From: an uncultured Clostridia bacterium
Lineage (GTDB): Bacteria; Bacillota; Clostridia; Christensenellales; UBA3700
Reading direction: 5' to 3'
Length of the DNA: 64,000 nucleotides
Assembly: GCA_947177795.1 (NCBI GenBank)
Contig: CAMWVR010000002.1
Location: 25,764 to 89,763 of the forward strand
The notes under the pieces were generated by a model. The model was given only the letters and a program-made list of their open reading frames with translations. It had not been told where the DNA came from and made no database searches. A program made the translations under genes and the position numbers. Positions 1 to 64,000 of this stretch are shown in pieces; position 1 is the stretch's first letter, and each line of letters starts with the position of its first letter.

Positions 1-1
1 G

Positions 2-640
2 CTCAACGCAGTAAAAGTATCGGTAAATCCTAAAGTGATCGAGACTCCCGCTATATCGGCGATTGCAAAAGACGGTATTGAGTTGAGAGTTAAAGCAAGA
101 GTGACCGTCAGAGCAAATATCACGAGACTTATCGGTGGCGCAGGCGAGGATACGATCATTGCCCGTATAGGCGAAGGCATCGTCACGACGGTGGGTTCTT
201 CCGAGTCGCACAAAGACGTGCTGGAAAATCCCGACGCTATCTCCAAGACGGTGCTTAGCAAAGGTCTTGACAGCGGCACTGCTTACGAGATTTTGTCTAT
301 CGACATTGCAGATATCGACGTCGGACGTAACATAGGCGCTCAACTTCAGATGGATCAGGCAGAAGCCGACAAGAGAATCGCAGAGGCAAAAGCCGAGGAA
401 AGACGCGCTATGGCAGTTGCGTTGGAGCAAGAAATGAAGGCAAAGACCCAAGAGATGAGAGCTCTCGTTATCGAGGCGGAATCTCAAGTCCCCAAGGCAA
501 TGGCAGAGGCTTTGCAAAAAGGCAAGTTGGGCGTAATGGATTACTACAATATGCAAAACGTCATGGCAGATACCAATATGCGTAACGCTATCGGCGGAGT
601 AGAAGAATCAAGCGACAGCAAAAAGAAGGATAAGAAATAA
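2..640 (+). CDS. floA: Flotillin-like protein FloA (YqfA/UPF0365 family), C-terminal part; 5' end lies upstream of the window
   Basis: The frame is open from position 2 with no stop. It shows an SPFH-type core, then an A/E/K-rich coiled coil ([33 protein letters not shown]) and the [14 protein letters not shown] tail typical of FloA. Confidence 0.85.
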
Positions 641-1260
641 TGTTTGCTTTAATTCCTATTGCAATTATAGCGTTCGTTATAATTGGGGTAATAGTTTCGG
701 TTGCCAAACAAGGCGCCGAAACTAAGAAAAAAAAGGATGCGGAAAAGGCAATGGGTTTGCTTGACAACAAGGAGGAGTTCAAAAAATTCTTGGAATACGA
801 CTCCTCCGAGTCGGAGCGCCGTCCTCAACAGTCTCAAAAGGTTCAGCCACAGCGTCCTGCCCAACCGCAACCCACCGCATATCGTTCTCCTCAGCCTGCA
901 AAACAGCAGATGACGGCTCAGCTTCAACAGCGTCTCGTCGAGTTGCAGCGCAGACAGCAAGAGAGAATGGCGGGCGCTCCAAAAAATATAGTGACGTCTT
1001 CGCACCACGACAGCCATTGCGACGTATCTCACAAAGATAATCACGATAAATACAGAGTGGAGTACGTGCCGACGATGAACAGCATAGGCGGAAAGTCTAC
1101 CGAGGGTTGTCAAGATCATTACAACGTCAGATACGTCAAAATTGACGAAGAAAACGACAATGAGTTGGAACTCACGGCTCTTCAAAAGGCGATCGTCTAT
1201 GGCGAAGTGATCAATCAGCCTGCGTTCAAAAGGCAATACGGCTCTCGCAGATTGAGATGA
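640..1260 (+). CDS. Hypothetical single-pass membrane protein with a Q/P-rich linker and His/Cys-rich C-terminal part
   Basis: The ATG overlaps the floA stop (TAATG). There is an N-terminal TM helix (FALIPIAIIAFVIIGVIVSVA) and a low-complexity PQQSQKVQPQRPAQPQP region. I recognise no family. Confidence 0.6.
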   Translation: MFALIPIAIIAFVIIGVIVSVAKQGAETKKKKDAEKAMGLLDNKEEFKKFLEYDSSESERRPQQSQKVQPQRPAQPQPTAYRSPQPAKQQMTAQLQQRLVELQRRQQERMAGAPKNIVTSSHHDSHCDVSHKDNHDKYRVEYVPTMNSIGGKSTEGCQDHYNVRYVKIDEENDNELELTALQKAIVYGEVINQPAFKRQYGSRRLR

Positions 1261-1281
1261 TTACATCGACGAACTTAAACA

Positions 1282-1314
1282 AAAAATGTACTGCAATTTT
1301 GCAGTACCTTTTAT
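1282..1314. terminator. Bidirectional intrinsic terminator between convergent genes
   Basis: The hairpin GTACTGCA-ATTT-TGCAGTAC (1288-1307) is flanked by an A-run upstream and CTTTTATT downstream. Confidence 0.6.
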
Positions 1315-1328
1315 TATCATATTAATAA

Positions 1329-2702
1329 TTACTTTCTGTCCTTCATCGGCACGTATTCGAGAGCAGGTTGAGTACAGTTGTAAGCAGGGCGCATGATTCT
1401 TGACGAATTGATGAGTTCTTCCATTCTGTGCGCCGACCAACCTGATATTCTTGCGATTGCGAATATCGGGGTATAGAGTTCTTGCGGAAGTCCCAACATG
1501 TCGTATATAAAACCGCTGTAGAAGTCTATATTGGCGCTTACGCCCTTGTATATACGTCTTTGATTGGATATGAGTTTGATAGCAATCTCTTCGACTTTGG
1601 AATATAGATTGAAGTCTCTCATGAGCCCTTTTTCTTCGCTCAAAGACTTCGTCGACTTTTTCAAGAGCAATGCTCTGGGGTCTGACAGGGAATAGACTGC
1701 GTGACCGATACCGTAGATAAGACCGCTTTTGTCAAAGCTCTCTTTGTTGAGAATCTTGTTGAGATAATTCTCGATTTCCTCGTCGTCGTCCCAATCTGCG
1801 ACGTTCTTTTTGATATCGTTGAACATCTGCGAAACTTTGATATTTGCTCCGCCGTGCTTTGGTCCTTTGAGCGAGCCTATCGCTGCGGCGATTGCAGAAT
1901 AGGTATCCGTACCCGAAGAAGTCACGGCTCTTGCCGTAAAAGTGGAGTTGTTACCGCCGCCGTGTTCTGCGTGCAATACGAGAGCAAGGTCGAGGACTTT
2001 TGCCTCCAACTTGCTGTATTTGCTGTCGATTCTCAACATATGCAAGATATTTTCAGCAGTCGACAGATCGTCTTTTGGCGCATGGATAAAGAAAGAATTG
2101 TTTTCCTTTATATAATACTCGTAGGCTTGATAGCTGTATACCGACAAAAGAGGGAAGAGGGCTATCAACTGCAAGCATTGGCTCAGCACGTTGCCGAGCG
2201 AGGTGTCGTTTGCCTTTGAGTCGTAAGAATACAGCGTAAGCACGCTTCTTGCGAGCGAGTTCATCATGTCGTTGCTCGGAGCTTTCATGATGATGTCTCT
2301 TACGAAGGTGTTGGGCAAAGACCTGCGATATCTTGCGAGAATGCTTTTAAATTCTTCAAGTTCTGCTTTGTTTGGCAATTCGCCGAACAAGAGCAAGTAG
2401 GTCACTTCCTCAAATCCGTATCTGTCGCTTGATAAAAAATCTTCGCACAGAGAATTGATATTATATCCTCTATAAAACAATTGACCTTCGCATGGAATCT
2501 CTTCGCCGTTGATTACTTTTTTTGCAATTACGTCGCTGATGTTGGTAAGACCCGTCAATACGCCTTTGCCTTTGGGGTCGCGAAGTCCTTTGTTGACTTT
2601 GTGCTGAACAAAAAGCTCGGGGTCAATGACTCCGTTGCTCATGCATCTGTCCGCTAAAGTAGTAATTTTTCTCCCCAAATCCAAATCTTTTTTCGATGAC
2701 AT
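1329..2702 (-). CDS. gltA: Citrate synthase (citrate/2-methylcitrate synthase family)
   Basis: 457 aa. It carries citrate-synthase signatures: LHAEHGGGNNSTFTARAVTSSGTDTYSAIAAAIGSLKGPKHGGAN, GFGHAVY-like GIGHAVY, and DFYSG. Confidence 0.85.
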   Translation of the reverse strand: MSSKKDLDLGRKITTLADRCMSNGVIDPELFVQHKVNKGLRDPKGKGVLTGLTNISDVIAKKVINGEEIPCEGQLFYRGYNINSLCEDFLSSDRYGFEEVTYLLLFGELPNKAELEEFKSILARYRRSLPNTFVRDIIMKAPSNDMMNSLARSVLTLYSYDSKANDTSLGNVLSQCLQLIALFPLLSVYSYQAYEYYIKENNSFFIHAPKDDLSTAENILHMLRIDSKYSKLEAKVLDLALVLHAEHGGGNNSTFTARAVTSSGTDTYSAIAAAIGSLKGPKHGGANIKVSQMFNDIKKNVADWDDDEEIENYLNKILNKESFDKSGLIYGIGHAVYSLSDPRALLLKKSTKSLSEEKGLMRDFNLYSKVEEIAIKLISNQRRIYKGVSANIDFYSGFIYDMLGLPQELYTPIFAIARISGWSAHRMEELINSSRIMRPAYNCTQPALEYVPMKDRK

Positions 2703-2739
2703 TGCAAAATCCTCTCGACTTTTAGTATATAATGTAAGT

Positions 2740-2768
2740 ATTTTAAACTAATTTTGCCAAAAAGTCAA
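2740..2768 (-). promoter_or_regulatory. Candidate sigma-70-type promoter for citrate synthase
   Basis: On the minus strand: TTGACT (2768-2763), a 17-nt spacer, then TAAAAT (2745-2740), about 40 nt upstream of the start codon. Confidence 0.45.
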
Positions 2769-2843
2769 TCAAAATGCTTTATTACGTGTCGATTATATGC
2801 TACAATATACTTGATTTAATTTAAAAATTTTGCGGAGTATTTT

Positions 2844-4085
2844 ATGGATCTTCAAAAATTGAGAGATAACAGTGACGCCCAAGCCGATTACATGATGGAG
2901 GAGATTACCACTATAATCAAGACTTGCGGCAAGCGCTTGCCGGGCAGCGAGGGCGAAAAAAACGCCGTCGATTATATGGCAAACACCTTGAAAGAATACA
3001 GCGACGAAGTCAAAATCGAACCTTTTGAAATGCACCCAAAGGCGTTTTTCAATTGGATACATATCATGGTTACGATAATTCTCTTGGCAATGGTAAGTTA
3101 TTTTTTCATACCGCTTCTTGCCATAATTTTGGTAGGCGTCGCAATGCTTTTGATGCTTTTGCAATTCGTGCTTTATCTTGAGATCGTAGATTGGATCTAT
3201 CCAAAGCGTACTTCGCACAATCTCATGGCTGTCAAGCATCCAAAAGGCGAAGTCAAGAGAAGAATACTCTTTAACGGACACCCCGACGTAGCCCACGAAT
3301 GGACTATGAGCTATCTCATCAGCGGAGACGCATTCGTCGCTCACTTTGTTATATCTATGGTGGGCATCGTTGCGTTGACGGGTATATCTATCGCATCAAT
3401 CGTGTTGCAGGGCGGCGTAAGCTTTGCAGTCGCAAACACGTCAGTGGCAAACGGAGTGCCTATGATAATGGGCTTGGTGTGCTTGATATTCGTTCCGTTC
3501 TGGATAGCAATGTATAGAATGTGGAACACAAGCGTAATCGTCGACGGCGCAAACGACAACCTCACAGGTTGTTATATGGGCATTGCCGTAATGAAAGCTC
3601 TGCACGACGAGGGCATAGAACTTGAAAATACCGAAGTCGGCGTACTTTTGACGGGCAGTGAAGAAGCAGGCATCAGAGGCGCAAGAGCATGGGCTAAGAG
3701 ACACGGCGCAAGCGGAGATTACAAAGACGTAGAGACTATAATCTACGCTTACGATACTTTGAGAGAGGGCAAGTTCCTTTGCGTCAATAGAAAGGACCTC
3801 AACAACACAGTCAAAGCCGATAAGCACGCAAGCGAATTGTTCTACAATGCGGCAAAGAGCATTGACGTCGCTTGTTCTTACGGATCGGTGCCTCTCGGCG
3901 CTACCGACTCTGCGGCATTTAACAAGGGCGGTTACCAAGCGGTAGGTATCACGGCGCTCGACCATAAGTTGCGCAATTACTATCACACCAGATACGACAC
4001 TTATGACAATATGGATAAACAATGTCTATCCGATTGCTATAAGGTCACCGTGAAGACTCTTGAGGACTTCGACGACGGCAAATAA
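2844..4085 (+). CDS. M28-family metallopeptidase with internal membrane segments
   Basis: 413 aa. It has an N-terminal PA/M28-like start (GSEGEKNAVDYMANTL), several hydrophobic helices, and the metal-ligand-like motifs NGHPDV, DNLTGC and LLTGSEEAGIRGA. Confidence 0.65.
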   Translation: MDLQKLRDNSDAQADYMMEEITTIIKTCGKRLPGSEGEKNAVDYMANTLKEYSDEVKIEPFEMHPKAFFNWIHIMVTIILLAMVSYFFIPLLAIILVGVAMLLMLLQFVLYLEIVDWIYPKRTSHNLMAVKHPKGEVKRRILFNGHPDVAHEWTMSYLISGDAFVAHFVISMVGIVALTGISIASIVLQGGVSFAVANTSVANGVPMIMGLVCLIFVPFWIAMYRMWNTSVIVDGANDNLTGCYMGIAVMKALHDEGIELENTEVGVLLTGSEEAGIRGARAWAKRHGASGDYKDVETIIYAYDTLREGKFLCVNRKDLNNTVKADKHASELFYNAAKSIDVACSYGSVPLGATDSAAFNKGGYQAVGITALDHKLRNYYHTRYDTYDNMDKQCLSDCYKVTVKTLEDFDDGK

Positions 4086-4110
4086 TCTAGGTCATTTTGA
4101 GCGAAATAGA

Positions 4111-4143
4111 AAGCCAACCGAAAAAATCGGTTGGCTTTTTTTA
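4111..4143 (+). terminator. Intrinsic terminator after the M28 peptidase gene
   Basis: A 10-bp stem AAGCCAACCG / CGGTTGGCTT with loop AAAAAAT is followed by a T-run of at least 8. A degenerate repeat head (GTCATTTTGAGCG, 4091-) sits immediately 5' of it. Confidence 0.85.
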
Positions 4144-4352
4144 TTCAACAAAATTCTAATTTACTTTTAATTTAATGCAAAATTTTCATATTTCCAAAAA
4201 AAGTATACTTTTCTTGACCGCCTGCGAAAAGGCGTATTTTTACGATTACATTATACTTCACGAACAATTAATTTGCAATATCTTTAAGTCAGTAAAAGTA
4301 TACTTTTTTTGGAATTTGTAAAGACAAAAGACTAATATAGCGGGGTAACGAC

Positions 4353-7300
4353 GTGAAATTAAATAAATTAAAAAAATGTCTATTTGGAACTTTGATGATA
4401 AGCGTACTGTTGTTGGCTATAATGACGGCGACGACGCTTTTCGTTCCTGCGCAAGAAATAGCGCAAGCGGATACCGAAACGAGCGACATCGGCAAGATCA
4501 CGGTGGACGGATATGAATCAAATCCCACTTCAAAGGTTTTTAACGGCGATAAATTGAGGAGTTTATACAGTCAAATCGTAGGTAAAGAAAACGCAACTTA
4601 CGCCGATCTTGTAAAAAAACTGTCAGATGCGACTGACAACAAAATGTGCAGCGCAGATTTCAGAACGACAAGCATAGACGGCAAAGAAATTTACGTTACG
4701 ATAGACGGTATGAAATGGGCTGCAATGTATCTTGCCAACAACAAGAGCGGACAGCCTGTGCTGACTTTGTGGCTTGTGGATTCCAACGATATTGACGATT
4801 CAAATTATTCTTCGTATGTATATAATGATTATACGGCAAGTTCATTAGGTGATTATCCTGCTCTTATGTATGCTACGAGTCAGTTGCGAGCAATTTGTCT
4901 CAACAATGGCGGTATATATGGCACAAGCATTACGACGTATGATACTGCGGTACAAAAAGCAGATCATCCATTTGCTAAGTTTACTATGCCCAACGGTACT
5001 TATGACGGAGTGGAACTTAAGGGAAGTTTGTATGATTTTATTGAAATTCCCGAGCAAATGGAATGGCAGGAATTTGAGTCGTCAGAAAAAAATGGCGATC
5101 CGGATCCCACTAACTATGAAAATGACGCTTGGTCTACCGAAGTAAATGTTTTTAAATCTTTAAATAGAACACCTTTGACAGATATAGTTGGTTATAGTAA
5201 TTGGAATAAAGATAAACTTTGGGTACCTAGTTATGCAGAATCAGGATATTATGTCAGGAATTATTCTTATAGAGGCATGTGGCGAGAATCCGACGAAGTA
5301 TTCGATAGTAGTTCGTATTATTGGACGAGAAGTGTACCTCCCAGCAGATATTCCGACGCTTATTCTAATAAGGGTAGTTCAAGTATTGTTACTACAACTT
5401 GGAATATTCGTCCTGCTTTTCACTTAAATTTGTCTGAAGTGGAAAAAAGTACAACCGTTGCTGTGCCAAGTCAAGGCGAAAAGAAAAAAGATTTTTATAT
5501 CGACGATAATACCGACTTGGAGTTTAATCTCAACGGCGTTGATACGACGAAGTTAGATATTACGTGCGTTTCTCAACCTGTGAGCGGAGAGACAGCGGGG
5601 ACGATGACTTATAAGGCAAGTACTTTTGGACTTGTTACGCTCAAAGCAAGCAAAGTCGGTAAGTATACCGTCACGGTTAAGCCCAAGAACGGAGAATGTT
5701 GGAGTAGCGGTACGGCAACTCCCGTCGAATATACGTTTTATATCAAATACTTGGTCGACGAACCTGCATTGATTGGACAGACAGGAGCGTTGTCGATAAG
5801 CAAAAATTACGCCGACGGCGAACAAGAAATCAAGTTTGCAAAAGAGTTTTACGACGCGACCAAATATGACATTAAACCAAATACTTCGCCTAGCGGACTT
5901 ACTTTTGACGATTCAAGCGGAGAAGCCATATTCAAAGTCAAGGACGCAGACACGTATACTGCGTCGGTAGAATTAAAAGATAAGACGTTGATGGAATGGA
6001 ACGCAGACAATCTCGATACGTCCAAGGTGTCGGGCGATACTGCCAACAAAACCATTACCATAACAATTCAACCTAGGTTGTTAATGATCTCCCTAGACCC
6101 TAACGGAGCCTGGAGTGTGCCTTATGGCGAAGTTGGCAGTTTTGCTTTCACTGACGACAGAGTTAATACCGACGACGTCATCAGATTTACGACGACTTAC
6201 GCCTTAAAAGACGGTAGTGGCAGTTCTGTCACGTTGACGAATACAACGACTGGTAATAGGACGGAGTTCAGTATTCCGCCAAGTTTGGCAAAAGGCGTAT
6301 ATGAATTGAGCATAACTCTCAATTCGTCGGGACAGGGCAAAAATTACGTTCTCAACGGCAGTCCTATCAAAAAAGAGTTTTCGGTAGTGGATAAAGAAAT
6401 AGACCTTGAGCAAGCCGATATAATATGGGGATATGAGAATTTGCGAGTGTCCAATGGCGAATGGCAAAGGTTAGGAGCGTGGGATAATAATACTGTTGTT
6501 CTTAATTACACGGGCGCAGAATTTAAGTGGAGCGTCGACGAAATTGCGTTGGCACAAAAGGGCGTAAAAGTAGATTACGACGGTTTAGGATACGAGAATG
6601 CGGTAGCTACGAATAGCGGAAGCGCAATCTATACGACGACCGTGCACTTGTTGCCTATAGTCGAGACGAGTATTTTGAATACTAAGACCTTTACTATCAA
6701 GTGGAAAATCGATCAAGGTTTATACGATTTGTCGGGAGTATCTTGGGACTATGCCGACGGCGAGTTGGAATATACGGGCAGAGGACAGGAAGTGAAATTG
6801 ACGGGATTGCTGTCTTCGTTAGTACCGCAGTATACGGGCAACAGACAGACCAACGTCGGCGACAACTATTTGGCAAAGGTCAATGGATTTGTCAACAACG
6901 ATAGCAATTTTAAAGATCCCGATATCAACGACCCTACTACGTATATCTATAAAGACGGCGAGACTTTCCCGTGGGAACTCGTATGGAAGATAGTCAAGAA
7001 GAAAATATCGCTGTCATGGGAAGCAAAAGAGGCTGTGGACGTCAACGGCCGTAATTTCACTTATTACGTGGCTGCGGGCGAAGATGCCGACAAGATCAGC
7101 GGATACGAATACTATAGAGGCGACGATTACAGCAGTAGCGGCGGCGGAAGTGCGACGGGCAGTCCTATAAAATTCGAGGACATAGTAGTCGTAGAGAAAC
7201 AAGTTGACAGCTATTGGGCGGTAGCTATATTGTCGGCGGAGTACGACAATAATTACGAGATCGTAAGCAACAAGGCGAGACTGTTCTCTGTGGGCTCGAC

Positions 7301-9242
7301 AAACGACGAAGTTAAGGTAGAACTCAACGGCGGCAATCATAAGTATACTTATGACGGCAATGCGCACGGCAACGAGTTGAAAGTCACGACAAGCGCGTTG
7401 AGCGTAAACGATATCGTCAAGACGTACTATAGAGGCAGCGAGGTAAACGAAAATAACAGGCTTGAGGGAGCACCGACTGACGCAGGTAAGTATTTGCTTG
7501 TGATGAGCTTAAGCGCGCAAGACGAAGAGGACTTTGTATTGTCGACGAGCAGAATAGAATTTGAGATAGAGAAAGCTAAGATAATGGCGGTATGGAATAC
7601 CGAGGGGCAAATCCCCGTGATATCCAACTTGAACGATAATCTCAAAGAGATAGTAGGATATATCTATTACGATGCGGAGGGCAATCAACTTGAGGACGGA
7701 GCTCAACTCGAAGTAGGCAAGACTTACAGCGTCAAGGCAATACTCAAGGGAGATTACGGGAAGAACTATGAGTTCGTAGCTCAAGACGGAGAGACGGTGC
7801 TTGACGACCCGACTACGACGGAAGAAGAGGAGTTTACCGTCAAGGATAGCAACAACGGCGACGGTAACGGCATAGGCGGAGTAGGCAGCGGAAACCAAGG
7901 CGGAGACGGTAACGGCAGCGGAAACGTCAACTTTGACAACGTAGGCGAGATACTTAAGCAGTGGTGGCAAGTCATCGCAAGTGCAGTAAGCATAATATTG
8001 ATAATAATATTTATGAGCAAAGGCATAGGCTACGCCAACAAGCGAAAGAAAGCCAAGAGGACGACGGAGAAATACGCCAACTATTACGCAGGCGCAACGG
8101 GCTTGTTTGGACTCGCAATGACGGCTTGGACTGCAATAGCTTGTACGCTTATGGGCGTGGCGGTATTGAGCCTTGTCTTTATGATAATCGAGAAATCGCT
8201 CAACAACAAGGCGCAAGAAGAGCTTGAAGACGCAAGAGACGAGTACGATCGCAACAGAGCTGAGGTCGAAGAGAGAAAACGCGACGAAAATATGCGCATG
8301 ATGTTTATGGGCATGATGGGCGGTCAAAGCGGCAACGGCAATATGGGCGGCGGTTACGTCGTGCAACAAGGACTCGGGGCGGACGAGATAAGAGGCATAG
8401 TATCAGAGACTATGACGGCATTGCTCCCGGGTATGCAACAGCTTTTGCCTCAACAGGCGTCTTCCAATGACGAAGTCATAAAGAGCCTTATAGAAGGACA
8501 AAAAGCAATAATGGAAAAACTTGCCGAGCAATCTTCCGAAAAGGTTGTCGTCGAGAGAGAAGTCGCAAGCGCAGGCATGGTGGGCGTGGTAGGAGTGACA
8601 AACTCTAACGACGAAACTATCAAAAAACTTGCCGAGGGACAAGATTTGATTATGCAATGCCTTGCTCAACTCACAAAAGACAAAGTTGAAGACCAAAAAG
8701 AAAAAATCGTCGAGAAGATTGTCGAAGTACCCGTGGAGAAGATAGTCGAGGTACCTGTCGAAAAGGTTGTAGAAAAGGTAGTGGAGAAAGAAGTAAAAGT
8801 CAAAGTAACCGCTCCTGCAAAGCCAAAGATAGAAAAAGTTCCGAGACTTACTTTAGACGAGGCTTACGCATTGCTCAGCAAAGAGCAAAAGAAATACTTT
8901 GACGGATTGAGAGACTACGCTCTTACTAAGTATAAGTGCAAAGAGAAGAAGTCGACGTACTTCGTAGTCTACGGACAGACGAGTACCAATCCATTGGTCA
9001 AGCTGACGATAAAGAAAGACACGACGGTAGCACTCTTGAAAATGGAAGACGAGTATATGAAAGACATCAGAAGAGACGCAACGGGAGACGGAACTAAGAT
9101 CAAGGTCAAAGAGACGGAAGTCGTGGTAAGCGACGCTCAAGCATGCAAAGCGGCAAAGAATATGATAGACCTTAGGGAAGATCAGATTGAGAGGTATGCC
9201 GACTTGTTAAAAGAACAAAGGGCGATGAAGAGTAAGAAATAA
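4353..9242 (+). CDS. Giant (1629 aa) secreted/membrane-anchored protein: signal peptide, about 1200-aa adhesin-like ectodomain, TM region, and about 400-aa coiled-coil/repeat tail
   Basis: GTG start and signal peptide (MKLNKLKKCLFGTLMISVLLLAIMTATTLFVPAQEIAQA). A W..RS...IRPAFHLNL motif resembles DUF6273-type surface domains, and there are beta-rich Ig-like segments. An MBG-like unit is present (YTYDGNAHG...TDAGKY). The TM block is WWQVIASAVSIILIIIFM + KRKKAKR + ATGLFGLAMTAWTAIACTLMGVAVLSLVFMII. The tail holds a G/M-rich stretch, a duplicated L(I/A)EGQ..IM motif, and EKIVEVPVEK repeats. Confidence 0.8.
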   Translation: MKLNKLKKCLFGTLMISVLLLAIMTATTLFVPAQEIAQADTETSDIGKITVDGYESNPTSKVFNGDKLRSLYSQIVGKENATYADLVKKLSDATDNKMCSADFRTTSIDGKEIYVTIDGMKWAAMYLANNKSGQPVLTLWLVDSNDIDDSNYSSYVYNDYTASSLGDYPALMYATSQLRAICLNNGGIYGTSITTYDTAVQKADHPFAKFTMPNGTYDGVELKGSLYDFIEIPEQMEWQEFESSEKNGDPDPTNYENDAWSTEVNVFKSLNRTPLTDIVGYSNWNKDKLWVPSYAESGYYVRNYSYRGMWRESDEVFDSSSYYWTRSVPPSRYSDAYSNKGSSSIVTTTWNIRPAFHLNLSEVEKSTTVAVPSQGEKKKDFYIDDNTDLEFNLNGVDTTKLDITCVSQPVSGETAGTMTYKASTFGLVTLKASKVGKYTVTVKPKNGECWSSGTATPVEYTFYIKYLVDEPALIGQTGALSISKNYADGEQEIKFAKEFYDATKYDIKPNTSPSGLTFDDSSGEAIFKVKDADTYTASVELKDKTLMEWNADNLDTSKVSGDTANKTITITIQPRLLMISLDPNGAWSVPYGEVGSFAFTDDRVNTDDVIRFTTTYALKDGSGSSVTLTNTTTGNRTEFSIPPSLAKGVYELSITLNSSGQGKNYVLNGSPIKKEFSVVDKEIDLEQADIIWGYENLRVSNGEWQRLGAWDNNTVVLNYTGAEFKWSVDEIALAQKGVKVDYDGLGYENAVATNSGSAIYTTTVHLLPIVETSILNTKTFTIKWKIDQGLYDLSGVSWDYADGELEYTGRGQEVKLTGLLSSLVPQYTGNRQTNVGDNYLAKVNGFVNNDSNFKDPDINDPTTYIYKDGETFPWELVWKIVKKKISLSWEAKEAVDVNGRNFTYYVAAGEDADKISGYEYYRGDDYSSSGGGSATGSPIKFEDIVVVEKQVDSYWAVAILSAEYDNNYEIVSNKARLFSVGSTNDEVKVELNGGNHKYTYDGNAHGNELKVTTSALSVNDIVKTYYRGSEVNENNRLEGAPTDAGKYLLVMSLSAQDEEDFVLSTSRIEFEIEKAKIMAVWNTEGQIPVISNLNDNLKEIVGYIYYDAEGNQLEDGAQLEVGKTYSVKAILKGDYGKNYEFVAQDGETVLDDPTTTEEEEFTVKDSNNGDGNGIGGVGSGNQGGDGNGSGNVNFDNVGEILKQWWQVIASAVSIILIIIFMSKGIGYANKRKKAKRTTEKYANYYAGATGLFGLAMTAWTAIACTLMGVAVLSLVFMIIEKSLNNKAQEELEDARDEYDRNRAEVEERKRDENMRMMFMGMMGGQSGNGNMGGGYVVQQGLGADEIRGIVSETMTALLPGMQQLLPQQASSNDEVIKSLIEGQKAIMEKLAEQSSEKVVVEREVASAGMVGVVGVTNSNDETIKKLAEGQDLIMQCLAQLTKDKVEDQKEKIVEKIVEVPVEKIVEVPVEKVVEKVVEKEVKVKVTAPAKPKIEKVPRLTLDEAYALLSKEQKKYFDGLRDYALTKYKCKEKKSTYFVVYGQTSTNPLVKLTIKKDTTVALLKMEDEYMKDIRRDATGDGTKIKVKETEVVVSDAQACKAAKNMIDLREDQIERYADLLKEQRAMKSKK

Positions 9243-9659
9243 TAGATATTTCGACTTCGCTACGCTCCGCTCAATATGACTCGTTTGAAGCGAGAGTCAC
9301 GCCTTGAATGCGTCACTCTGAGCGAAACGAAGTGAAGTCGAAGAGTCTAATTTAATAATGTCATTTCGACCAAAGCGTAGCGTCGTGGAGAAATCTCAAC
9401 TGATATAAAAATGATTAGACCTCTCCGCTACGGTCGGTCGAGGTGACGAACACACCTCATCACCGCCTACGGCGGAGCTTCCCCTCAAGGGGAAGCCGAG
9501 GCACGGATATTTTCTGTCACTGACGCTCGCTACGTCCTCGCACCTGCTTGCTCGCTATGTACGACTACGTTACACTATGCTCATGGTGACTCGTTTAAAG
9601 CGAAAGTCACACATTCAACGAGTCATATTGAGCGGAACGAAGTGTAGTCGAAATATCTA
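9243..9659. repeat. Composite repeat block: 5 type-1 structured units, module-3 sequence and two extra perfect hairpins, bounded by inverted TATT-box units
   Basis: Units: 9243-9280 (-, TATT/AATA), 9312-9349 (+, CTCT/AGAG), 9360-9396 (+, TTTC/GAAA), 9416-9447 (-, CCTC/GAGG), 9622-9659 (+, TATT/AATA). Extra hairpins are CCGCC-TAC-GGCGG and GCTTCCCC-TCAA-GGGGAAGC (about 9463-9497). Positions 9516-9560 match the reverse complement of 32105-32150. Confidence 0.9.
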
Positions 9660-9688
9660 ATGTATTAAAGAATTAATCAAGCAAAGAC

Positions 9689-9714
9689 AAAAGCCACCTT
9701 AAAGGTGGCTTTTG
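9689..9714. terminator. Bidirectional terminator between the giant gene and the convergent acyltransferase gene
   Basis: AAAGCCACC-TTAAA-GGTGGCTTT with A-run and T-run flanks. Confidence 0.75.
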
Positions 9715-9768
9715 CTCGGTTAAACCGATATGTGGAAGTGAAAAAATTATGTGAAAAAAGCAAATTAA

Positions 9769-10809
9769 TTAAATTCTGTTTTCTGCAAAAGACTCTTCTT
9801 CATTTGCGTCTTCGAAGTTGCAATACTCAATCAATTCTTCGTCCATTTCGTCTTCGACGACGATTTGTCTCGGAGTGATTTGGTTTTGAGCCATTTTGAG
9901 CATCACGTTTTGACGCAAAGCATTGTCGTTTGGCTTTGTCAACAGCGTTTGTTCTTTGTCTATGAGTCCTTGCGCAACGAATTTGTTTTCAAGGGGAGTC
10001 AGTCTCATGTCATACTGCTCGTAGTCGTATCCATAGAATTCGCATACGGTGCGGTCGTACATTTCTTGCGTAGCCTTTTGCAAGTACTCGATATTCTCTT
10101 TAGCCGACAAATCTTTTTTTGGATAGATAGCGGGGCATATCTTGACCGTGCAGTCTTTCTTGACGCCCAGCTTTCGTCTGATCCAATTTGGTTTGCGGAA
10201 GAGTATTACCGTCATTACGACAGGCACGTTGTTTTTGACTGCGTAATGGAAAGCGCCTTTTTTGAGCGGACGGGAATTTTCGTACTTTTCCCACATTACT
10301 TGCTCGGCGTAGAACGTGACGACGGAGTTGCCTTCTTCAAAAATCGTCGAGATCTCTTTATCGAGATTGCTCATTGCTTTGATAGAATTTGCAAGAGGCA
10401 AAAATCTGCCTGCTCTCAAGAATTTTCCGCCGATGCCTTTTTTGAGTTGAAATTCTGCGCCCGTCATATAGTGTCTGTGACCAAAAGCTACTTGGAAGTT
10501 GACCATTGCGTCAAGCAACATGACGTGATTTGACACTCTTATTGCATTGTCCACTTGTTTGAGATTGTCTTTACCCTCGATTTTGAGGTCAAACAACAAT
10601 TTGTTGGCGAGCGGGAGCATAGTGCGTAAAAGGAATTTGACAATCGAGCTTCCCACTTTGAAACTTGCGGTTTTTGGACGGAACTGATAATCCTTGTCCA
10701 CGGTGATTGCATCGTCGACAGTATATGGCGTAGACCATTGATCGTACGCTTCCATTCTTGCGTATTGCGCATGCATTTGATCGTATTCTTTTTGGGTAAT
10801 CTTTGCCAT
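9769..10809 (-). CDS. Lysophospholipid (1-acyl-sn-glycerol-3-phosphate) acyltransferase family protein
   Basis: 346 aa. It has the HX4D-type motif SNHVMLLDA and downstream blocks consistent with the PlsC/LPLAT fold (FYAEQVMW, VPVVMTVILF). Confidence 0.6.
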   Translation of the reverse strand: MAKITQKEYDQMHAQYARMEAYDQWSTPYTVDDAITVDKDYQFRPKTASFKVGSSIVKFLLRTMLPLANKLLFDLKIEGKDNLKQVDNAIRVSNHVMLLDAMVNFQVAFGHRHYMTGAEFQLKKGIGGKFLRAGRFLPLANSIKAMSNLDKEISTIFEEGNSVVTFYAEQVMWEKYENSRPLKKGAFHYAVKNNVPVVMTVILFRKPNWIRRKLGVKKDCTVKICPAIYPKKDLSAKENIEYLQKATQEMYDRTVCEFYGYDYEQYDMRLTPLENKFVAQGLIDKEQTLLTKPNDNALRQNVMLKMAQNQITPRQIVVEDEMDEELIEYCNFEDANEEESFAENRI

Positions 10810-11116
10810 ATCTTTGTCCTCCGCTAATAAAATGTGTAAAAGTAATTGACTTTTATCTATTATTTTACTATTCTAATTATAGGTCAAATGGTACAAAATT
10901 TCAACTTAAAAACACATACCATTTGGCAGTGAAATGTATAATATTTGACATGTCAATATAATTATGTCGATTATTATACCACATTTTTGACAAATTGTTG
11001 CTACTTAATAATCAGTTAATATTGCGTTAACATTAAGTTAACATAGTCTTAACGATACTCAAATATGGCAAAAAAGTTTATATTTGTCAAACAAAATCAT
11101 CTATGGGAGAAGAATT

Positions 11117-11686
11117 ATGGACAAAACAAAAAAAGACAGAAGATTCAAGCGTACCCAACAGCAGTTGTTGTTGGCGTTGAAAGAATTGATAAACACCAAG
11201 AGTATTATCAATATTTCAGTGAGAGAACTTGCAGAGCTTGCCGACGTCAACAGAGCGACCTTTTATCTTCATTACAGAGACCCTTACGATATGCTCGAGC
11301 AACTTGGCAATGAATTTATTGACAATATGAAGACGATTCTCATCAAGGACAACGAGAGTTTCAATCCTGCCAAGAGTTTTGTAAATCTTTATAAATACGT
11401 CAAGGAAAATTACGACATTGCTTACATTCTATTTTCGCCCAACTGCGACAGCGGATTTGGCAGACATTTGGAGAGATCGCTTGAGAAGTTTTGTTTTGAC
11501 AGTTGGATAGTACGCGCCAAAGACGACGACTCTCGCAATTGCGATTATTACAGCGTCTACCTCGTCGCAGGTATCAAAGCGTTGTTGGAGAAGTGGATAT
11601 TCGACGGTTTTGTAGAGACGCCCGAAGAAATGGCAAAGTTATCTCAATATTTTATGATGTACGGCGGCAAGCAGTTCTGGGAATAG
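11117..11686 (+). CDS. TetR/AcrR-family transcriptional regulator (DhaS-like C-terminal domain)
   Basis: The ATG at 11117 is preceded by GGGAGA. The N-terminal HTH is FKRTQQQLLLALKELINTKSIINISVRELAELADVNRATFYLHY. The TTG at 11084 in the ORF track is probably an over-extension. Confidence 0.8.
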   Translation: MDKTKKDRRFKRTQQQLLLALKELINTKSIINISVRELAELADVNRATFYLHYRDPYDMLEQLGNEFIDNMKTILIKDNESFNPAKSFVNLYKYVKENYDIAYILFSPNCDSGFGRHLERSLEKFCFDSWIVRAKDDDSRNCDYYSVYLVAGIKALLEKWIFDGFVETPEEMAKLSQYFMMYGGKQFWE

Positions 11687-11711
11687 TTGATTCGTCAAAA
11701 GGGCAGTGATA

Positions 11712-12161
11712 CTAAGATTTTGACGGGATATCATATAAAGACTTTAATTCAAGCAATCGGGCGTAGGCAAGTTGATATTGCGCTACGCTTACCAATTGGA
11801 TTTTTTCATCTTTTGTAAACAAAGTCAGTTTGCCAATCTTTCCAAACTCTTTTTCCGCTTCGACTTTTTGCAAATCGCAAATCTTTATTAAATATTTATT
11901 TTTGCCTATAATCAATGTGTCGTCGTTGAGTTTGATAAGGTCAAACGTGAAGGAGAATTTTAGGTGCTTTGCTAAGCCGTTGCCTCCCACGCCAATCAGC
12001 GCAAGTGGCACGGAAAGAAGCCAAGCGCTATAAATGGATGGTCTAGAACTTTCGACAAAAAATAAGCCGTAAATTCCTAACGGCAGAGTAATTATGCCCA
12101 TGATTAGCATAAAGAAATAAACAAAAAACATTGACTTAGATTTTTTTGCAATTATCTCCAT
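11712..12161 (-). CDS. Hypothetical membrane protein (two N-terminal TM helices plus a small soluble domain)
   Basis: 149 aa with two hydrophobic helices. It overlaps the upstream gene's stop codon by 1 nt. No family recognised. Confidence 0.55.
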   Translation of the reverse strand: MEIIAKKSKSMFFVYFFMLIMGIITLPLGIYGLFFVESSRPSIYSAWLLSVPLALIGVGGNGLAKHLKFSFTFDLIKLNDDTLIIGKNKYLIKICDLQKVEAEKEFGKIGKLTLFTKDEKIQLVSVAQYQLAYARLLELKSLYDIPSKS

Positions 12162-12772
12162 TATTTTGCCTTTTTATTAAACATTCTGTCGTCGTCTGTG
12201 ATTTTTCTCAAAACTCGGCAAGGATTGCCCACGGCTATCACTCCCTCGGGAATATCCTTTGTGACGACGCTGCCGCTGCCTATGACAGAGTTTTTGCCTA
12301 TCGTCACACCGCCGTTGACGATGACTCCGCTTGCAAGCCATACGCCGTCGCAAATGGTGATTGGCTTGGCGTACTCGAGATCGTATACGCCGTCGGGGTA
12401 TTGCTGAATGGCTCTCTCGTCTGCGACCAACGGATGCACGGGAGTTGCGATAGTGACGTTGGGACCGAACATAACGTTGTCGCCGATAGTCACGGGCGCA
12501 ACGTCAAGGATCACGCTGTTGTAATTTGCATAGAAATTTTCGCCTATAGAGGTGTTGCAACCGTAGTCGAATCTGACGGTTGGTTCAAAGTAAAAATCTT
12601 TTTTATGGCTTTTAAGCACACTGTGCATCAGGTCGTATCTCTTTTGTTTTTCGTCCTCGTTGGAGTTGTTGAATTCCACGCAAGCTTGACGCACCTTTTT
12701 TCTCAATGCAGCAAGTTCGGGATCTGTGGGATTGTATAGCTGACCTGCCACCATTTTTTCTCTTTCTGTCAT
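12161..12772 (-). CDS. maa: Maltose/galactoside O-acetyltransferase (left-handed beta-helix, Maa/LacA type)
   Basis: 203 aa with the Maa N-terminal cap (EREKMVAGQLYNPTDPELAALRKK). Hexapeptide repeats run through IGDNVMFGPNVTI...DGVWLASGVIVNGGVTIGKNSVIGSGSVV. Confidence 0.85.
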   Translation of the reverse strand: MTEREKMVAGQLYNPTDPELAALRKKVRQACVEFNNSNEDEKQKRYDLMHSVLKSHKKDFYFEPTVRFDYGCNTSIGENFYANYNSVILDVAPVTIGDNVMFGPNVTIATPVHPLVADERAIQQYPDGVYDLEYAKPITICDGVWLASGVIVNGGVTIGKNSVIGSGSVVTKDIPEGVIAVGNPCRVLRKITDDDRMFNKKAK

Positions 12773-12949
12773 AATATCACCTCTAATATATTTATATCAA
12801 TATTATATCAAGTCGTGCGATGATAAGTCAATGGGTTGTTTAGAGATTGCGTATTTACTCAGATTTTACATAATTAGAAAATTTTGTGTATTGACAGTAT
12901 TTATGTCGGTGATTATAATATACAGGGCTATTTTTGGCTAAGAGGTGAA

Positions 12950-14338
12950 ATGATGGGGATCGACGTATTGATAATAGGCGCAGGACCTGCGGGAATATTC
13001 ACGGCATTGGAGCTTGTCAAACAAAAGAGCTGCAAGAGCATTACTATAGTGGAAAAAGGCGCTTCGATAGAGCGTCGGCATTGCCCAAAGAATGAGACGG
13101 GCAAGTGCGTCAACTGCAAGAATTGCGCTATTACGACGGGATTTTCGGGCGCAGGCGCATTTTCCGACGGCAAGTTGTCGTTGAGTCCCGACGTGGGCGG
13201 AGATTTGCCCGACCTCGTTGGAAGAGAGTTGGCGGAGCAGACCATAGAGTATGCGGATAAGATATACCTTGAGTTTGGCGCAGACACGCATATCGAAGGC
13301 GTCTCCAATCCTCAAAAGGTCAAGGAGATACGCAAGAAGGCAATCAAAGCGGGGCTTAAACTCGTCGACTGTCCAATCAGGCACATGGGCACGGAAAAAG
13401 CTCGCGACATATACTATTCGATTGAGAAATATCTTTTGGACAACGGCGTAGAGATACTATTCGACACACCTTGCATAGACTTAATTATTGAAGACAACGT
13501 ATGCAAAGGCGCAATCGTCAAAAGGGGCAAAGAGGAAGTGTCGCTTGTTGCCGACAAGGTGGTCGTAGCCACAGGCAGAAGAGGCGCCGATTGGCTTGAG
13601 AGAGCTTGCAAGGCGCACAATATCGAGCATCAACCGGGCACTGTCGACGTGGGCGTGCGAGTGGAAGTGCGCAACGAGATAATGGAAGAAGTCAACGAGA
13701 CTCTTTACGAATCCAAGTTGATAGGCTATCCCGAGCCGTTCAAAAACAAAGTCCGCACGTTTTGCCAAAATCCCGGCGGATACGTAGCGCAGGAAAATTA
13801 TGACAACGGTCTTGCCGTGGTCAACGGACACTCGTTTAAAGACAAAAAGTCGGAAAACACAAATCTTGCGATACTTTGTTCGCACAACTTCAGAGAGCCT
13901 TTCAATCAGCCTATCGAGTACGCTAAAAAGGTGGGCGAATTGACGAATATGCTCGGAGCAGGCAGAATATTGGTTCAAAGATACGGAGATATTCTCAGCG
14001 GAAAGCGTACCTGGCAAAAGGAGTTGGAAAATTCTAACGTCAAGCCGACTTTAAAAGACGCAGTCGCAGGGGATATAACTTCTGCGTTGCCGTATAGATC
14101 GATGATAAGCATTCTCAACTTTATCAAACAAATGGACGAAGTAGTTCCCGGTTTTGCCAGCAGCGAAACTCTGCTATATTCTCCCGAGCTCAAGTTCTAC
14201 AGCAACAAGATCAAAATGGATGCGCATTTCAACACTAGCGTAAAGAATCTTCATTGTCTCGGCGATTCGTCGGGGTGGACTAGGGGATTGATGATGGCGT
14301 CGGTGATGGGGGTGCTGATGGCAAGAGAGATTATATGA
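12950..14338 (+). CDS. FAD-dependent protein (COG2509-type NAD(P)/FAD-binding oxidoreductase)
   Basis: Rossmann motif DVLIIGAGPAGIFTA directly after MMGI, with RBS AGAGGTG at 12941-12947. The start could be 12950 or 12953. The 12884 start in the track adds an implausible leader. Confidence 0.75.
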   Translation: MMGIDVLIIGAGPAGIFTALELVKQKSCKSITIVEKGASIERRHCPKNETGKCVNCKNCAITTGFSGAGAFSDGKLSLSPDVGGDLPDLVGRELAEQTIEYADKIYLEFGADTHIEGVSNPQKVKEIRKKAIKAGLKLVDCPIRHMGTEKARDIYYSIEKYLLDNGVEILFDTPCIDLIIEDNVCKGAIVKRGKEEVSLVADKVVVATGRRGADWLERACKAHNIEHQPGTVDVGVRVEVRNEIMEEVNETLYESKLIGYPEPFKNKVRTFCQNPGGYVAQENYDNGLAVVNGHSFKDKKSENTNLAILCSHNFREPFNQPIEYAKKVGELTNMLGAGRILVQRYGDILSGKRTWQKELENSNVKPTLKDAVAGDITSALPYRSMISILNFIKQMDEVVPGFASSETLLYSPELKFYSNKIKMDAHFNTSVKNLHCLGDSSGWTRGLMMASVMGVLMAREII

Positions 14339-14365
14339 CGACCGCATATATCGGCGCAATCAAAT

Positions 14366-14525
14366 GTCATTTCGACCGAAGCGTAGCGAAGTGGAGAAAT
14401 CTCAACGATATAATAAAATAGATTAGATTTCTCGACTGCGCTCGAAATGACTCGTTCAAGGTTTTACTTTCGATTCAAACGAGTCACCCTGAGCGTAGTC
14501 GAAGGGGCTGATCCGTTCGAAATGA
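14366..14525. repeat. Type-1 structured repeat cluster (3 complete units plus 1 truncated)
   Basis: Units: 14366-14402 (+, TTTC/GAAA, 16-nt loop), 14424-14451 (-, TTTC/GAAA, loop CGCAGT), 14483-14509 (+, CCCT/AGGG, loop CGTAGT). There is a truncated head in minus orientation at 14515-14525. Confidence 0.9.
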
Positions 14526-14544
14526 CATTGACGTCCATTTAAAA

Positions 14545-14578
14545 GATAAAAACAAGCGTACGATTTTTCGTACGCTTA
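14545..14578 (-). terminator. Intrinsic terminator of the asd-dapA-dapB operon
   Basis: On the minus strand, AAGCGTACGA-AAAAT-CGTACGCTT is followed by GTTTTTATC. Confidence 0.7.
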
Positions 14579-14610
14579 TTTCATAATATTAGCAAAATAT
14601 CAATTGATAC

Positions 14611-15378
14611 TTAATCCATAAATTGCGCAACCAAATCTTTCATTGAGTATTTGCCGCTTTGTTTTGTTGCGAGGAAGAGTCCTGCGCGTATTGCGCCTTG
14701 AGCGAATACCATTCTCGATTGCGCTTCGTGCTTTATCGTGATGACTTCGTCTTTGCCGATGAAAAGCACGTCGTGCTTGCCGACGATAGTTCCGCCTCTC
14801 ACGGCGTGGATACCTATCTCTTTGTTTTGGCGTTTGCTGTCCTTGCCTTGTCTGCCGTAGACGAATTCTTTGGAGTTGTCGAATTCTTCGTTAATGGCGT
14901 TGGCGATTGACAGGGCGGTGCCTGACGGAGCGTCAACCTTTTGATTATGGTGCTGTTCGATGATTTCCACTTCAAAGTTGTTGCCGAGGAAGTTTGCAGC
15001 CTTGCGGCACAATTCTATCATGAGATTTACGCCCAGCGACATATTGCTGGATTGGAATACTGCAATGCTCTTGCTTGCCTCGTCGATTTTTGCCTGTTGT
15101 TCTGCGGTATATCCCGTGGTGGCAAGCATGATTCCCGTCTTGTGGGCAAGAGCGTATTCAAGTATTTCGTTCAAAGCGTCGGGACGGGAAAAATCTATTA
15201 TCACGTCGGCATTGACGTTGATATCCTTTCCGCATTTAAATACGGGTACGGAGAATTGCTTAGCGTCGGCGAATTTATCCACGCCGCCCACGCATTGAGC
15301 GTTTTCAAAAGAGGGGAGACATTCGAGAATATTTCTTCCCATTTTACCGCCGATACCCCAAATTAAAATCTTTGTCAT
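14611..15378 (-). CDS. dapB: 4-hydroxy-tetrahydrodipicolinate reductase
   Basis: 255 aa with an N-terminal GxxGxxG-like motif (IWGIGGKMGRN), the EIIEQHHNQKVDAPSGTA signature, and HAVRGG. Confidence 0.92.
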   Translation of the reverse strand: MTKILIWGIGGKMGRNILECLPSFENAQCVGGVDKFADAKQFSVPVFKCGKDINVNADVIIDFSRPDALNEILEYALAHKTGIMLATTGYTAEQQAKIDEASKSIAVFQSSNMSLGVNLMIELCRKAANFLGNNFEVEIIEQHHNQKVDAPSGTALSIANAINEEFDNSKEFVYGRQGKDSKRQNKEIGIHAVRGGTIVGKHDVLFIGKDEVITIKHEAQSRMVFAQGAIRAGLFLATKQSGKYSMKDLVAQFMD

Positions 15379-15387
15379 ATCACACCT

Positions 15388-16266
15388 TTAAATTATATTG
15401 AGTCTTTGCATTTCTTCTTTAAGCGCCTTTGCCTTGCAATCGCTCATCGGAGTGAGCGGAAGTCTCAATTCGTTTTGGCAAAGTCCGAGCAGAGAGCAGG
15501 CGTATTTAATTGGAATGGGATTGACTTCGCTGAAGAGCAAGTCGATAAATTTGTCGTACTTGTTGAGCAACTTATCCGCACTGTCAAAATCCTTTGCGTT
15601 GGCGTACGCCATGACTTGCGCAAATTCTTTGGGCAAGGCGTTGCTTGCGACGGAAATCAGAGTAGTTCCGCCGAGTCTTGCGATATCCACTGCGAGTTTG
15701 TCGTCGCCGCTCATGAGCTGAAGACCCGTTCCCTTGACGGCTTGAGCCGTCTTGGCGATTTGTTCCAAGTTGCCGCACGCCTCTTTGATACCCACGATAG
15801 AGGGGATTGAATGCGCCAATCTACCTGCCGTCTCGGGGAGAATGTTGACTCCCGTTCTGCCCGGCACGTTGTAGATTATCATAGGCAAGTCGCACTTGTC
15901 GGCGATAGCCTCGTAGTGCAAATACAGTCCCTCTTGCGTACACTTATTGTAGTAGGGCGACACGACCAAGATACCGTCTGCGCCCTCGTCCTTTGCGACG
16001 ACAGAATTTTCCACGGCGGTAGCCGTGCAATTAGAGCCCGTGCCGAAGATGACGGGTACGCGTCCGTTGACTTGCTTGATTGCAAAATCTCGGAGAGCTT
16101 TCTTTTCGGCAGACGTCATAGTGGCTGGTTCGCCCGTCGTGCCGATAAAGACGATTCCGTCGATACCGCCGTCGATTTGATATTCAATAAGTTTTTTAAA
16201 ACTGTCGTAATCCACTCCCGATTTGCCAAACGGGGTAATTATCGCAGTGTAAGTACCTTCAAACAT
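15388..16266 (-). CDS. dapA: 4-hydroxy-tetrahydrodipicolinate synthase
   Basis: 292 aa with GTTGEPATMT, the YNVPGRTG motif and a KEA lysine region (VGIKEACG). Confidence 0.93.
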   Translation of the reverse strand: MFEGTYTAIITPFGKSGVDYDSFKKLIEYQIDGGIDGIVFIGTTGEPATMTSAEKKALRDFAIKQVNGRVPVIFGTGSNCTATAVENSVVAKDEGADGILVVSPYYNKCTQEGLYLHYEAIADKCDLPMIIYNVPGRTGVNILPETAGRLAHSIPSIVGIKEACGNLEQIAKTAQAVKGTGLQLMSGDDKLAVDIARLGGTTLISVASNALPKEFAQVMAYANAKDFDSADKLLNKYDKFIDLLFSEVNPIPIKYACSLLGLCQNELRLPLTPMSDCKAKALKEEMQRLNII

Positions 16267-16297
16267 ATTATTCCTTCTTTATATTATATATACTATA

Positions 16298-17317
16298 TTA
16301 TATTTTGCCGTTGGCGATCATATACTCGGCAATTTGTACTGCGTTGCTTGCTGCGCCCTTGCGGATATTGTCGGATACCACCCAGAGGTTGCAACCGCTT
16401 TCGACGGTGTCGTCGAGACGGATACGACCGACGTAGACTTCGTCGTGACCCGTTGCATCCATAGGCATGGGGTACTTGTTGTTTGCCACGTCGTCGACGA
16501 TGACGATGCCTTTTTGACCTTTGAGAGCCTCGATGATGCCTTCTTTGGTGCAAGGCTTGTTGAACTCAAGGTTGATAGACTCGGAGTGCGAGTTGAGTAC
16601 GGGGACTCTTACCGTAGTTGCGGTAACTTTGATGGATTGATCTCCGAGTATCTTCTTTGTCTCTTTCATCATCTTTTCCTCTTCTTTGGTATATCCGTTG
16701 TCGAGGAATACGTCGATATGAGGCAAGCAGTTGTTTGCTATCTGATAGGGGAATTTCTTAGTTGCGTACTCTTGTCCGTTGACAAAAGCCTTGAGACCTT
16801 CGAGAAGGTCGTTATATCCCGCTACGCCTGCGCCGCTTACTGCTTGGTAGGTGCTGTATACGACTCTCTTGATGCCGTATTTGTCATGGAGCGGCTTGAG
16901 AGCTACCATTGCTTGGATAGTAGAGCAGTTTGGATTGGCGATGATGCCGTGATTCCAATCGATGTCTTGTGGATTGACCTCGGGCACAACGAGCGGAACC
17001 GTCGGATCCATTCTCCATTGGCTGGAGTTGTCTATTACGACTGCGCCGCAATCTGCAAATACGGGAGCAAACTTTGCGCTTGTCGAACCGCCTGCGGAGA
17101 AGAGGGCAATGTCAACTTTGTGAGCCTTGACGTTTTCTTCCGTCAATTCGATGACGGTGTGGGGCTTGCCCATAAAGTCAATGACTTTGCCTGCGCTCTT
17201 TGCAGATGCAAAAAGATAATAATTCTCGACAGGCAATTGCTTTTCTGTGAGTACTTCCAAGAATTTGTTGCCAACCATTCCGGTTGCGCCGACTACGGCT
17301 ACGTTGTATTTTTTCAT
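16298..17317 (-). CDS. asd: Aspartate-semialdehyde dehydrogenase
   Basis: 339 aa with VAVVGATGMVG, the active-site NPNCSTI, and the SGAG motif. Confidence 0.93.
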   Translation of the reverse strand: MKKYNVAVVGATGMVGNKFLEVLTEKQLPVENYYLFASAKSAGKVIDFMGKPHTVIELTEENVKAHKVDIALFSAGGSTSAKFAPVFADCGAVVIDNSSQWRMDPTVPLVVPEVNPQDIDWNHGIIANPNCSTIQAMVALKPLHDKYGIKRVVYSTYQAVSGAGVAGYNDLLEGLKAFVNGQEYATKKFPYQIANNCLPHIDVFLDNGYTKEEEKMMKETKKILGDQSIKVTATTVRVPVLNSHSESINLEFNKPCTKEGIIEALKGQKGIVIVDDVANNKYPMPMDATGHDEVYVGRIRLDDTVESGCNLWVVSDNIRKGAASNAVQIAEYMIANGKI

Positions 17318-17371
17318 AAATATCTCCTTAAAGATAAAAGTATTTTCTTATTCAAGTCCACGATGAGCAAT

Positions 17372-17597
17372 AAAAAACGCTCTGCCATACAATAGGCAAA
17401 GCATTAAAGTTGACAATTGGATAGATATTGTCAGTTTAAGCGCTTCACCTGATTGACTAGGTGACAGTCGCAGGGTTGTTCACCGTAGCGACCAACCGCA
17501 TATCTCGCAAGATTGATATACGATTTCGGCAAAATATCCTTTCTTGGGTGCGTCTTGTCGCATTTTTCCCAATACTATTATATTCTGCGCCTCTGTA
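17372..17597 (-). promoter_or_regulatory. Lysine riboswitch (L-box) with terminator expression platform, leader of asd-dapA-dapB
   Basis: The minus strand reads ACAGAGGCGC..AGTA..GGGAA..GAAAGG..GCCGAA..TGG..ACTGTCAC-CTAGTCAATCAGG-TGAAGCGC, matching the conserved L-box blocks. It is followed by the hairpin GCTTTGCC-TATTGTAT-GGCAGAGC plus TTTTTT (17372-17402), and lies directly upstream of lysine-pathway genes. Confidence 0.8.
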
Positions 17598-17689
17598 AAC
17601 TTAAGAGTATATTATCATATTATTTAAGATATGTAAAGCGATTTGCAATCAAAACATTTTGGAAATTTATGTAACGCTGTCGCCGTGAC

Positions 17690-17833
17690 GTCATTTTGCG
17701 TCAACTTGTCATTTCGACCGTAGTAATTTTGTCATTTCAAGGTAGTCATTCTGTCATTTCGAGCGTAGCCGAGAAATCTATTTAATAACGCCGTTGCGTT
17801 ATTTTGTCACCTCGAGCGTAGCCGAGAGGTCTA
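17690..17833 (+). repeat. Type-1 repeat cluster: tandem array of truncated GTCATTT heads followed by 2 complete units
   Basis: Heads start at 17690, 17708, 17731 and 17745. Complete units are 17753-17780 (TTTC/GAAA, loop CGTAGC) and 17806-17833 (CCTC/GAGG, loop CGTAGC). Confidence 0.85.
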
Positions 17834-17999
17834 ATCCGTAAAAAGTTTGCTTACGCTGCAACTTTAATTTACAAAAAATTGCACGATGCAATTTTCTTTT
17901 ACATTGCGGTTTATAATTTATGGGCAAGAATATTTGCTTAAATAAAAAAAAGAGTGTATACTGTATGGGTAAAATAATCCAAAATTAAACGGAGAGGGT

Positions 18000-19001
18000 A
18001 TGAGCGCAGTAAATAATATAGCTAAAAAACTCGTTTTAAAGAGAGACTTATCGCCTGAGGGCAGAGTAACTAATTACAAAGGTCGCATTCGTCAGGCAAT
18101 AGCGGCGATATCGGCGAATATGACTAAGTTGGTATTGCTCAACTTGCTTATGGTCGTGGCGTGCGCTCCTCTTATTGCGACGTATTTTGTTATGAGATCC
18201 CAAGAGGCGGCGGCAGTTGCCGGCTTGAATTTCAGCACGGGCATAGGCGTAGGCTTTGGCGTAAGCGACGATACGTTGATTGCAATCGAGAGGATATACG
18301 ACATAAGGCTTATGGGATACGGACTTGCGATACTCCCGACGTGTCTGCTCGTGGGATTGTTTGCTTCGGGACTTTACTATTGTTGCCGTAATATGCTTTG
18401 GAATACCAAAGTCAAGGTGGTCAAGCATTTTTTCAGAGGAATCAAAAACAATTGGTATAAGTTCATGCTCTCGTTTGCTTGGCTTGGCGCATTGGCAACG
18501 GGCTTTGCGTGTTCGCTCATCAAAGTGCTTAAAGATACTGCTCTCAACGGCAGCGCCAACGCAGGTTGGTGGGCGCTCATGATATTCATCGGCATATTGG
18601 CTTTGCTGAGCGCTTTGTATATGATGATCGGGCAGGGTATGTACGTGACTTATAAGTTCAAGATGAAAGAGTATATCGTCAATACCTGCTGTCTCACGCT
18701 TTTGATGATATTGCCGGCGCTTATAGTTACGATTTTCTTCTCGGGCGTAATGGCGTTGAGCTTCGTCAGCATTATAGGTATGTTTATACTCGTCGTAATG
18801 GTAATGATAGGTTTTTCTGCCTTTGCGATATTTAATATTGCCTTCTCGCAATACGCTACCGACACCTTTATAGCTTACTTGTATGAAGAAGAGCAAAAGG
18901 CTATACTCAAAGAGCAAGAAAAGCAGGCGAAACAGCGCAACAAAGAGAAAAAGAAACAAGCTCAAAAGAACAATTATCAAGGCAAGAAGAAAAAGAGATA
19001 A
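18000..19001 (+). CDS. Polytopic membrane protein, YesL/DUF624-like, with a K/E/Q-rich C-terminal tail
   Basis: 333 aa and multiple TM helices. The N-terminal pattern LNLLMVVACAPLIAT and the later VKHFFRGIKNNW resemble YesL-family proteins. Assigned from memory only. Confidence 0.5.
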   Translation: MSAVNNIAKKLVLKRDLSPEGRVTNYKGRIRQAIAAISANMTKLVLLNLLMVVACAPLIATYFVMRSQEAAAVAGLNFSTGIGVGFGVSDDTLIAIERIYDIRLMGYGLAILPTCLLVGLFASGLYYCCRNMLWNTKVKVVKHFFRGIKNNWYKFMLSFAWLGALATGFACSLIKVLKDTALNGSANAGWWALMIFIGILALLSALYMMIGQGMYVTYKFKMKEYIVNTCCLTLLMILPALIVTIFFSGVMALSFVSIIGMFILVVMVMIGFSAFAIFNIAFSQYATDTFIAYLYEEEQKAILKEQEKQAKQRNKEKKKQAQKNNYQGKKKKR

Positions 19002-19007
19002 CACGTT

Positions 19008-19718
19008 ATGGGCGCTTACAGCATATTGGCAAAATATTACGATACGCTCATGGGCGACTTTGACTATGACGGATATTTTGAGTTCATAAGGGATAAAGTT
19101 GTCGGCGAGGGAGTGGACTTGGCTTGCGGCTCGGGCGAGATGACGCTCAGGCTTGCAAAATGCGGCAACAAGATGATGGGCGTAGATTTGAGCGGCGAAA
19201 TGCTCAACGCGGCGACTCAAAAGGCTAAGAAATCTGCGCTTGACGTCAAGTGGATCAATCTCGATATGTTGGACTTGGAGCTGAATCATTGCGTGGATTT
19301 TATCACTTGCGTATGCGACGGAGTAAATTACGTTGCGCAAAAGGACTTGCAAAAGTTTTTTGATAGGGTATATAATTGTCTCAAGGTGGGTGGAAAGTTT
19401 GTTTTTGATATTTCTTCGAGCTACAAGCTTGAGGAGATACTCGGCGACAATCTTTTTTGCGAGGATCTCGACGACGTGACTTATATATGGTCCAATGCGT
19501 TGGGCGACGGCTACGTAGATATGGACGTCGACTTTTTTGAAAAGATCGAGGGAGATATATATAAAAGGATAGAAGAGAGCCACAGACAGTATATCCATGA
19601 AGTAAGCTTTGTCAAGACTTGCCTTAAGAAATGGAGCGTTGAGGTTTTTGACGGCGAGACTTACGGCAAGCTTACGGATAAGTCAAAGAGAGTTATTTTT
19701 ACGGCGACTAAGGTTTGA
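19008..19718 (+). CDS. Class I SAM-dependent methyltransferase
   Basis: 236 aa with SAM motif I (GVDLACGSGEMTLRLA) and post-I acidic residue (MGVDLS). Confidence 0.8.
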   Translation: MGAYSILAKYYDTLMGDFDYDGYFEFIRDKVVGEGVDLACGSGEMTLRLAKCGNKMMGVDLSGEMLNAATQKAKKSALDVKWINLDMLDLELNHCVDFITCVCDGVNYVAQKDLQKFFDRVYNCLKVGGKFVFDISSSYKLEEILGDNLFCEDLDDVTYIWSNALGDGYVDMDVDFFEKIEGDIYKRIEESHRQYIHEVSFVKTCLKKWSVEVFDGETYGKLTDKSKRVIFTATKV

Positions 19719-19880
19719 CCTCGACGGGTCGTAATTGCGGTCACGGTTTACATAAGAAGAAATTTATTTAATATTGACATTTTTAAAAATTAGGTATAAT
19801 GTATTATTTAACAAATAAATAATTGCATTATTACTAAAGACGCTCAATTGGGGAAAGACAAAAGAATTATAGAGGGACTT

Positions 19881-20726
19881 ATGATAAAAAGAGCAATTTT
19901 ATTTGGCGGAAAAGCCATTGTGAGCATTTTGGACACGACTTCCACGGTCAGGGAAGCTGTGAAGATACACGGATTTTCTGCGCCTGTCGCTATGGCTATG
20001 GGTAAGGCGCTGACGATGGCGGCGTTCATGAGCGCAGGCTTTAAGGGAGTGGGCAACAAATTGACGCTCATCATCGACGGCGACGGCGAGGGCGGCAAAA
20101 TGGTGCTGTGCGGAGACTTCGGCGCAAAGGTCAGAGGATATATCCAAAATCCCAAGGCGTGCGAGGGACGGCAGGCAAGCGTATCCGACGTCGTGGGCAA
20201 AAACGGATCGCTCAGCGTGATAAAAGACTTTGGACTTAAAGAGCCTTACAATGGGCTTTCACAACTCGTCAACGGCAATATCGACGAAGATTTTGCTTAT
20301 TATTTTACGTTGTCCGAACAACTTCCGTCGGCAGTCGCATTGGGAGTGAAAATGCAAGATAATCATTGCGTCAAAGCGGGCGGAATAGTCGTTCAGCCTA
20401 TGCCCAACTGTTCGGAAGAAGAGATTTTCGTATTGCAAGACATCGTTTCCAATTTTACCGACGTCGCGTCGCTTTTGTGCGAGAAAAGCGCCGAAGAGAT
20501 TATGGATTTTTATTTCTCTCATTTTGAGATATCGCATCTGCCCGATATTTACGAAGAGTACAAATGCAGCTGTTCTAAGCATAGAATAGAAGAGATGTTA
20601 TTGACGCTTGGCAAAAAAGAAGCGCTCGAAATAGTCGAGACGCAGGGGCAAATACAAGTGGGTTGCGAGTTTTGCAACAGTACGTACGTTTTTACCAAGG
20701 AAGACGTGCAAAGGATGTTCAAATGA
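19881..20726 (+). CDS. hslO: Redox-regulated chaperone Hsp33
   Basis: The ATG at 19881 follows AGAGGGA. The C-terminal zinc centre is CSCS...CEFCNSTYVF (CXC...CXXC) and the body is Hsp33-like. Confidence 0.88.
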   Translation: MIKRAILFGGKAIVSILDTTSTVREAVKIHGFSAPVAMAMGKALTMAAFMSAGFKGVGNKLTLIIDGDGEGGKMVLCGDFGAKVRGYIQNPKACEGRQASVSDVVGKNGSLSVIKDFGLKEPYNGLSQLVNGNIDEDFAYYFTLSEQLPSAVALGVKMQDNHCVKAGGIVVQPMPNCSEEEIFVLQDIVSNFTDVASLLCEKSAEEIMDFYFSHFEISHLPDIYEEYKCSCSKHRIEEMLLTLGKKEALEIVETQGQIQVGCEFCNSTYVFTKEDVQRMFK

Positions 20727-22537
20727 TAAAATTTCCTACTACTATAAGCGAATATACGGACGGCAAATTGTGGCGAGAGGGCGTAGACGAGAGTATCGCA
20801 AGGCGTATACTCGTCGATTTGCACAAGATCGAAGACAAGCAAGAGATCGATCTTCGCAAAATGTATTTGGCGCACTTTTACTGCGAGATTGGCGATTACC
20901 GACTTGCGACGACTCTTGCAAAAGGCTTTTTGCTGGAGAATAAGTTTGTCGACGACTCAGTGGCGTTGATAAAGAGAATATGTATCGAAGACAGAGATAT
21001 AGAGACTTTTGCCCGCCTAGTCAAATTAATGGATAATTTATATCACGGCAAACCGCCGATCAGCTTTTTCGACGACGTAGACGGCGACGAATTGCTTATG
21101 GCTTTTGAAGAGAATAAAGACACTGGCAAAGGCAAGGTCGTCTATAATGCAGGCACGGCGGAGTATTATCAGAACGGCAAGTTGGTGTTTTCCGTCGAGG
21201 ATAAGAATTACGAGGCGTTTGTCAAGGACTCTGCTGCAAGATTTTTCTTGTCGGAAAATCAGCCCGAAAGCGCGTTGGAACTTCTTTTGACTTTGAATCT
21301 TTCAAAGCTCAAGAATGATATCAGAATGTTCTGTCATCAGACGTTCGTGCGAGCTTACTGCATGCTTGAGCAATACAAAGAAGCCTATGACTACAGCGTA
21401 TTGTTGATGAACAACGGCGTTTATGTTCCCGAAATGACGGATATATTCGTATATCTTTATAGAGAAAACTCTCCGCATTTTGAAGAGATGAGAGAATTTC
21501 TCGTCAATTATAAGCAATACGGAAGCGTTCAACTCGGCGATATGCACTCGCTTGCGAGGGATATAGAAGACGAGGATTTTTGGAATAGGATATATCAAAA
21601 CAATCCTATCGACCCGTCGGATATAAGCGAAGAGACATTCCTTTTCAAGGGCATACTTGCTTTCAATAGGGGAGAATATCAATTGGCGGAGAGACTTTTC
21701 AGTCAAGCGATGGCGATCTACGGTCGTTTTGGCAAATCAAGTCTGTTCAAATACTACGTCGAGTGTTTTCAAAAGAAGCTCAAGAAGGATTCCGCCGCAA
21801 TAGATATGCCTTGCGAGTTGTATACCGCAAGTATCGACGACGTCTATAGCTTTATTGACAAAAAGCTCTTGTCAAAACTCAAAAAGTGCTTGCGCAAAGA
21901 GGATTTTGTCAAGAACTTTGACGACAATATCTTGGAAATAGACAATATGCTTTCGGGCGTATCGGCAAAAGTCTCCGACTTGGTCGACGTCGTCAACAGG
22001 GTGTACAAAATGGATTACACTCCCGCCTGCGAGCTTATCAAAAAGGTCGTCGTCGACAGTGATTACAACGTCTTCGTCCGCGCGATTTGTCTTGCCAACT
22101 TCATGATGTATAGCCGTCAAAAGAAGTTTATAATAGGCAAAAATATTTACGAAAATCCCTTCCTCAAAAGGCTTAAATTAGACCTTGACGGCGACAAGTC
22201 GACTTTTGCGTACGGCATGGCAATATATATCGCGTTGTCTATTCTCGAGGGGATAGAGAACCAAGAGTTGAAGAACGAATGCGAGGTACTCAACAAGATA
22301 GCGACTATGGCAAAGGGCGATTTTTCTCGAATAACTCCGCTTTCCGTATTCGGCGTGTTGATATCTTATTTCAGCGAAGAGAACGTCCATTATGACAAAG
22401 ATATCGTCAAAAAGCGCGAAGTAAAGGCGTTTGCTCAAGCATACGCAATCGACGGGTATTCTTTTGGCGACGGCATAGAGCAGTTTGACGACGACGATGT
22501 ATTCGACTTCTTCAGATACTGTCTTGCGATATTATGA
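20723..22537 (+). CDS. Hypothetical 604-aa protein, helical/TPR-like, translationally coupled to hslO
   Basis: The ATG overlaps the hslO stop (ATGA at 20723-20726). The ORF is long and uninterrupted, and predicted helical repeats are likely. No family recognised. Confidence 0.65.
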   Translation: MIKFPTTISEYTDGKLWREGVDESIARRILVDLHKIEDKQEIDLRKMYLAHFYCEIGDYRLATTLAKGFLLENKFVDDSVALIKRICIEDRDIETFARLVKLMDNLYHGKPPISFFDDVDGDELLMAFEENKDTGKGKVVYNAGTAEYYQNGKLVFSVEDKNYEAFVKDSAARFFLSENQPESALELLLTLNLSKLKNDIRMFCHQTFVRAYCMLEQYKEAYDYSVLLMNNGVYVPEMTDIFVYLYRENSPHFEEMREFLVNYKQYGSVQLGDMHSLARDIEDEDFWNRIYQNNPIDPSDISEETFLFKGILAFNRGEYQLAERLFSQAMAIYGRFGKSSLFKYYVECFQKKLKKDSAAIDMPCELYTASIDDVYSFIDKKLLSKLKKCLRKEDFVKNFDDNILEIDNMLSGVSAKVSDLVDVVNRVYKMDYTPACELIKKVVVDSDYNVFVRAICLANFMMYSRQKKFIIGKNIYENPFLKRLKLDLDGDKSTFAYGMAIYIALSILEGIENQELKNECEVLNKIATMAKGDFSRITPLSVFGVLISYFSEENVHYDKDIVKKREVKAFAQAYAIDGYSFGDGIEQFDDDDVFDFFRYCLAIL

Positions 22538-22590
22538 GTCACACATTGTTTATTTCGTAAGTTGTCATTTCATTTATTTTATTATTTTTA

Positions 22591-22619
22591 TTGCGAAAGC
22601 ATATCAGTTGTGTTATAAT
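22591..22619 (+). promoter_or_regulatory. Candidate promoter for smc
   Basis: TTGCGA, a 17-nt spacer, then TGTTATAAT (extended -10), about 40 nt upstream of the smc start. Confidence 0.5.
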
Positions 22620-22660
22620 ATATCAGTAAAATTGTTGCCATTTGGCATAAGAGAGGTTTT

Positions 22661-25600
22661 ATGATATTCAAAAGAATGGAGGCATTCGGTTTTAAATCGT
22701 TTGCAGACAAAATCGACGTTCCGCTCAATGAGGGTATTACGGCTATCGTAGGTCCTAACGGGTGCGGTAAATCTAACGTCGTCGACGCAATCAGATGGGT
22801 GCTCGGAGAACAGAGCGCTAAGACTTTGCGCGGTAAGAATATGCAAGACGTCATCTTCAAAGGTACGGCAATTCGTAAAGAACTGTCTTTTTGCGAGGTA
22901 GCATTGACGTTTGACAACACGTCGCGCGTGTTTGACTATGACGTAGACGAGTTGGTGCTGTCGAGAAAGTTATATCGCTCGGGCGACAGCGAGTATTTTA
23001 TCAACGGTACGCAAAGCAGACGTATTGATATTCAGAACGTTATTCGCAATACGGGTCTGGGAAAAGAGGGGTACAGCATTGTCGGACAGGGTAGAATCAA
23101 TGAGATTATCAATGCCAAGCCGGAAAACAGAAGAGCCATTTTTGAGGATGCGGCAGGAGTACTCGGCTTTAAGAAAAACAAGAAAGAGGCGGAAAAGAGA
23201 CTTGCCGAAACTCAAAACAATCTCGATCAAATCAAGATTGCAAAGGATACGCTTGAAGGTCAGCGAAACACTTTGGAACGCCAAAGCAACGACGCGCGCA
23301 ACTATCTCAACATCAGAGACAGACTGAGAGCGTTGGAAGCCAACGAATATATATATCAATTTGAAAATCACGAAACCAACAAGAACAAGATAGACACCAA
23401 GTTGCAAGGCTTTATAGAAGAATATAATCAAAAGAGTAAAGAGAGCGAAGACTTGGGTTCTGAATACAACAAAAGGCAGATAGAGTTGCACAACGTCGAC
23501 GTGAGAATTGACAAGTTGAGGGACAAGCGTACCGAAATCGCAGTCAAGACGGAGTCGGTCAAAGGTCAAGGTATGAACTTGCAAGAGAGAATCAACAGTC
23601 TCAATACGCAAAAGCAAGACTGTCTCCAAAGACTCACTCAAAGCGAGAGATCTCTTGAAGAAAAGAACTCGGAGCTCAAGACGGCGCAGGAACATTGCAA
23701 CATGGCAATGGAAGACAAGCGCGAAGCCGACAAAGATTTTGCAAGTTGCAACAACGAGTACGTCAGCATCGTCAGCGATATCGTCGACAGAGACCAAAAG
23801 ATCAAAGACGCCAATCAAGAACTTATCAACGCCGTTACGCAAGAGGGCGAGACCAAGGTCGATATCGGAAAGTTGACTACGCAAAAGGAGTTTATTCTCA
23901 ACCGTATTGCAGAACTCAATGCGGAGATAGCAGATTACGACAAGCAGATTGCCGAGCTTGAGACGCTGAAGAGAGAGCATGAAAAAGTGCTTTTGAGCAA
24001 AAAGAACGATCTCAACAGACTTGGCATAAGCCGCAACGAAGTCTTGAGCGAGATAAGAGGGCTCAAAGAAGAGTTGGACGTCGCAAGAAGCCGTTTGGGA
24101 GAAGTCAACGTCAGCATATCGGCGTGCAAACAGCAGATCGAGACGTACAAGAACTTCAAGAAAGAATACGGCGCATTCGGCAACGCAGTCAAGCTTTTGA
24201 TGGGCGACAGAGAGCATAACGAGCAACTTCAAGAGAGAATCGAGGGCGTTGTCGTAGACCTTGTCAAAGTGCCCAAAGAATACGAGACGGCAATCGAAGT
24301 GGCTATAGGCGGCGGACTTCAAAATATCGTCGTCGAAAACGAAGAGGACGCTAAATACATAATCAATTATATCAGAGAAAGACAGTACGGCAGATTGACT
24401 TTCTTGCCGCTCACAAGCGTCAAAAGAAGAGATTTGCCGAGAGAACTGTCGGGTATTTTGAGGGAAAGAGGCTGTATCGGACTTGCCGATCAATTGGTGG
24501 GCTATGACAAGAGATACAGCAACGTATTCTCCAACTTGCTCGGCGGAACGATTATCGTAGATACTTTGGACAACGCTACTGCAATTGCGCGAAAGTATAG
24601 ATATTCGGTAAAAATCGTCACTTTGCAAGGCGACTTGCTCAGCACGGGCGGTTCGATTACGGGCGGTTCGAGAAGAGGTAATACGACGAAGGCGTTGTCA
24701 TACGAGCGTATTATCGAAGAAAACGAGAAATTGTTGCAAAAACTCCTTGACGAGAGAATTAAGCTTGAGAAAAAACTTTCTTCGGCTGACGACGATCTTG
24801 CAGATTATGAAGAACAGCTTGAAGGCTACACCGAGGATATCAAAAATGCTCAGGTTTTGGTAGCGACCGAAAACGGAAAACTCGATAAAGTCGAGACTAA
24901 TATCCAAACGATATTGGCGGCTTTGAATGAGAGAATGACTTCTAAGAGAGAATTTGAAGACAGACTGACGAGCATTGACAACGCTTTGCAAATTCTCGGA
25001 GCAAAAGGCAAAGATTTCAGCGAAGTCAAACTCAGTGTCGACTCGCTTGCTTCAAAGACGAGAGAAGAATACGAGATTAAGAATCGTCTCAAGGACGAGC
25101 TTGGCGAAAAACTTGCGCAATTGAGAGTGCGTTGCGGAACCTTGCAGACGACGATTGACAACGATCAAGAGAATATCGCAAGACTTAAAAATGAGATTGA
25201 GGCGCTCTCCGAAGAGCGAATCGCTCAACGCGAAAATCTTGCCAATTTGCAAGATATCATCGTCAATTTGACGAATGACAAGAGCGTAGAGCTTCCCGAG
25301 AAATATCAAAAACAACTTGACGAAATAAGCGCTCAAATCGAAGAGGCTGACGCATATAAGGTCAAACTCAACGAGTTGATTAACGAACTTATACTCAAAA
25401 AGGACGACGCCAACAGAGCGCTTATGTCAATCAACGAAAGCAAGATCAAGTGCGAAAACGACCTGTCGAGGATCGAAGAAGCCATGCTTGCAATGCAAAA
25501 CAAGATGAAAGAAGAATACAATCTTGATTACGAATCTGCTTTGCCGTTGCGCTTTGAGGAATTTGATATCAATACTTGCAGACAGGAAATTCGTCAACTT

Positions 25601-26251
25601 ACCAAGGCTAAAAAAGAATTGGGCAGCGTCAACCTTGAGTCTATCGAAGACTTTAAGTCGGTCGACGAGACTTATCAAACGTACGTGTCTCAAATCACAG
25701 ACCTTGAGAATACTTATAATGATTTGACAAAGATTATTGCTCAGCTGTCAAAGCAAATTCTCGACCAATTCAATTCCGAATTTGCAAAGATAAGCAAGAA
25801 CTTCGAGATCATATTTAAAGAACTCTTTGGCGGCGGCAACGGCAAACTTGTCATATTACCGCCCGAAGAGGGACAGTCAGAACTCGACGCAGGTATTGAA
25901 ATAATGGCAGAGCCGCCGGGTAAGAAATTGCAGTCTATCACGCTTTTGAGCGGTGGAGAGACAGCTCTTACGGCAATGGCGATTCTCTTTGCGATATTGA
26001 GACTCAAGGCAATGCCATTCTGCGTACTCGACGAAATTGAGGCTGCGCTTGACGACGCAAACGTAGGCGTGTTTGCTCAATATCTCAAGAGATTCAGCGA
26101 CGAGACGCAATTTATCGTCATCACTCACCGTAAGCCTACTATGGAACTTGCGGACAGACTTTACGGTGTTACGATGCAAGAAAAAGGCGTGTCTAAGGTC
26201 GTTGCGGTTAATCTTGCGGATGCAGTTAAGCAAGCGGAACCCAATGCTTAA
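22661..26251 (+). CDS. smc: Chromosome segregation protein SMC
   Basis: 1196 aa with Walker A (GPNGCGKSN), long coiled coils, a hinge, the signature LSGGE, and Walker B (FCVLDEIEAALD). Confidence 0.95.
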   Translation: MIFKRMEAFGFKSFADKIDVPLNEGITAIVGPNGCGKSNVVDAIRWVLGEQSAKTLRGKNMQDVIFKGTAIRKELSFCEVALTFDNTSRVFDYDVDELVLSRKLYRSGDSEYFINGTQSRRIDIQNVIRNTGLGKEGYSIVGQGRINEIINAKPENRRAIFEDAAGVLGFKKNKKEAEKRLAETQNNLDQIKIAKDTLEGQRNTLERQSNDARNYLNIRDRLRALEANEYIYQFENHETNKNKIDTKLQGFIEEYNQKSKESEDLGSEYNKRQIELHNVDVRIDKLRDKRTEIAVKTESVKGQGMNLQERINSLNTQKQDCLQRLTQSERSLEEKNSELKTAQEHCNMAMEDKREADKDFASCNNEYVSIVSDIVDRDQKIKDANQELINAVTQEGETKVDIGKLTTQKEFILNRIAELNAEIADYDKQIAELETLKREHEKVLLSKKNDLNRLGISRNEVLSEIRGLKEELDVARSRLGEVNVSISACKQQIETYKNFKKEYGAFGNAVKLLMGDREHNEQLQERIEGVVVDLVKVPKEYETAIEVAIGGGLQNIVVENEEDAKYIINYIRERQYGRLTFLPLTSVKRRDLPRELSGILRERGCIGLADQLVGYDKRYSNVFSNLLGGTIIVDTLDNATAIARKYRYSVKIVTLQGDLLSTGGSITGGSRRGNTTKALSYERIIEENEKLLQKLLDERIKLEKKLSSADDDLADYEEQLEGYTEDIKNAQVLVATENGKLDKVETNIQTILAALNERMTSKREFEDRLTSIDNALQILGAKGKDFSEVKLSVDSLASKTREEYEIKNRLKDELGEKLAQLRVRCGTLQTTIDNDQENIARLKNEIEALSEERIAQRENLANLQDIIVNLTNDKSVELPEKYQKQLDEISAQIEEADAYKVKLNELINELILKKDDANRALMSINESKIKCENDLSRIEEAMLAMQNKMKEEYNLDYESALPLRFEEFDINTCRQEIRQLTKAKKELGSVNLESIEDFKSVDETYQTYVSQITDLENTYNDLTKIIAQLSKQILDQFNSEFAKISKNFEIIFKELFGGGNGKLVILPPEEGQSELDAGIEIMAEPPGKKLQSITLLSGGETALTAMAILFAILRLKAMPFCVLDEIEAALDDANVGVFAQYLKRFSDETQFIVITHRKPTMELADRLYGVTMQEKGVSKVVAVNLADAVKQAEPNA

Positions 26252-26280
26252 GAATGGAAGATTTATTCATAGTAAGTAAC

Positions 26281-26408
26281 CGAGCGCGTATATCAGCCGT
26301 CTTTTGGTCCTAACGTCGGGACTCAAGAAGTCGACGTGTACGGCAAGTACACTTGACGACTTCGTTTCGCCCTAGCACGGACAAAAATACGACTAATCTC
26401 CACGCTCG
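26281..26408 (+). repeat. Type-2 long-hairpin element (128 nt) with terminal inverted repeats CGAGCG(C/T)G
   Basis: The left and right halves are largely complementary around the apical hairpin GTGTAC-GGCAA-GTACAC. It shares blocks with 51872-51996 and 61774-61933: CGAGCGCGTATA, TCTTTTGG, CGTTTCGCC and CACGGACAAAAATA. Confidence 0.85.
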
Positions 26409-26426
26409 CATGTGGCTTATAATTTT

Positions 26427-26518
26427 GTCATTGACGCTCGCACGAGACAATCTAGCTTTATGTATTATGACAAATATTAGTGTCATTTCGACTGAAGCGT
26501 AGCGGAATGGAGAAATCT
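26427..26518 (+). repeat. Type-1 repeat units (1 variant plus 1 canonical)
   Basis: 26427-26454 is GTCATTGACGCTCGCACGAGACAATCTA, with ATTG/CAAT boxes around module-3 sequence. 26482-26518 is canonical, with TTTC/GAAA boxes and a 16-nt loop. Confidence 0.85.
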
Positions 26519-26567
26519 CAACAGAATAATAATATTACCGTCGCAAAGCGACAAAGGAGCGTGTCCC

Positions 26568-27461
26568 ATGGGATTTTTTGATAAACTTATCAAGGGTTTA
26601 AAGCGTACGAAAGAGGCTTTTTCCAAAAAAATATATCAGCTTTTTTCAGGAAGAGAGCTCAACGACGAATTTTATGAAGAGTTGGAAAACACTCTCATAT
26701 CATCTGATTTGGGCGTAGAGGCCACGGAGCAAATAATCGAAGAGTTTAAAGACGCATGCTTTAAGAAAAAAATCAAGAAGACGGACGACGCAAAAGATTT
26801 GCTCAAAAGCATAATGGTTGACGCTATCAACTACGACATAGAAGAATATTCTTATCCGCTCGTAATTTTGGTCGCAGGAGTCAACGGCGTAGGTAAGACC
26901 ACTGCGCTTGGCAAACTCGCCAAGTATTTCCGCAATCAAGGCAAGAGCGTAGTACTTGCCGCCGCAGATACATTCAGAGCCGCCGCGGGCGAACAGCTCG
27001 AAGTGTGGGCGGAAAGAGCCAAGGTGCGTATAATCAAGCACGACGAAGGCAGCGACCCGGGCGCGGTCGTATTCGACGCAATCAAGTCGGCAAAGGCAAA
27101 GGGTACCGACGTGGTTTTGATAGATACCGCAGGCAGACTTCAAAATAAGAAAAATCTCATGAACGAACTCGGCAAGATTAACAAAGTCGTCGAGAGAGAA
27201 TATCCCGAGGCTGACTATCGCACTTATATAGTCATAGACGCCACTACGGGACAAAACGCTTTGTCGCAAGTTGAGGCTTTTGACGAAATCATAGATATGG
27301 ACGGCATTATCCTCAACAAGCTCGACGGCACGGCAAAAGGCGGAGTCGTCTTTGCAATATCCGTAGAGAAAGAATTGCCCGTATGCTTTATCGGTGTGGG
27401 CGAGGGTATTGACGATTTGCTAGAATTTGACGCTAAGTTCTTTATAGACGAATTGTTCTGA
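26568..27461 (+). CDS. ftsY: Signal recognition particle receptor FtsY
   Basis: 297 aa with an NG domain: GVNGVGKTT, DTAGR, and the NKLDGTAKGG motif. Confidence 0.95.
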   Translation: MGFFDKLIKGLKRTKEAFSKKIYQLFSGRELNDEFYEELENTLISSDLGVEATEQIIEEFKDACFKKKIKKTDDAKDLLKSIMVDAINYDIEEYSYPLVILVAGVNGVGKTTALGKLAKYFRNQGKSVVLAAADTFRAAAGEQLEVWAERAKVRIIKHDEGSDPGAVVFDAIKSAKAKGTDVVLIDTAGRLQNKKNLMNELGKINKVVEREYPEADYRTYIVIDATTGQNALSQVEAFDEIIDMDGIILNKLDGTAKGGVVFAISVEKELPVCFIGVGEGIDDLLEFDAKFFIDELF

Positions 27462-27472
27462 TTAAAAAGGTA

Positions 27473-27545
27473 GAGACCTTTCGACTACGCTCAAGATGAC
27501 GTTTAGATGTCATTTCGACCGTAGCGTAGTGCAGTGGAGAAATCT
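27473..27545. repeat. Type-1 repeat pair
   Basis: 27473-27500 is minus orientation, with boxes TCTT/AAGG (one G.T-type pair) and loop CGTAGT. 27509-27545 is plus orientation, TTTC/GAAA, with a 16-nt loop. Confidence 0.85.
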
Positions 27546-27574
27546 CAACCGATTAAATAGATGTCTATGCAATA

Positions 27575-27613
27575 AAAAGATTATAATTGAACATTGTTCA
27601 ATTATAATCTTTT
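27575..27613 (+). terminator. 39-nt near-perfect AT-rich palindrome, possible terminator or boundary hairpin
   Basis: AAAAGATTATAATTGAACA-T-TGTTCAATTATAATCTTTT. The core ATAATTGAAC...GTTCAATTAT is shared with 28645-28673. Confidence 0.45.
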
Positions 27614-27637
27614 AAATCTAATGATAAGGGAAATTTT

Positions 27638-28618
27638 ATGAAAAGCAAAACAAAGTACTTATTGAATCAAGAGCAGATAACTGGTATCTTCAACAAAGCG
27701 CACTTGGGGCAAGTGGAAAATTATTATGCTCTTGGCGCAGGCGAATTTAACTCTGTGTATTGTATAAAAATTCAAGGCTCGGAGTTGGAATACGTACTAA
27801 AAATCGCTCCCCGTGACGGTCAAGACGTATTGACGTATGAAAAAGATATGCTTGACGTCGAACTCAAGTGGTATGACGAAATTGCTAAAAATACTGATAT
27901 CAAGGTACCTAAGATATACTTTAGCGACTTTTCAAGACAAGTAATTGATGCTCCGTACTTTATTATGGAGAAATTGAACGGTGTTCAATTGGATAAAATC
28001 GGCATAGATTCGACTGACAAGCTTGCGCAAATGGCGTCTCAGATACATAAGATCAAAAATGATAAGCACGGTTATGAGCAAAATTCGTTATACGATAATT
28101 GGTATCTTGCAATAAGGTCTATGACGGAGAATTTGGTAAAAGATGCTGCGTTAAAAGGTCGTAAGAGCAAGCGTGGACAGAGACTGTTAGAATATATAGA
28201 CAAATTTAAATGCGTACTTGAAGAAGCGCCTTGTTGTATGGTCAATTTTGACTTATGGACGCCCAACGTGATATGCGATAAGGATACAAATGGCGAATAT
28301 ACCTATGCTTGGATAGACCCCGAACGCACTTTTTGGGGAGATTACGTCGCAGATTTCGTGGCTTTGGAGTTTGGTAGATATATAGAGGACAAGAAGATTG
28401 CAATAGACGCTTATAATGCAGTTGCGCAGACTCCGTTAGTCATTACCGATAAAATTAAAGTCAGATATTACGTAATGGAAGCCTACGTAGCTTTGATACA
28501 GGAAGTAGAGAAGTATTATAGATATTCTTTATTTAATTACGGTTGGTATCGCAACGTATTTTCTTCGAAATTTTTATATAATCGCGCTTTCAAGTTCTTG
28601 CAAAGCGTTCAATTCTAA
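27638..28618 (+). CDS. Phosphotransferase-family kinase (APH/choline-kinase-like fold)
   Basis: 326 aa with a Brenner-like catalytic block (VNFDLWTPNV) and the downstream WIDPERTFWGDYVADF motif. The usual His of HxDxxxxN is replaced by Phe. Confidence 0.65.
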   Translation: MKSKTKYLLNQEQITGIFNKAHLGQVENYYALGAGEFNSVYCIKIQGSELEYVLKIAPRDGQDVLTYEKDMLDVELKWYDEIAKNTDIKVPKIYFSDFSRQVIDAPYFIMEKLNGVQLDKIGIDSTDKLAQMASQIHKIKNDKHGYEQNSLYDNWYLAIRSMTENLVKDAALKGRKSKRGQRLLEYIDKFKCVLEEAPCCMVNFDLWTPNVICDKDTNGEYTYAWIDPERTFWGDYVADFVALEFGRYIEDKKIAIDAYNAVAQTPLVITDKIKVRYYVMEAYVALIQEVEKYYRYSLFNYGWYRNVFSSKFLYNRAFKFLQSVQF

Positions 28619-28644
28619 TTAAATTACAAAATGATTGACCTATT

Positions 28645-28673
28645 TGCATAATTGAACCTTGTTCAATTATGCA
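28645..28673. terminator. Hairpin between the convergent kinase and XRE genes (possible bidirectional terminator)
   Basis: TGCATAATTGAAC-CTT-GTTCAATTATGCA, a 13-bp stem with no clear U-run. Confidence 0.4.
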
Positions 28674-28683
28674 ATTATTAATT

Positions 28684-28890
28684 TTAATCCTCAAGTCCCA
28701 AAAGATAATCTGAAGACTCATTAAAATATTTAGCGACTAGATATATATTTTCCGCCGTCGGTTGAACTTTGCCTGTAGACCAATCGGAAATACTTGCAAC
28801 GGAAACTCCGATTGCTCTTGCAAGCGCTCTTTTGGATAAATTATTAATTTTCAGCAGTTCGGTCAGTCTTTGAGGAAATAAATTTTTCAT
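28684..28890 (-). CDS. XRE-family helix-turn-helix transcriptional regulator
   Basis: 68 aa with a classic Cro/C1 HTH (LTELLKINNLSKRALARAIGVSVASISDWSTGKVQP). Confidence 0.88.
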   Translation of the reverse strand: MKNLFPQRLTELLKINNLSKRALARAIGVSVASISDWSTGKVQPTAENIYLVAKYFNESSDYLLGLED

Positions 28891-28898
28891 ATTGTTAG

Positions 28899-28945
28899 TG
28901 TAAGATATATCTTACATTTTTGCTTGACTGTTCGATATATCTAAC
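28899..28945. promoter_or_regulatory. Two GATATATC-centred palindromic candidate operators in the XRE/lipoprotein divergent promoter region
   Basis: O1 is TGTAAGATATATCTTACA (28899-28916), a perfect 18-bp palindrome. O2 is GTTCGATATATCTAAC (28930-28945), with 1 mismatch, lying between the -35 and -10 of the lipoprotein promoter. Confidence 0.5.
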
Positions 28946-28953
28946 ATTATAAT
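28924..28953 (+). promoter_or_regulatory. Candidate promoter for the lipoprotein gene
   Basis: TTGACT (28924-28929), an 18-nt spacer, then TATAAT (28948-28953). Confidence 0.5.
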
Positions 28954-28989
28954 AGACATAACCAATAAATTTTATAAGGAGTAAAACAA

Positions 28990-30027
28990 ATGAAAAAACT
29001 AGTAGCAACAATTTTGATTGCGCTCATGGCTATGTCTTGTCTATTGGCATTTGTCGGCTGTAATGGTGACAGCGACAAAATCCCAAATGGCGATATAACT
29101 GTCGGCGCAGTTTCAAAGAAAACTTACGTAAACGCACAAAGTGCAGTCAAGGGATTTTTGCAAGAAGAAATCAGCGGCATGGAATTTACGGCAGAATTCG
29201 TTGGATATACCAAGACTTCCGACCTTTCTCAAAATGAGATAGACAGACTTACTATAGATGATATGTATAAGAATAATATAGTAAGCGTTGAAATGGGGCA
29301 GGTCAAGTATTCTGCGCAGTACGCCACGTCAAAATTGACCAGAGACGTGTACGTCATCACTTATAATACGGGAGAGTGCAGATTTATTTCTCCCGAAGTT
29401 AAAGTCGGAGAAACTTTGACGGCAAGTTATCTCAACTCTTTATTAAGCGAAATTAATTATTTAAATTCTACGTTTACGATAGACAGTAACGACCTTGAAG
29501 ACAGCGGAAAAGAGACTACAGTAAGTAGAATAGTTGGCAAGTTTACCGATAATACATATTATTATTCATTTAACTCATCGTATGACGGCGAAGAATTAAG
29601 TAGTAATAGTTTTTCGTATTTTGAAAATGATGTGATATATCTATATGGTAATGAGGTAGAAGATGAAGAGTATAACTTTGATTATTTTACAGATTTGGAT
29701 GAATCTGATTTTTTAAATGGGCTAAAAGATGGAATTTGCTGTATGTTTGATGATTATTTGCTTTTTGGCGATATGGATCATACATGCTTTGTAAAAACGT
29801 CAACGGGCTTTCATGTTAGGGAAAAACTGATGGAAGAAAATGACGAGATACCTTTTACTTCATACATTGTTTCTGTTGAAGACAAAGTGATTACGGAAGT
29901 AATTGCTAATGTTGACGACGAAGGAATGGGCAGCGTAGTTGTGAGATGCAAAATTTTTGACATCGGTACTACAAAAATAGATTTGCCAAAAGAATTTTTA
30001 GACAAAATTCAATATGTAAAACAATAA
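28990..30027 (+). CDS. Hypothetical lipoprotein
   Basis: 345 aa with a signal peptide and lipobox (LLAFVGC-NGD). The mature part is acidic and rich in Y, N and D. No family recognised. Confidence 0.7.
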   Translation: MKKLVATILIALMAMSCLLAFVGCNGDSDKIPNGDITVGAVSKKTYVNAQSAVKGFLQEEISGMEFTAEFVGYTKTSDLSQNEIDRLTIDDMYKNNIVSVEMGQVKYSAQYATSKLTRDVYVITYNTGECRFISPEVKVGETLTASYLNSLLSEINYLNSTFTIDSNDLEDSGKETTVSRIVGKFTDNTYYYSFNSSYDGEELSSNSFSYFENDVIYLYGNEVEDEEYNFDYFTDLDESDFLNGLKDGICCMFDDYLLFGDMDHTCFVKTSTGFHVREKLMEENDEIPFTSYIVSVEDKVITEVIANVDDEGMGSVVVRCKIFDIGTTKIDLPKEFLDKIQYVKQ

Positions 30028-30045
30028 TCCTATTAATTTAATGTG

Positions 30046-30082
30046 TAGTCCAAACTTTAATAACGAGTTTGGACTATTTTTT
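30046..30082 (+). terminator. Intrinsic terminator after the lipoprotein gene
   Basis: TAGTCCAAAC-(11 nt)-GTTTGGACTA followed by TTTTTT. Confidence 0.8.
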
Positions 30083-30104
30083 ATAAAAAAATATAATTAA
30101 TCAT

Positions 30105-30133
30105 TTGACAGTCAATAATTTAAGTGCTAAGAT
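30105..30133 (+). promoter_or_regulatory. Candidate promoter for ylxM-ffh
   Basis: TTGACA (30105-30110), a 17-nt spacer, then TAAGAT (30128-30133). Confidence 0.4.
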
Positions 30134-30175
30134 ATAAAGGCAAAAACCTTTATAAAGTGAAACTGCTTTAGAGAT

Positions 30176-30499
30176 ATGGAAAAGAAAGACAGGCTATTTA
30201 TCAGCATATACAATGACTATTACGGCGCTTTGTTGACGGAGTATCAGAGACAGATAGTCGACGAGTATTACAATCTTGATATGTCGCTCAGCGAACTTGC
30301 CGAAGAGCACGGCATTTCGCCGCAAGGCGTGAGAGACGCTTTGAAGAGAGCGGAAAAGCAGTTGGAAGGTTTTGAAGAAAAATTGGGTCTTGTCAAGAAG
30401 TCGCAAAGTGTGATAGAATTATTACAAGACGCGGCAAGCGACTGCGGCGAAAAAGGACAAGCAAAATTAAAAGAGGCAATAGACATTCTCAAAGATTGA
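30176..30499 (+). CDS. ylxM: YlxM/UPF0122 putative DNA-binding protein (sigma-70 region-4-like), usual partner of ffh
   Basis: 107 aa with YGALLTEYQRQIVDEYYNLDMSLSELAEEHGISPQGVRDALKRAE, located immediately upstream of ffh. Confidence 0.88.
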   Translation: MEKKDRLFISIYNDYYGALLTEYQRQIVDEYYNLDMSLSELAEEHGISPQGVRDALKRAEKQLEGFEEKLGLVKKSQSVIELLQDAASDCGEKGQAKLKEAIDILKD

Positions 30500-30518
30500 G
30501 ACGCCAAAGGGAGGAATA

Positions 30519-31853
30519 ATGGGAGCATTCAGCGGACTTAGCGAAAGACTGTCGCACATATTTTCCAAAATGAAAGACAAGGGCAAACTTACCGAGCTTG
30601 AAGTAAAGCAGGCTATGAGAGAAGTGCGCATTGCTCTTTTGGAGGCGGACGTCAATCTTTCGGTAGTCAAGCAATTTATCAACAACGTCAGCGAGAAGGC
30701 TGTAGGCGACGACATACTCAAAGGTCTCAATCCGACCCAACAGGTAATCAAGGTCGTCAATGAAGAGCTCATTGCGATAATGGGTACCAATCACAGCAAG
30801 ATAAACATCGCCGACAAACCGCCTACCATTATTCTTATGTGCGGACTTCAGGGTAGCGGTAAGACGACCATGTGCGGAAAACTTGCCGTAATGCTCCGCA
30901 AGCAAGGCAAGAATCCTATGCTCGTTGCGTGCGATATATACAGACCTGCGGCAATCAAGCAATTGCAGATAGTGGGCAAGAACGCTAACGTACCCGTATT
31001 TGAAAAGGGACAGATCAATCCTCAAAAGATCGTCAAAGAGGCTCTCAAGCAAGCCGAGCACTCGGGCAACGACGTGCTTATCGTGGATACGGCAGGCAGA
31101 TTGCATATCGACGAAGAGTTGATGGACGAGATAAGCGGACTTAAGAAATCCTTTAATCCGCATGAGATACTTCTCGTAGTAGACTCTATGACGGGTCAAG
31201 ACGCTGTCAACGTAGCCGCCAAGTTCAACGAAGTTATGGACGTCACAGGCGTGGTATTGACAAAGCTCGACGGCGACACAAGAGGCGGCGCGGCGTTGTC
31301 TATAAGAGCTGTTACGGGCAAGCCTATCAAGTTTTGCGGCGTAGGCGAAAAGCTCAGCGATATAGAGATATTCTATCCCGACAGAATGGCGTCGAGAATA
31401 CTCGGCATGGGCGACGTGCTTACTCTTATCGAAAAGGCTCAATCGGCTTTCAGCGAGCAAGAGGCATTGGAGATGCAAAAGAAGATGCGTACCAATACCT
31501 TTACGCTTGAGGACTATCTTGCTCAAATGGAAAAGATGAAGGGTATGGGGGATATGTCGCAGATGATCTCCATGATACCGGGACTTGCAGGCAAACTCAA
31601 CGGCAAGAACGTCGATATAGACGAGAGCAAGATTGCCAAGTCCAAGGCAATAATTCAGTCGATGACAGTCAAGGAAAGACGCAACCCCGATATCATCAAG
31701 TCGTCGCAAAAGAAGAGAATCGCAATGGGCAGCGGCACCAACGTGCAGGACGTCAACGCTCTTCTCAAGCAATTTGCGCAGACGCAGGATATGATGCAAA
31801 AGATGACCAATATGGGCAAGAGGGGAATGCGTGGGATGAAACTCCCATTCTAG
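30519..31853 (+). CDS. ffh: Signal recognition particle protein Ffh
   Basis: 444 aa with GLQGSGKTT, DTAGR, TKLDGDTRGGAALS, and a Met-rich M domain. Confidence 0.96.
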   Translation: MGAFSGLSERLSHIFSKMKDKGKLTELEVKQAMREVRIALLEADVNLSVVKQFINNVSEKAVGDDILKGLNPTQQVIKVVNEELIAIMGTNHSKINIADKPPTIILMCGLQGSGKTTMCGKLAVMLRKQGKNPMLVACDIYRPAAIKQLQIVGKNANVPVFEKGQINPQKIVKEALKQAEHSGNDVLIVDTAGRLHIDEELMDEISGLKKSFNPHEILLVVDSMTGQDAVNVAAKFNEVMDVTGVVLTKLDGDTRGGAALSIRAVTGKPIKFCGVGEKLSDIEIFYPDRMASRILGMGDVLTLIEKAQSAFSEQEALEMQKKMRTNTFTLEDYLAQMEKMKGMGDMSQMISMIPGLAGKLNGKNVDIDESKIAKSKAIIQSMTVKERRNPDIIKSSQKKRIAMGSGTNVQDVNALLKQFAQTQDMMQKMTNMGKRGMRGMKLPF

Positions 31854-31930
31854 AAATAACGCATATATCACCCTACCGACCAAACGAAAATGTCGCAAGG
31901 CTCCATTTTGTCGGTACTTATTAAGCGGAT

Positions 31931-32189
31931 TAGATTTCTCGACTGCGCTCGAAATGACATAAAAAGTTTGGTAGATGTGACATAGAGAATAAACTAAGTG
32001 ACAAATCTTCTGTCATTTCGACCGAAACGAAGTGAAGCGGAGAAGTCTCTACAGTCAACGAGTCACTCTGAGCGAAACATAGTGTAGACGTAAGGAGCGT
32101 AGCGACGGCATAGCGAGCAAGCAGGTGCGTCTCGTGCGAGCGTCAGAGTCTAATACGGATATAGACCTCTCCGCTACGGTCGAGGTGAC
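31931..32189. repeat. Type-1 repeat cluster between ffh and rpsP (4 units, including one long-loop variant)
   Basis: Units: 31931-31958 (-, identical to 14424-14451), 32012-32047 (+, TTTC/GAAG, G.T-type), and 32062-32152 (+, CTCT/AGAG boxes about 75 nt apart enclosing module-3 sequence). The fourth unit is 32162-32189 (-, CCTC/GAGG, loop CGTAGC). Confidence 0.88.
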
Positions 32190-32265
32190 AGAATAAATAA
32201 TAGATACAAATAAAAACATTATAAATCGCATCCAATGATGCAAAAGAAAAAGGAGAACTAAAACA

Positions 32266-32511
32266 ATGGCAGTAAAACTCAGACTTACAAGAATGGGCGC
32301 AAAGAAGACCCCGTTCTATCGTATCGTGGCAATCGACAGCAGAAAGGCAAGAGACGGACAATATCTTGACAATATCGGATATTACGACGCTACCAAGAAC
32401 CCTGCGGAAGTCAAGATCGACAGCGAAAAGGCTAACTATTGGCTCGGCGTAGGCGCTCAACCCACCGATACGGTAAGAGGTCTTTTGAAGAAAGAGAACA
32501 TTATCAAGTAA
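32266..32511 (+). CDS. rpsP: 30S ribosomal protein S16
   Basis: 81 aa starting [26 protein letters not shown]. Confidence 0.97.
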
Positions 32512-32522
32512 TAGAGGACATT

Positions 32523-32756
32523 ATGGAAGAATTGGTAAGATTTATCGTCAACGAACTTGTCGACAACAAAGAGGCTTTTGAAGTCAAGTCGCAAGTCGAG
32601 GACGGCATAACGGTCATCAATATCTATGCGGAGAAAGAAGAAATCGGAAAGATAATCGGAAAGCAAGGCAGAATTGCCAAGGCTATCCGCACGATAGTCA
32701 AGGCAGGCAGCGGCAAAGACAGTCGCAAAGTATCCGTCGAAATTATTGAAAAATAA
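32523..32756 (+). CDS. KH-domain RNA-binding protein (YlqC/UPF0109)
   Basis: ATG at 32523, 77 aa, with the GKIIGKQGRIAKAIRTIV (GXXG KH) motif. The upstream extension in the ORF track overlaps rpsP. Confidence 0.88.
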   Translation: MEELVRFIVNELVDNKEAFEVKSQVEDGITVINIYAEKEEIGKIIGKQGRIAKAIRTIVKAGSGKDSRKVSVEIIEK

Positions 32757-33256
32757 TGGATAGACTTACTATCGGATATATCTCGAAAGCGCAGGGAGTC
32801 AAAGGAGAAGTCAAAATATCGCCTTTGACTGACGACGAAAGCAGATTTAAAAAACTCAAAAGCGTATACCTAGACGGCAAGTCTTACGCAGTCAAAAGCG
32901 TAAGACTTTTGCCCAATGGGATTTTTATGAGTTTTGAGGGTATCGACGATCGCAACGCCGCAGAACTTTTGAGAGACAAAGAAATTCAGATAGAGCGAAA
33001 AGACGCAATAAATCTGCCCGAAGACAGATATTTTATCGTCGACGTAGTGGGTTGCGAGGTGTTTGCAAACGACGAGAAGTTGGGCAAGCTTATCGACGTT
33101 TTGCAATACGGTTCAGCCGACGTATACGTCATTTCCACGCCTAATGGCAAGGCTATGATACCTGCCATAGAGAGAATTATCAAACAAGTCGACGTCGCTG
33201 ACAAGAAAATTTTGCTTGACAAAGACGCTTGGAACGACCTTGTCGTGTTCGAATAA
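32756..33256 (+). CDS. rimM: 16S rRNA processing protein RimM
   Basis: 166 aa with GYISKAQGVKGEVKI and a PRC-barrel C-terminus, in the canonical position between the KH protein and trmD. Confidence 0.9.
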   Translation: MDRLTIGYISKAQGVKGEVKISPLTDDESRFKKLKSVYLDGKSYAVKSVRLLPNGIFMSFEGIDDRNAAELLRDKEIQIERKDAINLPEDRYFIVDVVGCEVFANDEKLGKLIDVLQYGSADVYVISTPNGKAMIPAIERIIKQVDVADKKILLDKDAWNDLVVFE

Positions 33257-33259
33257 AAT

Positions 33260-33982
33260 ATGATAATCAAAGTTGCGACAATATTTCCCGAGATGTTTTC
33301 CACGCTCGATATAGGCATACTTGGCAAGGCAAAGCAAAAAGGCTTGCTTGACTTGCGTATTGTCAATATCAGAGATTATTCCACGGACAAGCATAAGAAG
33401 ACCGACGACGCTCCTTTTGGCGGCGGCGCAGGCATGGTCATGACTCCTCAGCCTCTTCACGATACAATAAAGGCATTGGACGGCGAGCATAAGGCGAAGA
33501 GGATATATCTATCTCCCAAGGGCTCTACGCTCAATCAAGAGATAGTCGAAAGGCTAGCCAAAGAAGAAGAGCTTTTGCTCGTATGCGGAAGTTACGAGGG
33601 AATCGACGAGCGCATAATCGAGATGGATATCGACGAGGAGATATCCATTGGCGATTACGTATTGACGGGCGGAGAATTGCCTGCAATGGTGCTCATCAAC
33701 GCAGTGAGCAGATACGTCGACGGAGTGCTTGGCAGCAGCGAGTCCACAAGCGAAGAGAGCTTTGCAAGCGGACTTTTGGAATATCCGCAATACACTCGTC
33801 CCGCTGTCTTCGAAGGAATGGCGGTGCCCGAGGTTTTGCTTGGCGGAAACCATGCGGAGATAGCAAAGTGGCGGTATCAAAAACAAATCGAGATCACTCG
33901 ACAAAGAAGAGACGATTTATATCAAAAGATATTGCCTACGTTTGAAAATGACAAAAAGGCAAAGGGCAAAAAAGGAGAGTAG
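33260..33982 (+). CDS. trmD: tRNA (guanine37-N1)-methyltransferase TrmD
   Basis: 240 aa with DDAPFGGGAGMVM, CGSYEGIDERI, SIGDYVLTGGELPAMV and GNHAEIAKWR. Confidence 0.96.
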   Translation: MIIKVATIFPEMFSTLDIGILGKAKQKGLLDLRIVNIRDYSTDKHKKTDDAPFGGGAGMVMTPQPLHDTIKALDGEHKAKRIYLSPKGSTLNQEIVERLAKEEELLLVCGSYEGIDERIIEMDIDEEISIGDYVLTGGELPAMVLINAVSRYVDGVLGSSESTSEESFASGLLEYPQYTRPAVFEGMAVPEVLLGGNHAEIAKWRYQKQIEITRQRRDDLYQKILPTFENDKKAKGKKGE

Positions 33983-33983
33983 T

Positions 33984-34286
33984 ATGCGATACAAAAATGC
34001 GATAGAGCAGTTGCTTGACGAGACTAACGACGAGACGGTGTATCTCAAAAGCGATACCGACGGCGCAATACAGGCGTTTGAGCAAATGGCTTTGATTGCT
34101 TACGACAAGAAGCTGTACGCTATTTTGGTACGCAAAGAGGACTACGATTCGGGCAATATCGAGAATGCGGGGCTTGTATTCGAGGTTGACGAAAAACGTC
34201 AAAAACTCGACGAAGTGACGGACGACAATATCATATTCGAGGTATTCGACCTATACGACAAGATGTTTGAAGAGGGTGGATACTGA
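33984..34286 (+). CDS. DUF1292-family small acidic protein
   Basis: ATG at 33984 after AAAGGAGAG, 100 aa, with the pattern FEQMALIAYDKKLYAILV...VFEV typical of DUF1292. Confidence 0.7.
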   Translation: MRYKNAIEQLLDETNDETVYLKSDTDGAIQAFEQMALIAYDKKLYAILVRKEDYDSGNIENAGLVFEVDEKRQKLDEVTDDNIIFEVFDLYDKMFEEGGY

Positions 34287-35131
34287 TGCATATTCAATGG
34301 TATCCCGGACACATGACCAAGGCGATGCGTATGATGCAAGAGGCTATCAAGCAAGTCGACTGCGTGATATACGTGCTTGATTGCAGGGCAATATCGTCGT
34401 GTATCAATCCCAAGTTTGACGAATTGATAAAGGACAAGCCTATTTTATACGTCCTCACGAAGAGCGATTTGGTTGAGCAAAAGGACGCAAAACTTTGGAT
34501 AGAGTATTTCAGCAAAGCAGGCAAGAATTTTGTCGTAGCCGACAATATCACGGGAAGACAGCGAAATCAAATCATTGACAAGTTGCGTCAAATCAACGCC
34601 GAAATGATTGAGCGATATGCGCAAAAAGGCGCAAAGAAGAGCATCAGAGCAATGGTAGTCGGCGCTCCCAATACGGGCAAGTCGACACTTATCAACTGTC
34701 TTTGCAAAGATAAGCGAACTATCGTGGGCAATCGTCCCGGCGTGACGCGTGGCAAACAGTGGGTGACTCTTGCCGAGGGCATAGAGTTGTTGGATACCCC
34801 CGGAGCGTTGCCGCCTGCGTTTGAAGACCAGCAAAAGGCTTTGCACCTTGCTTTCATAGGCTCGATAAAGGAAGATATATTGCACCTCGACGACCTTGCG
34901 ATAGAGATTATCAAGTATTGCCAAGAGCATTGTTACGACACTTTTTGCGCAAGATACAAGATTGACAAAATCGACGAAGATATGGTCGCCGTATTTGACG
35001 ATATAGCAAAGAGCAGAGGCTATTTGCTAGGCAAAAAAGGCTACGATTATGACCGTACGGCAAAGGCTGTCGTCAATGATTTCAAGAGTCAGAAATTGGG
35101 CAAAATAATGTTGGATTATCCGATTTATTGA
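34286..35131 (+). CDS. rbgA: Ribosome biogenesis GTPase A (YlqF/RbgA), circularly permuted GTPase
   Basis: 281 aa starting MHIQWYPGHMTKA, with LTKSDL (G4) preceding GAPNTGKST (G1) and DTPG (G3). Confidence 0.93.
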   Translation: MHIQWYPGHMTKAMRMMQEAIKQVDCVIYVLDCRAISSCINPKFDELIKDKPILYVLTKSDLVEQKDAKLWIEYFSKAGKNFVVADNITGRQRNQIIDKLRQINAEMIERYAQKGAKKSIRAMVVGAPNTGKSTLINCLCKDKRTIVGNRPGVTRGKQWVTLAEGIELLDTPGALPPAFEDQQKALHLAFIGSIKEDILHLDDLAIEIIKYCQEHCYDTFCARYKIDKIDEDMVAVFDDIAKSRGYLLGKKGYDYDRTAKAVVNDFKSQKLGKIMLDYPIY

Positions 35132-35144
35132 GAAATAAGGTCTT

Positions 35145-35277
35145 GTCATTTTGACGACAATATTTTGTCATTTCGACCGAAGTGGAGAAATCTAAATCAA
35201 TGTGGAAAGAGACCTCTCGACTACGCTCGAGGTGACATATGTATATTTAGCTAAATAAAATTAAGTCGAAGAGTCTA
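35145..35277. repeat. Type-1 repeat cluster between rbgA and rnhB
   Basis: A truncated head at 35145. Complete units at 35167-35194 (+, TTTC/GAAA, loop CGAAGT) and 35209-35236 (-, CCTC/GAGG, loop CGTAGT). An isolated tail AGTCGAAGAGTCTA at 35264-35277. Confidence 0.85.
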
Positions 35278-35312
35278 TAAAAAATATTATAAAATCACAA
35301 AAGGAAAGTATT

Positions 35313-35948
35313 ATGGCAAGGACAAAACACGACACTTTTACTATGCTAGAGTATGAGCATAAATATCTTGATTTAGGCAAAAAATATATTGCGGGTGTCG
35401 ATGAAGTGGGCAGAGGACCTTTGGCAGGACCCGTCGTAGTCGCTTGCGTAATTATGCCGCTTGGCGACGAAGATATCATTCAAGGCGTCAACGATTCTAA
35501 GAAAGTCAGCGAGAAAAACAGAGAGCTATTATTTGACAAAATAATGCAAAAAGCCATTGCTTGCAAAATTGAGTGGGCGGACGAAAAAGTCATTGACGAA
35601 ATCAATATTTTAGCCGCTACAAAGAGATGTATGCAGAGAGCAATCGACGGTATGAAGTTGCCGCCTGACGTCGTGTTGATAGACGCCGTAAATTTGGATT
35701 GCAAATACCCTATAGAACCAATTATCAAGGGCGACGCAAAAAGTTATTCAATTGCTTGCGCGTCTATCGTCGCAAAGGTCACGAGGGATAGATATATGGC
35801 GGAGATGAGCGAGAAATATCCCGAGTACGGTTTTGAGTCCAACAAGGGCTACGGCTCGGCAAAACATATCGAGGCATTAAAAAGCGTCGGGGCTTGTCCG
35901 ATACACCGCAGAAGTTTCATCAAGAATTTTGTAGATAACGAGGAATAG
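35313..35948 (+). CDS. rnhB: Ribonuclease HII
   Basis: 211 aa with GVDEVGRGPLAGPVV, DSKK and KGYGS motifs. Confidence 0.94.
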   Translation: MARTKHDTFTMLEYEHKYLDLGKKYIAGVDEVGRGPLAGPVVVACVIMPLGDEDIIQGVNDSKKVSEKNRELLFDKIMQKAIACKIEWADEKVIDEINILAATKRCMQRAIDGMKLPPDVVLIDAVNLDCKYPIEPIIKGDAKSYSIACASIVAKVTRDRYMAEMSEKYPEYGFESNKGYGSAKHIEALKSVGACPIHRRSFIKNFVDNEE

Positions 35949-35950
35949 AG

Positions 35951-36295
35951 ATGAACAACAGAAAGTCGGGCATCGAGGGCGAGAATATCGCCGTAGAATA
36001 TCTCAAAAAGCAAGGCTACGCTATTATGGAACGCAACTTCAACACTAAGGTGGGGGAGATAGACATAATCGCCCGAGACAAAGACACTATCGTATTCGTC
36101 GAAGTAAAGGCTAGAGAAAACACCAAGTTTGGACAGCCTATAGAAAGCGTCACAAATCAAAAAGTCCGAAGTATAATTAGGACGGCTCAATGGTATTTGA
36201 CGTCAAAACGCAAATACGATTATCCTTGCAGATTCGACGTGATAGAGATACTTCGCGGAGAAGTGACGCATACTAAGAACGCTTTCACTATGTAG
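35951..36295 (+). CDS. yraN: YraN-family (UPF0102) endonuclease-like protein
   Basis: 114 aa with GEIDIIARDKDTIVFVEVKAR and RFDVIEI motifs. Confidence 0.88.
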   Translation: MNNRKSGIEGENIAVEYLKKQGYAIMERNFNTKVGEIDIIARDKDTIVFVEVKARENTKFGQPIESVTNQKVRSIIRTAQWYLTSKRKYDYPCRFDVIEILRGEVTHTKNAFTM

Positions 36296-36320
36296 GCAAA
36301 CGCTTATTAGCGCGCCGTGT

Positions 36321-36340
36321 GCCTCGACGCTCGAGGTCAC
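36321..36340 (-). repeat. Degenerate type-1-like hairpin (CCTCGA-CGC-TCGAGG)
   Basis: The minus strand reads GTGACCTCGAGCGTCGAGGC. It resembles a CCTC-box unit that has lost the 3' GA step, and may also serve as the yraN terminator stem. Confidence 0.4.
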
Positions 36341-36409
36341 GTAAAATTAGACGTCATCGTAAATCGAGCGATTATTTTATAAAAATATGCAAAAAGCAAT
36401 AAAAATCGC

Positions 36410-36438
36410 TTGCATAAAGATTTTTTTAATGATAGAAT
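36410..36438 (+). promoter_or_regulatory. Candidate promoter for rplS
   Basis: TTGCAT (36410-36415), a 17-nt spacer, then TAGAAT (36433-36438). This leaves a leader of about 85 nt. Confidence 0.5.
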
Positions 36439-36527
36439 AGTCTAGTCAATGACTTCGGATATTCCTCTGTCGGACAAAATCCCAAACCGTACAAGAATAT
36501 TTCGTTTCAAAATTGGAGGTAAGTCAA

Positions 36528-36872
36528 ATGAATATTGTAGACATCGTAGAAAAAGAAGGAATGCGCACAGATCTTCCTGAACTTGCAATCGGCGACACCG
36601 TGAGAGTCAACGTTAAGATTAAGGAAGGCGACAAGGAAAGAATACAGGCTTTTGAGGGCGTAATCATTGCTTTCAAGAACGGTAGCATAAGAGAAACTTT
36701 TACCGTAAGAAGAGTATCTTTCGGTATCGGCGTAGAGAGAACGTTCCCGCTTCACTCACCAAAGATCGACAGCATCAAGGTAGTTCGTCACGGAAGAGTC
36801 AGAAGAGCAAAACTCTATTACTTGCGTAATAAGTTCGGCAAGGCTGCAAGACTTAGAGAAATCGTTAGATAA
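36528..36872 (+). CDS. rplS: 50S ribosomal protein L19
   Basis: ATG at 36528 after GGAGGT, 114 aa, with [27 protein letters not shown] and RRAKLYYLR. Confidence 0.96.
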
Positions 36873-36888
36873 TAATTACGGCAATTAC

Positions 36889-36917
36889 GGCGCGCGTCAA
36901 AAGACGCGCGTTTTTTT
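36889..36917 (+). terminator. Intrinsic terminator after rplS
   Basis: GC-rich stem CGCGCGTC-AAAA-GACGCGCG followed by TTTTTTT. Confidence 0.9.
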
Positions 36918-36931
36918 AGGGAGAAACTAAA

Positions 36932-37675
36932 ATGAAAAATAAAAAGCTATTGGCTATTTTATTGTTAATACTTGCCATTATAGTGTCGCTAGCTGGGTGT
37001 GATGGCGACAAAAAGATTAATTACGGCATAGATATTGTCGTTAATGGAAGTTTATGCGCAGTATATGATTATGATTATTATGATGAACTTTCACAACAGC
37101 AAAGAGACAGTATTGAATCTTCGCTTGAGAAAATTGGGTATAAGTTTATGGGCTTGTTTTTGCGCAATGGATATACTGAGACTTATTGTACAAAAGAAAA
37201 TGGAAGAATACGCATAGTAATTCTAAGTGACGATGCACCGGAAAAAATATTAGATTTGATTAGTTTGATAACATTAGAGTTCAAAGAGTATGTTGACGGC
37301 GCAGACGGAGACTGTTCTTTTGACGATATTAACAGCGTAGTTAAACTTGATTCAAAAATTACGTCCGCAGATATTAAATATGTCACCGTAGTCTATGATT
37401 CAGACTATGATTTTTATAAGTTAGAGCTCATCTTCACGGAGGAGGGTACTAAAAAAATGCAAATAGTTACGAGTGCTTTAGTCGATAGGAGAATATCAAT
37501 TTGGATAAATGATGAGTTTATCCTGGCACCGACTGTAAACAAGATGAGTGAGAATAGTAAGGTCTTTATCAGTGGCAATTATAGTTACGACAATGCTTAT
37601 GAGCTGGCTATAAGAATTCAAACAGCTCTTATATCTTCAAGATTTATAATAAAGACAGGTAACGTATTAAAGTAA
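36932..37675 (+). CDS. Hypothetical lipoprotein; the C-terminal part weakly resembles a SecD/SecF periplasmic head
   Basis: 247 aa with lipobox SLAGC-DGD. The segment RISIWINDEFILAPTVNKMSENSKVFISGNYSYDNAYELAIRIQ resembles the SecD P1 pattern. This is a weak assignment from memory. Confidence 0.6.
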   Translation: MKNKKLLAILLLILAIIVSLAGCDGDKKINYGIDIVVNGSLCAVYDYDYYDELSQQQRDSIESSLEKIGYKFMGLFLRNGYTETYCTKENGRIRIVILSDDAPEKILDLISLITLEFKEYVDGADGDCSFDDINSVVKLDSKITSADIKYVTVVYDSDYDFYKLELIFTEEGTKKMQIVTSALVDRRISIWINDEFILAPTVNKMSENSKVFISGNYSYDNAYELAIRIQTALISSRFIIKTGNVLK

Positions 37676-37841
37676 ACAACTTAGCATAATTTAGTTCGAC
37701 TTATGACCGGCTAATAATCAAGCGCCTTGTTTATTATATTATAATATTATAATAATTTTAAGAATTTTTATATATCTACTTGTCAAATTGACAATAATCA
37801 TTTATTATGAATATAAACGAATATCTTTCAAGGGGATAACC

Positions 37842-39956
37842 ATGAAAAGTAAAAAACTCTTAATTATCATGTTGATTGCGCTTGTTGCCTTGGCGGCCTT
37901 GACAGGCTGCAACAGCAACAAAGTCGATTATGACAGCGAAATCGTCGTCAACGGCGGATTTGAAAACTACAATTCGCAAGATATGATTGCCGACGGCTGG
38001 ACTATCAAATCGGGCACTACCGTCAATTGGGTACGCAACGATTCTCAAGCAAGCGAATACGATTCTGCGCTTGGCAAGTATTATATGCGTCTCAATCCGT
38101 CTTCTTCGGGATTCAACTATATATCTCAAAAAGTCAGATTGGAGAAGAACGCTATCTACAAGTTGTCGGCTTATATGAAAGTCGATTCCGTAAGTTCTTC
38201 CGCAGGCGTATATATCAACGGCGCAATCGAGACTGTCGGAGTCGTATCGTCGATCACGACTGACGGCTGGACTCAAGTTTCGCAATACTTCACTTCGACG
38301 ATAAGCGGAGAAGTAGAGTTGTTGGCGGCGGTAGGCAGCGAGAGCGTCAACAGCACGGGCAACGTTTCTTTCGACAATATTTCAATACAAAAAGTCGAGA
38401 GCGCTCCCGATGACGAAGAGTTGGTAATACTCCGCATGAAAGAAGGCTACGATATGGCTGACGGCGGATCTATTACTTTCGTAGTAATGTTCACGCTCAT
38501 TTCTGCGGGAATAATCGTCGGCATGTTCTTTATGATTAAGAGCATTCTTCAAAACAAAGTGGGTATGCATCCCAACGACGGCGTGACGGGCGGGGACAAG
38601 TTCCTCAACGCAATGACGGGCAACACCGCCAAGTTCATATACGTGCTTCTCGTAGCTTTCGTCGTGAGATTTATCACGGTGCTTGCGACGGCGGAAGGCA
38701 ATTACGTCACAGATGCAATGGTCAATCTTGCAAAAGGCGTTGCCGACAATGGAATTTTGTCGTATTATTCTGGCTACGTCTATGACTCGCAGGGTGTCGT
38801 ATGGCTCATGGGAATACTAGGTTTTCTTGGCAAAGCGCTCAATATGGAGGACGTAGGTTATGCCATTTTGGTGAGAATGCCCATGATGATAGCCGACTTG
38901 ACGATATGCTATATGCTTTTCTCATGCGCAGCAAAATATCAGAATGAGAGAATGGCTACGACCTACGGCTTTATCTACGCTATCTTGCCGGTATTCTTCG
39001 TATTCGGCAGTCTCTACGGTTCGGTACACGTCATCGGTATGGCATTCTTAGTGGCAATGGCTCTGTCGATGTTGCAAAAGAAATACGTATCTACGGGAAT
39101 ATTCTATACGTTGGCGCTGTTCTTCAGCAATTATGCATTGATACTTTTGCCCGTAATACTTTTGTATCAAATCTACGCTATCGTCACAGATAAGTCTTCT
39201 ATCGTCAAAAACGCCGTTACTATGGCGGCATGCTTTGTCGTGTTCTACTTGATCTCTTTGCCGTTGTGCTGGAGCGAAGTGGCAAAGGGAGACGTCTTCT
39301 GCGTATTCTCGAAGATGTACGCATTCTTTGCGTCGGCAAATTCAAAACTTTCCGACAATGCTTTCAACCTTTACGCTATCTTTGCGGCAGGCAGCAAGAT
39401 AAGACCCGACAATCTTTTCCTCGATATATGCAATTGGCTCTTCGTCATTGCGATGAGCGCGTACGTCGTATATCACTATATCAGGACTGCCAACAGACTC
39501 GATCTCGTGTTGCTCTCGGGCGTAATGCTGGTGGCTTACGGCGCAATCGGAGCGCAGGGCAATATCGACGTTTTGCCAATGGGATTGGTACTCATACTCA
39601 TGTATCTCATCATCACTCCCGACATCAGGCTTTATATCGTCGGCGGAACGCTTGCAACGCTGTCATTCCTCAATATGGCGCAGTTGCTGTCAAGAAGCGG
39701 ATTTATCAGCGGAGTAGACAATGCGGCTTTGCTTGACTTTGAAGGCAAGAATGCATTCTTGATAATCTTCAGTATTTTGACTGTGTTTGCGACGTTCTAT
39801 TTGCTTTACGTCGCAGTGGATATGACTTTGGCGTCCAACGTCAAACTCATCGAAAAAGAAAGAGATATATCCGACGGAACGAAAGACGAAGTGAGCGTAA
39901 CTTCGGACGCAAAACCGCAAAAGACCAATTCAAAGAAAAAAGCTAAAAAGGCTTGA
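37842..39956 (+). CDS. Lipobox-containing fusion protein: N-terminal CBM4/9-like beta-sandwich plus a polytopic (about 12 TM) GT-C-like membrane domain
   Basis: ATG at 37842 with lipobox ALTGC-NSN. The pattern VVNGGFENY...GWT...NWV...VSFDNISIQKV is typical of carbohydrate-binding/galactose-binding-like modules. The remaining roughly 500 aa are hydrophobic helices with an SDNAFNLYA loop reminiscent of GT-C glycosyltransferases, ending in a K-rich tail. Confidence 0.6.
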   Translation: MKSKKLLIIMLIALVALAALTGCNSNKVDYDSEIVVNGGFENYNSQDMIADGWTIKSGTTVNWVRNDSQASEYDSALGKYYMRLNPSSSGFNYISQKVRLEKNAIYKLSAYMKVDSVSSSAGVYINGAIETVGVVSSITTDGWTQVSQYFTSTISGEVELLAAVGSESVNSTGNVSFDNISIQKVESAPDDEELVILRMKEGYDMADGGSITFVVMFTLISAGIIVGMFFMIKSILQNKVGMHPNDGVTGGDKFLNAMTGNTAKFIYVLLVAFVVRFITVLATAEGNYVTDAMVNLAKGVADNGILSYYSGYVYDSQGVVWLMGILGFLGKALNMEDVGYAILVRMPMMIADLTICYMLFSCAAKYQNERMATTYGFIYAILPVFFVFGSLYGSVHVIGMAFLVAMALSMLQKKYVSTGIFYTLALFFSNYALILLPVILLYQIYAIVTDKSSIVKNAVTMAACFVVFYLISLPLCWSEVAKGDVFCVFSKMYAFFASANSKLSDNAFNLYAIFAAGSKIRPDNLFLDICNWLFVIAMSAYVVYHYIRTANRLDLVLLSGVMLVAYGAIGAQGNIDVLPMGLVLILMYLIITPDIRLYIVGGTLATLSFLNMAQLLSRSGFISGVDNAALLDFEGKNAFLIIFSILTVFATFYLLYVAVDMTLASNVKLIEKERDISDGTKDEVSVTSDAKPQKTNSKKKAKKA

Positions 39957-39966
39957 CAAGGGAAAT

Positions 39967-41499
39967 ATGCTTGCAAAGACCAAGAGTTATGCCCTCAACG
40001 GCGTAGAGGGATATGAAGTCGCAATAGAGGTTGATCTCAACGCAGGTTTGCCTGCCTACGATACCGTGGGCTTGGCGGATACTGCTATCAAAGAGTCAAA
40101 AGAAAGAGTGAGATCGGCTATCAAGAACAGTCTTTTTACCTATCCGATACGCAAGATTACTATCAATCTTGCGCCTGCGGATACCAAGAAAGAAGGCTCG
40201 CACTTCGACCTTGCGATTGCGCTGGGCATACTCATCGCCAACGAAGAGATAGAAAGCGACTCTTACAAAGATTATATTATCCTCGGAGAACTTTCGCTCG
40301 ACGGATCCATTAATTCCATTAGAGGAGTCATGCCGCTGATAATCTCGGCGATTCAAAACGGTCACAGCAAGTTTATCATTCCGTCAAAGAACGCTAAAGA
40401 AGCAAGTTATATTTCGGGAATCGAAGTATACGCATTTGATAAGCTTGCTCAAGTCGTCGACTTCTTGACGGGCAAGAACGAGGTTCAACCGCTCAAGACG
40501 AGCGAGTTCGTATCAATTGCAAACTCAAACAAATACAGCGTCGATTTCTCCGAAGTCAAGGGGCAGTACGTCGCCAAGCGAGCTTTGGAGATAGCCGTCG
40601 CAGGCGGACACAACGTGCTGATGATAGGTCCTCCGGGAGCGGGCAAGACGATGATGGCAAAGTGCGTGCCTACGATAATGCCCGACATGACATTCGAAGA
40701 GGCGATTGAAGTGACCAAGATACATTCCGTCGCAGGTATACTCGACGACAGCGTGGGAATAGTCGTCAATAGACCTTTCCGCACTCCGCACCACACGGCA
40801 ACCGTGCCTGCGCTTATGGGCGGAGGAGCCAACGCCCGACCGGGCGAGATAAGCCTTGCGCACAACGGAGTGTTGTTTCTCGACGAAATGCCCGAGTACC
40901 AAAGGCGGACTTTGGAGACTTTGAGACAGCCGCTCGAAGACGGGACGGCAGTCGTATCGAGAGCAAAACGCACGCTTGAATATCCCGCTAGATTTATGTT
41001 GGTGGCAAGTATGAATCCGTGCCCGTGCGGCAATCTCGGGTCGAAGACTCAACAGTGCAAGTGTACGCCGTCGGAAATTCATAGGTATATATCCAAGTTG
41101 TCGGGACCGTTGCTTGACAGAATAGATTTGCAGATTGAAGTGGACAGCATATCTTACGACGACTTCCGCAGCTCCGTACCCAACGAGAGCAGCGAGGCTG
41201 TCAAGTCAAGAGTGGAAAAGGCAAGAGCTATTCAGCGTAAGAGATATGCGGGAAGCAAAACCAAGACCAACGACGAGATGACCAATGCGCAAGTCAAGAC
41301 ATACTGCGCTCTCGACAAGACGGGCGAGTCGCTGCTGAAGAATGCTTTTACAAAACTCAACTTGACGGCAAGAGCAAGCACGAGAGTATTGAAAGTTGCT
41401 CGCACGATAGCCGACTTAGATGCATCGGAGAACATTTTGTCTAAGCACGTCGCAGAGGCGATACAGTACCGTTCTTTAGACAGAAAGTATTGGGATTGA
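39967..41499 (+). CDS. comM: YifB/ComM-family Mg-chelatase-like AAA+ ATPase
   Basis: 510 aa with a Lon-protease-like N-domain, Walker A (GPPGAGKTM), LFLDEMPE, and a C-terminal ChlI-like domain. Confidence 0.92.
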   Translation: MLAKTKSYALNGVEGYEVAIEVDLNAGLPAYDTVGLADTAIKESKERVRSAIKNSLFTYPIRKITINLAPADTKKEGSHFDLAIALGILIANEEIESDSYKDYIILGELSLDGSINSIRGVMPLIISAIQNGHSKFIIPSKNAKEASYISGIEVYAFDKLAQVVDFLTGKNEVQPLKTSEFVSIANSNKYSVDFSEVKGQYVAKRALEIAVAGGHNVLMIGPPGAGKTMMAKCVPTIMPDMTFEEAIEVTKIHSVAGILDDSVGIVVNRPFRTPHHTATVPALMGGGANARPGEISLAHNGVLFLDEMPEYQRRTLETLRQPLEDGTAVVSRAKRTLEYPARFMLVASMNPCPCGNLGSKTQQCKCTPSEIHRYISKLSGPLLDRIDLQIEVDSISYDDFRSSVPNESSEAVKSRVEKARAIQRKRYAGSKTKTNDEMTNAQVKTYCALDKTGESLLKNAFTKLNLTARASTRVLKVARTIADLDASENILSKHVAEAIQYRSLDRKYWD

Positions 41500-41505
41500 G
41501 GATAT

Positions 41506-42525
41506 ATGACGTATAGCAACGACCAAAAAGCTTTGATAATGCTTTCGACCCTCGAGGGGTATAACTTGAGAAGAAAACGCTTTGAGAGCGTAGACAGACC
41601 TTGCGAGTTATACGACGACTATACCGTCGCAGACAATATGATCGCAAAAATGGAGAAGTCGGGCGTCAAAGTCATTACGATAATCGACGAAGATTATCCC
41701 GAGTCGCTCAAAGAAATCTACGATCCGCCTTATACGCTATACTATCAAGGCGACAAGAGCCTTCTTTGCAGCAAAGACCTTCTTGCCGTCGTGGGTACGA
41801 GAAGAGTGAGCGCTTACGGCAAGAATATAATGCAAAACTTTGCGCCTGCTTTCATCAGGTCGGGATTTAAGATAATCAGCGGACTTGCAAGAGGCGTGGA
41901 CAGCATTGGACATAAGATAAGTTTGGAAAATAATTCGCCGACGGTAGCAGTCGTCGCAAACGGATTGGATATATGTTATCCGCCCGAAAATGCAGATATG
42001 CAAAGAAGAATTGCTCAGACGGGATTGGTGATAAGCGAATATCCTATGGGAGCCAAGCCGCTGCAATTTCACTTTCCCGAACGCAATCGCATTATCAGCG
42101 CGCTTTCGCAAGGAGTGTTTATCCCCGAGGCGGGAGACAGAAGCGGGTCGCTCATCACGGCGGACTATGCGATCGAGCAAGGCAGAGAACTATTCGTCGT
42201 ACTCGGCAGTATATTCTCTCAGCAAAGCGTAGGTTGCAACAAAAAGATAAGAGAACTGCAAGCGATAATCACGCTTACTCCCGAAGACGTGATAGACGTA
42301 TTGGGGAAGACCGTAAGGAAAAACGACGCAAAGATAATTCAGCTTGATTTTGCTTCGCAAGCAATAATAGATATACTCAAAGACGGCGCTCTTCACTTTG
42401 ACGAGATACTCCAGAAGTCGTCGATGAATATAGCCGATCTGTCGGGCATATTAACCCAATTGGAGATATTGGGATTAATAAGAAAATTACAGGGAAATAA
42501 TTTTGAAATCATACCTCTAATATAA
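41506..42525 (+). CDS. dprA: DNA-processing protein DprA (Smf)
   Basis: 339 aa with a Rossmann-like core: AVVGTRRVSAYG, SGLARGVDSIGH, RNRIISALS and GSLITADYAIEQGRE. Confidence 0.92.
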   Translation: MTYSNDQKALIMLSTLEGYNLRRKRFESVDRPCELYDDYTVADNMIAKMEKSGVKVITIIDEDYPESLKEIYDPPYTLYYQGDKSLLCSKDLLAVVGTRRVSAYGKNIMQNFAPAFIRSGFKIISGLARGVDSIGHKISLENNSPTVAVVANGLDICYPPENADMQRRIAQTGLVISEYPMGAKPLQFHFPERNRIISALSQGVFIPEAGDRSGSLITADYAIEQGRELFVVLGSIFSQQSVGCNKKIRELQAIITLTPEDVIDVLGKTVRKNDAKIIQLDFASQAIIDILKDGALHFDEILQKSSMNIADLSGILTQLEILGLIRKLQGNNFEIIPLI

Positions 42526-42535
42526 AGGAGCGGAG

Positions 42536-44677
42536 ATGAAACTTATAATCGTGGAGTCGCCACACAAGGCGAAGACAATATCAAAGTATTTAGGCGGCGG
42601 TTACCATGTGGTAGCCTCCAAAGGACACGTCAGCGACTTGCCCCAAAAGACGATGGGTATTGACGTCAACAACAACTTCAAGCCTGAGTATATCGTCAGT
42701 CCCGACAAGCAGGCGACGATTGATATGATAAAAAAAGAGATCGAGAAGTGCGATACCGTATATCTCGCAGCCGACCCCGATAGAGAGGGAGAGGCTATAT
42801 CGTGGCACCTTGCCAACGTCTGCGGCATTAACGAAAAGAACGTGAGAATCGTGTTCAACGAGATATCCAAAAAAGCCGTGTTAAAAGCTTTGGACAACCC
42901 TAGAGAAATCAATATGGGACTTGTCGACGCCCAACAGGCGAGAAGAGTTCTTGACAGACTTATGGGTTATGAGCTTTCTCCTATCATATCCCGTCAGATA
43001 AAGAGCGGTTTGTCGGCAGGCAGAGTTCAGTCCGTCGCTCTCAAAATGGTGGTGGACAGAGAAAGAGAAATAAGAGATTTCAAGCCGCAAGAGTATTGGA
43101 CAATCAGCGCTCAACTCGTCAAAGACAAGACGGCGGCAGGCGACAAGAAAAAGAATTCTTTCAAGTGCGAATTCGTAGATATCGACGGCAAAAAGGTCAA
43201 AGTGACTTGCAAAGAGCAAGCCGACGAAGTTATCGGCGGCAGCAAGGCGGGCAAGTGGCTCGTCGACAACGTCAAGAGAGCGCAGTCTTTCTCAAAACCC
43301 GCTCCGCCATTCACAACCTCGACTATGCAGCAGGACGCAATTTCCAAGCTCGGTTTCAGCGCGTCGATGGTTACGCAGATTGCGCAGAGACTTTACGAGG
43401 GCGTGGAGATACAGGGCGAAGGTCAAGTTGCGCTCGTCACTTATATCCGTTCGGATAGCGTGAGAGTATCCGCCGACGCTCAAAGAGAAGCTCTTGAATT
43501 TATCGACCAAAATTACGGCAAGGATTATTGTCCCAAAAAGCCTAACGTATACGCCACGGGATCGGGAGCGCAAGACGCTCACGAGGCAATCAGACCGATT
43601 ACGCTTGCCCGTACCCCCGAGTCTTTGAAAGACAAACTCGCGCGTAACGATTATAAACTATACAAATTGATATACGACAGATTCGTAGCGTCGCAAATGG
43701 CAAACGCCGTATACGATACTTTGACGGTGCATATCGTATCGCAAAGCGACAAGAATTACGGATATACGCTCAAAGGCAAGGTATGCGTATTCAAGGGATT
43801 TACGCAGGCATATCAGAGCAATACCGAAAAGGAAGAAAGCAGCAAAGAACTGCCAAATCTCAACGAGGGAGAAGAACTCACTCTCAAAGATATCGCAGGC
43901 GAACAGAAATTTACGAAACCGCCTCAAAGATATACCGACGGCTCATTCATCAAGGCTATGGAAGAAAACGGCATAGGCAGACCGTCGACCTTTGAGAAGA
44001 CTATTACGGTGCTTTATAAGCGTACCTATATCGAAAAAGACGGCAAGTTCATGAAACCCACCGAGCTTGGCGAAATAGTCGTCGACCAACTCGTCAAAGA
44101 TTTTTCCGAGATCATGGACACGCAGTTCACGGCGGATATGGAGAAAAATCTTGACAAGATAGAAGAGGGCAACATCAAGTGGTACGAGGTCATCGCCGAC
44201 TTTTACGGAGACTTCCACAATAAGGTGCTTGCCGTGAAGTATCAAGGTAACAAGGTTAAGCCCAAAGCAGAAGAGTCCGACGTGATATGCGACAAGTGCG
44301 GAGCAAGAATGATAATCAGGGATTCCAAGTACGGCAAGTTCTTGGCGTGTCCCAATTTCCCCAAGTGTCGCAATACCAAGTCGCTCAGCGAAGCAGTTGC
44401 GGTATGTCCGCAATGCGGAGGAGACGTATTTAAGAAGATATCCAAGAAAGGCGCTACTTTCTTCTCTTGCAATAATTATCCGACTTGCAAGTTCATATCT
44501 TGGGATTTGCCTGCGCCTCAACTTTGTCCCGATTGCAAGAACGCTATGAAAGTGGTCTTTGGCAAGAGTGGAATAAGATACGTTTGCTCCAACAGAGATT
44601 GCAAACACAGCGAGGACGTCGAAGAGAGCAAAGTGCCCGAAGTCATCAAGAAGAATAAGGAAAAGAACAAAGAATGA
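42536..44677 (+). CDS. topA: DNA topoisomerase I
   Basis: 713 aa with a TOPRIM start (KLIIVESPHKAKTI), DPDREGEAISWH, the active-site Tyr region (YIRSDS), and three C-terminal CxxC zinc ribbons. Confidence 0.96.
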   Translation: MKLIIVESPHKAKTISKYLGGGYHVVASKGHVSDLPQKTMGIDVNNNFKPEYIVSPDKQATIDMIKKEIEKCDTVYLAADPDREGEAISWHLANVCGINEKNVRIVFNEISKKAVLKALDNPREINMGLVDAQQARRVLDRLMGYELSPIISRQIKSGLSAGRVQSVALKMVVDREREIRDFKPQEYWTISAQLVKDKTAAGDKKKNSFKCEFVDIDGKKVKVTCKEQADEVIGGSKAGKWLVDNVKRAQSFSKPAPPFTTSTMQQDAISKLGFSASMVTQIAQRLYEGVEIQGEGQVALVTYIRSDSVRVSADAQREALEFIDQNYGKDYCPKKPNVYATGSGAQDAHEAIRPITLARTPESLKDKLARNDYKLYKLIYDRFVASQMANAVYDTLTVHIVSQSDKNYGYTLKGKVCVFKGFTQAYQSNTEKEESSKELPNLNEGEELTLKDIAGEQKFTKPPQRYTDGSFIKAMEENGIGRPSTFEKTITVLYKRTYIEKDGKFMKPTELGEIVVDQLVKDFSEIMDTQFTADMEKNLDKIEEGNIKWYEVIADFYGDFHNKVLAVKYQGNKVKPKAEESDVICDKCGARMIIRDSKYGKFLACPNFPKCRNTKSLSEAVAVCPQCGGDVFKKISKKGATFFSCNNYPTCKFISWDLPAPQLCPDCKNAMKVVFGKSGIRYVCSNRDCKHSEDVEESKVPEVIKKNKEKNKE

Positions 44678-45978
44678 AAGTCAACGTTATAGGCGGAGGC
44701 TTGGCAGGGTGCGAGTGCGCATATCAACTTCTGAAGAGAGGATTCCAAGTCGATATGTACGAGATGAGAGGAGTCAAGAATACTCCCTGTCACTCGACGG
44801 AGCGCTTGGCGGAACTCGTGTGTTCCAATTCTTTAAAGGCGCAGAGCCTTGACAATGCGTCGGGACTTTTAAAGTACGAGCTTGCAAGACTCGACAGCCT
44901 TATTCTCAAATGCGCTTACGCAAGCGACGTGCCTGCGGGCGGAGCGCTTGCCGTCGACAGAGTCAAGTTGAGCGAGAGCGTGGAAAAAGTCCTCAACGGA
45001 TTTGATTCATTCAAGTTGATAAGACGAGAGATAGAGACGGTAGATTTGAGTTTGCCCACCGTCATTGCCACGGGTCCGCTGACTTCAGACAAAATGGCGA
45101 AGTGGATTGAAGACTTTTTAGGCGGAGAATATCTCAACTTCTACGATGCGGTTGCGCCTATCGTAGACGGAGACAGCATAGATTACGACAAAGCATTTTT
45201 TGCCGCAAGATACGGCAAGGGCGGAGACGATTATCTCAACTGCGCAATGAACAAAGAGCAGTATCTTGCGTTTTACGACGCTTTGATACACGCAGAGAGA
45301 GCAAAACTCAAAGACTTTGAATTTGAGGTATTCGAGAGGTGTATGCCCATAGAAGTCATGGCGTCGAGAGGCGTGGATACCATGAGATACGGTCCGTTGA
45401 GACCCGTAGGCATTCGCAATCCTCACAGCGACGAGAGACCTTATGCGGTGATTCAACTTCGCAAAGAAGACGGCGAGGGAAGCGCATACAATATTGTCGG
45501 CTTTCAGACCAATCTCAAATTCGGGGAGCAAAAGAGAGTATTCTCTATGATACCCGGTCTTGAGAATGCAGAGTTCTTAAGATACGGAGTTATGCACGCC
45601 AATACCTTTATCAACGCTCCCAAAGTATTGGACGGCGCCTTTGGCGTAAAAAATATTCCTTACGTATTTTTTGCGGGTCAGCTGACGGGGGTCGAGGGAT
45701 ATATGGAGAGCGTGGCGAGCGGACTTATGGCAGGTATCAATTTGGCAAGACGGCTGTCGTGCAAATCCGATTTGATTATGCCGGTCACGAGCGTGATAGG
45801 CAGATTGCAAAGGCATATATCCACGCCAAGCGACGATTATCAGCCTATGAACGCAAACTTCGGGATATTGCCGACTTTGGACGACGCTCCGAGGGACAAA
45901 AAGAAACGGAAATTCAAATATTCTTTGCGCGCAATCGGCGACGTAGAGAGTTATCTCAAATCAATAAAGGAGATTTAA
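44674..45978 (+). CDS. trmFO: Methylenetetrahydrofolate-tRNA-(uracil54-C5)-methyltransferase TrmFO (Gid)
   Basis: 434 aa starting [15 protein letters not shown], with LVCSNSLK and GFQTNLK motifs. The start overlaps the topA stop (ATGA). Confidence 0.93.
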
Positions 45979-45980
45979 TT

Positions 45981-46514
45981 ATGGAAATGATGGGTACTAC
46001 CATTTGCGCGGTAAGGCGCAACGGAAAAATCGCAATAGCCGGCGACGGACAGATTACTATGGGACAGAGCGTCATACTCAAGGGTACGGCGAAGAAAGTC
46101 AAGAGAATATTCGACGACAAAGTCGTCATAGGTTTTGCAGGCAGTGTGTCCGACGCAATATCGCTCAGCGAAAAGTTTGAGAAGATGTTGCAGAAATACA
46201 GCGGTAATCTTATGCGCAGCGCAGTAGAACTTGCCGAACTTTGGAGAGACGACAAGTTGCCGAGAAAGTTGGAGGCAATGATGCTTGTCGCAGATAAAGA
46301 AAACTTGCTTATCGTGTCGGGCAGCGGCGAAGTAATAGACCCCGACGGCGACGCTTGCGCGATAGGCTCGGGCGGCAATTACGCATTGGCAGCGGCAAGA
46401 GCGATGGTCAAGGAGACGGATCTTTCGGCAAAAGAGATTGCATACAAAGCGCTCGTCATTGCAAGCGAGCTTTGCGTCTTCACCAACAACAATATCATTG
46501 TAGAGGAGGTGTAA
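45981..46514 (+). CDS. hslV: ATP-dependent protease subunit HslV
   Basis: ATG at 45981 after AAAGGAG, with the mature N-terminal TTI motif ([12 protein letters not shown]). The track ORF start at 45759 overlaps trmFO and is an extension. Confidence 0.92.
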
Positions 46515-46515
46515 T

Positions 46516-47838
46516 ATGAATGATTTTACGCCAAAACAGATAGTTGCAGAACTCGACAGATATATCATAGGTCAGCAAAGCGCAAAAAAAGCGGTGGCAG
46601 TAGCTCTCCGCAACAGATACAGAAGGAGCAGACTTCCCGAGTCTTTGAGAGAGGAGATTTCTCCCAAGAATATTATCATGCAGGGACCTACGGGTGTGGG
46701 TAAGACGGAGATTGCAAGACGTCTTGCAAAACTCGTCAAAGCGCCGTTTATCAAAGTAGAGGCAACCAAGTTTACGGAAGTAGGCTACGTCGGCAGAGAC
46801 GTAGAATCCATGATACGCGACCTTGTCGAGGCGTCTATCAGAATGGTAAGCGAAGAGAAGTCCAAAGAAGTAGAACTTCGCGCAAGAGAGAGAGCCGAGG
46901 AAAAACTCGTGCCTGCAATTACCAAGAAGAGAAAAGAAGCTTATCCAGATTTGACGGACGGTCAGATGAGAGGATATATCTTGCAAGAGATAAGAGAAGG
47001 CAAAGTCGACGATCTCGTCGTCACGCTCGAGTTGCCCGTCAAGCCCAAGCAGCAGACTATCAGCAATCAAGCGGGTATGGAGATAAATATCAACGAACTT
47101 TTCGGGTCTATGATGGGCGGCGGCAAGACCAAGTCCAAGACCGTCACCGTAAAAGAAGCCTTGAAGATACTCATCGAAATGGAAGAGGAAAAACTCATCG
47201 ACCCCGACAACGTCAATGCAGAGGCTATATCGAGAGCGGAAAACGAGGGAATTATCTTCATTGACGAGATTGATAAGATAGCAAGTAAGTCGAGCGGAAG
47301 CGGCGGCGGACACGACGTGTCGAGAGAGGGCGTACAGAGAGATATATTGCCTATCGTCGAGGGTTGTACCGTCAACACCAAGTACGGACAGATCAAGACG
47401 GATCACATTCTCTTCATTGCGGCGGGCGCATTCCACATTTCAAGCGTATCCGATTTGATACCCGAACTTCAAGGTAGATTTCCTATATCCGTCCGTTTGG
47501 ACAGCCTTACGGAAAAAGACTTTGAAGAGATATTGACAAAACCCGACAATGCTATACTCATGCAATATACTGCGTTGCTCGGAGTGGACAATATCAAACT
47601 CAAGTTTACCGCCGAGGCAATCAAAGAACTTGCTAAGATATGCGCGGTGGAGAACGAAAACAAAGAAGACATCGGCGCAAGACGACTTCACACGATGATG
47701 GAGAGTTTGCTTGAAGATATCTCTTACGAGGCTTGCGATTTGAAAGAGACTACTGACGTGACGATAGATAAGTCCTACGTAGACAAGCACTTCGAGAGCG
47801 TCATCAAAAAACTCAATCTAAACAAATATATATTGTAA
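46516..47838 (+). CDS. hslU: ATP-dependent protease ATPase subunit HslU
   Basis: 440 aa with TPKQIVAELDRYIIGQ, GPTGVGKTEIARRLA, IIFIDEIDKI and GARRLHT. Confidence 0.96.
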   Translation: MNDFTPKQIVAELDRYIIGQQSAKKAVAVALRNRYRRSRLPESLREEISPKNIIMQGPTGVGKTEIARRLAKLVKAPFIKVEATKFTEVGYVGRDVESMIRDLVEASIRMVSEEKSKEVELRARERAEEKLVPAITKKRKEAYPDLTDGQMRGYILQEIREGKVDDLVVTLELPVKPKQQTISNQAGMEININELFGSMMGGGKTKSKTVTVKEALKILIEMEEEKLIDPDNVNAEAISRAENEGIIFIDEIDKIASKSSGSGGGHDVSREGVQRDILPIVEGCTVNTKYGQIKTDHILFIAAGAFHISSVSDLIPELQGRFPISVRLDSLTEKDFEEILTKPDNAILMQYTALLGVDNIKLKFTAEAIKELAKICAVENENKEDIGARRLHTMMESLLEDISYEACDLKETTDVTIDKSYVDKHFESVIKKLNLNKYIL

Positions 47839-47873
47839 TAAATAAGAAATATAAAAATTTCAATATCCGTTAC

Positions 47874-47911
47874 GTCATATTGAGCGTAGCGCAGCGGAGT
47901 CGAAATATCTA
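47874..47911 (+). repeat. Type-1 repeat unit upstream of hisS
   Basis: GTCA-TATT-GAG-CGTAGCGCAGCGGAGT-CGA-AATA-TCTA. Confidence 0.88.
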
Positions 47912-47942
47912 AAAACAAAAAGATACAGTAAAGAGGCAGAAA

Positions 47943-49199
47943 ATGATAAACATACCAAAGGGAACTAAAGACGTATTGCCAAGCGAGAGCTACAAGTGGC
48001 ACTATATCGAGAATACGGTAAGGGAAGTCGCAAGACTTTTCGGCGCCAACGAAGTGCGTACTCCGACTTTTGAACACACGGAATTGTTTTTGAGAGGAGT
48101 GGGCGACACGACGGATATTGTCAACAAGGAGATGTACACCTTTGAGGACAAGGGCAAGAGAAGTATTACATTGAAGCCCGAAGGGACGGCAGGCGTAGCA
48201 AGAGCATTTATTGAAAATTCGTTTTTCAATTCGCCTCAACCCACCAAGATGTATTATATCACGCCTGTATTTAGATATGAGAGACCGCAAGCAGGCAGAT
48301 TGAGAGAACACCACCAATTCGGAGTGGAGTTTTACGGCTCGTTTGCTCCCCAAGCCGACGTCGAAGTAATGTCTCTTGCCAAGAGCATTTTTGCAAAACT
48401 CGGAGTCAAGGACTTGCAACTCAATATCAATTCAATTGGTTGCAAGAGTTGTCGCAAGGAATACAACAAGGCGCTCAAGGATTATTTTTCCTCCAAGATC
48501 GACAAGATGTGCGCTACTTGCAAGGAACGGCTTGACAAAAATCCATTGAGAATACTCGATTGCAAGGAAGAGGCTTGCAAAGCAATAGTTAAGGACGCTC
48601 CCAACACGATAGATTATCTCTGCGACGACTGCAAGTCGCACCACGAGAGCGTATGCAAAGGCTTGACTTCGATAGGTCTTGATTACGTAGTCAATCCGCG
48701 TATCGTCAGAGGACTTGACTATTATACACGCACGGTATTTGAGTTTATCTCCACAGGCATAGGCGCTCAAGGTACCGTATGCGGCGGCGGCAGATACAAC
48801 GACCTCGTAGAGCAAGTAGGCGGCAAGCCGACTCCTGCGGTTGGTTTCGGTATGGGTATAGAGCGACTTATTATGGTACTCGAGAGCCTTGGACTTTCGA
48901 TAGGAGAGCCGTATGCGCCCGCCGTATATATCGCGCCGATGTGCGAAGATGCAAAGGACGTTGCGCTTACGCTTGCCAATTGCTTGAGAGCCAACGGCGT
49001 ATCGGCAGAGTTTGACATTATGGACAGGAGTTTTAAGGCGCAGATGAAATACGCCGACAAACTGTCCGCCGACTTCGTCGCAATTATTGGCGAAGATGAG
49101 TTGAAGGCTGACAAAGTTGCCGTCAAGAATATGAAGATCGGCGAGCAAGAGAGTGTAGAGACGAATAAACTCGTTGAGTATATTCAAAGTAAGAAGTAA
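47943..49199 (+). CDS. hisS: Histidine-tRNA ligase
   Basis: 418 aa with class II motifs: GTKDVLP, FRYERPQAGRLREHHQFGVE, and GGGRYNDL. Confidence 0.96.
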   Translation: MINIPKGTKDVLPSESYKWHYIENTVREVARLFGANEVRTPTFEHTELFLRGVGDTTDIVNKEMYTFEDKGKRSITLKPEGTAGVARAFIENSFFNSPQPTKMYYITPVFRYERPQAGRLREHHQFGVEFYGSFAPQADVEVMSLAKSIFAKLGVKDLQLNINSIGCKSCRKEYNKALKDYFSSKIDKMCATCKERLDKNPLRILDCKEEACKAIVKDAPNTIDYLCDDCKSHHESVCKGLTSIGLDYVVNPRIVRGLDYYTRTVFEFISTGIGAQGTVCGGGRYNDLVEQVGGKPTPAVGFGMGIERLIMVLESLGLSIGEPYAPAVYIAPMCEDAKDVALTLANCLRANGVSAEFDIMDRSFKAQMKYADKLSADFVAIIGEDELKADKVAVKNMKIGEQESVETNKLVEYIQSKK

Positions 49200-49216
49200 T
49201 GGTGAAGAAGTATCGA

Positions 49217-49320
49217 TAGACCTTTCGACTACGCTCAAGGTGACATTTTGATATGTCGTTTCGACTAGTCTAAAGTCATTTCGACTAGCCAATGTCATTT
49301 CGAGCGCAGTCGAGAAATCT
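49217..49320. repeat. Type-1 repeat cluster between hisS and aspS
   Basis: 49217-49244 (-, CCTT/AAGG, loop CGTAGT), degenerate heads at 49255 and 49276, and 49294-49320 (+, TTTC/GAAA, loop CGCAGT). Confidence 0.88.
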
Positions 49321-49409
49321 CAAACAGATTATATATGTTTGAGACGAACCCAACACATAATACTGATAAAATAATAATTATAATAATTAAAATAATAGAG
49401 GATAATAAT

Positions 49410-51203
49410 ATGGTAGATTTTTTAAACGGTTTAGAGAGAACGCATAAATGCGGAGAACTTCGCGGCAGTGACGCGGACAAGATAGTCACCGTAATGGGAT
49501 TTGTTGCAAAATACCGCAACTTGGGCAATTTGTTATTCATTGATTTGAGAGATATAAGCGGTGTTGTTCAAGTAGCATTTGACGATCAAGTCGACAAAAC
49601 TGTATTTGAAAAGGCTACTGCTATCCGCAACGAATACGTAATTGCCGTCACCGGCAAAGTGAGAAGCAGAGGTAGCAATATCAACAAGAATATGCCCACC
49701 GGCGAAGTAGAGATACTTGCCAGCGATTTGAGAATACTCTCGGAGGCGGAAGTCACGCCGTTTGTTATCACCGAAGATATGAAAGTAGGCGAGCCATTGA
49801 GACTTAAATACAGATATCTTGATTTGAGACGCAACTATCTGCAATCAATACTTATAATGAGAGACAAGATCACCAGAGTAGTTCGCAATTATTTGTCGGA
49901 CAACGGCTTTTTGGAGATAGAGACGCCTTTCTTGGGCAAGTCTACGCCCGAGGGCGCAAGAGACTATCTCGTGCCGTCGAGAATACATAACGGCGAATTC
50001 TACGCTCTTCCGCAATCTCCTCAACTTTTCAAGCAGTTGCTTATGATTGCAGGTATGGACAGATATTATCAGATCGCAAGATGTTTCCGCGACGAGGACT
50101 TGAGAGCCAACCGTCAACCCGAGTTTTCGCAGATAGACCTTGAGATGAGTTACGTCGAGGACAACGAGCAAGTTATGTCGATTGCCGAAGGACTTATCAA
50201 AAAGGTATTTAAAGAATGTTTGGGTATGGATATCACCGAGAAGTTCAGACGTATTCCATACAGCGAAGCAATGGAAAAATGGGGTAGCGATAAGCCAGAT
50301 ACGCGTTTTGACTTACAACTCAAGAATTTGTCTGACGTAGTCAAGGACTGCGGATTTTCAGTATTCGTCAACGCTATTGCAAGTGGCGGCAGCGTAAGAG
50401 CAATCAATGCAAAAGGACTTTGCTCCAAGATGACGCGCAAAGAAGTAGACGCTTGCGGAGAATTTGTCAAGAGTTACGGCGCAAAGGGACTTGCTTACGC
50501 AATGCTCCGCGAAGACGGCAGTATCACTTCGTCAATACTCAAATTCCTTACGGAAGACCAACAAAAAGCTATCTTTGAGAGAATGGACGCAGAGAAGGGA
50601 GATATACTCTTCTTTGTTGCAGACAAAGACAAAGTTGTATTCGACAGCCTCGGCGCATTGAGATGCCATATTGCCGACAAGTACGAACTCTATGACAAGA
50701 GCAAATTCGACTTCCTTTGGGTAGTAGATTTTCCGCTTCTCGAATACGACGAGGAAGAAAAGAGATACTTTGCCGTACACCACCCATTCACAAGCGCGTT
50801 GGTTGAAGACGTGCCGCTTTTGGATACCGATCCAAGCAAGGTACGCAGCAACGCTTACGATATGGTCATCAACGGTCAAGAAGCGGGCGGCGGAAGTATT
50901 CGTATACACGACTGGCATATGCAAGAAAAGATTTTCTCTTTGCTTGGCTTCACGCAAGAGGATATCGAAGAGAGATTCGGCTTTTTCGTCGAGGCGTTCA
51001 AATACGGCGCGCCACCGCACGGCGGACTTGCCTTTGGTCTCGACAGACTTACGATGCTCGTCACAGGTACGGACAATATAAAAGACGTAATCGCATTCCC
51101 AAAAGTGCAGAATGCTTCGTGTTTGATGACCGGAGCGCCTGCGCCGGTTGAAGACAAACAACTCAAAGAACTCGCAATCAACTTTGACAAAAAGGAAGAC
51201 TAA
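49410..51203 (+). CDS. aspS: Aspartate-tRNA ligase
   Basis: ATG at 49410 after AGAGGA, 597 aa, with an OB-fold N-domain, FRDEDLRANRQPEFSQID, the GAD insertion, and GGGSIRIH / GLDRL motifs. Confidence 0.95.
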   Translation: MVDFLNGLERTHKCGELRGSDADKIVTVMGFVAKYRNLGNLLFIDLRDISGVVQVAFDDQVDKTVFEKATAIRNEYVIAVTGKVRSRGSNINKNMPTGEVEILASDLRILSEAEVTPFVITEDMKVGEPLRLKYRYLDLRRNYLQSILIMRDKITRVVRNYLSDNGFLEIETPFLGKSTPEGARDYLVPSRIHNGEFYALPQSPQLFKQLLMIAGMDRYYQIARCFRDEDLRANRQPEFSQIDLEMSYVEDNEQVMSIAEGLIKKVFKECLGMDITEKFRRIPYSEAMEKWGSDKPDTRFDLQLKNLSDVVKDCGFSVFVNAIASGGSVRAINAKGLCSKMTRKEVDACGEFVKSYGAKGLAYAMLREDGSITSSILKFLTEDQQKAIFERMDAEKGDILFFVADKDKVVFDSLGALRCHIADKYELYDKSKFDFLWVVDFPLLEYDEEEKRYFAVHHPFTSALVEDVPLLDTDPSKVRSNAYDMVINGQEAGGGSIRIHDWHMQEKIFSLLGFTQEDIEERFGFFVEAFKYGAPPHGGLAFGLDRLTMLVTGTDNIKDVIAFPKVQNASCLMTGAPAPVEDKQLKELAINFDKKED

Positions 51204-51206
51204 TAT

Positions 51207-51884
51207 ATGTTTTCACGTACCCAAAAACTCATAGGAGAGGACGGCTTGCAAAGACTCTTTGCAAGCAAAGTCCTCGTCGTCGGCGTGGGGGGAGTAGGCG
51301 GATATGCCGTCGAAATGCTTGCCCGCGCGGGCGTCGGTACGTTGGGAATTATGGATGGAGATTTGGTGGATATCTCCAACAAAAACCGTCAGATAATAGC
51401 GCTTGATTCCACCGTGGGAAAACCCAAGGTGGAGGCTTTAAAGGAGAGAATACTCGATATAAATCCTTGTTGTAACGTAATTTTGTTCAACGAGCGTTTT
51501 TCCGCAGACAACTCCAATGTTTTGGATATGGAGTGGGACTATATAATCGACGCCATAGACTCTTTTGAAGACAAAGTGGATTTGATTTGCCTTGCTAAAA
51601 GAAAGGGCATTGAAATAATCAGCGCTATGGGCGCGGGCAACAGAGTTGAACTTTGCGACTTTGAGATATGCGATATATACAAGACGAGTTACGATCCATT
51701 GGCAAAAAAACTCCGAAAGGCGCTCAAAGACAGAGACGTAAATAATCACGTCGTGTGCTATACAAAGACGCCTACAATTCCGACGACAGACGGAGTGGGA
51801 AGCGTAAGTTATATACCTCCGCTTTGCGGAATTAAAATTGCGGGGTACGTTATTCAAAAAATACTTCAAGACGAGCGCGTATAG
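51207..51884 (+). CDS. tcdA: tRNA threonylcarbamoyladenosine dehydratase (TcdA/CsdL, ThiF/E1-like)
   Basis: 225 aa with the Rossmann motif VLVVGVGGVGGYAVEMLARAGVG and DxD...NRQ. The last 4 codons and the stop lie inside the type-2 repeat. Confidence 0.75.
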   Translation: MFSRTQKLIGEDGLQRLFASKVLVVGVGGVGGYAVEMLARAGVGTLGIMDGDLVDISNKNRQIIALDSTVGKPKVEALKERILDINPCCNVILFNERFSADNSNVLDMEWDYIIDAIDSFEDKVDLICLAKRKGIEIISAMGAGNRVELCDFEICDIYKTSYDPLAKKLRKALKDRDVNNHVVCYTKTPTIPTTDGVGSVSYIPPLCGIKIAGYVIQKILQDERV

Positions 51885-51996
51885 CGTCACTCTTTTTGCC
51901 CTAAAAACTAGGACGCACTCGGGGTCACGTACAGAAAGTACGCTCACCGCTCGTTTGCCGTTTCACGGACAAAAATAGCAACACTCTCCGCGCTCG
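51872..51996 (+). repeat. Type-2 long-hairpin element (125 nt) overlapping the 3' end of tcdA
   Basis: Terminal inverted repeats are CGAGCGCG (51872-51879) and CGCGCTCG (51989-51996). The apical hairpin is ACGTAC-AGAAA-GTACG. It shares blocks with 26281-26408. Confidence 0.85.
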
Positions 51997-52026
51997 GGTG
52001 ATACTTTAACATAAAAAGGAATATCT

Positions 52027-52812
52027 ATGAAAAAATTGCATATCGACAGCGGAAAAGACTTTGATTTCGGCAGGACGAGCGAATATTATGCAAAATACCG
52101 CGATATATATCCGCAAGAGTTTTATGACAAGTTACTGCAAAGGGATCTGTGCGTAAAAGGACAGAAGATATTGGACATTGGCACAGGCACTGGAGTATTG
52201 CCACGCAATTTATATAAATACGGCGGAGAGTTTGTCGGTATAGATATATCTGCCAATCAAATAGAGCACGCCAAGATTTTGGCGGAGCAAAGCGGTATGG
52301 ATATTGACTTTGACTGCGTTGCCGCAGAAAAGGCAAATTTTGCCGACGGTACATTTGACGTAATCACGGCGTGCCAGTGTTTTACTTATTTCAATCACAA
52401 GGTTTTGGCAAAACTACTTGCCGATATACTCAAAACTAATGGCAGAGTTGTAGTGTTATATATGGCGTGGCTGCCGTATGAAGACGCAATTGCATTAAAG
52501 AGTGAAGAACTTATCTTGAAGTATAATCCAACGTGGTCTGGGTGCGGAGAAGTAAGACGTAATATCGAGATACCACCCGACTATCAAAAGTATTTCAATA
52601 TCGAATATCGGGAAGTATTTGATTTAGACGTGCCATTTACACGCGAGAGTTGGCACGGCAGAATGAGAGCGTGTAGAGGCGTGGGCGCGAGCCTTTCGCA
52701 AGAAGATATAGCAAAGTGGGAAGAAGAGCATATCGCAATACTTCGCAACGACGCTCCTCAAGAATTTGTCGTAAAGCATTACGGCGCAATTTGCGTGCTT
52801 TGCAAAAAATGA
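52027..52812 (+). CDS. Class I SAM-dependent methyltransferase
   Basis: 261 aa with motif I (ILDIGTGTGVLP), post-I (VGIDIS), and motif II/III (FDVITACQCF...GRVVV). Confidence 0.8.
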   Translation: MKKLHIDSGKDFDFGRTSEYYAKYRDIYPQEFYDKLLQRDLCVKGQKILDIGTGTGVLPRNLYKYGGEFVGIDISANQIEHAKILAEQSGMDIDFDCVAAEKANFADGTFDVITACQCFTYFNHKVLAKLLADILKTNGRVVVLYMAWLPYEDAIALKSEELILKYNPTWSGCGEVRRNIEIPPDYQKYFNIEYREVFDLDVPFTRESWHGRMRACRGVGASLSQEDIAKWEEEHIAILRNDAPQEFVVKHYGAICVLCKK

Positions 52813-52895
52813 CTTATTATAAAAATTTTTGGTATTGACAAACGTATTTTGAAGTTTTATAATTCAATTAAAACAAACATCAACGGAGTTATATT

Positions 52896-54539
52896 ATGTT
52901 TAACAAAAAGCAAATTGACGATGTTATCAAAAATGAGCGCAAAGACGTCGCTGCAGGTATTTTCGAACAGATGGAAAAACTTGCAGACGCGCAAGAGCGT
53001 CAAGAGGAGTTTTACGAGAGCGCGAGTATAGAAACGTTGCGTGATCTTGTTGAAAACGGAGATGACGAGGCTTGTTCATATTATATAAACAAGCGTATTC
53101 ACGAGGACCAAGCCCTTGATTGGAATGACATAGAGTATCTTGATTTGGCTATAAAAAATCTAAATTACTCGGCGTCTCTCATCGGTGCGTACATATACGG
53201 CTTAAGGGATTCCCGATTTAAAGACGTTGAAAAAGAATTTTTCAGTTATGCTGTCTGCGAGCAATATACTGATTCAGACGCGCATAAACAACTTGATAAG
53301 GCTTATAAAAAGAATTCTTCGCTGATAGAGGAAGTAGACAAAGCGATTTTGTCGGTATGTCTCGACAGGTGGGCGGCGTCGACTCTTAGAGGCGAAAAAT
53401 ACTTTTCTTTCACGGCTCAACTAAACAGCGCAGACAAGAGTTCGGAATTGCCGGATTGGAAGTCGGCGTACGTGCTTGAAATTTATCTTACTCACGAAAA
53501 CGGACGCGAATCAGATCCCGAAGAACTCTACATAGCGTATATTAGAGGCAAAGATAAAGACGGCTATATTGGCGCGCTTTGTAACAATTTGGCGGAAATA
53601 CTATCTATTATCGCTCAAAAGACAGGTTTGTCTGCGGGAGATATATACGTTGACGGCAAAAAGTATTTTCACTACGGAGCAAGCGTGTCTGCAAAGAAGA
53701 GCGTAGTCGAAGACTCTGTTAAAATTGTGTCCGACGCAAATTTAAAAGTCAACGTCAGCGATGAAGGCAGACTTAAAAGCAATATATGCAGTTATTGCGG
53801 CGGCGCGACGGATTTTGGAGGGGTGTGTTCTGTTTGCGGTAAAAGACAGAACGACCAAGACGATGGCAGTATTGTCATACGAAAAGGCAAGAATACCGAA
53901 GCGCTTAGATGCACTCAGTGCGGATCTCCCATCAAACTTGAGGATAATTGCAAGACGGCGTACTGTTCGGCGTGCGGTACTACTTTTGCCGTAAACGGTA
54001 GCGCCCTTACGGACGGCGTATTCGGTCTCAACTATGAGAACATTCGCGCAGATATGCCTGAAGGCGCTCAATTGCCGTCAGTCGAGTTTGTAAGAGCAAG
54101 CATTGTAGAAGGCGCAATAACGGCGATAATGCCTCGCAACTTTATCGTTATGTCAGACGAAATTCGCAAAATAAAATATCCTGTCAATGCGCCAAAATAT
54201 ATTTACACCACTCCCGATACGACAGTCAATCTTAATATCAATATCACCGGAGCGCTTCAAGAAAAAGACGTCTTTGATTTCGGCAGGTATATGCTGACTG
54301 CGCTTAAGAGCGCTTATTCCACGGCAAAGTTCGGAGAGGCAAAAATGATTGATAAGCCGAGAAAAGTTTTTTTCATTGACTTTATCACTGCGGGTATGGA
54401 TCAAAGTATTTATAATGCTATGTTTTTCTTTTCTTACAACGGAAAACAAGGTGTCGGATCTTGGAACTGTTTGGGGAAGGATCGCTGGTTTTGGGCGCCT
54501 ATATTTGAACACGCAGTGAGAACTATGGAGTTTAAATGA
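52896..54539 (+). CDS. Hypothetical 547-aa protein with two central zinc-ribbon motifs
   Basis: A long intact ORF with CSYCGG..(8)..CSVCG and CTQCGS..(12)..CSACG pairs. The N- and C-terminal domains are unrecognised. Confidence 0.65.
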   Translation: MFNKKQIDDVIKNERKDVAAGIFEQMEKLADAQERQEEFYESASIETLRDLVENGDDEACSYYINKRIHEDQALDWNDIEYLDLAIKNLNYSASLIGAYIYGLRDSRFKDVEKEFFSYAVCEQYTDSDAHKQLDKAYKKNSSLIEEVDKAILSVCLDRWAASTLRGEKYFSFTAQLNSADKSSELPDWKSAYVLEIYLTHENGRESDPEELYIAYIRGKDKDGYIGALCNNLAEILSIIAQKTGLSAGDIYVDGKKYFHYGASVSAKKSVVEDSVKIVSDANLKVNVSDEGRLKSNICSYCGGATDFGGVCSVCGKRQNDQDDGSIVIRKGKNTEALRCTQCGSPIKLEDNCKTAYCSACGTTFAVNGSALTDGVFGLNYENIRADMPEGAQLPSVEFVRASIVEGAITAIMPRNFIVMSDEIRKIKYPVNAPKYIYTTPDTTVNLNINITGALQEKDVFDFGRYMLTALKSAYSTAKFGEAKMIDKPRKVFFIDFITAGMDQSIYNAMFFFSYNGKQGVGSWNCLGKDRWFWAPIFEHAVRTMEFK

Positions 54540-54633
54540 CGTATCATTAATAAAAATAGTCATTGATTTTGTTGATTATCAGATTGCTGATATGATAGAA
54601 TAAAACAGTAAATATTTATTTTAGGAGAAACTT

Positions 54634-55890
54634 ATGATAGATTTTAAAGTTATCAGAGATACCGATCCAGAAGTTTGCGACGCTTTGGAATTGGAACTTA
54701 CCCGTCAACAGGGCAATATTGAACTCATCGCCAGCGAGAATATCGTCACACCGGCGGTTATGGCTGCCGCAGGATCGCACTTGACCAACAAGTACGCAGA
54801 GGGATATCCCGCAAAGAGATATTACGGCGGTTGCGAATACGTAGATATCGTGGAGAAACTTGCCGTCGAGAGAGCGTGCGAGCTTTTTGGCGCTAAGTAC
54901 GCCAACGTGCAGGCTCACAGCGGCGCAAATGCAAATCTTGCCACTTTCTTTGCTTTGTTGCAGACGGGCGACACGGTGCTCAGTATGAGTCTCGCTCACG
55001 GCGGACACCTATCTCACGGAAGCCCTGTCAATATATCGGGCAAATACTTTAATATCGTTCCTTACGAAGTAGAGCAATCTACGAGTATGATAGATTATGA
55101 CAAAGTTGCTCAACTTGCAAAAGAATGCAAGCCAAAACTCATTCTTGCAGGCGCAAGCGCATACCCAAGAGGGCTTGACTTCAAGAAGTTCAGAGAGATT
55201 GCAGACAGCGTAGGCGCATATCTTATGGTAGATATGGCTCACATCGCAGGACTTGTTGCCGCAGGCTGTCACGCAAGCCCCGTTCCTTACGCAGACGTAG
55301 TCACTACCACGACTCACAAGACTTTGAGAGGACCTAGAGGCGGACTTATTCTTACCAACAACGAAGAGATTGCCACCAAGATAAACAAGGCTATTTTCCC
55401 GGGTACGCAGGGCGGACCGCTTATGCATATCATTGCGGCAAAGGCCGTCGCTCTCAAAGAGGCTATGAGCGAAGAATTCAAGCAATATCAAAGACAGATC
55501 GTCAAGAATGCTCAAGTGCTTGCCAAGGCTTTGCTTGATAAGGGCATTAATCTCGTATCGGGCGGTACCGACAATCATTTGATGCTCATTGACCTTACTT
55601 CCAAGGGCATGACTGGCAAAGATCTCGAGGCATTGCTCGACAAGGCTCACATTACCGCAAATAAGAACGCTATTCCTTTCGATACACAAAAGCCGTTCGT
55701 CACTTCGGGTGTGCGCATAGGTACTCCTGCCGTTACGTCAAGAGGTATGAAAGAGGACGATATGCTCGTCATTGCAGATTGCATAGCAGATCTCGTCGAC
55801 AACAAAGAAGAGGCTATAGAGCGTTGCTCCAAGAAAGTTGCCGAACTTTGCAAAAAGTATCCTATCTACGCAAACGACATTATAAGATAA
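54634..55890 (+). CDS. glyA: Serine hydroxymethyltransferase
   Basis: 418 aa with ELIASEN, the PLP site [14 protein letters not shown], and a GTPAVTSRG tail. Confidence 0.97.
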
Positions 55891-55905
55891 ACGCGTCGTT
55901 ATGAC

Positions 55906-55991
55906 GTCATTTCGCTGGACACTGCGAAATGGAGAAATCTCAATCCTTACGTCGTCATTTCGACCGTAGCGTAGCGAAGCGGAGAAATCTA
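55906..55991 (+). repeat. Type-1 repeat pair after glyA
   Basis: 55906-55940 is a variant with TTTC/GAAA boxes, the 5' GA replaced, and an inner ATTTCGC/GCGAAAT stem. 55954-55991 is canonical with TTTC/GAAA boxes and loop CGTAG-CGTAG-CGAAG-C. Confidence 0.85.
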
Positions 55992-56010
55992 AAACAATAT
56001 CAACAGCATT

Positions 56011-56050
56011 AAAATACGCTTGGTTTTACAATCGGGCGTATTTTTATTTT
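56011..56050 (+). terminator. Probable glyA terminator
   Basis: AAAATACGC...(17 nt)...GCGTATTTT followed by TATTTT. Confidence 0.5.
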
Positions 56051-56066
56051 ATATGTATAAAAACTG

Positions 56067-56115
56067 TTGACAAGCAAATAACATTAGAGTAAAATAAACC
56101 TAGTAAATTACTAGG
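56067..56115 (+). promoter_or_regulatory. Candidate promoter plus palindromic operator of the Rrf2-nifS-nifU operon
   Basis: TTGACA (56067-56072), a 17-nt spacer, then TAAAAT (56090-56095). Just downstream is the 17-bp palindrome CCTAGTAA-A-TTACTAGG (56099-56115). Confidence 0.5.
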
Positions 56116-56128
56116 GAATGAGGTCGCA

Positions 56129-56569
56129 ATGAAATTATCTTCCAAAGCGAGATACGGACTTAAAGCAATGTGCTATATGGCAGACCGTCACGGCGACGGT
56201 GTCATCAGTCTGTCCACGATGTCGTCAAGTATAGGCGTGAGTGAGAAGTATCTTGAACAACTCATATCCACGCTTCGCAAAGCGGGACTGATTTCCGCCA
56301 ATCGCGGAGCCAACGGCGGATACTTTTTGTCCAAAGATCCCGATGAGATTTCCGTGGGAGAAATAATCAGAGCGCTTGAAGACGGACTTGTGATCATTGA
56401 CTGTCTGTCGGGCGAGTGCGACAGCAAATGCGGCTGTTCGACCAATCCGTGCGACGGCGACGGCAAATGCAATTGCAAGACCTACAACGTATGGAATAAG
56501 TTATACGAAGCTATCAACGACTGTTTGGACTCAATGTCCCTGTCGAGTCTTTTGAAGAAAGAGGTGTAA
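56129..56569 (+). CDS. Rrf2-family transcriptional regulator (IscR/CymR-like)
   Basis: 146 aa starting MKLSSKARYGLKAMCYMA, with a winged HTH and a Cys-rich C-terminal half (CLSGECDSKCGCSTNPCDGDGKCNC). Confidence 0.88.
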   Translation: MKLSSKARYGLKAMCYMADRHGDGVISLSTMSSSIGVSEKYLEQLISTLRKAGLISANRGANGGYFLSKDPDEISVGEIIRALEDGLVIIDCLSGECDSKCGCSTNPCDGDGKCNCKTYNVWNKLYEAINDCLDSMSLSSLLKKEV

Positions 56570-56570
56570 T

Positions 56571-57746
56571 ATGTCACAAGACAAGTTTATATATTTGGAT
56601 AATTCAGCCACTACTTATACCGATCCGAGAGTCATAGAAGAGATGATGCCGTACTTTGGCGAAATATACGGCAATGCGTCGTCTCAACACTTTTTGGGCA
56701 GACAGGCTCTCAAGGCCGTGGACGAAGCGAGAGCAAAAATAGCCAAGGCAATAGGCGCAAAACCCAGCGAGATTTATTTCACTTCGGGCGGAACGGAGAG
56801 TGACAACTGGGCAATCAAGGGCATTGCTCAATCCAAAGCCGACAAGGGCAAGCATATCATTACGTCTTGTATAGAGCATCCCGCATTGATGAAGACTTGC
56901 GAGAGTTTGCAAAAGCAGGGATACGAGATCACTTATTTGCCTGTCGATAATGAGGGTATTATCTCCCTTGACGATTTGCAAAAGGCGATAAGAGAGGATA
57001 CTATACTTATATCCATAATGACCGCCAACAACGAGATTGGCGCCATTCAGCCGTTCAGGGAGATAGGCGCTATCGCCAAGAGCAAGGGTATAGTATTCCA
57101 TACCGACGCAGTGCAGGCGGTGGGCAACGTACCTATCGACGTCGTCAAAGACAACATTGATCTTTTGTCAATGAGCGGACATAAGTTTTACGGCCCCAAG
57201 GGTGTAGGCGTACTCTATAAGCGCAACGGACTGAAGATTGGCAGATTTATGGACGGAGGCGAGCAAGAGCGCAATCTTCGCGCGTCGACTATCAACACTC
57301 CTGCGATAGTGGGCATGGGCAAGGCGATAGAGATCGCCGTCGAAGACATGGCAAAAAACAACGCTCATATCAGCGAGATAAGAGATTATTTTGTCAAAGA
57401 AGTCTTGGCAAATATCGACGAGATATATTACAACGGACCAAAGGACAATGCCAAGAGATTGCCGTCCAACGCAAACTTTTCTTTCAAGTATATCGAGGGA
57501 GAGTCGATACTCATGCATTTGGATATGGCAGGTATTGCGGTGTCCAGCGGTTCGGCTTGTTCTTCGGGGTCGCTTGAGCCGTCTTACGTACTTTTGTCCA
57601 TAGGCGTGCCGATTGAAGTTGCGCACGGGTCGATAAGATTTTCGTTTGGCAAAAACAATACGATAGAAGAAGCAAAATACACGATAGATAAATTAGTTCA
57701 GACGGTCAAGACGTTGAGAATGATGTCGCCGCTCTACAACAAATAA
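56571..57746 (+). CDS. nifS: Cysteine desulfurase (NifS/IscS type)
   Basis: 391 aa with YLDNSATT, the PLP lysine SMSGHKFYGPKG, and the active-site loop SSGSACSS. Confidence 0.94.
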   Translation: MSQDKFIYLDNSATTYTDPRVIEEMMPYFGEIYGNASSQHFLGRQALKAVDEARAKIAKAIGAKPSEIYFTSGGTESDNWAIKGIAQSKADKGKHIITSCIEHPALMKTCESLQKQGYEITYLPVDNEGIISLDDLQKAIREDTILISIMTANNEIGAIQPFREIGAIAKSKGIVFHTDAVQAVGNVPIDVVKDNIDLLSMSGHKFYGPKGVGVLYKRNGLKIGRFMDGGEQERNLRASTINTPAIVGMGKAIEIAVEDMAKNNAHISEIRDYFVKEVLANIDEIYYNGPKDNAKRLPSNANFSFKYIEGESILMHLDMAGIAVSSGSACSSGSLEPSYVLLSIGVPIEVAHGSIRFSFGKNNTIEEAKYTIDKLVQTVKTLRMMSPLYNK

Positions 57747-57759
57747 AGGAGTAATTATT

Positions 57760-58137
57760 ATGATGTATAACGATAAAGTAAAAGAGGCTTTTGCCAATCC
57801 CAAGAACGTGGGATTTATCGAAGACGCAGACGGAGTAGGCAAAGTAGGCAACGCCGCTTGCGGAGATATAATGGAGATCAGCCTCAAGATTAAGGACGAT
57901 AGGATAGTCGACGCAAAATTCAGGACGTTTGGCTGCGCTGCCGCAATAGCGACGAGTTCTACTGCCACGGAAATGGTCAAGGGTATGACTATCGAAGAGG
58001 CGTTGAATCTCACCAACGCAAGAGTCGTCGAAGAACTCGAAGGACTTCCGCCTCAAAAGATACACTGTAGCGTACTTGCAGAAGAAGCTATCAAAGAGGC
58101 TATCGAGGATTACAAAAAGAAAAAGGGCAATCTTTAA
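57760..58137 (+). CDS. nifU: Fe-S cluster assembly scaffold NifU/IscU
   Basis: 125 aa with NAACGD, FGCAAAIA and HCSVLAEEA, the three Cys ligands. Confidence 0.94.
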   Translation: MMYNDKVKEAFANPKNVGFIEDADGVGKVGNAACGDIMEISLKIKDDRIVDAKFRTFGCAAAIATSSTATEMVKGMTIEEALNLTNARVVEELEGLPPQKIHCSVLAEEAIKEAIEDYKKKKGNL

Positions 58138-58226
58138 TATTCGACCATTATTTGCCACTGTTGCTGCGCAATATAATTTCCCATTGCGTACACACTATGC
58201 AAGAGAAAAGCAAAGGAGGTGAGTCG

Positions 58227-58364
58227 ATGTTGAAAGCCGGATTGATGCTTGGCTTCGGCGCAGGCGTTTTGACAGCCGTCGTAGCTACTTCAAAAATGAA
58301 GAACACTATAATGGATCAGGGCAAGAAAATGCTCAAGGACAAAATAATCAAAGTTCTTGATTAA
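58227..58364 (+). CDS. Small (45 aa) membrane-associated protein
   Basis: ATG at 58227 after AAAGGAGGTG, with one hydrophobic helix (LKAGLMLGFGAGVLTAVVA) and a K-rich tail. The track ORF start at 58152 is an extension. Confidence 0.55.
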   Translation: MLKAGLMLGFGAGVLTAVVATSKMKNTIMDQGKKMLKDKIIKVLD

Positions 58365-58405
58365 CAATTAGTTCGTATTGCTTAATATCGGACTTTTAGA
58401 CAAAC

Positions 58406-58448
58406 AAAAAGCGACTGTCACAATCAAAATCAGTGATAGTCGCTTTTT
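58406..58448. terminator. Bidirectional intrinsic terminator
   Basis: AAAAAGCGACTGTCAC-(11 nt)-GTGATAGTCGCTTTTT, with an A-run and a T-run on either side, between convergent genes. Confidence 0.85.
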
Positions 58449-58461
58449 ATTTATTTAACTT

Positions 58462-59229
58462 TCAATATTGTCTTTTGCAAAAGTCGTTCTCGTTACTTGG
58501 CGGAGCGATATAGTCGCCGTTTTTGTCGTTGGTCTCAAAGATTATGTTGTCTACGTTTTTGACCGCCAAATCAAAGTTGCCATGAGTGCGTACAGTCCAA
58601 CCTATCATAATCATATCGGGATTTTCTTTGCAAATTTTTTGGTAGTATTTGCTTGGCAGATTTTTCAGAGAAGTTGCCAAAAAGTCGACGTAGCGATATT
58701 GTTTCATGCTCCTGACCATAATTCTATGCAAGGTATACCAATCGCAAAGTTGACCGAGTATTATTTCGGGATGATTTTTTGCCCACCAGCGCACGACGTA
58801 TGGATCGAACGATTCTATGCAATAATTGCCCTTATAGTTTTTGAGAGCCTCCCATATTTGCGAGCAAGTAATTTCGACTGCCTTGGTAGGTTTGATTTCA
58901 ATGACTAGTCCCACTTGTCCGTCGACAAGAGCAAGCGTTTGCTCAAAGGTGGGAATGGAGTAGTCGGTGTTCATCAATTTGTATTCTTCGAGTTTTGAAG
59001 AGTCGACTTGAGTGGTTTTGCCTGCCCGTCCGCAAGTGCGGTTGAGCTTTGGGTCGTGGTGGACGATGAGTTGTCCGTCGTCGGTGCGCCATACGTCGAA
59101 TTCTATTCCGTATCCGTGTCGGATAGCGTTTTCAAATGCGCCCAAAGAATTTTCGGGCAAAGTCTTATTGTTGTGAAGTCCTCTGTGAGCCACGGGTACG
59201 GCAGTCAACCATTTAGTATCTTTTTTCAT
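58462..59229 (-). CDS. Glycerophosphodiester phosphodiesterase family protein
   Basis: The start at 59229 (MKKDTKW) is preceded by AGGAGAT. Motifs are AHRGLH..PENSLGAF, GIEFDV and HHD. The track start at 59373 overlaps the upstream gene. Confidence 0.82.
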   Translation of the reverse strand: MKKDTKWLTAVPVAHRGLHNNKTLPENSLGAFENAIRHGYGIEFDVWRTDDGQLIVHHDPKLNRTCGRAGKTTQVDSSKLEEYKLMNTDYSIPTFEQTLALVDGQVGLVIEIKPTKAVEITCSQIWEALKNYKGNYCIESFDPYVVRWWAKNHPEIILGQLCDWYTLHRIMVRSMKQYRYVDFLATSLKNLPSKYYQKICKENPDMIMIGWTVRTHGNFDLAVKNVDNIIFETNDKNGDYIAPPSNENDFCKRQY

Positions 59230-59237
59230 TTTATCTC

Positions 59238-59846
59238 CTAATACCCCAAGGATTCGCCTATTATGACGATATATACGTTTTCTTGATATCTCGTGGGGTG
59301 GTGGGATATCAAAGTAGCGTTGCATATGCAGTCCTCGCTGTCGCACAGACAGCATTGTCCGCTCGTGGCGCAAGGCGTGTTTTTATTGAGTCTTTTTGCG
59401 TTGGGCGGAGCGGCGACATTGCGCGCTCTGTCTATTGCGCTTGCGAGGTCGGGAGCTATTTTGTTGGTTCCCAAGACGTAAAGGATGTTTTTCACGCCAA
59501 AAGCCAGCGCAGAAATTCTGTTTGCCGAGCCGTCGATATTGACGACGTCGCCCTCTTGGCTCAATGCGTTTGCGGACGATATATACCAATCGGCAGAGCC
59601 TGCGAGTTGATAGACCTTATCTCTCAGCTCGGGCGACACGAGAGCGTGCGAATAGACGGTATTGCCTCTTTCCGCAAGAGTATTATACAAGCCGAGTTCT
59701 TTGACGGTCATGCTTCCGCCGATACCCACGCTTGCGGTCTGCGGAATGAGGTTGAGCGCAAAGTCAACGGCGTCTTTTTTATCGTCGAAATAAAAGGGTT
59801 TAAAACCTCTTTTTGTAAGATTGTTGAGTAGGTTTTGTATTTGCAT
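59238..59846 (-). CDS. LUD-domain (lactate-utilisation LutC/YkgG-like) protein with a C-terminal Cys cluster
   Basis: ATG at 59846 after GGGGGA. The body is LUD-like (SVGIGGSMT...SSANALSQEGDVVNIDG.ANR) and the tail is CATSGQCCLCDSEDCIC. Confidence 0.7.
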   Translation of the reverse strand: MQIQNLLNNLTKRGFKPFYFDDKKDAVDFALNLIPQTASVGIGGSMTVKELGLYNTLAERGNTVYSHALVSPELRDKVYQLAGSADWYISSANALSQEGDVVNIDGSANRISALAFGVKNILYVLGTNKIAPDLASAIDRARNVAAPPNAKRLNKNTPCATSGQCCLCDSEDCICNATLISHHPTRYQENVYIVIIGESLGY

Positions 59847-59976
59847 ATTTTCCCCCAAATATATTTGCTAAAATCTGTATTTTTCTATATAATATAATAA
59901 ATTAGACTTGCTGTCAACCCCCATTGTCGGGATTGAGCAGGGGATTTGCTTAAAAATAAATCGGGTAGAGGAAGTT

Positions 59977-61773
59977 ATGCCTAAAGATCAATCCAACATA
60001 AGGAATTTTTGTATAGTAGCTCACATAGACCACGGCAAGAGTACGCTTGCCGACTGTATTATGGACGTCACGCAGACCGTAGCTAAGCGAGACGCCAAAG
60101 AGCAGCTTCTCGACAGTATGGATATCGAGAGGGAGAGAGGTATCACTATTAAACTTACGCCTGTGACCATGAAGTACAAATATAATGGCGAAGAATATAC
60201 TTTTAATTTGATCGACACTCCGGGACACGTTGACTTTACCTACGAGGTGTCGAGATCGCTCAAAGCGTGCGAGGGAGCGATACTCATTGTCGATGCATCG
60301 CAGGGTATAGAGGCGCAGACTTTGACCAACGTATATCTTGCGCTTGACAATGATCTTGAGATAATTCCCGTAATCAACAAAATAGACTTACCATCCGCTA
60401 GACCCGACGAAGTCAAGGCGGAGATAGAGGACGTCATAGGTCTTGACGCTCAAAATGCGCCGCTTATTTCTGCAAAGGAGTGTATTGGCATAGACGAAGT
60501 GCTCAAGCAAGTAATAGAGCTTTTGCCGCCCCCGAGCGGAAGTTACGACGCTCCGTTCAAAGCTTTGATATTCGATTCTTATTACGACTCTTACAAGGGC
60601 GCAATATCTTTTATCAGAGTTTTTGACGGCGAAGTCAAAGCGGGAGACAGAATAAAGATGTGCGTCACGGGCAAAGAATTCGAGGTCACCGAAGTGGGAG
60701 TATTCGTGCCAAAAATGCAGGCAAGAGATACGCTGTCGGCGGGCGACGTAGGTTATCTTTGCGCCAGTATCAAGAACGTCAGCGACACAAAAGTTGGAGA
60801 TACTATACTTATGGCAAGCGATAAGATTTCAAAGCCGCTCGACGGATACAAAGAAGCTTCGCCCATGGTATTTTCGGGCGTATATCCTGCGGACGGATCC
60901 AAGTATAACGACCTCAAAGACGCATTGGAAAAACTTAAACTCAACGACGCTTCGCTTATGTACGAACCCGAGGTGTCGACGGCGCTTGGCTTTGGTTTTA
61001 GATGTGGATTCTTGGGACTTTTGCATATGGAGATCATACAAGAGAGGTTGGAGAGAGAATTCGATCTCGACTTAGTGACGACTGCGCCCAGCGTATCTTA
61101 TAAAGTCATCAAGACCAACGGCGAGGAGATAATAGTGTCCAATCCGTCCAACTTGCCGCCTGCGGGCGACATTGACCATATGGAAGAGCCCGTAGTCAAC
61201 GCTTTTATCTATACGCCGCCCGAGTACGTCGGATCTATTATGGAACTTTGTCAGGACAAGCGAGGAGAGTTTATCAACCTCACTTATCTTGATACGACGA
61301 GAGTACGCATAGACTACGTCATGCCTCTCAACGAAATAATCTACGATTTCTTCGATACGCTCAAATCTCGTACTAGAGGTTATGCAAGTCTCGACTATGA
61401 GATAGCAGATTATAAGCGTAGCGATCTCGTCAAGTTGGATATGTTGCTCAACGGCGAAGTCTGCGACGCATTGAGCCTTATCGTGCACAAAGACAAGGCA
61501 TACGCAAGGGGCAGAGGTATTGCCGAAAAGCTAAAAGACGTAATACCAAGACAGCTTTTTGAGATACCTATCCAAGCTGCAATCGGCGGCAAGGTTATTG
61601 CAAGAGAGACCGTCAAGGCAATGCGCAAAGACGTGCTTGCCAAGTGTTACGGCGGAGATATTACCCGTAAGAAAAAGCTTCTTGAAAAACAAAAAGAGGG
61701 CAAGAAGCGTATGCGCCAAGTAGGTTCCGTAGAAGTGCCGAGCGAAGCATTCATGTCAATCCTGAAGATATGA
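59977..61773 (+). CDS. lepA: Translation elongation factor 4 (LepA)
   Basis: The ATG at 59977 gives [26 protein letters not shown]. Motifs are [13 protein letters not shown], and the LepA C-terminal domain. Confidence 0.96.
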
Positions 61774-61933
61774 GTTTGGCGATAAGCGAGGCGTCGCAAG
61801 TTTACACGGCAATAATGCTTACTCTACGTCTTCAAACTCACTTGACGTACAGCAAGTACGCCTGCATTCGTTTTCATCGTATAGAAAACATTCTTACTCG
61901 TGATAATCTTACGCCGCTCCCTTATCGCCAAAC
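61774..61933 (+). repeat. Type-2-related long-hairpin element (160 nt) with 13-bp perfect terminal inverted repeats
   Basis: The TIRs are GTTTGGCGATAAG...CTTATCGCCAAAC. The apical hairpin is CGTAC-AGCAA-GTACG. Internal blocks resemble 26281-26408. It starts 1 nt after the lepA stop. Confidence 0.8.
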
Positions 61934-61969
61934 TTGACGAGTGAGTATATAACTAATTCAAATTAATAT

Positions 61970-61996
61970 GTCATCTCGACCGAAGCGGAGAGATCT
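61970..61996 (+). repeat. Type-1 repeat unit
   Basis: GTCA-TCTC-GAC-CGAAGC-GGA-GAGA-TCT. Confidence 0.88.
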
Positions 61997-62019
61997 CAAT
62001 CAGTATAAATCTCAACATT

Positions 62020-63153
62020 ATGACACAAATCAAGCCAAGTCTAGGAATTTATATTCATATACCTTTTTGCAAGTCGCGTTGCATATACTGCGACTTTGTT
62101 TCTTCTGTCGACGACTGCTCGCAGAGAGATAAATACGTCGAGTATCTTTGCAGACAGATAAGGTCGGCGAGCGAGGATTTTTCCGACAAATATACTGTCG
62201 ACACGATTTACTTCGGCGGCGGTACGCCGACTTTGCTTGACGATAAGCAGTTTGATTTGATAAGCAAAGAGATTTTTAAGCGTTTCCATTGCGCTCTTAA
62301 GGAGTTTTCAGTCGAGGCAAATCCCTGCACTATTGATAGAGAAAAATTGATTACGCTTAAGAATATTGGAGTCACAAGACTGAGCATAGGCGTTCAGAGT
62401 TTTAATGACGAATTGCTCAAGATGCTTGGCAGACGGCACGACGCAAGGCGCGCAGAGGATGCGATCAGACTTGCCGTCGAGCTGGGATTTGACGTAAGCG
62501 TTGACGCAATGATAGGCTTGCCTAATCAAACAAAATTCGACGTCAAAGATTTTATAGACAGAGCCGATACGTTGGGAGTAGAGCATATATCGGTATATAT
62601 GTTGAGCGTAGAGGAAGGCACTGGGCTCAAAAGTCTTATCGAGCAAGGCAAGCTCATCGCCAAGAACGACGACCAACTTGCCGATTTGTATGAATACGCT
62701 TGTCTTTGTCTCAAAGAGCGAAATTTTCAAAGATACGAAATCTCCAACTTTTGCAAGAATCAAAAGGTGTCTCATCACAATTTGCGTTATTGGCAACGTC
62801 TAGATTATTTGGGACTCGGTATGGGCGCGCATTCTTTGACGAACGGAGAGCGATGGAATAATTCCGATAATTTCAAAGATTATTACGACGGCGTAGACAA
62901 AGGCGATTGCCGTCGCAATATCCAAAAATTGAGCAAAGAAGATATAGAGAGCGAATATATCATGCTTGCGTTTAGATTGCAAAAGGGGATAGATCTGTCA
63001 GAATTTAATAAGAAGTTCGGCGAGAATTTTTTGATGAAGTATTCTAAGGCTATAAAAAAGAATCTGGAATTTCTTGAAGTCACTTCGACAAGCGTAGCCA
63101 TAAAAGATAAATATCTTCAACTTATGAATTCGATAATCGTAGATTTTATATGA
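62020..63153 (+). CDS. hemW: Radical SAM family heme chaperone HemW (HemN-like, oxygen-independent coproporphyrinogen oxidase family)
   Basis: 377 aa with YIHIPFCKSRCIYCDF (CX3CX2C), GGGTP, and a HemN C-terminal domain, in the canonical lepA-hemW position. Confidence 0.88.
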   Translation: MTQIKPSLGIYIHIPFCKSRCIYCDFVSSVDDCSQRDKYVEYLCRQIRSASEDFSDKYTVDTIYFGGGTPTLLDDKQFDLISKEIFKRFHCALKEFSVEANPCTIDREKLITLKNIGVTRLSIGVQSFNDELLKMLGRRHDARRAEDAIRLAVELGFDVSVDAMIGLPNQTKFDVKDFIDRADTLGVEHISVYMLSVEEGTGLKSLIEQGKLIAKNDDQLADLYEYACLCLKERNFQRYEISNFCKNQKVSHHNLRYWQRLDYLGLGMGAHSLTNGERWNNSDNFKDYYDGVDKGDCRRNIQKLSKEDIESEYIMLAFRLQKGIDLSEFNKKFGENFLMKYSKAIKKNLEFLEVTSTSVAIKDKYLQLMNSIIVDFI

Positions 63154-63161
63154 CTTTATGT

Positions 63162-63187
63162 ATAAGTCTGCCCGAAGGCAAACTTAT
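63162..63187. terminator. Weak hairpin between convergent hemW and the small zinc-ribbon ORF
   Basis: ATAAGTCTGCC-CGAA-GGCAAACTTAT, with one mismatch (G.U on the minus-strand transcript) and no clear U-run. Confidence 0.35.
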
Positions 63188-63193
63188 CCCAAA

Positions 63194-63346
63194 TTACTTA
63201 CACTTCGTGAAAGAAGTGTTGTTGCAGTTGGGGCAGGGCGGCATTTTATCGCCGGCGTCGAGTCTGAGATCAAAGCCACAGTTTGTACAACTGTAACAAC
63301 CCTTGCCCGGCTTTTCGCCGGTGCTTACTTTTGCTACTCTTGCCAT
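63194..63346 (-). CDS. Small (50 aa) zinc-ribbon protein, below the ORF-track size cut-off
   Basis: The minus strand reads GGAGGTGCAAT-ATG. The product is MARVAKVSTGEKPGKGCYSCTNCGFDLRLDAGDKMPPCPNCNNTSFTKCK, with CxxC...CxxC, a strong RBS and correct spacing. Confidence 0.65.
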   Translation of the reverse strand: MARVAKVSTGEKPGKGCYSCTNCGFDLRLDAGDKMPPCPNCNNTSFTKCK

Positions 63347-63517
63347 ATTGCACCTCCAAGTTTTTATTGTTAATTTGAGTATTCACATTCCCGTCAAAGT
63401 TATTCATATGCTTAATATAAACCAAAAAAAATTCTCAAAAAATGCTAATTTTTACCTACATTGTAAAAAAATTGGCAAAGTTATGGACAAACTTTATTTT
63501 TATGTTATAATAAACTC

Positions 63518-64000
63518 ATGGAATTGCAAGCAAACGACAACGTGTGCGAAAACGTCGGTGACAGTGTCGAAACGTTGGAAGGAGTTCAACAGGAAAATTC
63601 CTCTCCGATAGCAGATAATGCCCAAAAAGACACGTCGAGTGACAATATACGGACTGACAGTAAAAAGTACGGAAAGAAATTTTCCGCAAGGATTTACAAG
63701 TATTTTTCACTCTTGACCTTTTTTATCTATTACCTCAACTTTATGTTGAGAATAGGTATGCGTTGTTCCAGCTACTTCAAGGAGCAAGGGATCACGACTT
63801 TTTCCGTATGGTGGTCCGTTATGACCGACAAGACGAAGTGGGCGGAGATTTGCGACGCAATATTCGATTGGTATACGATAACGCTTTTGGTATTTTTGTT
63901 TTTGTATTCCGTGGTATTTATTATTACCTTCATAAGGTTTTCGCCAAAACATAAAAAGACCTTCAAGTATTTCAAAAAAGGTTTCGTTATGGCAAGACGC
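63518..64000 (+). CDS. Hypothetical membrane protein, N-terminal part (runs off the window end)
   Basis: The frame is open from the ATG at 63518 to position 64000 (161 codons, in-frame stop upstream at 63464). There are two hydrophobic helices (FSLLTFFIYYLNFML; ITLLVFLFLYSVVFIITFI). It has no obvious RBS and is not in the ORF track because it lacks a stop. Confidence 0.4.
   Translation, partial: MELQANDNVCENVGDSVETLEGVQQENSSPIADNAQKDTSSDNIRTDSKKYGKKFSARIYKYFSLLTFFIYYLNFMLRIGMRCSSYFKEQGITTFSVWWSVMTDKTKWAEICDAIFDWYTITLLVFLFLYSVVFIITFIRFSPKHKKTFKYFKKGFVMARR

Follow-up and report, generated by a model that had tools for sequence, protein, structure and literature searches.

Introduction

The window, a stretch of 64 kb from the genome of an uncultured Clostridia bacterium, carries a dense family of short repeats between its genes, which raises the question of what these units are and which protein, if any, reads them. 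A first-pass annotation described them as hairpins of a type that it did not recognise. Here we give an account of the units, of their pairing and of the genes that adjoin them in other genomes.

Repeat content of the window

The unit formula is GTCA-N4-GA-S-apex-S'-GA-N4'-TCT, in which N4/N4' is termed the box and the apex contains either a single CGNAG pentamer or three, for unit lengths of 26 nt and 36 nt. The pattern GTCA-N4-GA...GA-N4'-TC, with at most one box mismatch, returned 22 units, against a mean of 0.14 and a maximum of 1 in 100 shuffles of the window; the addition of 14483-14508 brings the complete units to 23. Two further units, 32062-32154 (+) and about 9511-9590 (-), carry apex inserts of approximately 66-70 nt, and about nine pieces are truncated or degenerate, decayed copies being the minority. 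The same repeat families were recovered independently by a generic repeat search of the window (D1-D4, I1-I12). The features are as follows.

4091..4128, +, degenerate unit directly 3' of a stop codon (GTCATTTTGAGCGAAATAG...AAAAAATC), overlapping a terminator-like inverted repeat (I16)
9245..9280, -, complete unit, 36 nt, GAG...CGA, box TATT/AATA
9281..9311, no strand, spacer of a head-to-head pair, conserved, imperfectly palindromic (TCGTTTGAAGC...CTTGAATGC), also in the related MAG L022 (repeats I2, I3)
9312..9347, +, complete unit, 36 nt, GAG...CGA, box CTCT/AGAG (L022 orthologue TTCT/AGAA)
9360..9395, +, complete unit, 36 nt, GAC...GGA, box TTTC/GAAA
9418..9447, -, complete unit, 30 nt, GAC...GGA, box CCTC/GAGG, tail-to-tail with 9360-9395
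9511..9590, -, unit with apex insert of about 66 nt, box CCAT/AGTG (two mismatches), head-to-head with 9622-9657 (repeat I1)
9591..9621, no strand, conserved head-to-head spacer (TCGTTTAAAGC...ATTCAACGA) (repeat I2)
9622..9657, +, complete unit, 36 nt, GAG...CGA, box TATT/AATA
14366..14401, +, complete unit, 36 nt, GAC...GGA, box TTTC/GAAA
14426..14451, -, complete unit, 26 nt, GAG...CGA, box TTTC/GAAA
14452..14482, no strand, conserved head-to-head spacer (repeats I2, I3)
14483..14508, +, unit, 26 nt, box CCCT/AGGG, tail GC in place of TC, which breaks the first pair
14508..14526, -, truncated head (GTCATTTCGAACGGATC)
17708..17745, +, tandem of two truncated heads (GTCATTTCGACCGTAG, GTCATTTCAAGGTAG), 5' of a complete unit
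17753..17778, +, complete unit, 26 nt, GAG...CGA, box TTTC/GAAA
17806..17831, +, complete unit, 26 nt, GAG...CGA, box CCTC/GAGG
26482..26517, +, complete unit, 36 nt, GAC...GGA, box TTTC/GAAA
27475..27500, -, complete unit, 26 nt, box TCTT/AAGG (one G.T)
27509..27544, +, complete unit, 36 nt, GAC...GGA, box TTTC/GAAA
31933..31958, -, complete unit, 26 nt, box TTTC/GAAA, shares 29 identical nt with the 49292-49320 copy (repeat I8)
32012..32047, +, complete unit, 36 nt, GAC...GGA, box TTTC/GAAG (one G.T)
32062..32154, +, unit with apex insert of about 70 nt, box CTCT/AGAG, without the 3' GA
32164..32189, -, complete unit, 26 nt, GAC...GGA, box CCTC/GAGG
35145..35155, +, truncated head (GTCATTTTGAC)
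35167..35192, +, complete unit, 26 nt, GAC...GGA, box TTTC/GAAA
35211..35236, -, complete unit, 26 nt, GAG...CGA, box CCTC/GAGG
35264..35279, +, orphan tail (AGTCGAAGAGTCTATA)
47874..47909, +, complete unit, 36 nt, GAG...CGA, pentamers CGTAG CGCAG CGGAG, box TATT/AATA
49219..49244, -, complete unit, 26 nt, box CCTT/AAGG
49255..49288, +, tandem of two truncated heads (GTCGTTTCGACTAG, GTCATTTCGACTAG)
49294..49319, +, complete unit, 26 nt, box TTTC/GAAA
55906..55943, +, variant with uninterrupted stem (GTC-ATTTCGC-loop-GCGAAAT), then a GAC...GGA-type tail GGAGAAATCTCAA, as read from the sequence
55954..55989, +, complete unit, 36 nt, GAC...GGA, box TTTC/GAAA
61970..61995, +, complete unit, 26 nt, GAC...GGA, box TCTC/GAGA, same sequence as the unit 3' of the ssn gene in L177

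The apex inserts of 9511-9590 and 32062-32154 are related to each other. A unit is present at each coordinate cited by the first-pass annotation, and the dense family it reported is confirmed, but its counts of 26 complete and about 10 truncated copies in 14 spacers are slightly high; we count 11-12 unit-bearing spacers. All units are intergenic, as had been claimed. The sole apparent exception, 32164-32189, was rejected as a unit inside a CDS; the overlapping ORF is spurious, antisense and upstream of rpsP (start 32267). The units sit 3' of genes, with none in the divergent promoter spacers of the window.

The units form BIME-like arrays, in which the spacer of head-to-head pairs is conserved (TCGTTTRAAGC...); in tail-to-tail pairs about 23 nt of AT-rich sequence separate the partners. 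The box differs between partners in five of the six window pairs.

Hairpin structure and covariation

On the element strand (GTCA), the (T/C)GTC tag is unpaired and precedes a 5-bp stem composed of an A-T pair and the free but complementary 4-bp box. Further inward lie a tandem G.A/A.G step and a G-C or C-G pair, and the apex is either a C-G-closed GNA mini-loop or, with three pentamers, a longer purine-rich apex; an invariant C stands immediately 3' of the stem. Eight different boxes occur in the window, and the only two imperfect ones (27475-27500 and 32012-32047) are both G.T in element sense; these cases, the box complementarity and the coherent S/S' switch are as first described.

Covariation was assessed on 82 different 26-mers, drawn from the window and from over 100 species with N4 and N4' unconstrained. 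In this set 98.1% of cells are paired, compared with 78.0% after shuffling (none of 500 shuffles reached the observed value) and 22-46% in slid registers. Both sides change in five of the seven pairs, while S/S' is GC in 71 sequences and CG in 11, without mismatches. On viral contigs, 49 of 59 matches are fully complementary. A core-only search with unconstrained flanks found GTCA upstream of the core in 16/16 window cases and 78/78 at the nuclease loci described below, with the same fractions for C at +2; T or C precedes GTC in 93%. At the orthologous spacer of L022 the same composite is present with a compensated change, CTCT/AGAG versus TTCT/AGAA. The repeats are real covarying DNA hairpins, and the earlier model of an A-T pair, four covarying pairs, tandem G.A/A.G, a switching closing pair and a variable apex holds for sequences from many phyla. 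Nearest-neighbour folding, as DNA or as RNA, gave no unusual stability (z -0.9 to +2.0), and its parameters may miss the stability of sheared G.A and of the GNA loop.

Association with GIY-YIG nuclease genes

A Y1-HUH transposase had been proposed as the gene to look for elsewhere in the genome. A motif scan with a crude regular expression detected no HUH...Y-NP ORF in about 120 unit-bearing stretches and the window, and the earlier statement that the window holds no RAYT-like gene is correct. The gene that adjoins the units, in 4 of 119 unit-bearing stretches, encodes a small GIY-YIG protein. A reverse search started from these proteins gave 80 metagenomic gene loci, and strict units were found in 49 of the 80; as these loci are the best hits for a single query clade, the fraction does not describe the family as a whole.

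These genes (ssn) usually have a '+' unit within 100 nt upstream and a '-' unit within 100 nt downstream: 39 '+' and 6 '-' units lie upstream within this distance, and 41 '-' and 4 '+' downstream. Unit density is 5.7-5.8 per kb within 100 nt of ssn and 0.03-0.08 per kb beyond 300 nt. Both flanks carry units in 28 of 67 loci, and the boxes of the flanking pair differ in 25 of 29. All four window types (short, long, GAG...CGA and GAC...GGA) flank ssn genes elsewhere, and the Firmicute Peptococcaceae bacterium BICA1-8 has the same cassette with units. An array like that at 17708-17745 also adjoins an ssn gene in L138, and the three-pentamer form of 47874-47909 flanks those in L191 and L258.

The unit-associated proteins have 91-104 aa with PF01541 as sole domain, and one of them shares 56% identity (E 1e-34) with the gonococcal orthologue of SsnA, a 94-aa protein that contains Y6, Y17 and E64 and whose gene has canonical NTS at its flanks. 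In the alignment of the unit-associated proteins Y6 and Y17 are invariant and E64 is nearly so. The Ssn family, small GIY-YIG single-stranded-DNA nucleases, was described from Neisseria in 2025 (PMC11893778).

The partner to expect is thus a GIY-YIG ssDNA nuclease instead of a Y1 transposase, and DNA, not RNA, is most likely the form in which the hairpin is read, because the units share their ends with CGTC-tagged REPs and with NTS/SRM and flank SsnA homologues. Classical REPs or REPINs moved by a Y1 (HUH) RAYT or an IS200/IS605 TnpA encoded elsewhere do look similar, with a conserved 5' tetranucleotide, an imperfect palindrome, inverted pairs and clustered arrays; this origin is nevertheless very improbable, given the (T/C)GTC tag in place of GTAG, the motif scan and the adjoining GIY-YIG gene; CGTC-tagged REPs, moreover, were found not to flank tyrosine transposase genes (PMC3733652).

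Insights into function and spread

We consider it likely that the units are recognition sites, as ssDNA hairpins, of a single-domain GIY-YIG endonuclease of the Ssn family of about 94 aa. By analogy with Neisseria SsnA, which binds ssDNA only, recognises the folded strand in a single orientation and does not bind RNA (PMC11893778), the cognate nuclease would do the same; the C after the palindrome would be needed for binding and GTC for cleavage, with a cut a few nucleotides 5' of the tag, as in that enzyme (PMC11893778). In other genomes the gene stands between inverted units (unit+ - ssn - unit-). The scattered window units would be REP/MITE-like derivatives of a cassette of this kind located in another part of the Clostridia genome, accumulated at the least harmful sites, 3' of genes and outside divergent promoter spacers. 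We infer an ssn gene in this genome outside the window, which itself has none; its product presumably accepts the G.A-type hairpin with any box.

Alternatively, the units could act as RNA, as 3'-UTR hairpins whose tandem G.A is bound by an RNA-binding protein or which block exonucleases, so that the upstream mRNA is stabilised or processed as proposed for E. coli REPs. The majority of window units lie between stop codon and intrinsic terminator and are probably transcribed, both imperfect window boxes are G.T, and RNA action has been proposed for CGTC/GTAG REPs (PMC3733652). We regard this as improbable, however: relative to the transcript upstream, 13 window units are sense and 10 antisense by hand count, a nearly even division, and the split across phyla is also weak ('++' 38 versus '--' 27, from crude gene calls); an antisense copy would carry pyrimidine mismatches in place of G.A. 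Moreover, 11 non-Watson-Crick cells among the 82 26-mers are not G.U versus 6 that are, the RNA fold is of ordinary stability, no Rfam family matches, and the constant GTC and 3' C correspond to positions that SsnA, which has no RNA binding, recognises (PMC11893778). A side-effect as RNA may exist.

It is also unlikely that the units are selfish or neutral palindromes with no dedicated protein partner in the source genome, spread by replication slippage, template switching or gene conversion, the ssn link elsewhere being historical. No GIY-YIG or ssn gene is found among the ORFs of the 64-kb window, tandem truncated heads suggest slippage-like events, and turnover at the orthologous spacer is fast, with a 36-nt TATT unit in the window where L022 has a 26-nt CCCT unit and L034 is arranged differently; SsnA was likewise undetectable in about 19% of SRM-rich genomes (PMC11893778). 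Decayed copies are the minority, however, and G.A-type units occur in more than a dozen bacterial phyla with constant GTC, G.A step and 3' C and a freely varying stem, which argues for ongoing selection by a reader and not for drift.

Comparison with known repeats

The family had been called unrecognised; no Rfam family matches the units and the published SRM expression has no match in the window, but their ends and their flanking of SsnA homologues link them to catalogued systems. Like the window units, CGTC-tagged REPs (2013; PMC3733652) and the NTS and Ssn-related motifs of Neisseria (PMC11893778) bear a (C/T)GTC tag, have A-T as the first pair of the stem and are followed by a C. The organisation is also that of CGTC-REPs, which form head-to-head dimers with conserved spacers, and heterodimers, between unidirectional or convergent genes and without a transposase (PMC3733652). 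The window units are distinguished as a variant by their two G.A mismatches. In Neisseria SsnA, a changed stem sequence abolished activity even when the hairpin was kept (PMC11893778), and eight boxes in one window fit this poorly, unless the subfamily reads shape or several paralogues exist. The window units are probably a G.A-interrupted, previously uncatalogued variant of this known ssDNA-hairpin and nuclease system.

Repeat units in the window

The repeat units are hairpins of the form GTCA-N4-GA-S-apex-S'-GA-N4'-TCT, in which N4/N4' is termed the box and the strand reading GTCA is termed '+'. A search with the pattern GTCA-N4-GA...GA-N4'-TC, allowing at most one box mismatch, found 22 units in the window versus 0.14 in shuffles, and the number of complete units becomes 23 once 14483-14508, with the tail GC, is included. 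Two more units carry an apex insert of ~66-70 nt, and the remaining ~9 pieces comprise truncated heads, one orphan tail and degenerate units. An independent repeat search of the window recovered the same unit families. Every coordinate and sequence feature cited in the first-pass annotation was verified in the window; the dense intergenic family that it described stands, and its copy counts have to be lowered slightly to the values given here.

The units occupy 11-12 spacers, all of them intergenic and each located 3' of at least one gene; none of the five divergent spacers of the window holds a unit. Two core types occur, GA-G...C-GA and GA-C...G-GA, and the apex consists of one CGNAG pentamer (26-nt unit) or three consecutive ones (36-nt unit). 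The units form mosaic arrays containing the following recurrent arrangements, and paired units differ in box in 5 of the 6 window pairs.

9281-9311, 9591-9621 and 14452-14482: head-to-head spacer, conserved and itself palindromic, TCGTTTRAAGC...TTCAAACGA
9360-9447 and 14366-14451: tail-to-tail pairs with an AT-rich spacer of ~23 nt

A common sequence of ~60 nt with CATAGCGAGCAAGCAGGTGCG lies in opposite orientations at approximately 9520-9580 and 32085-32145, inside the apex of two units; it looks as though the hairpin loop had received an insertion, or as though these units formed a subfamily with long loops. Tandem truncated unit heads (~14-23 nt, ending near ...TAG) were seen 5' of complete units at 17708-17745 and 49255-49288, and similar arrays are present in a metagenomic contig (L138) at ~1190-1290 and 3' of its ssn gene, ssn being the gene of a small GIY-YIG single-stranded-DNA nuclease (Ssn family). 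These tandem heads may be a footprint of unit formation or breakage. Spurious small ORFs also arise from the units. The Logan contig SRR14411321_107076, which corresponds to window positions 44943-49323 and was the sole long contig found to carry an identical HisRS, ends within the repeat cluster at 49294-49319; since it stops inside a unit cluster, the units appear to break short-read assemblies.

Covariation and folding of the hairpin

Species genomes, one per species, were scanned with the pattern GTCANNNNGASCGNAGYSGANNNNTCT, in which both boxes are unconstrained, and at least 119 stretches bearing units were obtained. By their record titles, the matches listed include Bacteroidota, Rhodothermales, Ignavibacteria, Verrucomicrobiota, Kiritimatiellae, Planctomycetota, Acidobacteriota, Chloroflexota, Dormibacterota, Clostridia, Patescibacteria, several Proteobacteria, Bdellovibrionota, Helicobacteraceae and Zixibacteria. 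Among the 146 unit matches listed there are 23 distinct boxes, and 130 of the matches show full complementarity between box and partner box; the S/S' pair is G..C in 130, C..G in 16 and non-complementary in none.

Combining the matches listed with those of the window gave 82 distinct 26-mers, in which 98.1% of the paired cells are complementary versus 78.0% after shuffling (0 of 500 shuffles reached the observed value), and both-side changes are present in 5 of the 7 pairs. These values bear out the first-pass claim that the pattern reflects selection on a hairpin. Slid registers pair 22-46% of cells, and the second stem pair is T-A in 63 of the 82. An alternative register via a TCGA palindrome, which folding prefers, was rejected on the covariation, as the corresponding slide of -2 pairs 44.8% of cells. 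Nearest-neighbour folding energies of the units are unremarkable, both as DNA and as RNA.

The orthologous spacer of a related MAG keeps the composite element found in the window, and in its second unit the box has changed from CTCT/AGAG to TTCT/AGAA. The first unit of that composite has another box and another length than in the window, and the arrangement differs again in a third relative. The free-box covariation and the compensated change at the orthologous spacer indicate that complementarity is maintained through change and not merely copied. That the family might consist of copies of a few palindromic masters, the case named in advance as telling against selection, is contradicted by the 23 boxes among the matches listed and by the compensated change.

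Viral contigs gave the same covariation picture from few matches. The viral collection as a whole holds 51 unit stretches (L204-L254) and no ssn gene, compared with at least 119 stretches in the species-genome scan; the units are therefore unlikely to be a phage element and look chromosomal.

Partner loci in other genomes

The association between units and ssn was approached from both sides. Starting from the units, 4 of the 119 stretches listed bear a small GIY-YIG ORF adjoining units, with a unit directly 5' of it in 3, and the proteins are 93-97 aa long and match PF01541 only. From the protein side, a scan of metagenomes gave strict G.A-type units at 49 of the best 80 ssn loci, which are the top matches to one query clade, so that the rate applies to that clade and not to the whole family. 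Within 100 nt upstream of ssn there are 39 '+' versus 6 '-' units, and within 100 nt downstream 41 '-' versus 4 '+'. Unit density is 5.7-5.8 per kb beside ssn versus 0.03-0.08 per kb past 300 nt, a difference of ~100-fold. Units flank the gene on both sides in 28 of the 67 loci with sufficient sequence, and the two flanking boxes are unlike in 25 of 29. At many of the other loci there are near variants, with a GAA step or 5-nt boxes, or motifs whose stem is uninterrupted. Gene calls in these foreign loci are crude.

All four unit types of the window are represented on ssn flanks elsewhere, and one cassette is flanked by the same 36-nt three-pentamer form as in the window. A protein-database search returned 532 relatives; the named ones include a protein of the Firmicute Peptococcaceae bacterium BICA1-8, whose gene has G.A-type units on its flanks. 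In the window itself, no ssn gene was found among ORFs of at least 40 aa.

Two retrieved loci (L140 and L145) have reversed flanking units with heads toward ssn ('-' upstream, '+' downstream), a minority among cassettes, in which heads-out is usual. A further stretch (L110, 3932-4534) holds a decayed GIY-YIG gene with a disrupted frame and a weak match, with units still on its flanks; cassettes can thus erode while units stay.

Unit ends and relation to SsnA

Chenal et al. (2025, Nat Commun; PMC11893778) describe, in the text available, the Neisseria motif NTS, CGTCATTCCCGCGMAVGCGGGAATCYRG, and Ssn-related motifs (SRMs), which flank ssnA, the gene of a 94-aa single-domain GIY-YIG protein. According to that text, SsnA binds the folded motif as ssDNA only, leaving the reverse strand, dsDNA and RNA unbound, and cuts a few nt upstream; strand-specific binding and cutting of ssDNA only is reported there for Neisseria and Wolbachia homologues. 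Cleavage depends most on GTC, the three bases before the palindrome, and binding most on the C directly 3' of it. In Neisseria the nuclease is stated to lower the integration of transforming DNA that bears the motif, and the cassette is described as IS-like (PMC11893778).

A core-only search with unspecified flanks recovered both of these ends in the units. The core is preceded by GTCA both in the window (16/16 matches) and at ssn loci (78/78), and C is found at +2, after the closing T, in the same 16/16 and 78/78; the base preceding GTC is T or C in 93%. The units of the window thus have both the unpaired HGTC tag and the C after the palindrome that define SRM ends. Their stem comprises 8-9 positions, two of them invariably G.A; loops measure 3-4 nt or far more, and the tail reads CT(A/C). 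The inverted repeat falls within the 20-50 nt range of SRM hairpins, with its stem broken by the G.A/A.G step.

A tblastn search against the plasmid collection led to a Neisseria gonorrhoeae chromosome filed there, in which a 94-aa gene with Y6, Y17 and E64, the residues published for SsnA, sits among canonical NTS copies. The partner proteins are 91-104 aa long, contain GIY-YIG (PF01541) only and are 35-56% identical to this gonococcal SsnA orthologue; in the alignment, Y6 and Y17 are invariant and E64 is nearly so. The 56% value (E 1e-34, catalytic residues aligned) belongs to a protein flanked by G.A-type units. A Rhizobium homologue has an uninterrupted-stem motif on its flanks and a Spirosoma homologue a minimal G.A-type motif, so the motif variants grade into one another.

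Other features of the window

The window is a housekeeping region of Firmicute-type synteny with 44% G+C, with the gene groups SMC-FtsY and Ffh, TrmFO-HslV-HslU-HisRS, and asd...dapB preceded by a lysine riboswitch. Among the sequences retrieved, the window is closest to an uncultured Clostridia MAG, in which an orthologous gene is ~75% identical at the nucleotide level, and to a Christensenellaceae MAG.

17431-17603, minus strand: lysine riboswitch (RF00168, 84 bits), located in the asd...dapB operon leader; the sole Rfam match at gathering score

Repeat units at 17708-17831 lie directly upstream of the riboswitch. A second intergenic repeat family is represented by 26281-26408 and 51872-51996, which are 77-79% identical over two blocks; the latter copy is an imperfect palindrome with 37-nt arms, and the family has no Rfam match. 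A 162-nt intergenic element at 61773-61934 has 18-nt inverted ends, AGTTTGGCGATAAGCGAG and CTCCCTTATCGCCAAACT, adjoins a repeat unit and is a candidate MITE or structured RNA. An ORF of 1615 aa at 4395-9242 (plus strand) matched nothing in Pfam at E up to 0.001; its 3' end is conserved in two related Clostridia MAGs, where it is ~75% identical at the nucleotide level.

Proposed function and mobility

We propose that the strand reading GTCA, when present as single-stranded DNA, would fold into the hairpin, and that an Ssn-family nuclease would recognise it and, by analogy with SsnA, nick 5' of the tag. The corresponding ssn cassette is probably located elsewhere in this genome. The scattered units of the window would then be REP/MITE-like offshoots of it that persist in 3' intergenic DNA, and the tail-to-tail pairs resemble cassettes minus the gene. 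Identical distant copies, fast turnover at orthologous spacers and tandem truncated heads show that the units are dynamic.

Units situated in 3' UTRs may have an RNA side-effect. The window units lie almost equally in both directions with respect to transcription (13 sense, 10 antisense), which, together with the restriction of SsnA to ssDNA, argues against a role in RNA and favours one at the DNA level. Across phyla, orientation relative to neighbouring genes has a weak bias only, as judged from crude gene calls that inflate the 'inside ORF' class in GC-rich genomes.

These findings tie an abundant orphan repeat to a defined enzyme family and give it a testable ssDNA-level function in transformation, conjugation, replication or mobility. 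From a free box combined with an invariant G.A/GNA core one would predict a class of Ssn specificity in which structure, and not stem sequence, is recognised; such a class would be useful for ssDNA tools. A bolder proposal, which we regard as unlikely, is that unit, ssn and inverted unit together make up a new kind of autonomous mobile element, driven by a GIY-YIG ssDNA nuclease and not by a transposase, with the window units as its MITE-like derivatives and an Ssn subfamily that reads the shape given by the GTC tag, the sheared G.A step, the GNA cap and the 3' C, and accepts any complementary 4-bp box. If true, it would constitute a naturally modular ssDNA recognition system across more than 12 phyla.

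Comparison with known systems

With the REP/BIME and REPIN elements of E. coli and Pseudomonas and their RAYT, the units share a short, imperfectly palindromic form headed by a conserved tetranucleotide at the 5' end, alternating mosaic arrays in 3' intergenic DNA and a single-copy domesticated nuclease gene between inverted units. They differ in having a GTC(A) tag and a GIY-YIG partner instead of a GTAG tag and an HUH/Y1 enzyme. Identity with REP/REPIN-RAYT was rejected on the tag and because a crude motif scan found no HUH/Y-NP ORF in the window or in ~120 unit-bearing stretches, in agreement with the first-pass observation that the window has no RAYT-like gene. An IS200/IS605-like guide relation between box and flank was likewise rejected, since the same box is only slightly over-represented upstream, an excess that the tandem truncated heads explain. 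The conserved positions do not fit the hammerhead core, K-turn, sarcin-ricin loop, attC, or CsrA or Shine-Dalgarno sequestration.

Hirao and Yoshizawa reportedly worked on the extraordinarily stable DNA mini-hairpins d(GCGNAGC) and on tandem sheared G.A mismatches. The apex S-CGNAG-(Y)-S' holds a C-G-closed GNA triloop of this kind, and the GAG...CGA type places the G.A step in a Y-GA-R context. That work concerns a physical property of oligonucleotides and not a genomic family, and standard folding parameters give the units no extra stability.

The 4227 covariance models of Rfam gave nothing on the units of the window at E up to 10, in line with the first-pass annotation, which did not recognise the element as an Rfam family, and nothing in 20 ssn loci. 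Literal unit sequences matched only chance primers in the literature, and searches on small dispersed repeats or a COG2827 RNA motif gave nothing relevant.

The CGTC-tagged REPs, CGTC-1 to -4, which include Neisseria dRS3 and Rickettsia RPE-4/RPE-6, are closer. In the available text of the survey (Di Nocera et al. 2013, PMC3733652) they have an unpaired CGTC/TGTC tag, an 8-9 bp stem opening with A-T then T-A, a 4-5 nt loop and a 3-nt tail; they form mainly head-to-head dimers, often heterodimers, with conserved spacers, and lie between unidirectional or convergent genes in five phyla without an associated transposase. On that description the units share the tag, the A-T first pair, the stem of 8-9 positions and the occurrence in several phyla, and those of the window also the head-to-head pairs with a shared spacer, the heterodimers, the unidirectional or convergent placing and the lack of a transposase. 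The same text defines CGTC-REPs with at most one stem mismatch, gives the tail CCA and has no Firmicutes among its five phyla, whereas the units always have G.A/A.G at stem positions 6-7, end in CT(A/C) and are found here in Clostridia.

With NTS and SRMs, as far as the available text of PMC11893778 describes them, the units share the HGTC tag, the A-T stem start (usually then T-A), the pyrimidine-rich 5' arm, the invariant C after the palindrome, hundreds of intergenic copies and the layout of unit, small GIY-YIG gene and inverted unit. They differ in that a conserved tandem G.A/A.G step interrupts the stem, and in being capped either by a GNA loop closed by C-G or by an apex of three pentamers. 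Their 4-bp box varies freely in a single genome; the stem in Neisseria, by contrast, is presented there as fixed and sequence-specific. The host here is a Clostridia-class Firmicute, whereas that paper's main text deals mostly with Pseudomonadati. The published SRM expression, HGTCWYN(0-2)YYVSBRHN(0-5)WNVSBRGN(0-2)RNCYNB, an operational search pattern and not a biological criterion, has no match in the window; canonical NTS fits it, but none of the unit types does. SRM censuses made with it therefore probably undercount.

This kind of repeat is thus already known, and its G.A variant appears to be uncatalogued, since the SRM expression rejects it, Rfam has no model and the CGTC-REP survey, in the text available, excluded more than one stem mismatch. 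Distinctive of the variant are a tandem G.A/A.G step that never varies, a GNA cap closed by C-G or an apex of repeated pentamers, the box that is free within a genome, and the occurrence in Clostridia and more than a dozen other phyla.

Follow-up and report, generated by a model that had tools for sequence, protein, structure and literature searches.

The hairpin elements scattered between the genes of this 64-kb stretch of DNA (the whole of which we call the window) are probably dispersed, strand-specific repeats akin to REPs (repetitive extragenic palindromes), in a variant not described before. Each unit has an unpaired 5' tag, (T/C/A)GTC. Its 5-bp stem is rich in pyrimidines on the 5' arm and in purines on the 3' arm and is followed by a tandem G.A/A.G, an S:S' pair and a cap, with CT as the 3' tail. 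The stem covaries between copies and the G.A/A.G mismatch is invariant, and because GA stands on both arms the structure is strand-specific. Covariation within the long inserts points to a single extended hairpin, copies are present or absent at orthologous sites in close relatives, and elements with identical arms occur in other phyla.

Repeat copies in the window

In the window 23 canonical copies have the form GTC-A-NNNN-GA-S-[insert]-S'-GA-NNNN-T-CT (Table 1); all 23 are intergenic, 27-37 nt long and have inserts of 6 nt (twelve copies), 10 nt (one copy) or 16 nt (ten copies). The initial annotation had given the same counts, and the coordinates and loop sequences it cited are all present in the window. 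The counts were confirmed with a pattern that makes no demand on arm complementarity and lets the four variable stem positions take any base; it found 22 copies (12 with 6-nt and 10 with 16-nt inserts) against none in 100 dinucleotide shuffles. The four free positions were complementary in 22/22 copies, across eight stem variants. GTC is invariant in the tag and is preceded by T in 14 copies, C in five and A in four. The stem comprises eight positions, of which the first pair is A:T and positions 6-7 are the G.A/A.G mismatches, so that the tandem GA noticed earlier is indeed conserved on both arms, and the tail reads CTC or CTA.

Many copies are arranged in dimers. The flagged region 14366-14509 consists of three copies arranged as inverted dimers (14366/14425/14483), other dimers lie at 27474/27509, 31932/32012, 35167/35210 and 49218/49294, and there is a cluster at 9244-9658; in most of the head-to-head and tail-to-tail dimers the units are unlike each other. 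Some full copies are preceded by 5' half copies, which at 17708..17752 consist of GTC, arm, GA, S and loop without the 3' arm. A coding function is out, as the copies are intergenic hairpin units of 27-37 nt, and so is a CRISPR array, given also their irregular spacing. As a side observation, spurious small ORFs arise from the repeat copies.

Table 1. Repeat copies and associated features in the window (positions as in the window; strand relative to the sequence as given).
Feature	Position	Strand	Details
Long-class copy	9244..9280	-	stem ATATT, insert CGGAGCGTAGCGAAGT
Long-class copy	9312..9348	+	stem ACTCT, insert CGAAACGAAGTGAAGT; compensatory variant A5:T11
Long-class copy	9360..9396	+	stem ATTTC, insert CAAAGCGTAGCGTCGT
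Sole copy with 10-nt insert	9417..9447	-	stem ACCTC, insert CGACCGTAGC
Long-class copy	9622..9658	+	stem ATATT, insert CGGAACGAAGTGTAGT
Long-class copy (flagged)	14366..14402	+	GTC ATTTC GA C, insert CGAAGCGTAGCGAAGT, G GA GAAAT CT; apex GCGTAGC
Short-class copy	14425..14451	-	insert CGCAGT; tail-to-tail with 14366, head-to-head with 14483; dimer fold z=-5.4
Head-to-head dimer spacer	14452..14482	.	palindromic ends TCGTTCAA...TTCAAACGA; fold of 14425-14509 z=-4.4
Short-class copy	14483..14509	+	insert CGTAGT; stem ACCCT/AGGGG, one mismatch
Two 5' half copies	17708..17752	+	directly upstream of full copy 17753
Short-class copy	17753..17779	+	insert CGTAGC; flanking genes on minus strand, copy antisense
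Short-class copy	17806..17832	+	insert CGTAGC; stem ACCTC; flanking genes on minus strand, copy antisense
Long-class copy	26482..26518	+	insert TGAAGCGTAGCGGAAT; compensatory variant T1:A15
Short-class copy	27474..27500	-	stem ATCTT/AAGGT; head-to-head with 27509
Long-class copy	27509..27545	+	insert CGTAGCGTAGTGCAGT
Short-class copy	31932..31958	-	insert CGCAGT
Long-class copy	32012..32048	+	insert CGAAACGAAGTGAAGC
Short-class copy	32163..32189	-	insert CGTAGC; stem ACCTC
One 5' half copy	35145..35166	+	upstream of full copy 35167
Short-class copy	35167..35193	+	insert CGAAGT; core GA-CC-GAA-G(T)G-GA
Short-class copy	35210..35236	-	insert CGTAGT; stem ACCTC; tail-to-tail with 35167
Long-class copy	47874..47910	+	stem ATATT; L121 ortholog; empty site in L125, L127
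Short-class copy	49218..49244	-	insert CGTAGT; stem ACCTT
Two 5' half copies	49255..49293	+	directly upstream of full copy 49294
Short-class copy	49294..49320	+	insert CGCAGT; L123 ortholog; empty site in L125, L127
Long-class copy	55954..55990	+	insert CGTAGCGTAGCGAAGC; between stop codon at 55890 and separate terminator 56011-56044
Short-class copy	61970..61996	+	insert CGAAGC; stem ATCTC

Fold of the insert

The loops had initially been read as one, two or three copies of a pentamer, each able to fold into its own mini-hairpin and gained or lost by slippage, so that a 16-nt loop would be three adjacent C(GNA)G mini-hairpins. Parts of this reading hold. The GNA mini-hairpin motif is present in the elements, the 16-nt inserts are in pentamer phase (YGNAR fits 28/30 in-phase pentamers of the ten inserts, by manual count), and the consensus would allow C1..G5 and C11..G15 to pair. 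However, covariation was examined in 29 copies with a 16-nt insert, ten from the window and 19 from other genomes (17 loci). It rejects a row of three mini-hairpins and supports, at the level of sequence, one coaxial extension of the stem. The pairs found only in the nested fold, loop1-loop15 and loop5-loop11, are each kept in 28/29 copies, with nine double changes from CG to UA at the former and 11 from GC to AU at the latter, and a third insert-internal pair is kept in 29/29 copies with six double compensatory changes; the three pairs tested are not imposed by the selection of copies. In slid controls the paired cells fall from 98.5% to 28-65%. The pairs found only in the tandem fold form in 21/29 (loop1-loop5) and 22/29 copies (loop11-loop15) and are thus broken in eight and seven of them.

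Nor do the lengths of the inserts follow pentamers. The 10-nt insert parses as 4+5+1 nt and not as two pentamers plus one base, close relatives have 17-nt inserts, and inserts of 3-31 nt occur in other genomes among the matches listed, a continuous distribution of the sort that the initial annotation had itself taken as counting against its fixed set of lengths. No pentamer difference was seen between any of the orthologous copies compared and no switch between 6 and 16 nt among those in relatives, which speaks against slippage between one and three pentamers. In addition, a hairpin with a single C:G closing pair, as each tandem unit would have, melts without a clear transition, and two G-C pairs are required (mini-hairpin review PMC13037366). 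Taken with the broken pairs, we regard the tandem arrangement as extremely improbable.

In the nested fold the short class would be capped with C(GNA)G and a single bulged pyrimidine. In the long class the same helix would go on coaxially: a C:G pair would be followed by a 3x3 internal loop, G-N-A/G-N-A, in which two sheared G.A pairs enclose N.N, and beyond it would come an RY:RY helix of 2 bp and a single GNA triloop. The apex of the long class would therefore be the classic GCGNAGC mini-hairpin. Exactly this sequence is found in 6/10 long-class copies of the window (GCGTAGC, GCGCAGC), the rest being ACGAAGT or GCGTAGT variants. For d(GTCATTTCGACCGAAGCGTAGCGAAGTGGAGAAATCT) the nested fold implies one hairpin rather than three independent loops. 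As YGNAR is self-complementary if G.A pairs, one and three pentamers would fold and two would not, which would explain the dichotomy of 6 and 16 nt in this genome.

Inserts from elsewhere agree with this build. The 17-nt inserts of relatives (CGAAGC-GTAA-GCGGAGT, TGTAGC-GTAA-GCGAAAT, CGAAGC-GCTA-GCGCAGT) differ from the 16-nt ones solely in an apical tetraloop, GCGTAAGC or GCGCTAGC, which fits the second published mini-hairpin consensus, GCGNNAGC (PMC13037366). All 71 inserts of at least 11 nt that were folded, from other genomes and among the matches listed, form a single hairpin in the minimum-free-energy structure, most of them built as C + G(N)A + a helix of 2-8 bp + GNA/GNNA + G(N)A + G + Y. 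Longer inserts of other genomes have the same design with an inner helix of 3-8 bp, which there takes other lengths. Nearest-neighbour folding of the window copies gave z about 0 for single units, with dimers alone scoring well, and for 14366-14402 it favours a different pairing. Nearest-neighbour models are poor at parametrising sheared G.A stacks and mini-hairpins. NMR structures exist for DNA hairpins with C:G and tandem sheared G:A pairs ('CGAG blocks') and GNA-like loops (PMC10085684).

Copies in relatives and in other phyla

In relatives at 86-94% HisS identity, the orthologous spacers compared (hslU-hisS, hisS-aspS and asd-upstream, which are other spacers than the flagged one) are filled, hold a remnant or are empty, and filled and empty spacers are too diverged to place insertion boundaries or target duplications. 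The L121 ortholog of the copy at 47874 has an identical stem and length, and 6/16 insert bases differ, including one compensatory pair. Five canonical copies lie in the shared asd-dapA-dapB-to-SMC stretch of the window (14366-17832), and two relatives, L129 and L132 (DapB identity 93% and 88%), have none in their ~20-kb loci; gene order downstream of dapB differs from the window in every relative compared. One MAG contig ends at a repeat cluster.

A scan of 185,579 species genomes with the insert length left open (GTCATTTCGAS-N{1,31}-SGAGAAATCT, one arm variant) found identical arms in more than 100 other species among the matches listed. Complete genomes that carry the family include those of Pedobacter sp. 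R-06 (NZ_CP183977.1) and Flavobacterium ginsenosidimutans (NZ_CP158863.1) as well as Chloroflexota and Balneola chromosomes. Among these matches the inserts measure 3, 5, 6, 7, 9-14, 16, 18-24, 26-28, 30 and 31 nt, the 5-nt insert being the commonest. The groups named for such repeats include Clostridia, Bacteroidota, Chloroflexota, Planctomycetota, Acidobacteriota, Desulfobacterota, CPR and others, and the dimer layout around 14425 recurs in Flavobacteriales, Verrucomicrobia and Christensenellaceae loci. Judged from these matches, the REP-like family is found in many bacterial phyla.

Alternative explanations

The elements could instead act as RNA, as hairpins of 3' UTRs or intercistronic regions that shield mRNA against 3' exonucleases or serve as processing or protein-binding sites, and could have spread by their benefit. 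Several copies follow a stop codon and precede a separate terminator and should be transcribed (55954 before 56011-56044, 14366-14509 before 14549-14582), the window's lone copies are mostly in sense orientation, apical tetraloops of the GNRA type occur among relatives, and E. coli REPs are reported to be 3'-UTR regulators (bioRxiv 10.64898/2026.03.23.713779). However, three copies (17753, 17806 and L130:9036) run against the direction of their operon, every dimer is half antisense, and lone copies between co-directional genes in other phyla are 22 sense against 15 antisense (crude gene calls, among the matches listed). GNA mini-hairpins are also far weaker as RNA, with 39 C against 76.5 C for the DNA versions (PMC13037366). 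No Rfam family matched the repeats: at the gathering score the sole match in the whole window was a lysine riboswitch away from them, and at E<=10 the two repeat regions gave weak matches alone, all far below threshold. We find a primarily RNA-level role unlikely. An intrinsic terminator was rejected, since no copy is terminator-like or followed by a U/T tract, in line with the earlier view that the elements are neither coding nor simple terminators; separate strong terminators lie near copies at 9687-9715, 14549-14582 and 56011-56044.

We consider it considerably less probable still that the repeats are binding sites of a host protein (nucleoid protein, gyrase or regulator) on duplex DNA, without a single-stranded form. 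According to PMC3733652, binding of gyrase and IHF has been reported for E. coli REPs, and the tag, GA and CT positions are conserved in sequence here. But the stem positions covary rather than hold a sequence, the insert-internal pairs covary too, the GA on both arms is non-palindromic as duplex and pairs as a hairpin, and the inner helix varies from 2 to 8 bp among the matches listed. Together, stem covariation, two-arm GA, insert covariation and variation in helix length indicate a folded single strand. The role as single-stranded nucleic acid that had been suggested initially is the most plausible one, and its single-stranded DNA form is what we infer.

Relation to known repeats

By analogy, the best fit is a REP-type repeat sharing the tag of the CGTC superfamily and the GA/GA core of hairpins next to class 3 Y1 genes. 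According to Di Nocera, De Gregorio & Rocco 2013 (PMC3733652), the CGTC-tagged REP superfamily includes Neisseria dRS3 and Rickettsia RPE-4/RPE-6, its tag is 'changed to TGTC in many repeats', and its units have a fully paired 8-9 bp stem starting A-T, a 4-5 nt loop and a CCA tail. Compared with that description, our elements are likewise short palindromic units, of 27-37 nt, with an unpaired (C/T)GTC tag at one end, an eight-position stem beginning A:T and a short unpaired 3' tail; they are intergenic, mostly between co-directional or convergent genes, and form head-to-head and tail-to-tail dimers of mostly unlike units with structured spacers. In both, several stem and loop sub-types occur per genome, several phyla are involved and no dedicated transposase is known. 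In contrast to the same description, stem positions 6-7 are invariant G.A/A.G here and not Watson-Crick, the tail is CT(C/A) and not CCA, and the caps are of 5-6 nt or extended, to 16-17 nt here and up to about 31 nt elsewhere. That paper does not report CGTC REPs from Firmicutes/Clostridia, and searches of the literature for eleven literal repeat sequences gave primer coincidences or no match, with the figures of PMC3733652 outside their scope.

The core has its nearest counterpart in the 'atypical' REP-like hairpins on the flanks of class 3 TnpA-Y1 (HUH) genes (Quentin et al. 2018, PMC6006769, Table S1). The hairpin CGC-GA-CC-GTAA-GG-GA-GCG is listed there for Solibacter usitatus, Legionella pneumophila and Planctomyces limnophilus, and such hairpins reach high copy number, about 600 in Solibacter. 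Both kinds have an outer stem, tandem GA/GA, CC:GG and then a GNNA-type cap: window copies with S=C read stem-GA-CC-GNA-G(Y)G-GA-stem, as in ATTTC-GA-CC-GAA-G(T)G-GA-GAAAT at 35167. Unlike ours, the class 3 hairpins have a 5' foot CnGA(G) instead of (T/C)GTC, G+C-rich outer stems of 3-4 bp and a tetraloop cap. By a sequence criterion alone, the apices resemble the mini-hairpin DNA d(GCGNAGC)/d(GCGNNAGC) of Hirao and co-workers (review PMC13037366), the former in 6/10 long-class window copies and the latter in the 17-nt relatives, and the stem module, Y-GA-R paired with Y-GA-R, resembles the CGAG-block hairpins (PMC10085684). Those, however, are motifs of physical chemistry or occur naturally at isolated sites such as phage origins and a human promoter, and are not dispersed repeats. 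With the GTAG-tagged REP/BIME/REPIN elements of E. coli and Pseudomonas our elements have in common that hairpins are scattered between genes, that clusters are mosaics of units in alternating orientation, that the mobile unit is likely an inverted dimer, and that there are two classes of loop length whose members pair in dimers (cf. the E. coli Y/Z REPs). They differ in having (T/C/A)GTC in 23/23 copies and no GT[AG]G foot, stems that are A+T-rich rather than G+C-rich and carry GA mismatches, and no RAYT match in the 1.16 Mb of DNA sampled.

That search used phmmer on the ORFs of the window and 119 loci (1.16 Mb) with an approximate E. coli YafM sequence as query, and found no RAYT-like ORF; a regular expression for the HUH...Y motif had no match in 5,288 ORFs from the same DNA. 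Genes of RAYT/HUH-type transposases are single-copy and may sit outside the sampled 1.16 Mb. No specific linked gene family recurred among the 119 loci, merely ABC ATPases, aminotransferases and response regulators.

Proposed mechanism and implications

For these REP-type repeats we propose that the GA-bearing strand would fold, with its G.A pairs presumably sheared, while it is single-stranded DNA, most likely as the lagging-strand template, and that an HUH/Y1-type or other structure-specific enzyme would recognise the hairpin and copy units or dimers into new intergenic sites. Copies resident in 3' UTRs may act additionally as RNA hairpins. Lone copies in the lineage lie 14:1 on the G-rich strand, a tally from few independent loci in which GC skew stands in for the direction of replication, and three of them are antisense to the local operon. 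More tentatively, the repeats could belong to a pan-bacterial class of strand-specific DNA hairpins in which the fold (G.A 'zipper' modules and a GNA mini-hairpin) and not the sequence is conserved, and which would be mobilised on single-stranded DNA by an enzyme not yet linked to them, perhaps a class-3-like Y1 HUH nuclease or one of another kind.

Few non-coding features of bacterial genomes are as common as REP-type repeats, and to our knowledge neither the mobilising enzyme nor the recognised structure is known for the CGTC-tagged half of them. The elements described here range very widely across taxa and can be searched for by their tag, a covarying stem, the invariant tandem G.A, a GNA cap and, optionally, a coaxial extension, and their copies break metagenome assemblies. 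The likeness to class 3 HUH-flanking hairpins makes the mover of the repeats testable by phylogenetic profiling and biochemistry. In case the broader reading is true, the 'orphan' CGTC-type REPs would gain their missing mechanism.

Results

The repeat as a hairpin, and its setting

A structural search, followed by patterns with the four variable stem positions left free, recovered in the window 12 copies with a 6-nt insert between S and S', 10 with a 16-nt insert and one with a 10-nt insert (9417-9447), exactly the numbers per length given in the initial annotation. The free-stem patterns, which yielded the 6- and 16-nt copies, had no match in 100 dinucleotide shuffles of the window. The hairpin is no search artefact, as the free positions were complementary in 22/22 pattern matches and formed eight distinct stems (ATTTC, ACCTC, ATATT, ACTCT, ACCCT, ATCTT, ACCTT, ATCTC). 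In all copies, from the window and from loci of other genomes, the 5' arm was nearly always pyrimidine-rich (ATTTC, ATTCC, ATCTC, ATCCT, ACCTC and others) and the 3' arm purine-rich, and because of this and of the GA mismatches almost the whole 3' half of a unit is purine.

Every copy was intergenic, standing alone, in tail-to-tail or head-to-head dimers (mostly pairing a long unit with a short one, or two unlike stems) or grouped in a mosaic cluster (9244-9658). The region 14366-14509 lies in a 272-nt spacer separating two convergent genes, and its units at 14366 and 14425 form a tail-to-tail dimer whose layout is also seen at loci of Flavobacteriales, Verrucomicrobia and Christensenellaceae. 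In each relative compared (L129, L130, L132, L134) the gene order downstream of dapB was unlike that of 12884-14611, with TetR, Mac acetyltransferase, an HTH+FAD protein or others past dapB, placing these repeats at a rearrangement junction. The stretch 9210-24815 is identical to a public MAG contig (JAIEEO010000032.1) whose end coincides exactly with the edge of the 9244-9658 cluster, thus these repeats break short-read assemblies.

Dimers fold to long hairpins (z = -5.4 and -4.4), and single units are not rated stable by thermodynamic models. Terminator identity was rejected, upholding the earlier view that the copies are not simple terminators. The copies matched no Rfam family, and no recurrent gene family neighboured them at 119 loci among the matches listed (longest-ORF gene calls).

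Features of the window, in window coordinates
Feature	Position	Strand	Sequence or remark
FAD-dependent protein gene	ends 14338		left flank of the 272-nt spacer
Repeat unit	14366-14402	+	GTC ATTTC GA C [CGAAGCGTAGCGAAGT] G GA GAAAT CT
Repeat unit	14425-14451	-	GTC ATTTC GA G [CGCAGT] C GA GAAAT CT
Repeat unit	14483-14509	+	GTC ACCCT GA G [CGTAGT] C GA AGGGG CT
Strong terminator hairpin	14549-14582		separate from the repeats, beyond the three units
dapB	ends 14611		right flank of the spacer
Lysine riboswitch	17431-17603	-	RF00168 (Rfam), 84 bits; upstream of asd-dapA-dapB operon; two repeat copies just upstream, opposite strand
5' half copies	17708-17752; 35145-35166; 49255-49293		
Hybrid unit	55895-55940	+	GTC ATTTCGC tggacact GCGAAAT (perfect 7-bp stem without GA mismatches), then normal 3' arm GGAGAAATCT; canonical copy 55954 immediately downstream
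Longer relative	32062-32155	+	
Longer relative	9505-9595	-	foot GTCAC...GTGAC
Unrelated G+C-rich palindrome	9450-9500		GCTTCCCCTCAAGGGGAAGC; inside 9244-9658 cluster
Second short hairpin	9450-9500		CACCGCCTACGGCGG; inside 9244-9658 cluster

The half copies consist of GTC, 5' arm, GA and S, with the loop in some and without a 3' arm. One or two stand in direct orientation just ahead of a full copy, with about 19-23 nt between the starts of successive copies, and the layout was found in several phyla (loci L009, L031, L063, L071 and L121). They might be the footprint of a copying mechanism or of hairpin-induced slippage. The longer relatives have a 5' arm GTCAC(TC/CA)TGAG followed by a 16-nt loop-like stretch, share an extra aligned module (CATAGCGAGCAAGCAGGTGCG...GCGAGCGTCAG) and terminate in an inverted foot.

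Fold of the long class

The 16-nt inserts had been proposed to fold into three side-by-side mini-hairpins. We aligned 29 such copies (10 in the window; 19 at 17 loci in other genomes), whose selection imposed no insert-internal pairs. The pairs specific to a single nested hairpin were formed in 28/29 copies each, with nine double compensatory changes CG->UA at loop1-loop15 and 11 GC->AU at loop5-loop11, versus 21/29 and 22/29 for the tandem-only pairs loop1-loop5 and loop11-loop15, with three double compensatory changes each; loop6-loop10, common to both models, was paired in 29/29 with six double changes CG->UA. Overall 98.5% of cells were paired under the nested model, and 28-65% once partners were slid by 1-3 columns. 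Longer inserts in other genomes are built alike, with an inner helix of 3-8 bp (C-GAA-GCC-GAA-GGC-GGA-G-T; C-GA-GGCC-GTAC-GGCC-GA-G-C; C-GAA-GCAGCC-AAA-GGCTGC-GTA-G-C), and 71/71 folded inserts of at least 11 nt, among the matches listed, gave a single hairpin. Together these data contradict three mini-hairpins, and the predicted structure of the long class is one coaxial extension (C:G, G-N-A facing G-N-A, RY:RY, GNA triloop), with a bulged pyrimidine preceding S'.

The suggested link to d(GCGAAGC) holds for the apex, with one mini-hairpin per element instead of three: the apex is GCGNAGC, or GCGNNAGC in 17-nt variants, the two published consensus types of an unusually stable DNA mini-hairpin (PMC13037366). 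According to that source the motif requires two G-C pairs, because CGAAAGCT, with a single closing pair, lacks clear melting, and the Tm is 76.5 C for DNA and 39 C for RNA. The stem module Y-GA-R opposite Y-GA-R (TGAG/CGAA) resembles, as a sequence match, the NMR-defined "CGAG block" of a C:G pair and tandem sheared G:A pairs (PMC10085684).

The pentamer pattern is itself real, as YGNAR fits 28/30 in-phase pentamers of the 16-nt inserts in the window, but the reading as 1, 2 or 3 copies fails on the 10-nt insert CGACCGTAGC, which parses as 4+5+1 nt. YGNAR would be self-complementary when G.A is counted as a pair, so that one or three tandem copies would fold into a hairpin and two would not, which may reconcile the pattern with the nested fold.

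Insert length and turnover of copies

The window comes from an uncultured Clostridia lineage, in which syntenic contigs of relatives (HisS identity 86-94% or DapB identity 76-93%) also contain the family, with inserts of 6, 16 and also 17 nt (CGAAGC-GTAA-GCGGAGT; TGTAGC-GTAA-GCGAAAT; CGAAGC-GCTA-GCGCAGT). An insert-length-blind scan of 185,579 bacterial species, one genome each, with one arm variant (GTCATTTCGAS-N{1,31}-SGAGAAATCT) matched at least 119 loci. Among the matches listed were Clostridia, Bacteroidota (many Pedobacter), Chloroflexota, Planctomycetota, Verrucomicrobiota, Acidobacteriota, Nitrospirota, Desulfobacterota/Syntrophia, Omnitrophica, one CPR genome and Gammaproteobacteria, and the inserts measured 3 nt (at least 7 copies), 5 (at least 41), 6 (at least 20), 7 (at least 5), 9-13 (at least 18), 14 (at least 9), 16 (at least 15), 18 (at least 8) and 19-31 (at least about 36). 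Thus, while its counts and sequences were confirmed, the quantised loop length of the initial annotation is refuted by the 17-nt relatives and by the continuous distribution across bacteria, the outcome it had itself named as refuting; the 6/16 dichotomy reflects which sub-families this genome harbours.

Copy content changes between close relatives. In the hslU-hisS spacer the window has one copy, L121 a degenerate and a canonical copy, L123 only a 3'-arm remnant and L125/L127 none; for hisS-aspS the numbers are 2, 3, 2 and 0. The shared asd-dapA-dapB-to-SMC stretch (14366-17832) has five canonical copies in the window versus none in L129 and L132, whose loci of about 20 kb lack copies. In orthologous copies stem and length are conserved, the N positions within GNA motifs vary, and one pair has changed compensatorily (47874 vs L121:9928). 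No 6/16 switch was seen among those compared, which argues against pentamer slippage.

Discussion

The fold is strand-specific, because the complement of a G.A would be a C.T. Covariation shows it to be conserved across phyla, and it is carried by a dispersed element gained and lost between close relatives. We infer that the GA strand would fold as single-stranded DNA and then be acted on by a structure-specific enzyme. REP/RAYT and IS200/IS605 elements behave in this way, with the lagging-strand template as substrate (PMC6006769). The strand bias of lone copies in this lineage, 14:1 in favour of the G-rich strand (assigned by GC skew, a small sample), counts for such a mechanism, and the DNA-favoured mini-hairpin motif supports a single-stranded DNA form. 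Against it count the lack of stability that thermodynamic models assign to single units and, weakly since HUH/RAYT-type genes are single-copy, a search of 1.16 Mb of sampled sequence that found neither an HUH nor a RAYT gene (RAYT query an approximate YafM sequence). A role as RNA in 3' UTRs is possible for resident copies, several of which lie between stop codon and terminator, but fits poorly as the primary function given the antisense copies (three of the 14:1 tally, 17753, 17806 and L130:9036, are antisense to the local operon) and a sense:antisense ratio of 22:15 in other genomes, among the matches listed and with longest-ORF gene calls. From the earlier interpretation the GNA motif and the single-strand logic are thus retained, and the three mini-hairpins and slippage are given up on covariation and ortholog lengths.

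Among known families, the "CGTC-tagged" REP superfamily, described as lacking a known transposase and including Neisseria dRS3 and Rickettsia RPE-4/6, has the same format: the (C/T)GTC tag, a stem of eight positions whose first pair is A:T, a short tail, dimers of unlike units with structured spacers between them, and several sub-types within one genome (PMC3733652). Unlike in the four families described there, stem positions 6-7 of our repeat form an invariant G.A/A.G mismatch, its tail is CT(C/A) instead of CCA and its caps are longer, and it is therefore not filed in any of them. Also close is a hairpin described as "atypical" that flanks class 3 Y1 HUH genes in Solibacter, Legionella and Planctomyces (CGC-GA-CC-GTAA-GG-GA-GCG; PMC6006769 Table S1). 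It shares the core GA / CC:GG / GNNA with, for example, the copy at 35167 (ATTTC-GA-CC-GAA-G(T)G-GA-GAAAT), but the 5' feet differ. RAYT-type REPs are defined by a GTAG tag that is missing here. The element fits best as a previously undescribed variant among REP-type repeats, unusually widely distributed and with a clearly defined non-canonical fold.

What the first reader, a model, noticed from the sequence alone, without database searches (positions are those of the whole stretch)
26281..26408. Second repeat family: 125-160 nt long-hairpin elements with terminal inverted repeats, always just 3' of a plus-strand gene
Three related elements occur: 26281-26408 after smc, 51872-51996 at the end of tcdA, and 61774-61933 after lepA. 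They share ordered blocks: CGAGCGCGTATA..TCTTTT(T)G..apical (A)CGTAC-RRMAA-GTACG hairpin..CGTTT(C/G)CC..CACGGACAAAAATA..CTCC(A/G)CGCTCG. In each element the left half is largely complementary to the right half, for example CGAGCGCG/CGCGCTCG at the ends and TTTTGGTCC/GGACAAAAA inside. Each would therefore fold into one imperfect hairpin of about 55-70 bp. All three have the same orientation relative to the upstream gene, so they would be transcribed as 3' UTRs. The end motif CGAGCG echoes the GAGCG core of the short repeat, so the two families may be mechanistically related.
Basis: seen in the sequence. Interest (0 to 1): 0.65.

Follow-up and report, generated by a model that had tools for sequence, protein, structure and literature searches.

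The report
Long hairpin repeats behind stop codons
The three hairpins are copies of an uncatalogued family of 120-200-nt palindromic repeats in gut and rumen Clostridia that sit directly behind stop codons, and their base pairing is preserved only on the strand opposite the genes, so they look like mobile single-stranded hairpin elements rather than ordinary 3'-UTR RNAs.

Summary
e1 (26281-26408) and e2 (51872-51996) are clear homologues. Collection scans and covariance models found the family at 36 distinct loci in uncultured Christensenellales-like and rumen Clostridia. No Rfam family, plasmid, phage or viral contig matches.

All copies have a conserved terminal helix, a conserved 3x3 internal loop, a second helix with fixed wobble pairs, freely swapped middle helices (18 of 39 pairs compensatory in one subtype) and an invariant apex.

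Two features were unexpected:
- Pairing is kept on the strand antisense to the genes (97.7% against 84.5% standard pairs; G.U cells 81 against 5 and 48 against 5).
- The element is co-oriented with the upstream gene at 35 of 36 loci and starts at most 12 nt after its stop codon, or overlaps it, at 29 of 36.

e1 is a lineage-specific insertion; close relatives have a 9-20-nt smc-ftsY spacer.

The bottom strand has no consistent promoter. My best reading is a REPIN/attC-like non-autonomous element whose bottom-strand hairpin is the propagated form. This is inferred, not shown.

The parts
26281..26408 (-). Element e1 (subtype A), 128 nt, 29 nt after the smc stop codon. The better-pairing ('S') strand is the minus strand, 5'-CGAGCGUGGAGA...UAUACGCGCUCG-3'.
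   Evidence: Folding energy is -59.2 kcal/mol on the minus strand and -41.5 on the plus strand. Model R2 scores 144.5 bits on the minus strand and 37.8 on the plus strand. The element is absent from the 9-20-nt smc-ftsY spacer of relatives L047, L049 and L050.
26273..26280 (+). TAAGTAAC motif directly 5' of e1, with stop codons in two frames. It recurs before other copies.
   Evidence: TAAGTAAC or TAAGTGAC precedes CGAGCG in e1, L006, L008, L010, L014 and L017. AGTAAC also precedes it in the metagenomic copies L026 and L045. In e1 it is not the smc stop codon, so it travels with the element or is a preferred target.
51872..51996 (-). Element e2 (subtype B), 125 nt. The tcdA (ThiF-family) ORF 51207-51884 runs 13 nt into it and stops at the TAG of CGTATAG.
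   Evidence: Folding energy is -58.6 on the minus strand and -40.0 on the plus strand. The ORF end comes, and the Pfam ThiF match. Orthologous copies exist in L013 (95% identical genome) and L002. In L002 the flanks are 78-81% identical but the element is 93.6% identical.
61774..61933 (-). Element e3 (subtype E), 160 nt, fused to the lepA stop codon (0 nt gap). It has an extra outer helix GTTTGGCGAUAAG/CUUAUCGCCAAAC around a core with the family apex.
   Evidence: Folding energy is -70.3 on the minus strand and -53.6 on the plus strand. Orthologous elements lie in the lepA-hemW spacer of relatives with 93, 78, 77 and 75% HemW identity, and the apex ACGTACRGCAAGTACG differs at one position in one relative. 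Further subtype-E copies are at L021 5510-5706 and L002 4683-4809.
26426..26452 (+). Short repeat TGTCATTGACGCTCGCACGAGACAATC downstream of e1. It is an associated element and not part of the hairpin.
   Evidence: The same motif follows long elements in L004 (second copy), L007 and L008.
26481..26520 (+). Short TGTC-tagged REP-like repeat (TGTCATTTCGAC...GGAGAAATCTCA), 73 nt downstream of e1.
   Evidence: It belongs to repeat family D1. A copy follows the long element in the same orientation in 15 of 19 loci.
61969..61998 (+). Short TGTC-tagged REP-like repeat, 35 nt downstream of e3.
   Evidence: The whole spacer that includes it is 96-99% identical to L021, although hemW falls to about 70-80%.

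Best explanation
e1, e2 and e3 are copies of a dispersed, non-coding, non-autonomous palindromic element family of the MITE/REPIN kind, carried by Christensenellales-like gut Clostridia and rumen relatives.

Read on the bottom strand, the architecture is fixed:
- an 8-bp terminal helix CGAGCGCG/CGCGCUCG (subtype E adds an outer GUUUGGCGA/UCGCCAAAC helix);
- a conserved 3x3 internal loop GAG/AUA;
- an 8-9-bp second helix with two conserved U.G wobbles;
- a middle helix whose sequence is freely replaced while pairing is kept;
- an invariant CGUAC-loop-GUACG apex.

Shown:
- The family expands and turns over. e1 is absent from close relatives, another copy sits after ftsY in one relative only, orthologous sites carry different subtypes, and decayed or one-armed copies exist.
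- Pairing is maintained on the bottom strand, which is antisense to the flanking genes, and not on the mRNA strand.
- Copies are co-oriented with a gene and lie directly behind its stop codon.

Inferred:
- The bottom strand has no consistent promoter, and terminators often stand between it and any upstream transcription. The entity under selection is therefore most likely the single-stranded bottom-strand hairpin used when the element is copied, either as ssDNA or possibly as RNA from a master copy. A strand-specific enzyme would recognise it, as RAYT recognises REP/REPIN DNA or IntI recognises the attC bottom strand.
- Surviving copies are those lodged just behind a stop codon, in the orientation that puts the weaker, A.C-mismatched version into the mRNA 3' UTR and onto the lagging-strand template.
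- In the mRNA they act at most as passive or modest 3'-UTR hairpins.
For: Family size: 16 copies in 4 MAGs, 13 in metagenomes, and more found with models R1 and R2.

Covariation: 8 of 37 pairs compensatory in A2 and 18 of 39 in A7. Whole helices are swapped between subtypes with pairing kept. The named structure beats the slid controls, 97.7% paired against 30-60%.

Strand asymmetry:
- The minus strand is more stable by 17-18 kcal/mol in e1, e2 and e3, by 7-26 kcal/mol in all 13 metagenomic copies, and by up to 36 kcal/mol in subtype E.
- G.U cells are 81 against 5 and 48 against 5.
- Wobbles are conserved at the same helix positions in subtypes A, B and D.
- The asymmetry also holds with DNA energy parameters, by 6-9 kcal/mol.
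- Element GC skew is -0.09 to -0.29 against a genomic +0.06 to +0.19, so mutation bias does not explain it.

Mobility and turnover:
- Empty smc-ftsY sites in L047, L049 and L050.
- A copy after ftsY only in L047.
- L008 and L010 are orthologous loci with different subtypes.
- The lepA-hemW site carries two variants that do not follow phylogeny.
- Decayed copies: L010 is chimeric, the second L004 copy is truncated, L013 has a 5-nt deletion, and right-arm fragments starting at the apex lie in L026, L031, L032, L034, L035 and L045.

No dedicated bottom-strand transcription: 3 of 36 copies have a sigma-70-like site upstream of the bottom strand. Terminators lie between the convergent gene and the element, or downstream of it on the plus strand.

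Position and orientation: 35 of 36 loci are co-oriented with the upstream ORF, and 29 of 36 start at most 12 nt after its stop codon or overlap it.
Against: - No mobilising enzyme was found. All 29 pattern hits are short elements, none flanks a gene, and the window ORFs tested carry no recombinase.
- No target-site duplication and no conserved target tetranucleotide were seen. IS200/IS605-type chemistry is therefore not supported.
- For known ssDNA transposons the active strand lies on the lagging-strand template. Here the folding strand is on the leading-strand template in 22 of 23 copies of the window's clade.
- A 10-14% wobble content is more typical of RNA than of DNA hairpins.
- Copies at tcdA and lepA-hemW persist across genomes whose flanking genes are only 75-81% identical, and they are better conserved than those genes. 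That could mean selection on each copy in place, that is a host function, rather than turnover.
- This model does not explain mechanistically why copies hug the stop codon so tightly.
Confidence: 0.45

Rival explanations
1. Host cis-acting 3'-UTR RNA element on the plus strand. The hairpin is transcribed with the upstream gene. Because it starts within the footprint of the terminating ribosome, it would stabilise the mRNA 3' end, attenuate read-through, or modulate termination and ribosome rescue. E. coli REP sequences within about 15 nt of a stop codon are reported to do this (Liang, Rudd and Deutscher 2015, cited from my own knowledge).
For: The elements lie between the stop codon and the intrinsic terminator in L029 and L038, and a U8 tract directly follows the L042 copy. 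Co-orientation with the abutted gene is strict, even when the downstream gene is convergent. Spacing to the stop codon is 0-12 nt at 29 of 36 loci. Copies persist for a long time at the tcdA and lepA-hemW sites and are better conserved than the neighbouring genes. The plus-strand RNA still folds better than shuffles, with z from -3.0 to -6.9.
Against: On the plus strand 10-14% of the helix cells are A.C mismatches and only about 1% are G.U. This is the reverse of what purifying selection on an RNA helix gives. The second helix is largely open on the plus strand because of conserved mismatches. Many copies decay in place. The flanking genes are functionally unrelated. No U-tract follows the window copies.
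Confidence: 0.2
2. A structured cis-antisense RNA. The minus strand would be transcribed from the downstream spacer or by read-through of convergent genes. The roughly 55-bp hairpin RNA would then act on the 3' end of the upstream gene or as a protein-binding small RNA.
For: The wobble pattern is exactly that of a selected RNA helix on the minus strand, and specific G.U pairs are conserved across deeply diverged subtypes. The asymmetry is larger with RNA than with DNA energy parameters. AT-rich TATAAT- or TATACT-like hexamers lie between the short repeat and the element in several copies.
Against: Only 3 of 36 copies have even a weak sigma-70-like -35/-10 pair upstream of the minus-strand hairpin, and none in a fixed position. 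In L028, L029 and L038 a terminator stands upstream of the element in the minus direction. No U-tract or other terminator follows the hairpin on the minus strand. Decayed copies argue against a function at each locus.
Confidence: 0.15
3. A recombination site of the attC type. The folded bottom strand, with a terminal helix, an unpaired spacer, a second helix and a variable tip, would be the substrate of a tyrosine or other hairpin-binding recombinase. The elements would mark exchangeable gene ends.
For: The layout matches integron attC sites: position at or overlapping the stop codon, co-orientation with the ORF, folding of the bottom strand, an R-box / unpaired spacer / L-box / variable-tip arrangement, conserved ends around a variable centre, and a placement that keeps the folding strand on the leading-strand template.
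Against: The ends do not fit RYYYAAC...GTTRRRY. Subtype E has the two heptamer-like ends in the opposite order. No Rfam family matches even at E<=10. The flanking genes are syntenic housekeeping genes (smc, ftsY, lepA, hemW, tcdA), and the same gene order exists without the element. No integrase lies nearby.
Confidence: 0.1
4. Chance similarity among low-complexity spacers.
For: None. The only point in its favour is that e3 shares just a 17-nt apex with e2 when compared by BLAST.
Against: Dozens of copies in independent genomes share the architecture, with compensatory changes and E-values down to 1e-33.
Confidence: 0.01

Closest known systems
REPINs (REP doublets forming hairpins), mobilised by RAYT tyrosine transposases (Bertels and Rainey 2011, PMC3116915)
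   Same: Extragenic hairpins of about 100 nt. The ends are conserved and the middle is less conserved, being constrained mainly in length and pairing. Compensatory changes are common. The fold is predicted in ssDNA or mRNA. Each genome carries many copies. Copies persist at orthologous sites, and one-armed remnants occur (one search compared).
   Different: The arms are not copies of this genome's short REP. No GTAG tag is found consistently. No RAYT was found. REPINs are described as symmetric and randomly placed in extragenic space. These elements are strongly strand-asymmetric, co-oriented with a gene and pressed against its stop codon. REPINs are known mainly from Proteobacteria.
ERIC/IRU (127-bp) and Correia/NEMIS-type MITE-like palindromes transcribed into mRNA hairpins (from my own knowledge; mentioned in PMC3733652)
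   Same: Whole-length imperfect palindromes of 100-160 bp in transcribed intergenic regions. They fold in mRNA, and the two orientations fold differently because of G.U pairs.
   Different: Those elements occur in both orientations. Correia elements have TA duplications and known terminal inverted repeats. None is reported to abut stop codons systematically or to keep one orientation. There is no sequence similarity, and the host phylum differs.
Integron attC sites
   Same: They sit right after, or overlap, the stop codon and are co-oriented with the ORF. The bottom strand is the folded, recognised strand. The layout is a terminal helix, an unpaired spacer, a second helix and a variable tip, with a length of 57-141 nt.
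   Different: The consensus ends are absent. No integrase or cassette array is present. The flanking genes are core housekeeping genes in conserved synteny.
E. coli REP sequences within 15 nt of a stop codon that stall terminating ribosomes (Liang, Rudd and Deutscher 2015; from my own knowledge, not retrieved)
   Same: A stable hairpin repeat begins within the footprint of the terminating ribosome.
   Different: Those are hairpins of about 35 nt acting as plus-strand RNA. Here the mRNA strand carries the weakened version of the hairpin.
CGTC/TGTC-tagged REPs (Di Nocera et al. 2013, PMC3733652)
   Same: The short repeats that accompany the long elements start with (C/T)GTC followed by an AT-initiated stem, as that superfamily is defined. 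That superfamily also lacks a dedicated transposase and lies downstream of genes.
   Different: This comparison applies to the neighbouring short repeats and not to the long hairpin. That superfamily was not reported from Firmicutes.

Membership tests
MITE (miniature inverted-repeat transposable element) | Terminal inverted repeats | tested here: met
   CGAGCGCG/CGCGCTCG, or GTTTGGCGATAAG/CTTATCGCCAAAC in e3. The whole length is palindromic.
MITE (miniature inverted-repeat transposable element) | Target-site duplication flanking the element | tested here: not met
   No direct repeat flanks the 36 loci inspected. The e3 locus shows TG...TG, but other subtype-E loci do not.
MITE (miniature inverted-repeat transposable element) | An autonomous parent IS with the same ends | tested here: not met
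   All 29 true hits of the end-anchored patterns are short elements. There are no hits in plasmids, phages or viral contigs. Incomplete MAGs limit this test.
MITE (miniature inverted-repeat transposable element) | Presence/absence polymorphism between related genomes | tested here: met
   The smc-ftsY spacer is 317 nt with e1 and 9-20 nt without it. Only L047 has a copy after ftsY.
REPIN / REP-RAYT system | Two inverted REP units, each a short palindrome with a GTAG tag | tested here: not met
   The arms show no similarity to the genome's short REPs. GUAG occurs in the 3' arm of only some subtype-D copies.
REPIN / REP-RAYT system | Long hairpin with conserved ends, variable spacer and compensatory changes | tested here: met
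   compared with the definition.
REPIN / REP-RAYT system | A cognate single-copy RAYT (Y1 transposase) gene flanked by the repeats | not testable with these tools
   Only stretches of up to about 21 kb of the host genomes were available. None of the called genes there is a transposase.
IS200/IS605-derived element (PATE) | A conserved 4-5-nt target immediately 5' of the left end on the active strand | tested here: not met
   The 5' flanks are TAAC, TGAC, AGAC, TAAG, TAG, AAA, ATT and ACG. The 3' flanks are unrelated to one another.
IS200/IS605-derived element (PATE) | The active (folding) strand lies on the lagging-strand template | tested here: not met
   The folding strand is complementary to the G-rich leading strand in 22 of 23 copies of the window's clade.
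Integron attC | R''/R' consensus RYYYAAC ... GTTRRRY | tested here: not met
   The ends are CGAGCGCG...CGCGCTCG. In e3 they are GTTTGGC...GCCAAAC, the reverse order.
Integron attC | Bottom-strand folding, directly after the ORF and co-oriented with it | tested here: met
Integron attC | A neighbouring IntI integrase or an array of cassettes | tested here: not met
   The flanking genes are syntenic housekeeping genes, and no integrase was found in the window ORFs tested or in the loci.
Intrinsic (Rho-independent) terminator | A GC-rich hairpin followed directly by a U-tract | tested here: not met
   No terminator call falls on e1, e2 or e3 on either strand. Only one metagenomic copy (L042) has a T8 tract after it.
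Any Rfam 15 family | A covariance-model match | tested here: not met
   No hit at the gathering threshold in the window except a lysine riboswitch elsewhere. Only chance-level hits at E<=10 over e1 and e2. None over the subtype-D copies.

The most novel reading that the evidence does not exclude
The elements are substrates of a so far unrecognised strand-specific single-strand (hairpin) insertion or recombination system in Firmicutes. In this reading the system recognises an attC-like folded bottom strand and places copies at the first nucleotides after a stop codon, co-oriented with the gene. That would imply a mechanism or a very strong filter coupled to the end of translation or transcription, with repeated re-insertion at the same site: new copies lie next to the stop codon and older one-armed remnants are pushed downstream.
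Probability: 0.2. Interest if true: 0.8.

Novelty: new variant of a known kind. Interest (0 to 1): 0.6.

Why it matters
Palindromic intergenic repeats such as REP, REPIN, ERIC and Correia elements are known mostly from Proteobacteria. How they spread and what they do is still debated. This family extends the kind to uncultured gut and rumen Clostridia.

It offers three unusually clean signals that constrain the mechanism:
- pairing selected on one DNA strand only, the one antisense to the genes;
- near-absolute co-orientation with the upstream gene;
- a start within a few nucleotides of that gene's stop codon.

If the bottom-strand hairpin is the propagated form, the family is a tractable case of strand-specific single-strand mobility outside integrons and IS200/IS605. 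If instead the bottom strand is transcribed, it is a new widespread antisense RNA class.

In practice the elements inflate intergenic spacers, for example smc-ftsY from about 15 to 317 nt. They can supply the stop codon and last codons of genes such as tcdA. They are likely to cause assembly breaks and ORF mis-calls in MAGs.

Tried and rejected
- Rfam at the gathering and E-value thresholds over the window, e1, e2 and five metagenomic loci: no family.
- Intrinsic terminator: no U-tract on either strand in the window.
- Dedicated minus-strand promoter: the tool scan and my own scan of 36 copies found only 3 weak sites at inconsistent positions.
- Coding potential: the frames are not conserved. 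e1 has a GTG start on the minus strand, but e2 has GCG at the same place (read).
- Target-site duplication and a conserved target tetranucleotide (IS630-type or IS200/IS605-type): not found.
- attC consensus: absent.
- Mutation bias as the cause of the wobble asymmetry: rejected. The genome's skew (G>C on the plus strand) predicts wobbles on the plus strand, the opposite of what is seen.
- Search for an autonomous parent or an extrachromosomal carrier: all pattern hits are short elements, and viral contigs, plasmids and phages gave nothing.
- Exact empty-site mapping: the spacers of relatives are too diverged to define insertion junctions to the base.
- Exact-protein look-up of FtsY returned only identical loci.
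- Literature search for the stop-codon REP paper and for Firmicutes palindromic repeats found no description of this family.
- Group II intron domain V resemblance (GCCGUAUAC / GUACG): considered and dropped as a short chance similarity.
Full report
**1. What is at the coordinates**

- e1 (26281-26408) lies 29 nt after the 1196-aa smc ORF and before ftsY.
- e2 (51872-51996) overlaps the last 13 nt of a ThiF-family (tcdA) ORF, which stops at the TAG of CGTATAG.
- e3 (61774-61933) starts at the nucleotide after the lepA stop codon.

e1 and e2 align along their whole length. They share CGAGCGCGTATA, CACGGACAAAAATA and TCTCCRCGCTCG, and each of the first two occurs exactly twice in 64 kb.

e3 has none of these blocks. 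Its ends are GTTTGGCGATAAG/CTTATCGCCAAAC. By sequence it shares only the apical ACGTAC-loop-GTACG stem and a few neighbouring bases.

All three fold into one long imperfect hairpin better than shuffled controls. No Rfam family matches.

**2. The family is large and widespread**

An exact-pattern scan of one genome per species found 16 further copies in four uncultured Clostridia MAGs, plus one chance hit in Neobacillus.
- One MAG (SC0369_comb_17) is 95.3% identical to the window over 8 kb and carries the e2 orthologue.
- FtsY is 78% identical to that of Candidatus Caccalectryoclostridium, so the host is Christensenellales-like.

A two-anchor pattern in metagenomes gave 13 true copies, plus 8 GC-rich coding false positives. 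These 13 form a new subtype, here called D. It has the same ends (CGAGCGCGTATAGCGGCAC ... GCACCACTCTCCGCGCTCG), the same apex stem and the same length (122-124 nt), but entirely different inner helices.

Covariance models built from subtype D (R1) and from subtypes A and B (R2) detect each other's members at E of 1e-7 to 1e-13.
- They find additional diverged copies: L016 2437-2564, L002 2114-2238, L047 10595-10719 and L031 3829-3937.
- They give weak hits, in the same orientation, to e3-type elements in relatives.
- They find no fourth copy in the window, and neither does an inverted-repeat scan.

e3-type elements (subtype E) are themselves multi-copy. One lies at L021 5510-5706 after another gene, and another at L002 4683-4809. 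Their inner arm, AUUUUUUGUCAAG, recalls UAUUUUUGUCCGUG of e1 and e2. Grouping e3 with e1 and e2 is therefore justified, but as a distant subtype.

Viral contigs, plasmids and phages gave nothing.

**3. Structure and covariation**

RNAalifold on 18 copies of subtypes A and B predicts 37 pairs, 8 of them with compensatory double changes. On 12 subtype-D copies it predicts 39 pairs, 18 of them compensatory.

For a hand-named set of 32 palindrome pairs, 97.7% of cells are standard pairs. With the partner slid by 1-3 columns the figure is 30-60%.

Between subtypes whole helices are replaced with pairing kept. For example, UUUUUGUCC/GGRCAAAAA is replaced by GGAUUUCGCUU/AAGCGGAAGGC in L016.

The constant features, read on the minus strand, are:
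- an 8-bp terminal helix;
- a 3x3 internal loop GAG/AUA;
- a second helix AGUGSUG.../...CGCU with U.G wobbles at fixed positions;
- a CGUAC-(5-6 nt)-GUACG apex, closed by an invariant G.U in subtype D.

**4. The pairing is on the other strand**

- Every copy folds much better as the minus strand, which is antisense to the flanking genes.
  - e1: -59.2 against -41.5 kcal/mol. e2: -58.6 against -40.0. e3: -70.3 against -53.6.
  - All 13 metagenomic copies: better by 7-26 kcal/mol.
  - Diverged copies: -51.9 against -33.0 and -55.7 against -47.6.
  - Subtype E: up to -87.9 against -51.8.
- Counting the same pairs on both strands gives 97.7% against 84.5% standard pairs.
- G.U cells number 81 against 5 in A2 and 48 against 5 in A7. 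Wobbles are spread over 15 against 5 and 12 against 5 pair columns.
- The single-base mismatches left on the minus strand include no A.C.

On the mRNA strand the helices therefore carry 10-14% A.C mismatches and about 1% G.U, the reverse of a selected RNA helix.

Mutation bias cannot explain this. The window's plus strand is the G-rich leading strand (skew +0.07 to +0.12), while every element has C>G on that strand (-0.09 to -0.29).

The asymmetry persists with DNA energy parameters, at 6-9 kcal/mol. A bottom-strand DNA hairpin therefore remains possible.

**5. Position and orientation**

I inspected 36 distinct loci.
- At 35 of them the element is co-oriented with the nearest upstream ORF.
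- At 29 it starts at most 12 nt after that ORF's stop codon or overlaps it.
- At 26 the gap is at most 5 nt or the element overlaps the stop codon.

In subtype D the downstream gene is often convergent. The orientation therefore follows the gene whose stop codon is abutted.

The spacing between the stop codon and CGAGCG varies (0, 1, 2, 3, 5, 11 nt). In general the stop codon is thus not part of the element. Even so, a TAAGTAAC or AGTAAC motif with stops in two frames recurs before many copies, including e1, where it is not the smc stop. In four loci the ORF uses the element's own TAG.

The one inverted copy (L002 2114-2238) lies beyond a terminator, next to a 2-kb stretch without ORFs.

In L029 and L038 an intrinsic terminator follows the element on the plus strand. 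In L042 a T8 run follows it directly. The plus-strand version is therefore certainly part of the mRNA 3' UTR.

**6. Gain, loss and turnover**

- The smc-ftsY spacer is 317 nt in the window. It is 20, 17 and 9 nt in relatives with 94, 84 and 78% FtsY identity, and 127 nt without an element in an 89% relative. e1 and the accompanying short repeats are therefore a lineage-specific insertion.
- The 94% relative instead has a copy 1 nt after the ftsY stop codon, which the window lacks.
- Orthologous loci L008 and L010 (86% identical) carry different subtypes, and L010 is chimeric with non-pairing arms.
- The lepA-hemW site is occupied in all five relatives examined (HemW identity 75-93%). It holds two variants that do not follow phylogeny, and one of them is the variant found at a different gene in L021.
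- Decayed copies are common: a truncation (second L004 copy), a 5-nt deletion (L013), and right-arm-only fragments that start at the apex and lie just downstream of intact copies in six metagenomic loci.
- On the other hand, e2 is 93.6% identical to its orthologue in a genome whose flanking genes are 78-81% identical. The e3 spacer is 96-99% identical to L021, where hemW is about 70-80%. Either the elements are replaced or converted often, or they are under selection in place.

**7. How it most likely works**

Shown: it is a dispersed, expanding and decaying repeat family. Its pairing constraint is on the bottom strand. It is co-oriented with a gene and lies behind that gene's stop codon.

Only 3 of 36 copies have even a weak sigma-70-like site upstream of the bottom strand, and terminators often stand in the way. 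I therefore infer that bottom-strand transcription of each copy is not what maintains the structure.

The most economical reading has three parts.
- The bottom-strand hairpin is the form recognised when the element is copied. That makes it a non-autonomous single-strand element in the manner of REPIN/RAYT or of the attC bottom strand.
- Selection then keeps the insertions that do no harm: just behind a stop codon, in the orientation that leaves the weak, A.C-interrupted version in the mRNA and on the lagging-strand template.
- The near-perfect 55-bp version is thereby kept away from terminating ribosomes, RNase III and hairpin-cleaving nucleases.

Weak points:
- No enzyme, no target-site duplication and no target motif were found.
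- The folding strand is on the leading-strand template, the opposite of the IS608 paradigm.
- A 10-14% wobble content looks more like RNA.
- The model does not explain how tightly copies hug the stop codon.

I put this explanation at 0.45. The rivals are a plus-strand 3'-UTR function (0.2), a transcribed antisense RNA (0.15) and an attC-like recombination site (0.1).

**8. Comparison with known families and novelty**

The closest kinds are REPINs, ERIC/Correia-type transcribed palindromes and, in layout only, integron attC sites. Defining features of each were tested and several are not met:
- no REP-doublet composition and no RAYT;
- no target-site duplication and no parent IS;
- no attC consensus and no integrase;
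- no conserved IS200/IS605-type target.

I therefore do not file the family as a member of any of them.

The neighbouring short repeats fit the CGTC/TGTC-tagged REP superfamily as described in PMC3733652.

I found no description of the long family in Rfam or in the searched literature. I rate it a new variant of a known kind, palindromic intergenic repeats. It has three unusual and well-supported properties: antisense-strand pairing, strict co-orientation with the upstream gene, and abutment of the stop codon.

Noticed in passing
window 9359-9413, 14365-14419, 26481-26535, 27508-27562, 32011-32065, 35166-35199, 47873-47927, 49293-49326, 55953-56007, 61969-62023 and reverse-oriented copies (e.g. 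27474-27508, 35210-35244, 49218-49252): Short repeats (C/T)GTCAT-TTCGAC...GGAGAAAT-CTCA are very abundant; the scan reported at least 60 direct-repeat families. The outer 5-bp stem covaries (ATTTC/GAAAT, ACCTC/GAGGT, ATATT/AATAT, ACTCT/AGAGT). The next two positions could form tandem G.A pairs on the strand that starts with TGTC. They fit the CGTC/TGTC-tagged REP superfamily, which PMC3733652 did not report from Firmicutes.
   Followed up: partly
window 26426-26452; also L004 about 2810-2835, L007 and L008 downstream of long elements: A third short repeat, TGTCATTGACGCTCGCACGAGACAATC, recurs between the long hairpin and the TGTCATTTCGAC repeat.
   Followed up: no
window 17431-17603 (-): A lysine riboswitch (RF00168, 84.3 bits) lies upstream of minus-strand ORFs. 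One of them, 14611-15378, is DapB.
   Followed up: partly
window 4192-4314: A long inverted repeat of unknown function lies just upstream of the 1629-aa ORF 4353-9242. The arms are 27 nt and 93% complementary, with 69 nt between them: TTCCAAAAAAAGTATACTTTTCTTGAC / GTCAGTAAAAGTATACTTTTTTTGGAA. It is unrelated to the family studied here.
   Followed up: no
window 27575-27613: A perfect 19+19-nt palindrome, AAAAGATTATAATTGAACA/TGTTCAATTATAATCTTTT, lies just upstream of ORF 27638-28618 (APH family). It could be an operator or promoter. A related TTGAAC/GTTCAA palindrome is at 28641-28677.
   Followed up: no
L002 1-2100 (MAG Mgla_MAG_39-bin_5, contig JAAVHS010000004.1): About 2 kb has no convincing ORF on either strand and no Rfam match at the gathering threshold. 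It adjoins the only inverted copy of the element.
   Followed up: partly
L013 6174-6201 compared with window 51872-51884: In the 95%-identical MAG a 5-nt deletion inside the element (CGAGCG-----AGCG) removes the TAG that ends tcdA. The ORF then runs 17 nt further into the element. Element decay therefore changes the C-terminus of a housekeeping protein.
   Followed up: partly
L026 1710-1780, L045 (reverse strand of about 2960-3036), L031, L032, L034, L035 downstream of intact copies: Right-arm-only fragments of older elements, starting at or next to the apical GTAC, lie 15-40 nt downstream of intact copies. In L045 the fragment belongs to a different subtype from the intact copy. This suggests repeated insertion at the stop-codon side, with breakage at the hairpin tip.
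   Followed up: partly
window 61808-62107 compared with L021: The lepA-hemW spacer (element, AT-rich spacer, short repeat) and the first 100 nt of hemW are 94-99% identical between two genomes. The rest of hemW is about 70-80% identical and lepA about 90%. This means either strong constraint on the whole spacer or a recent recombination tract.
   Followed up: partly
L026, L029, L045 immediately 3' of the element: A G-rich motif YTGGGGARGGG directly follows CGCGCTCG in three metagenomic copies, two of them (L026, L045) probably orthologous. It may be an extension of that subfamily.
   Followed up: no
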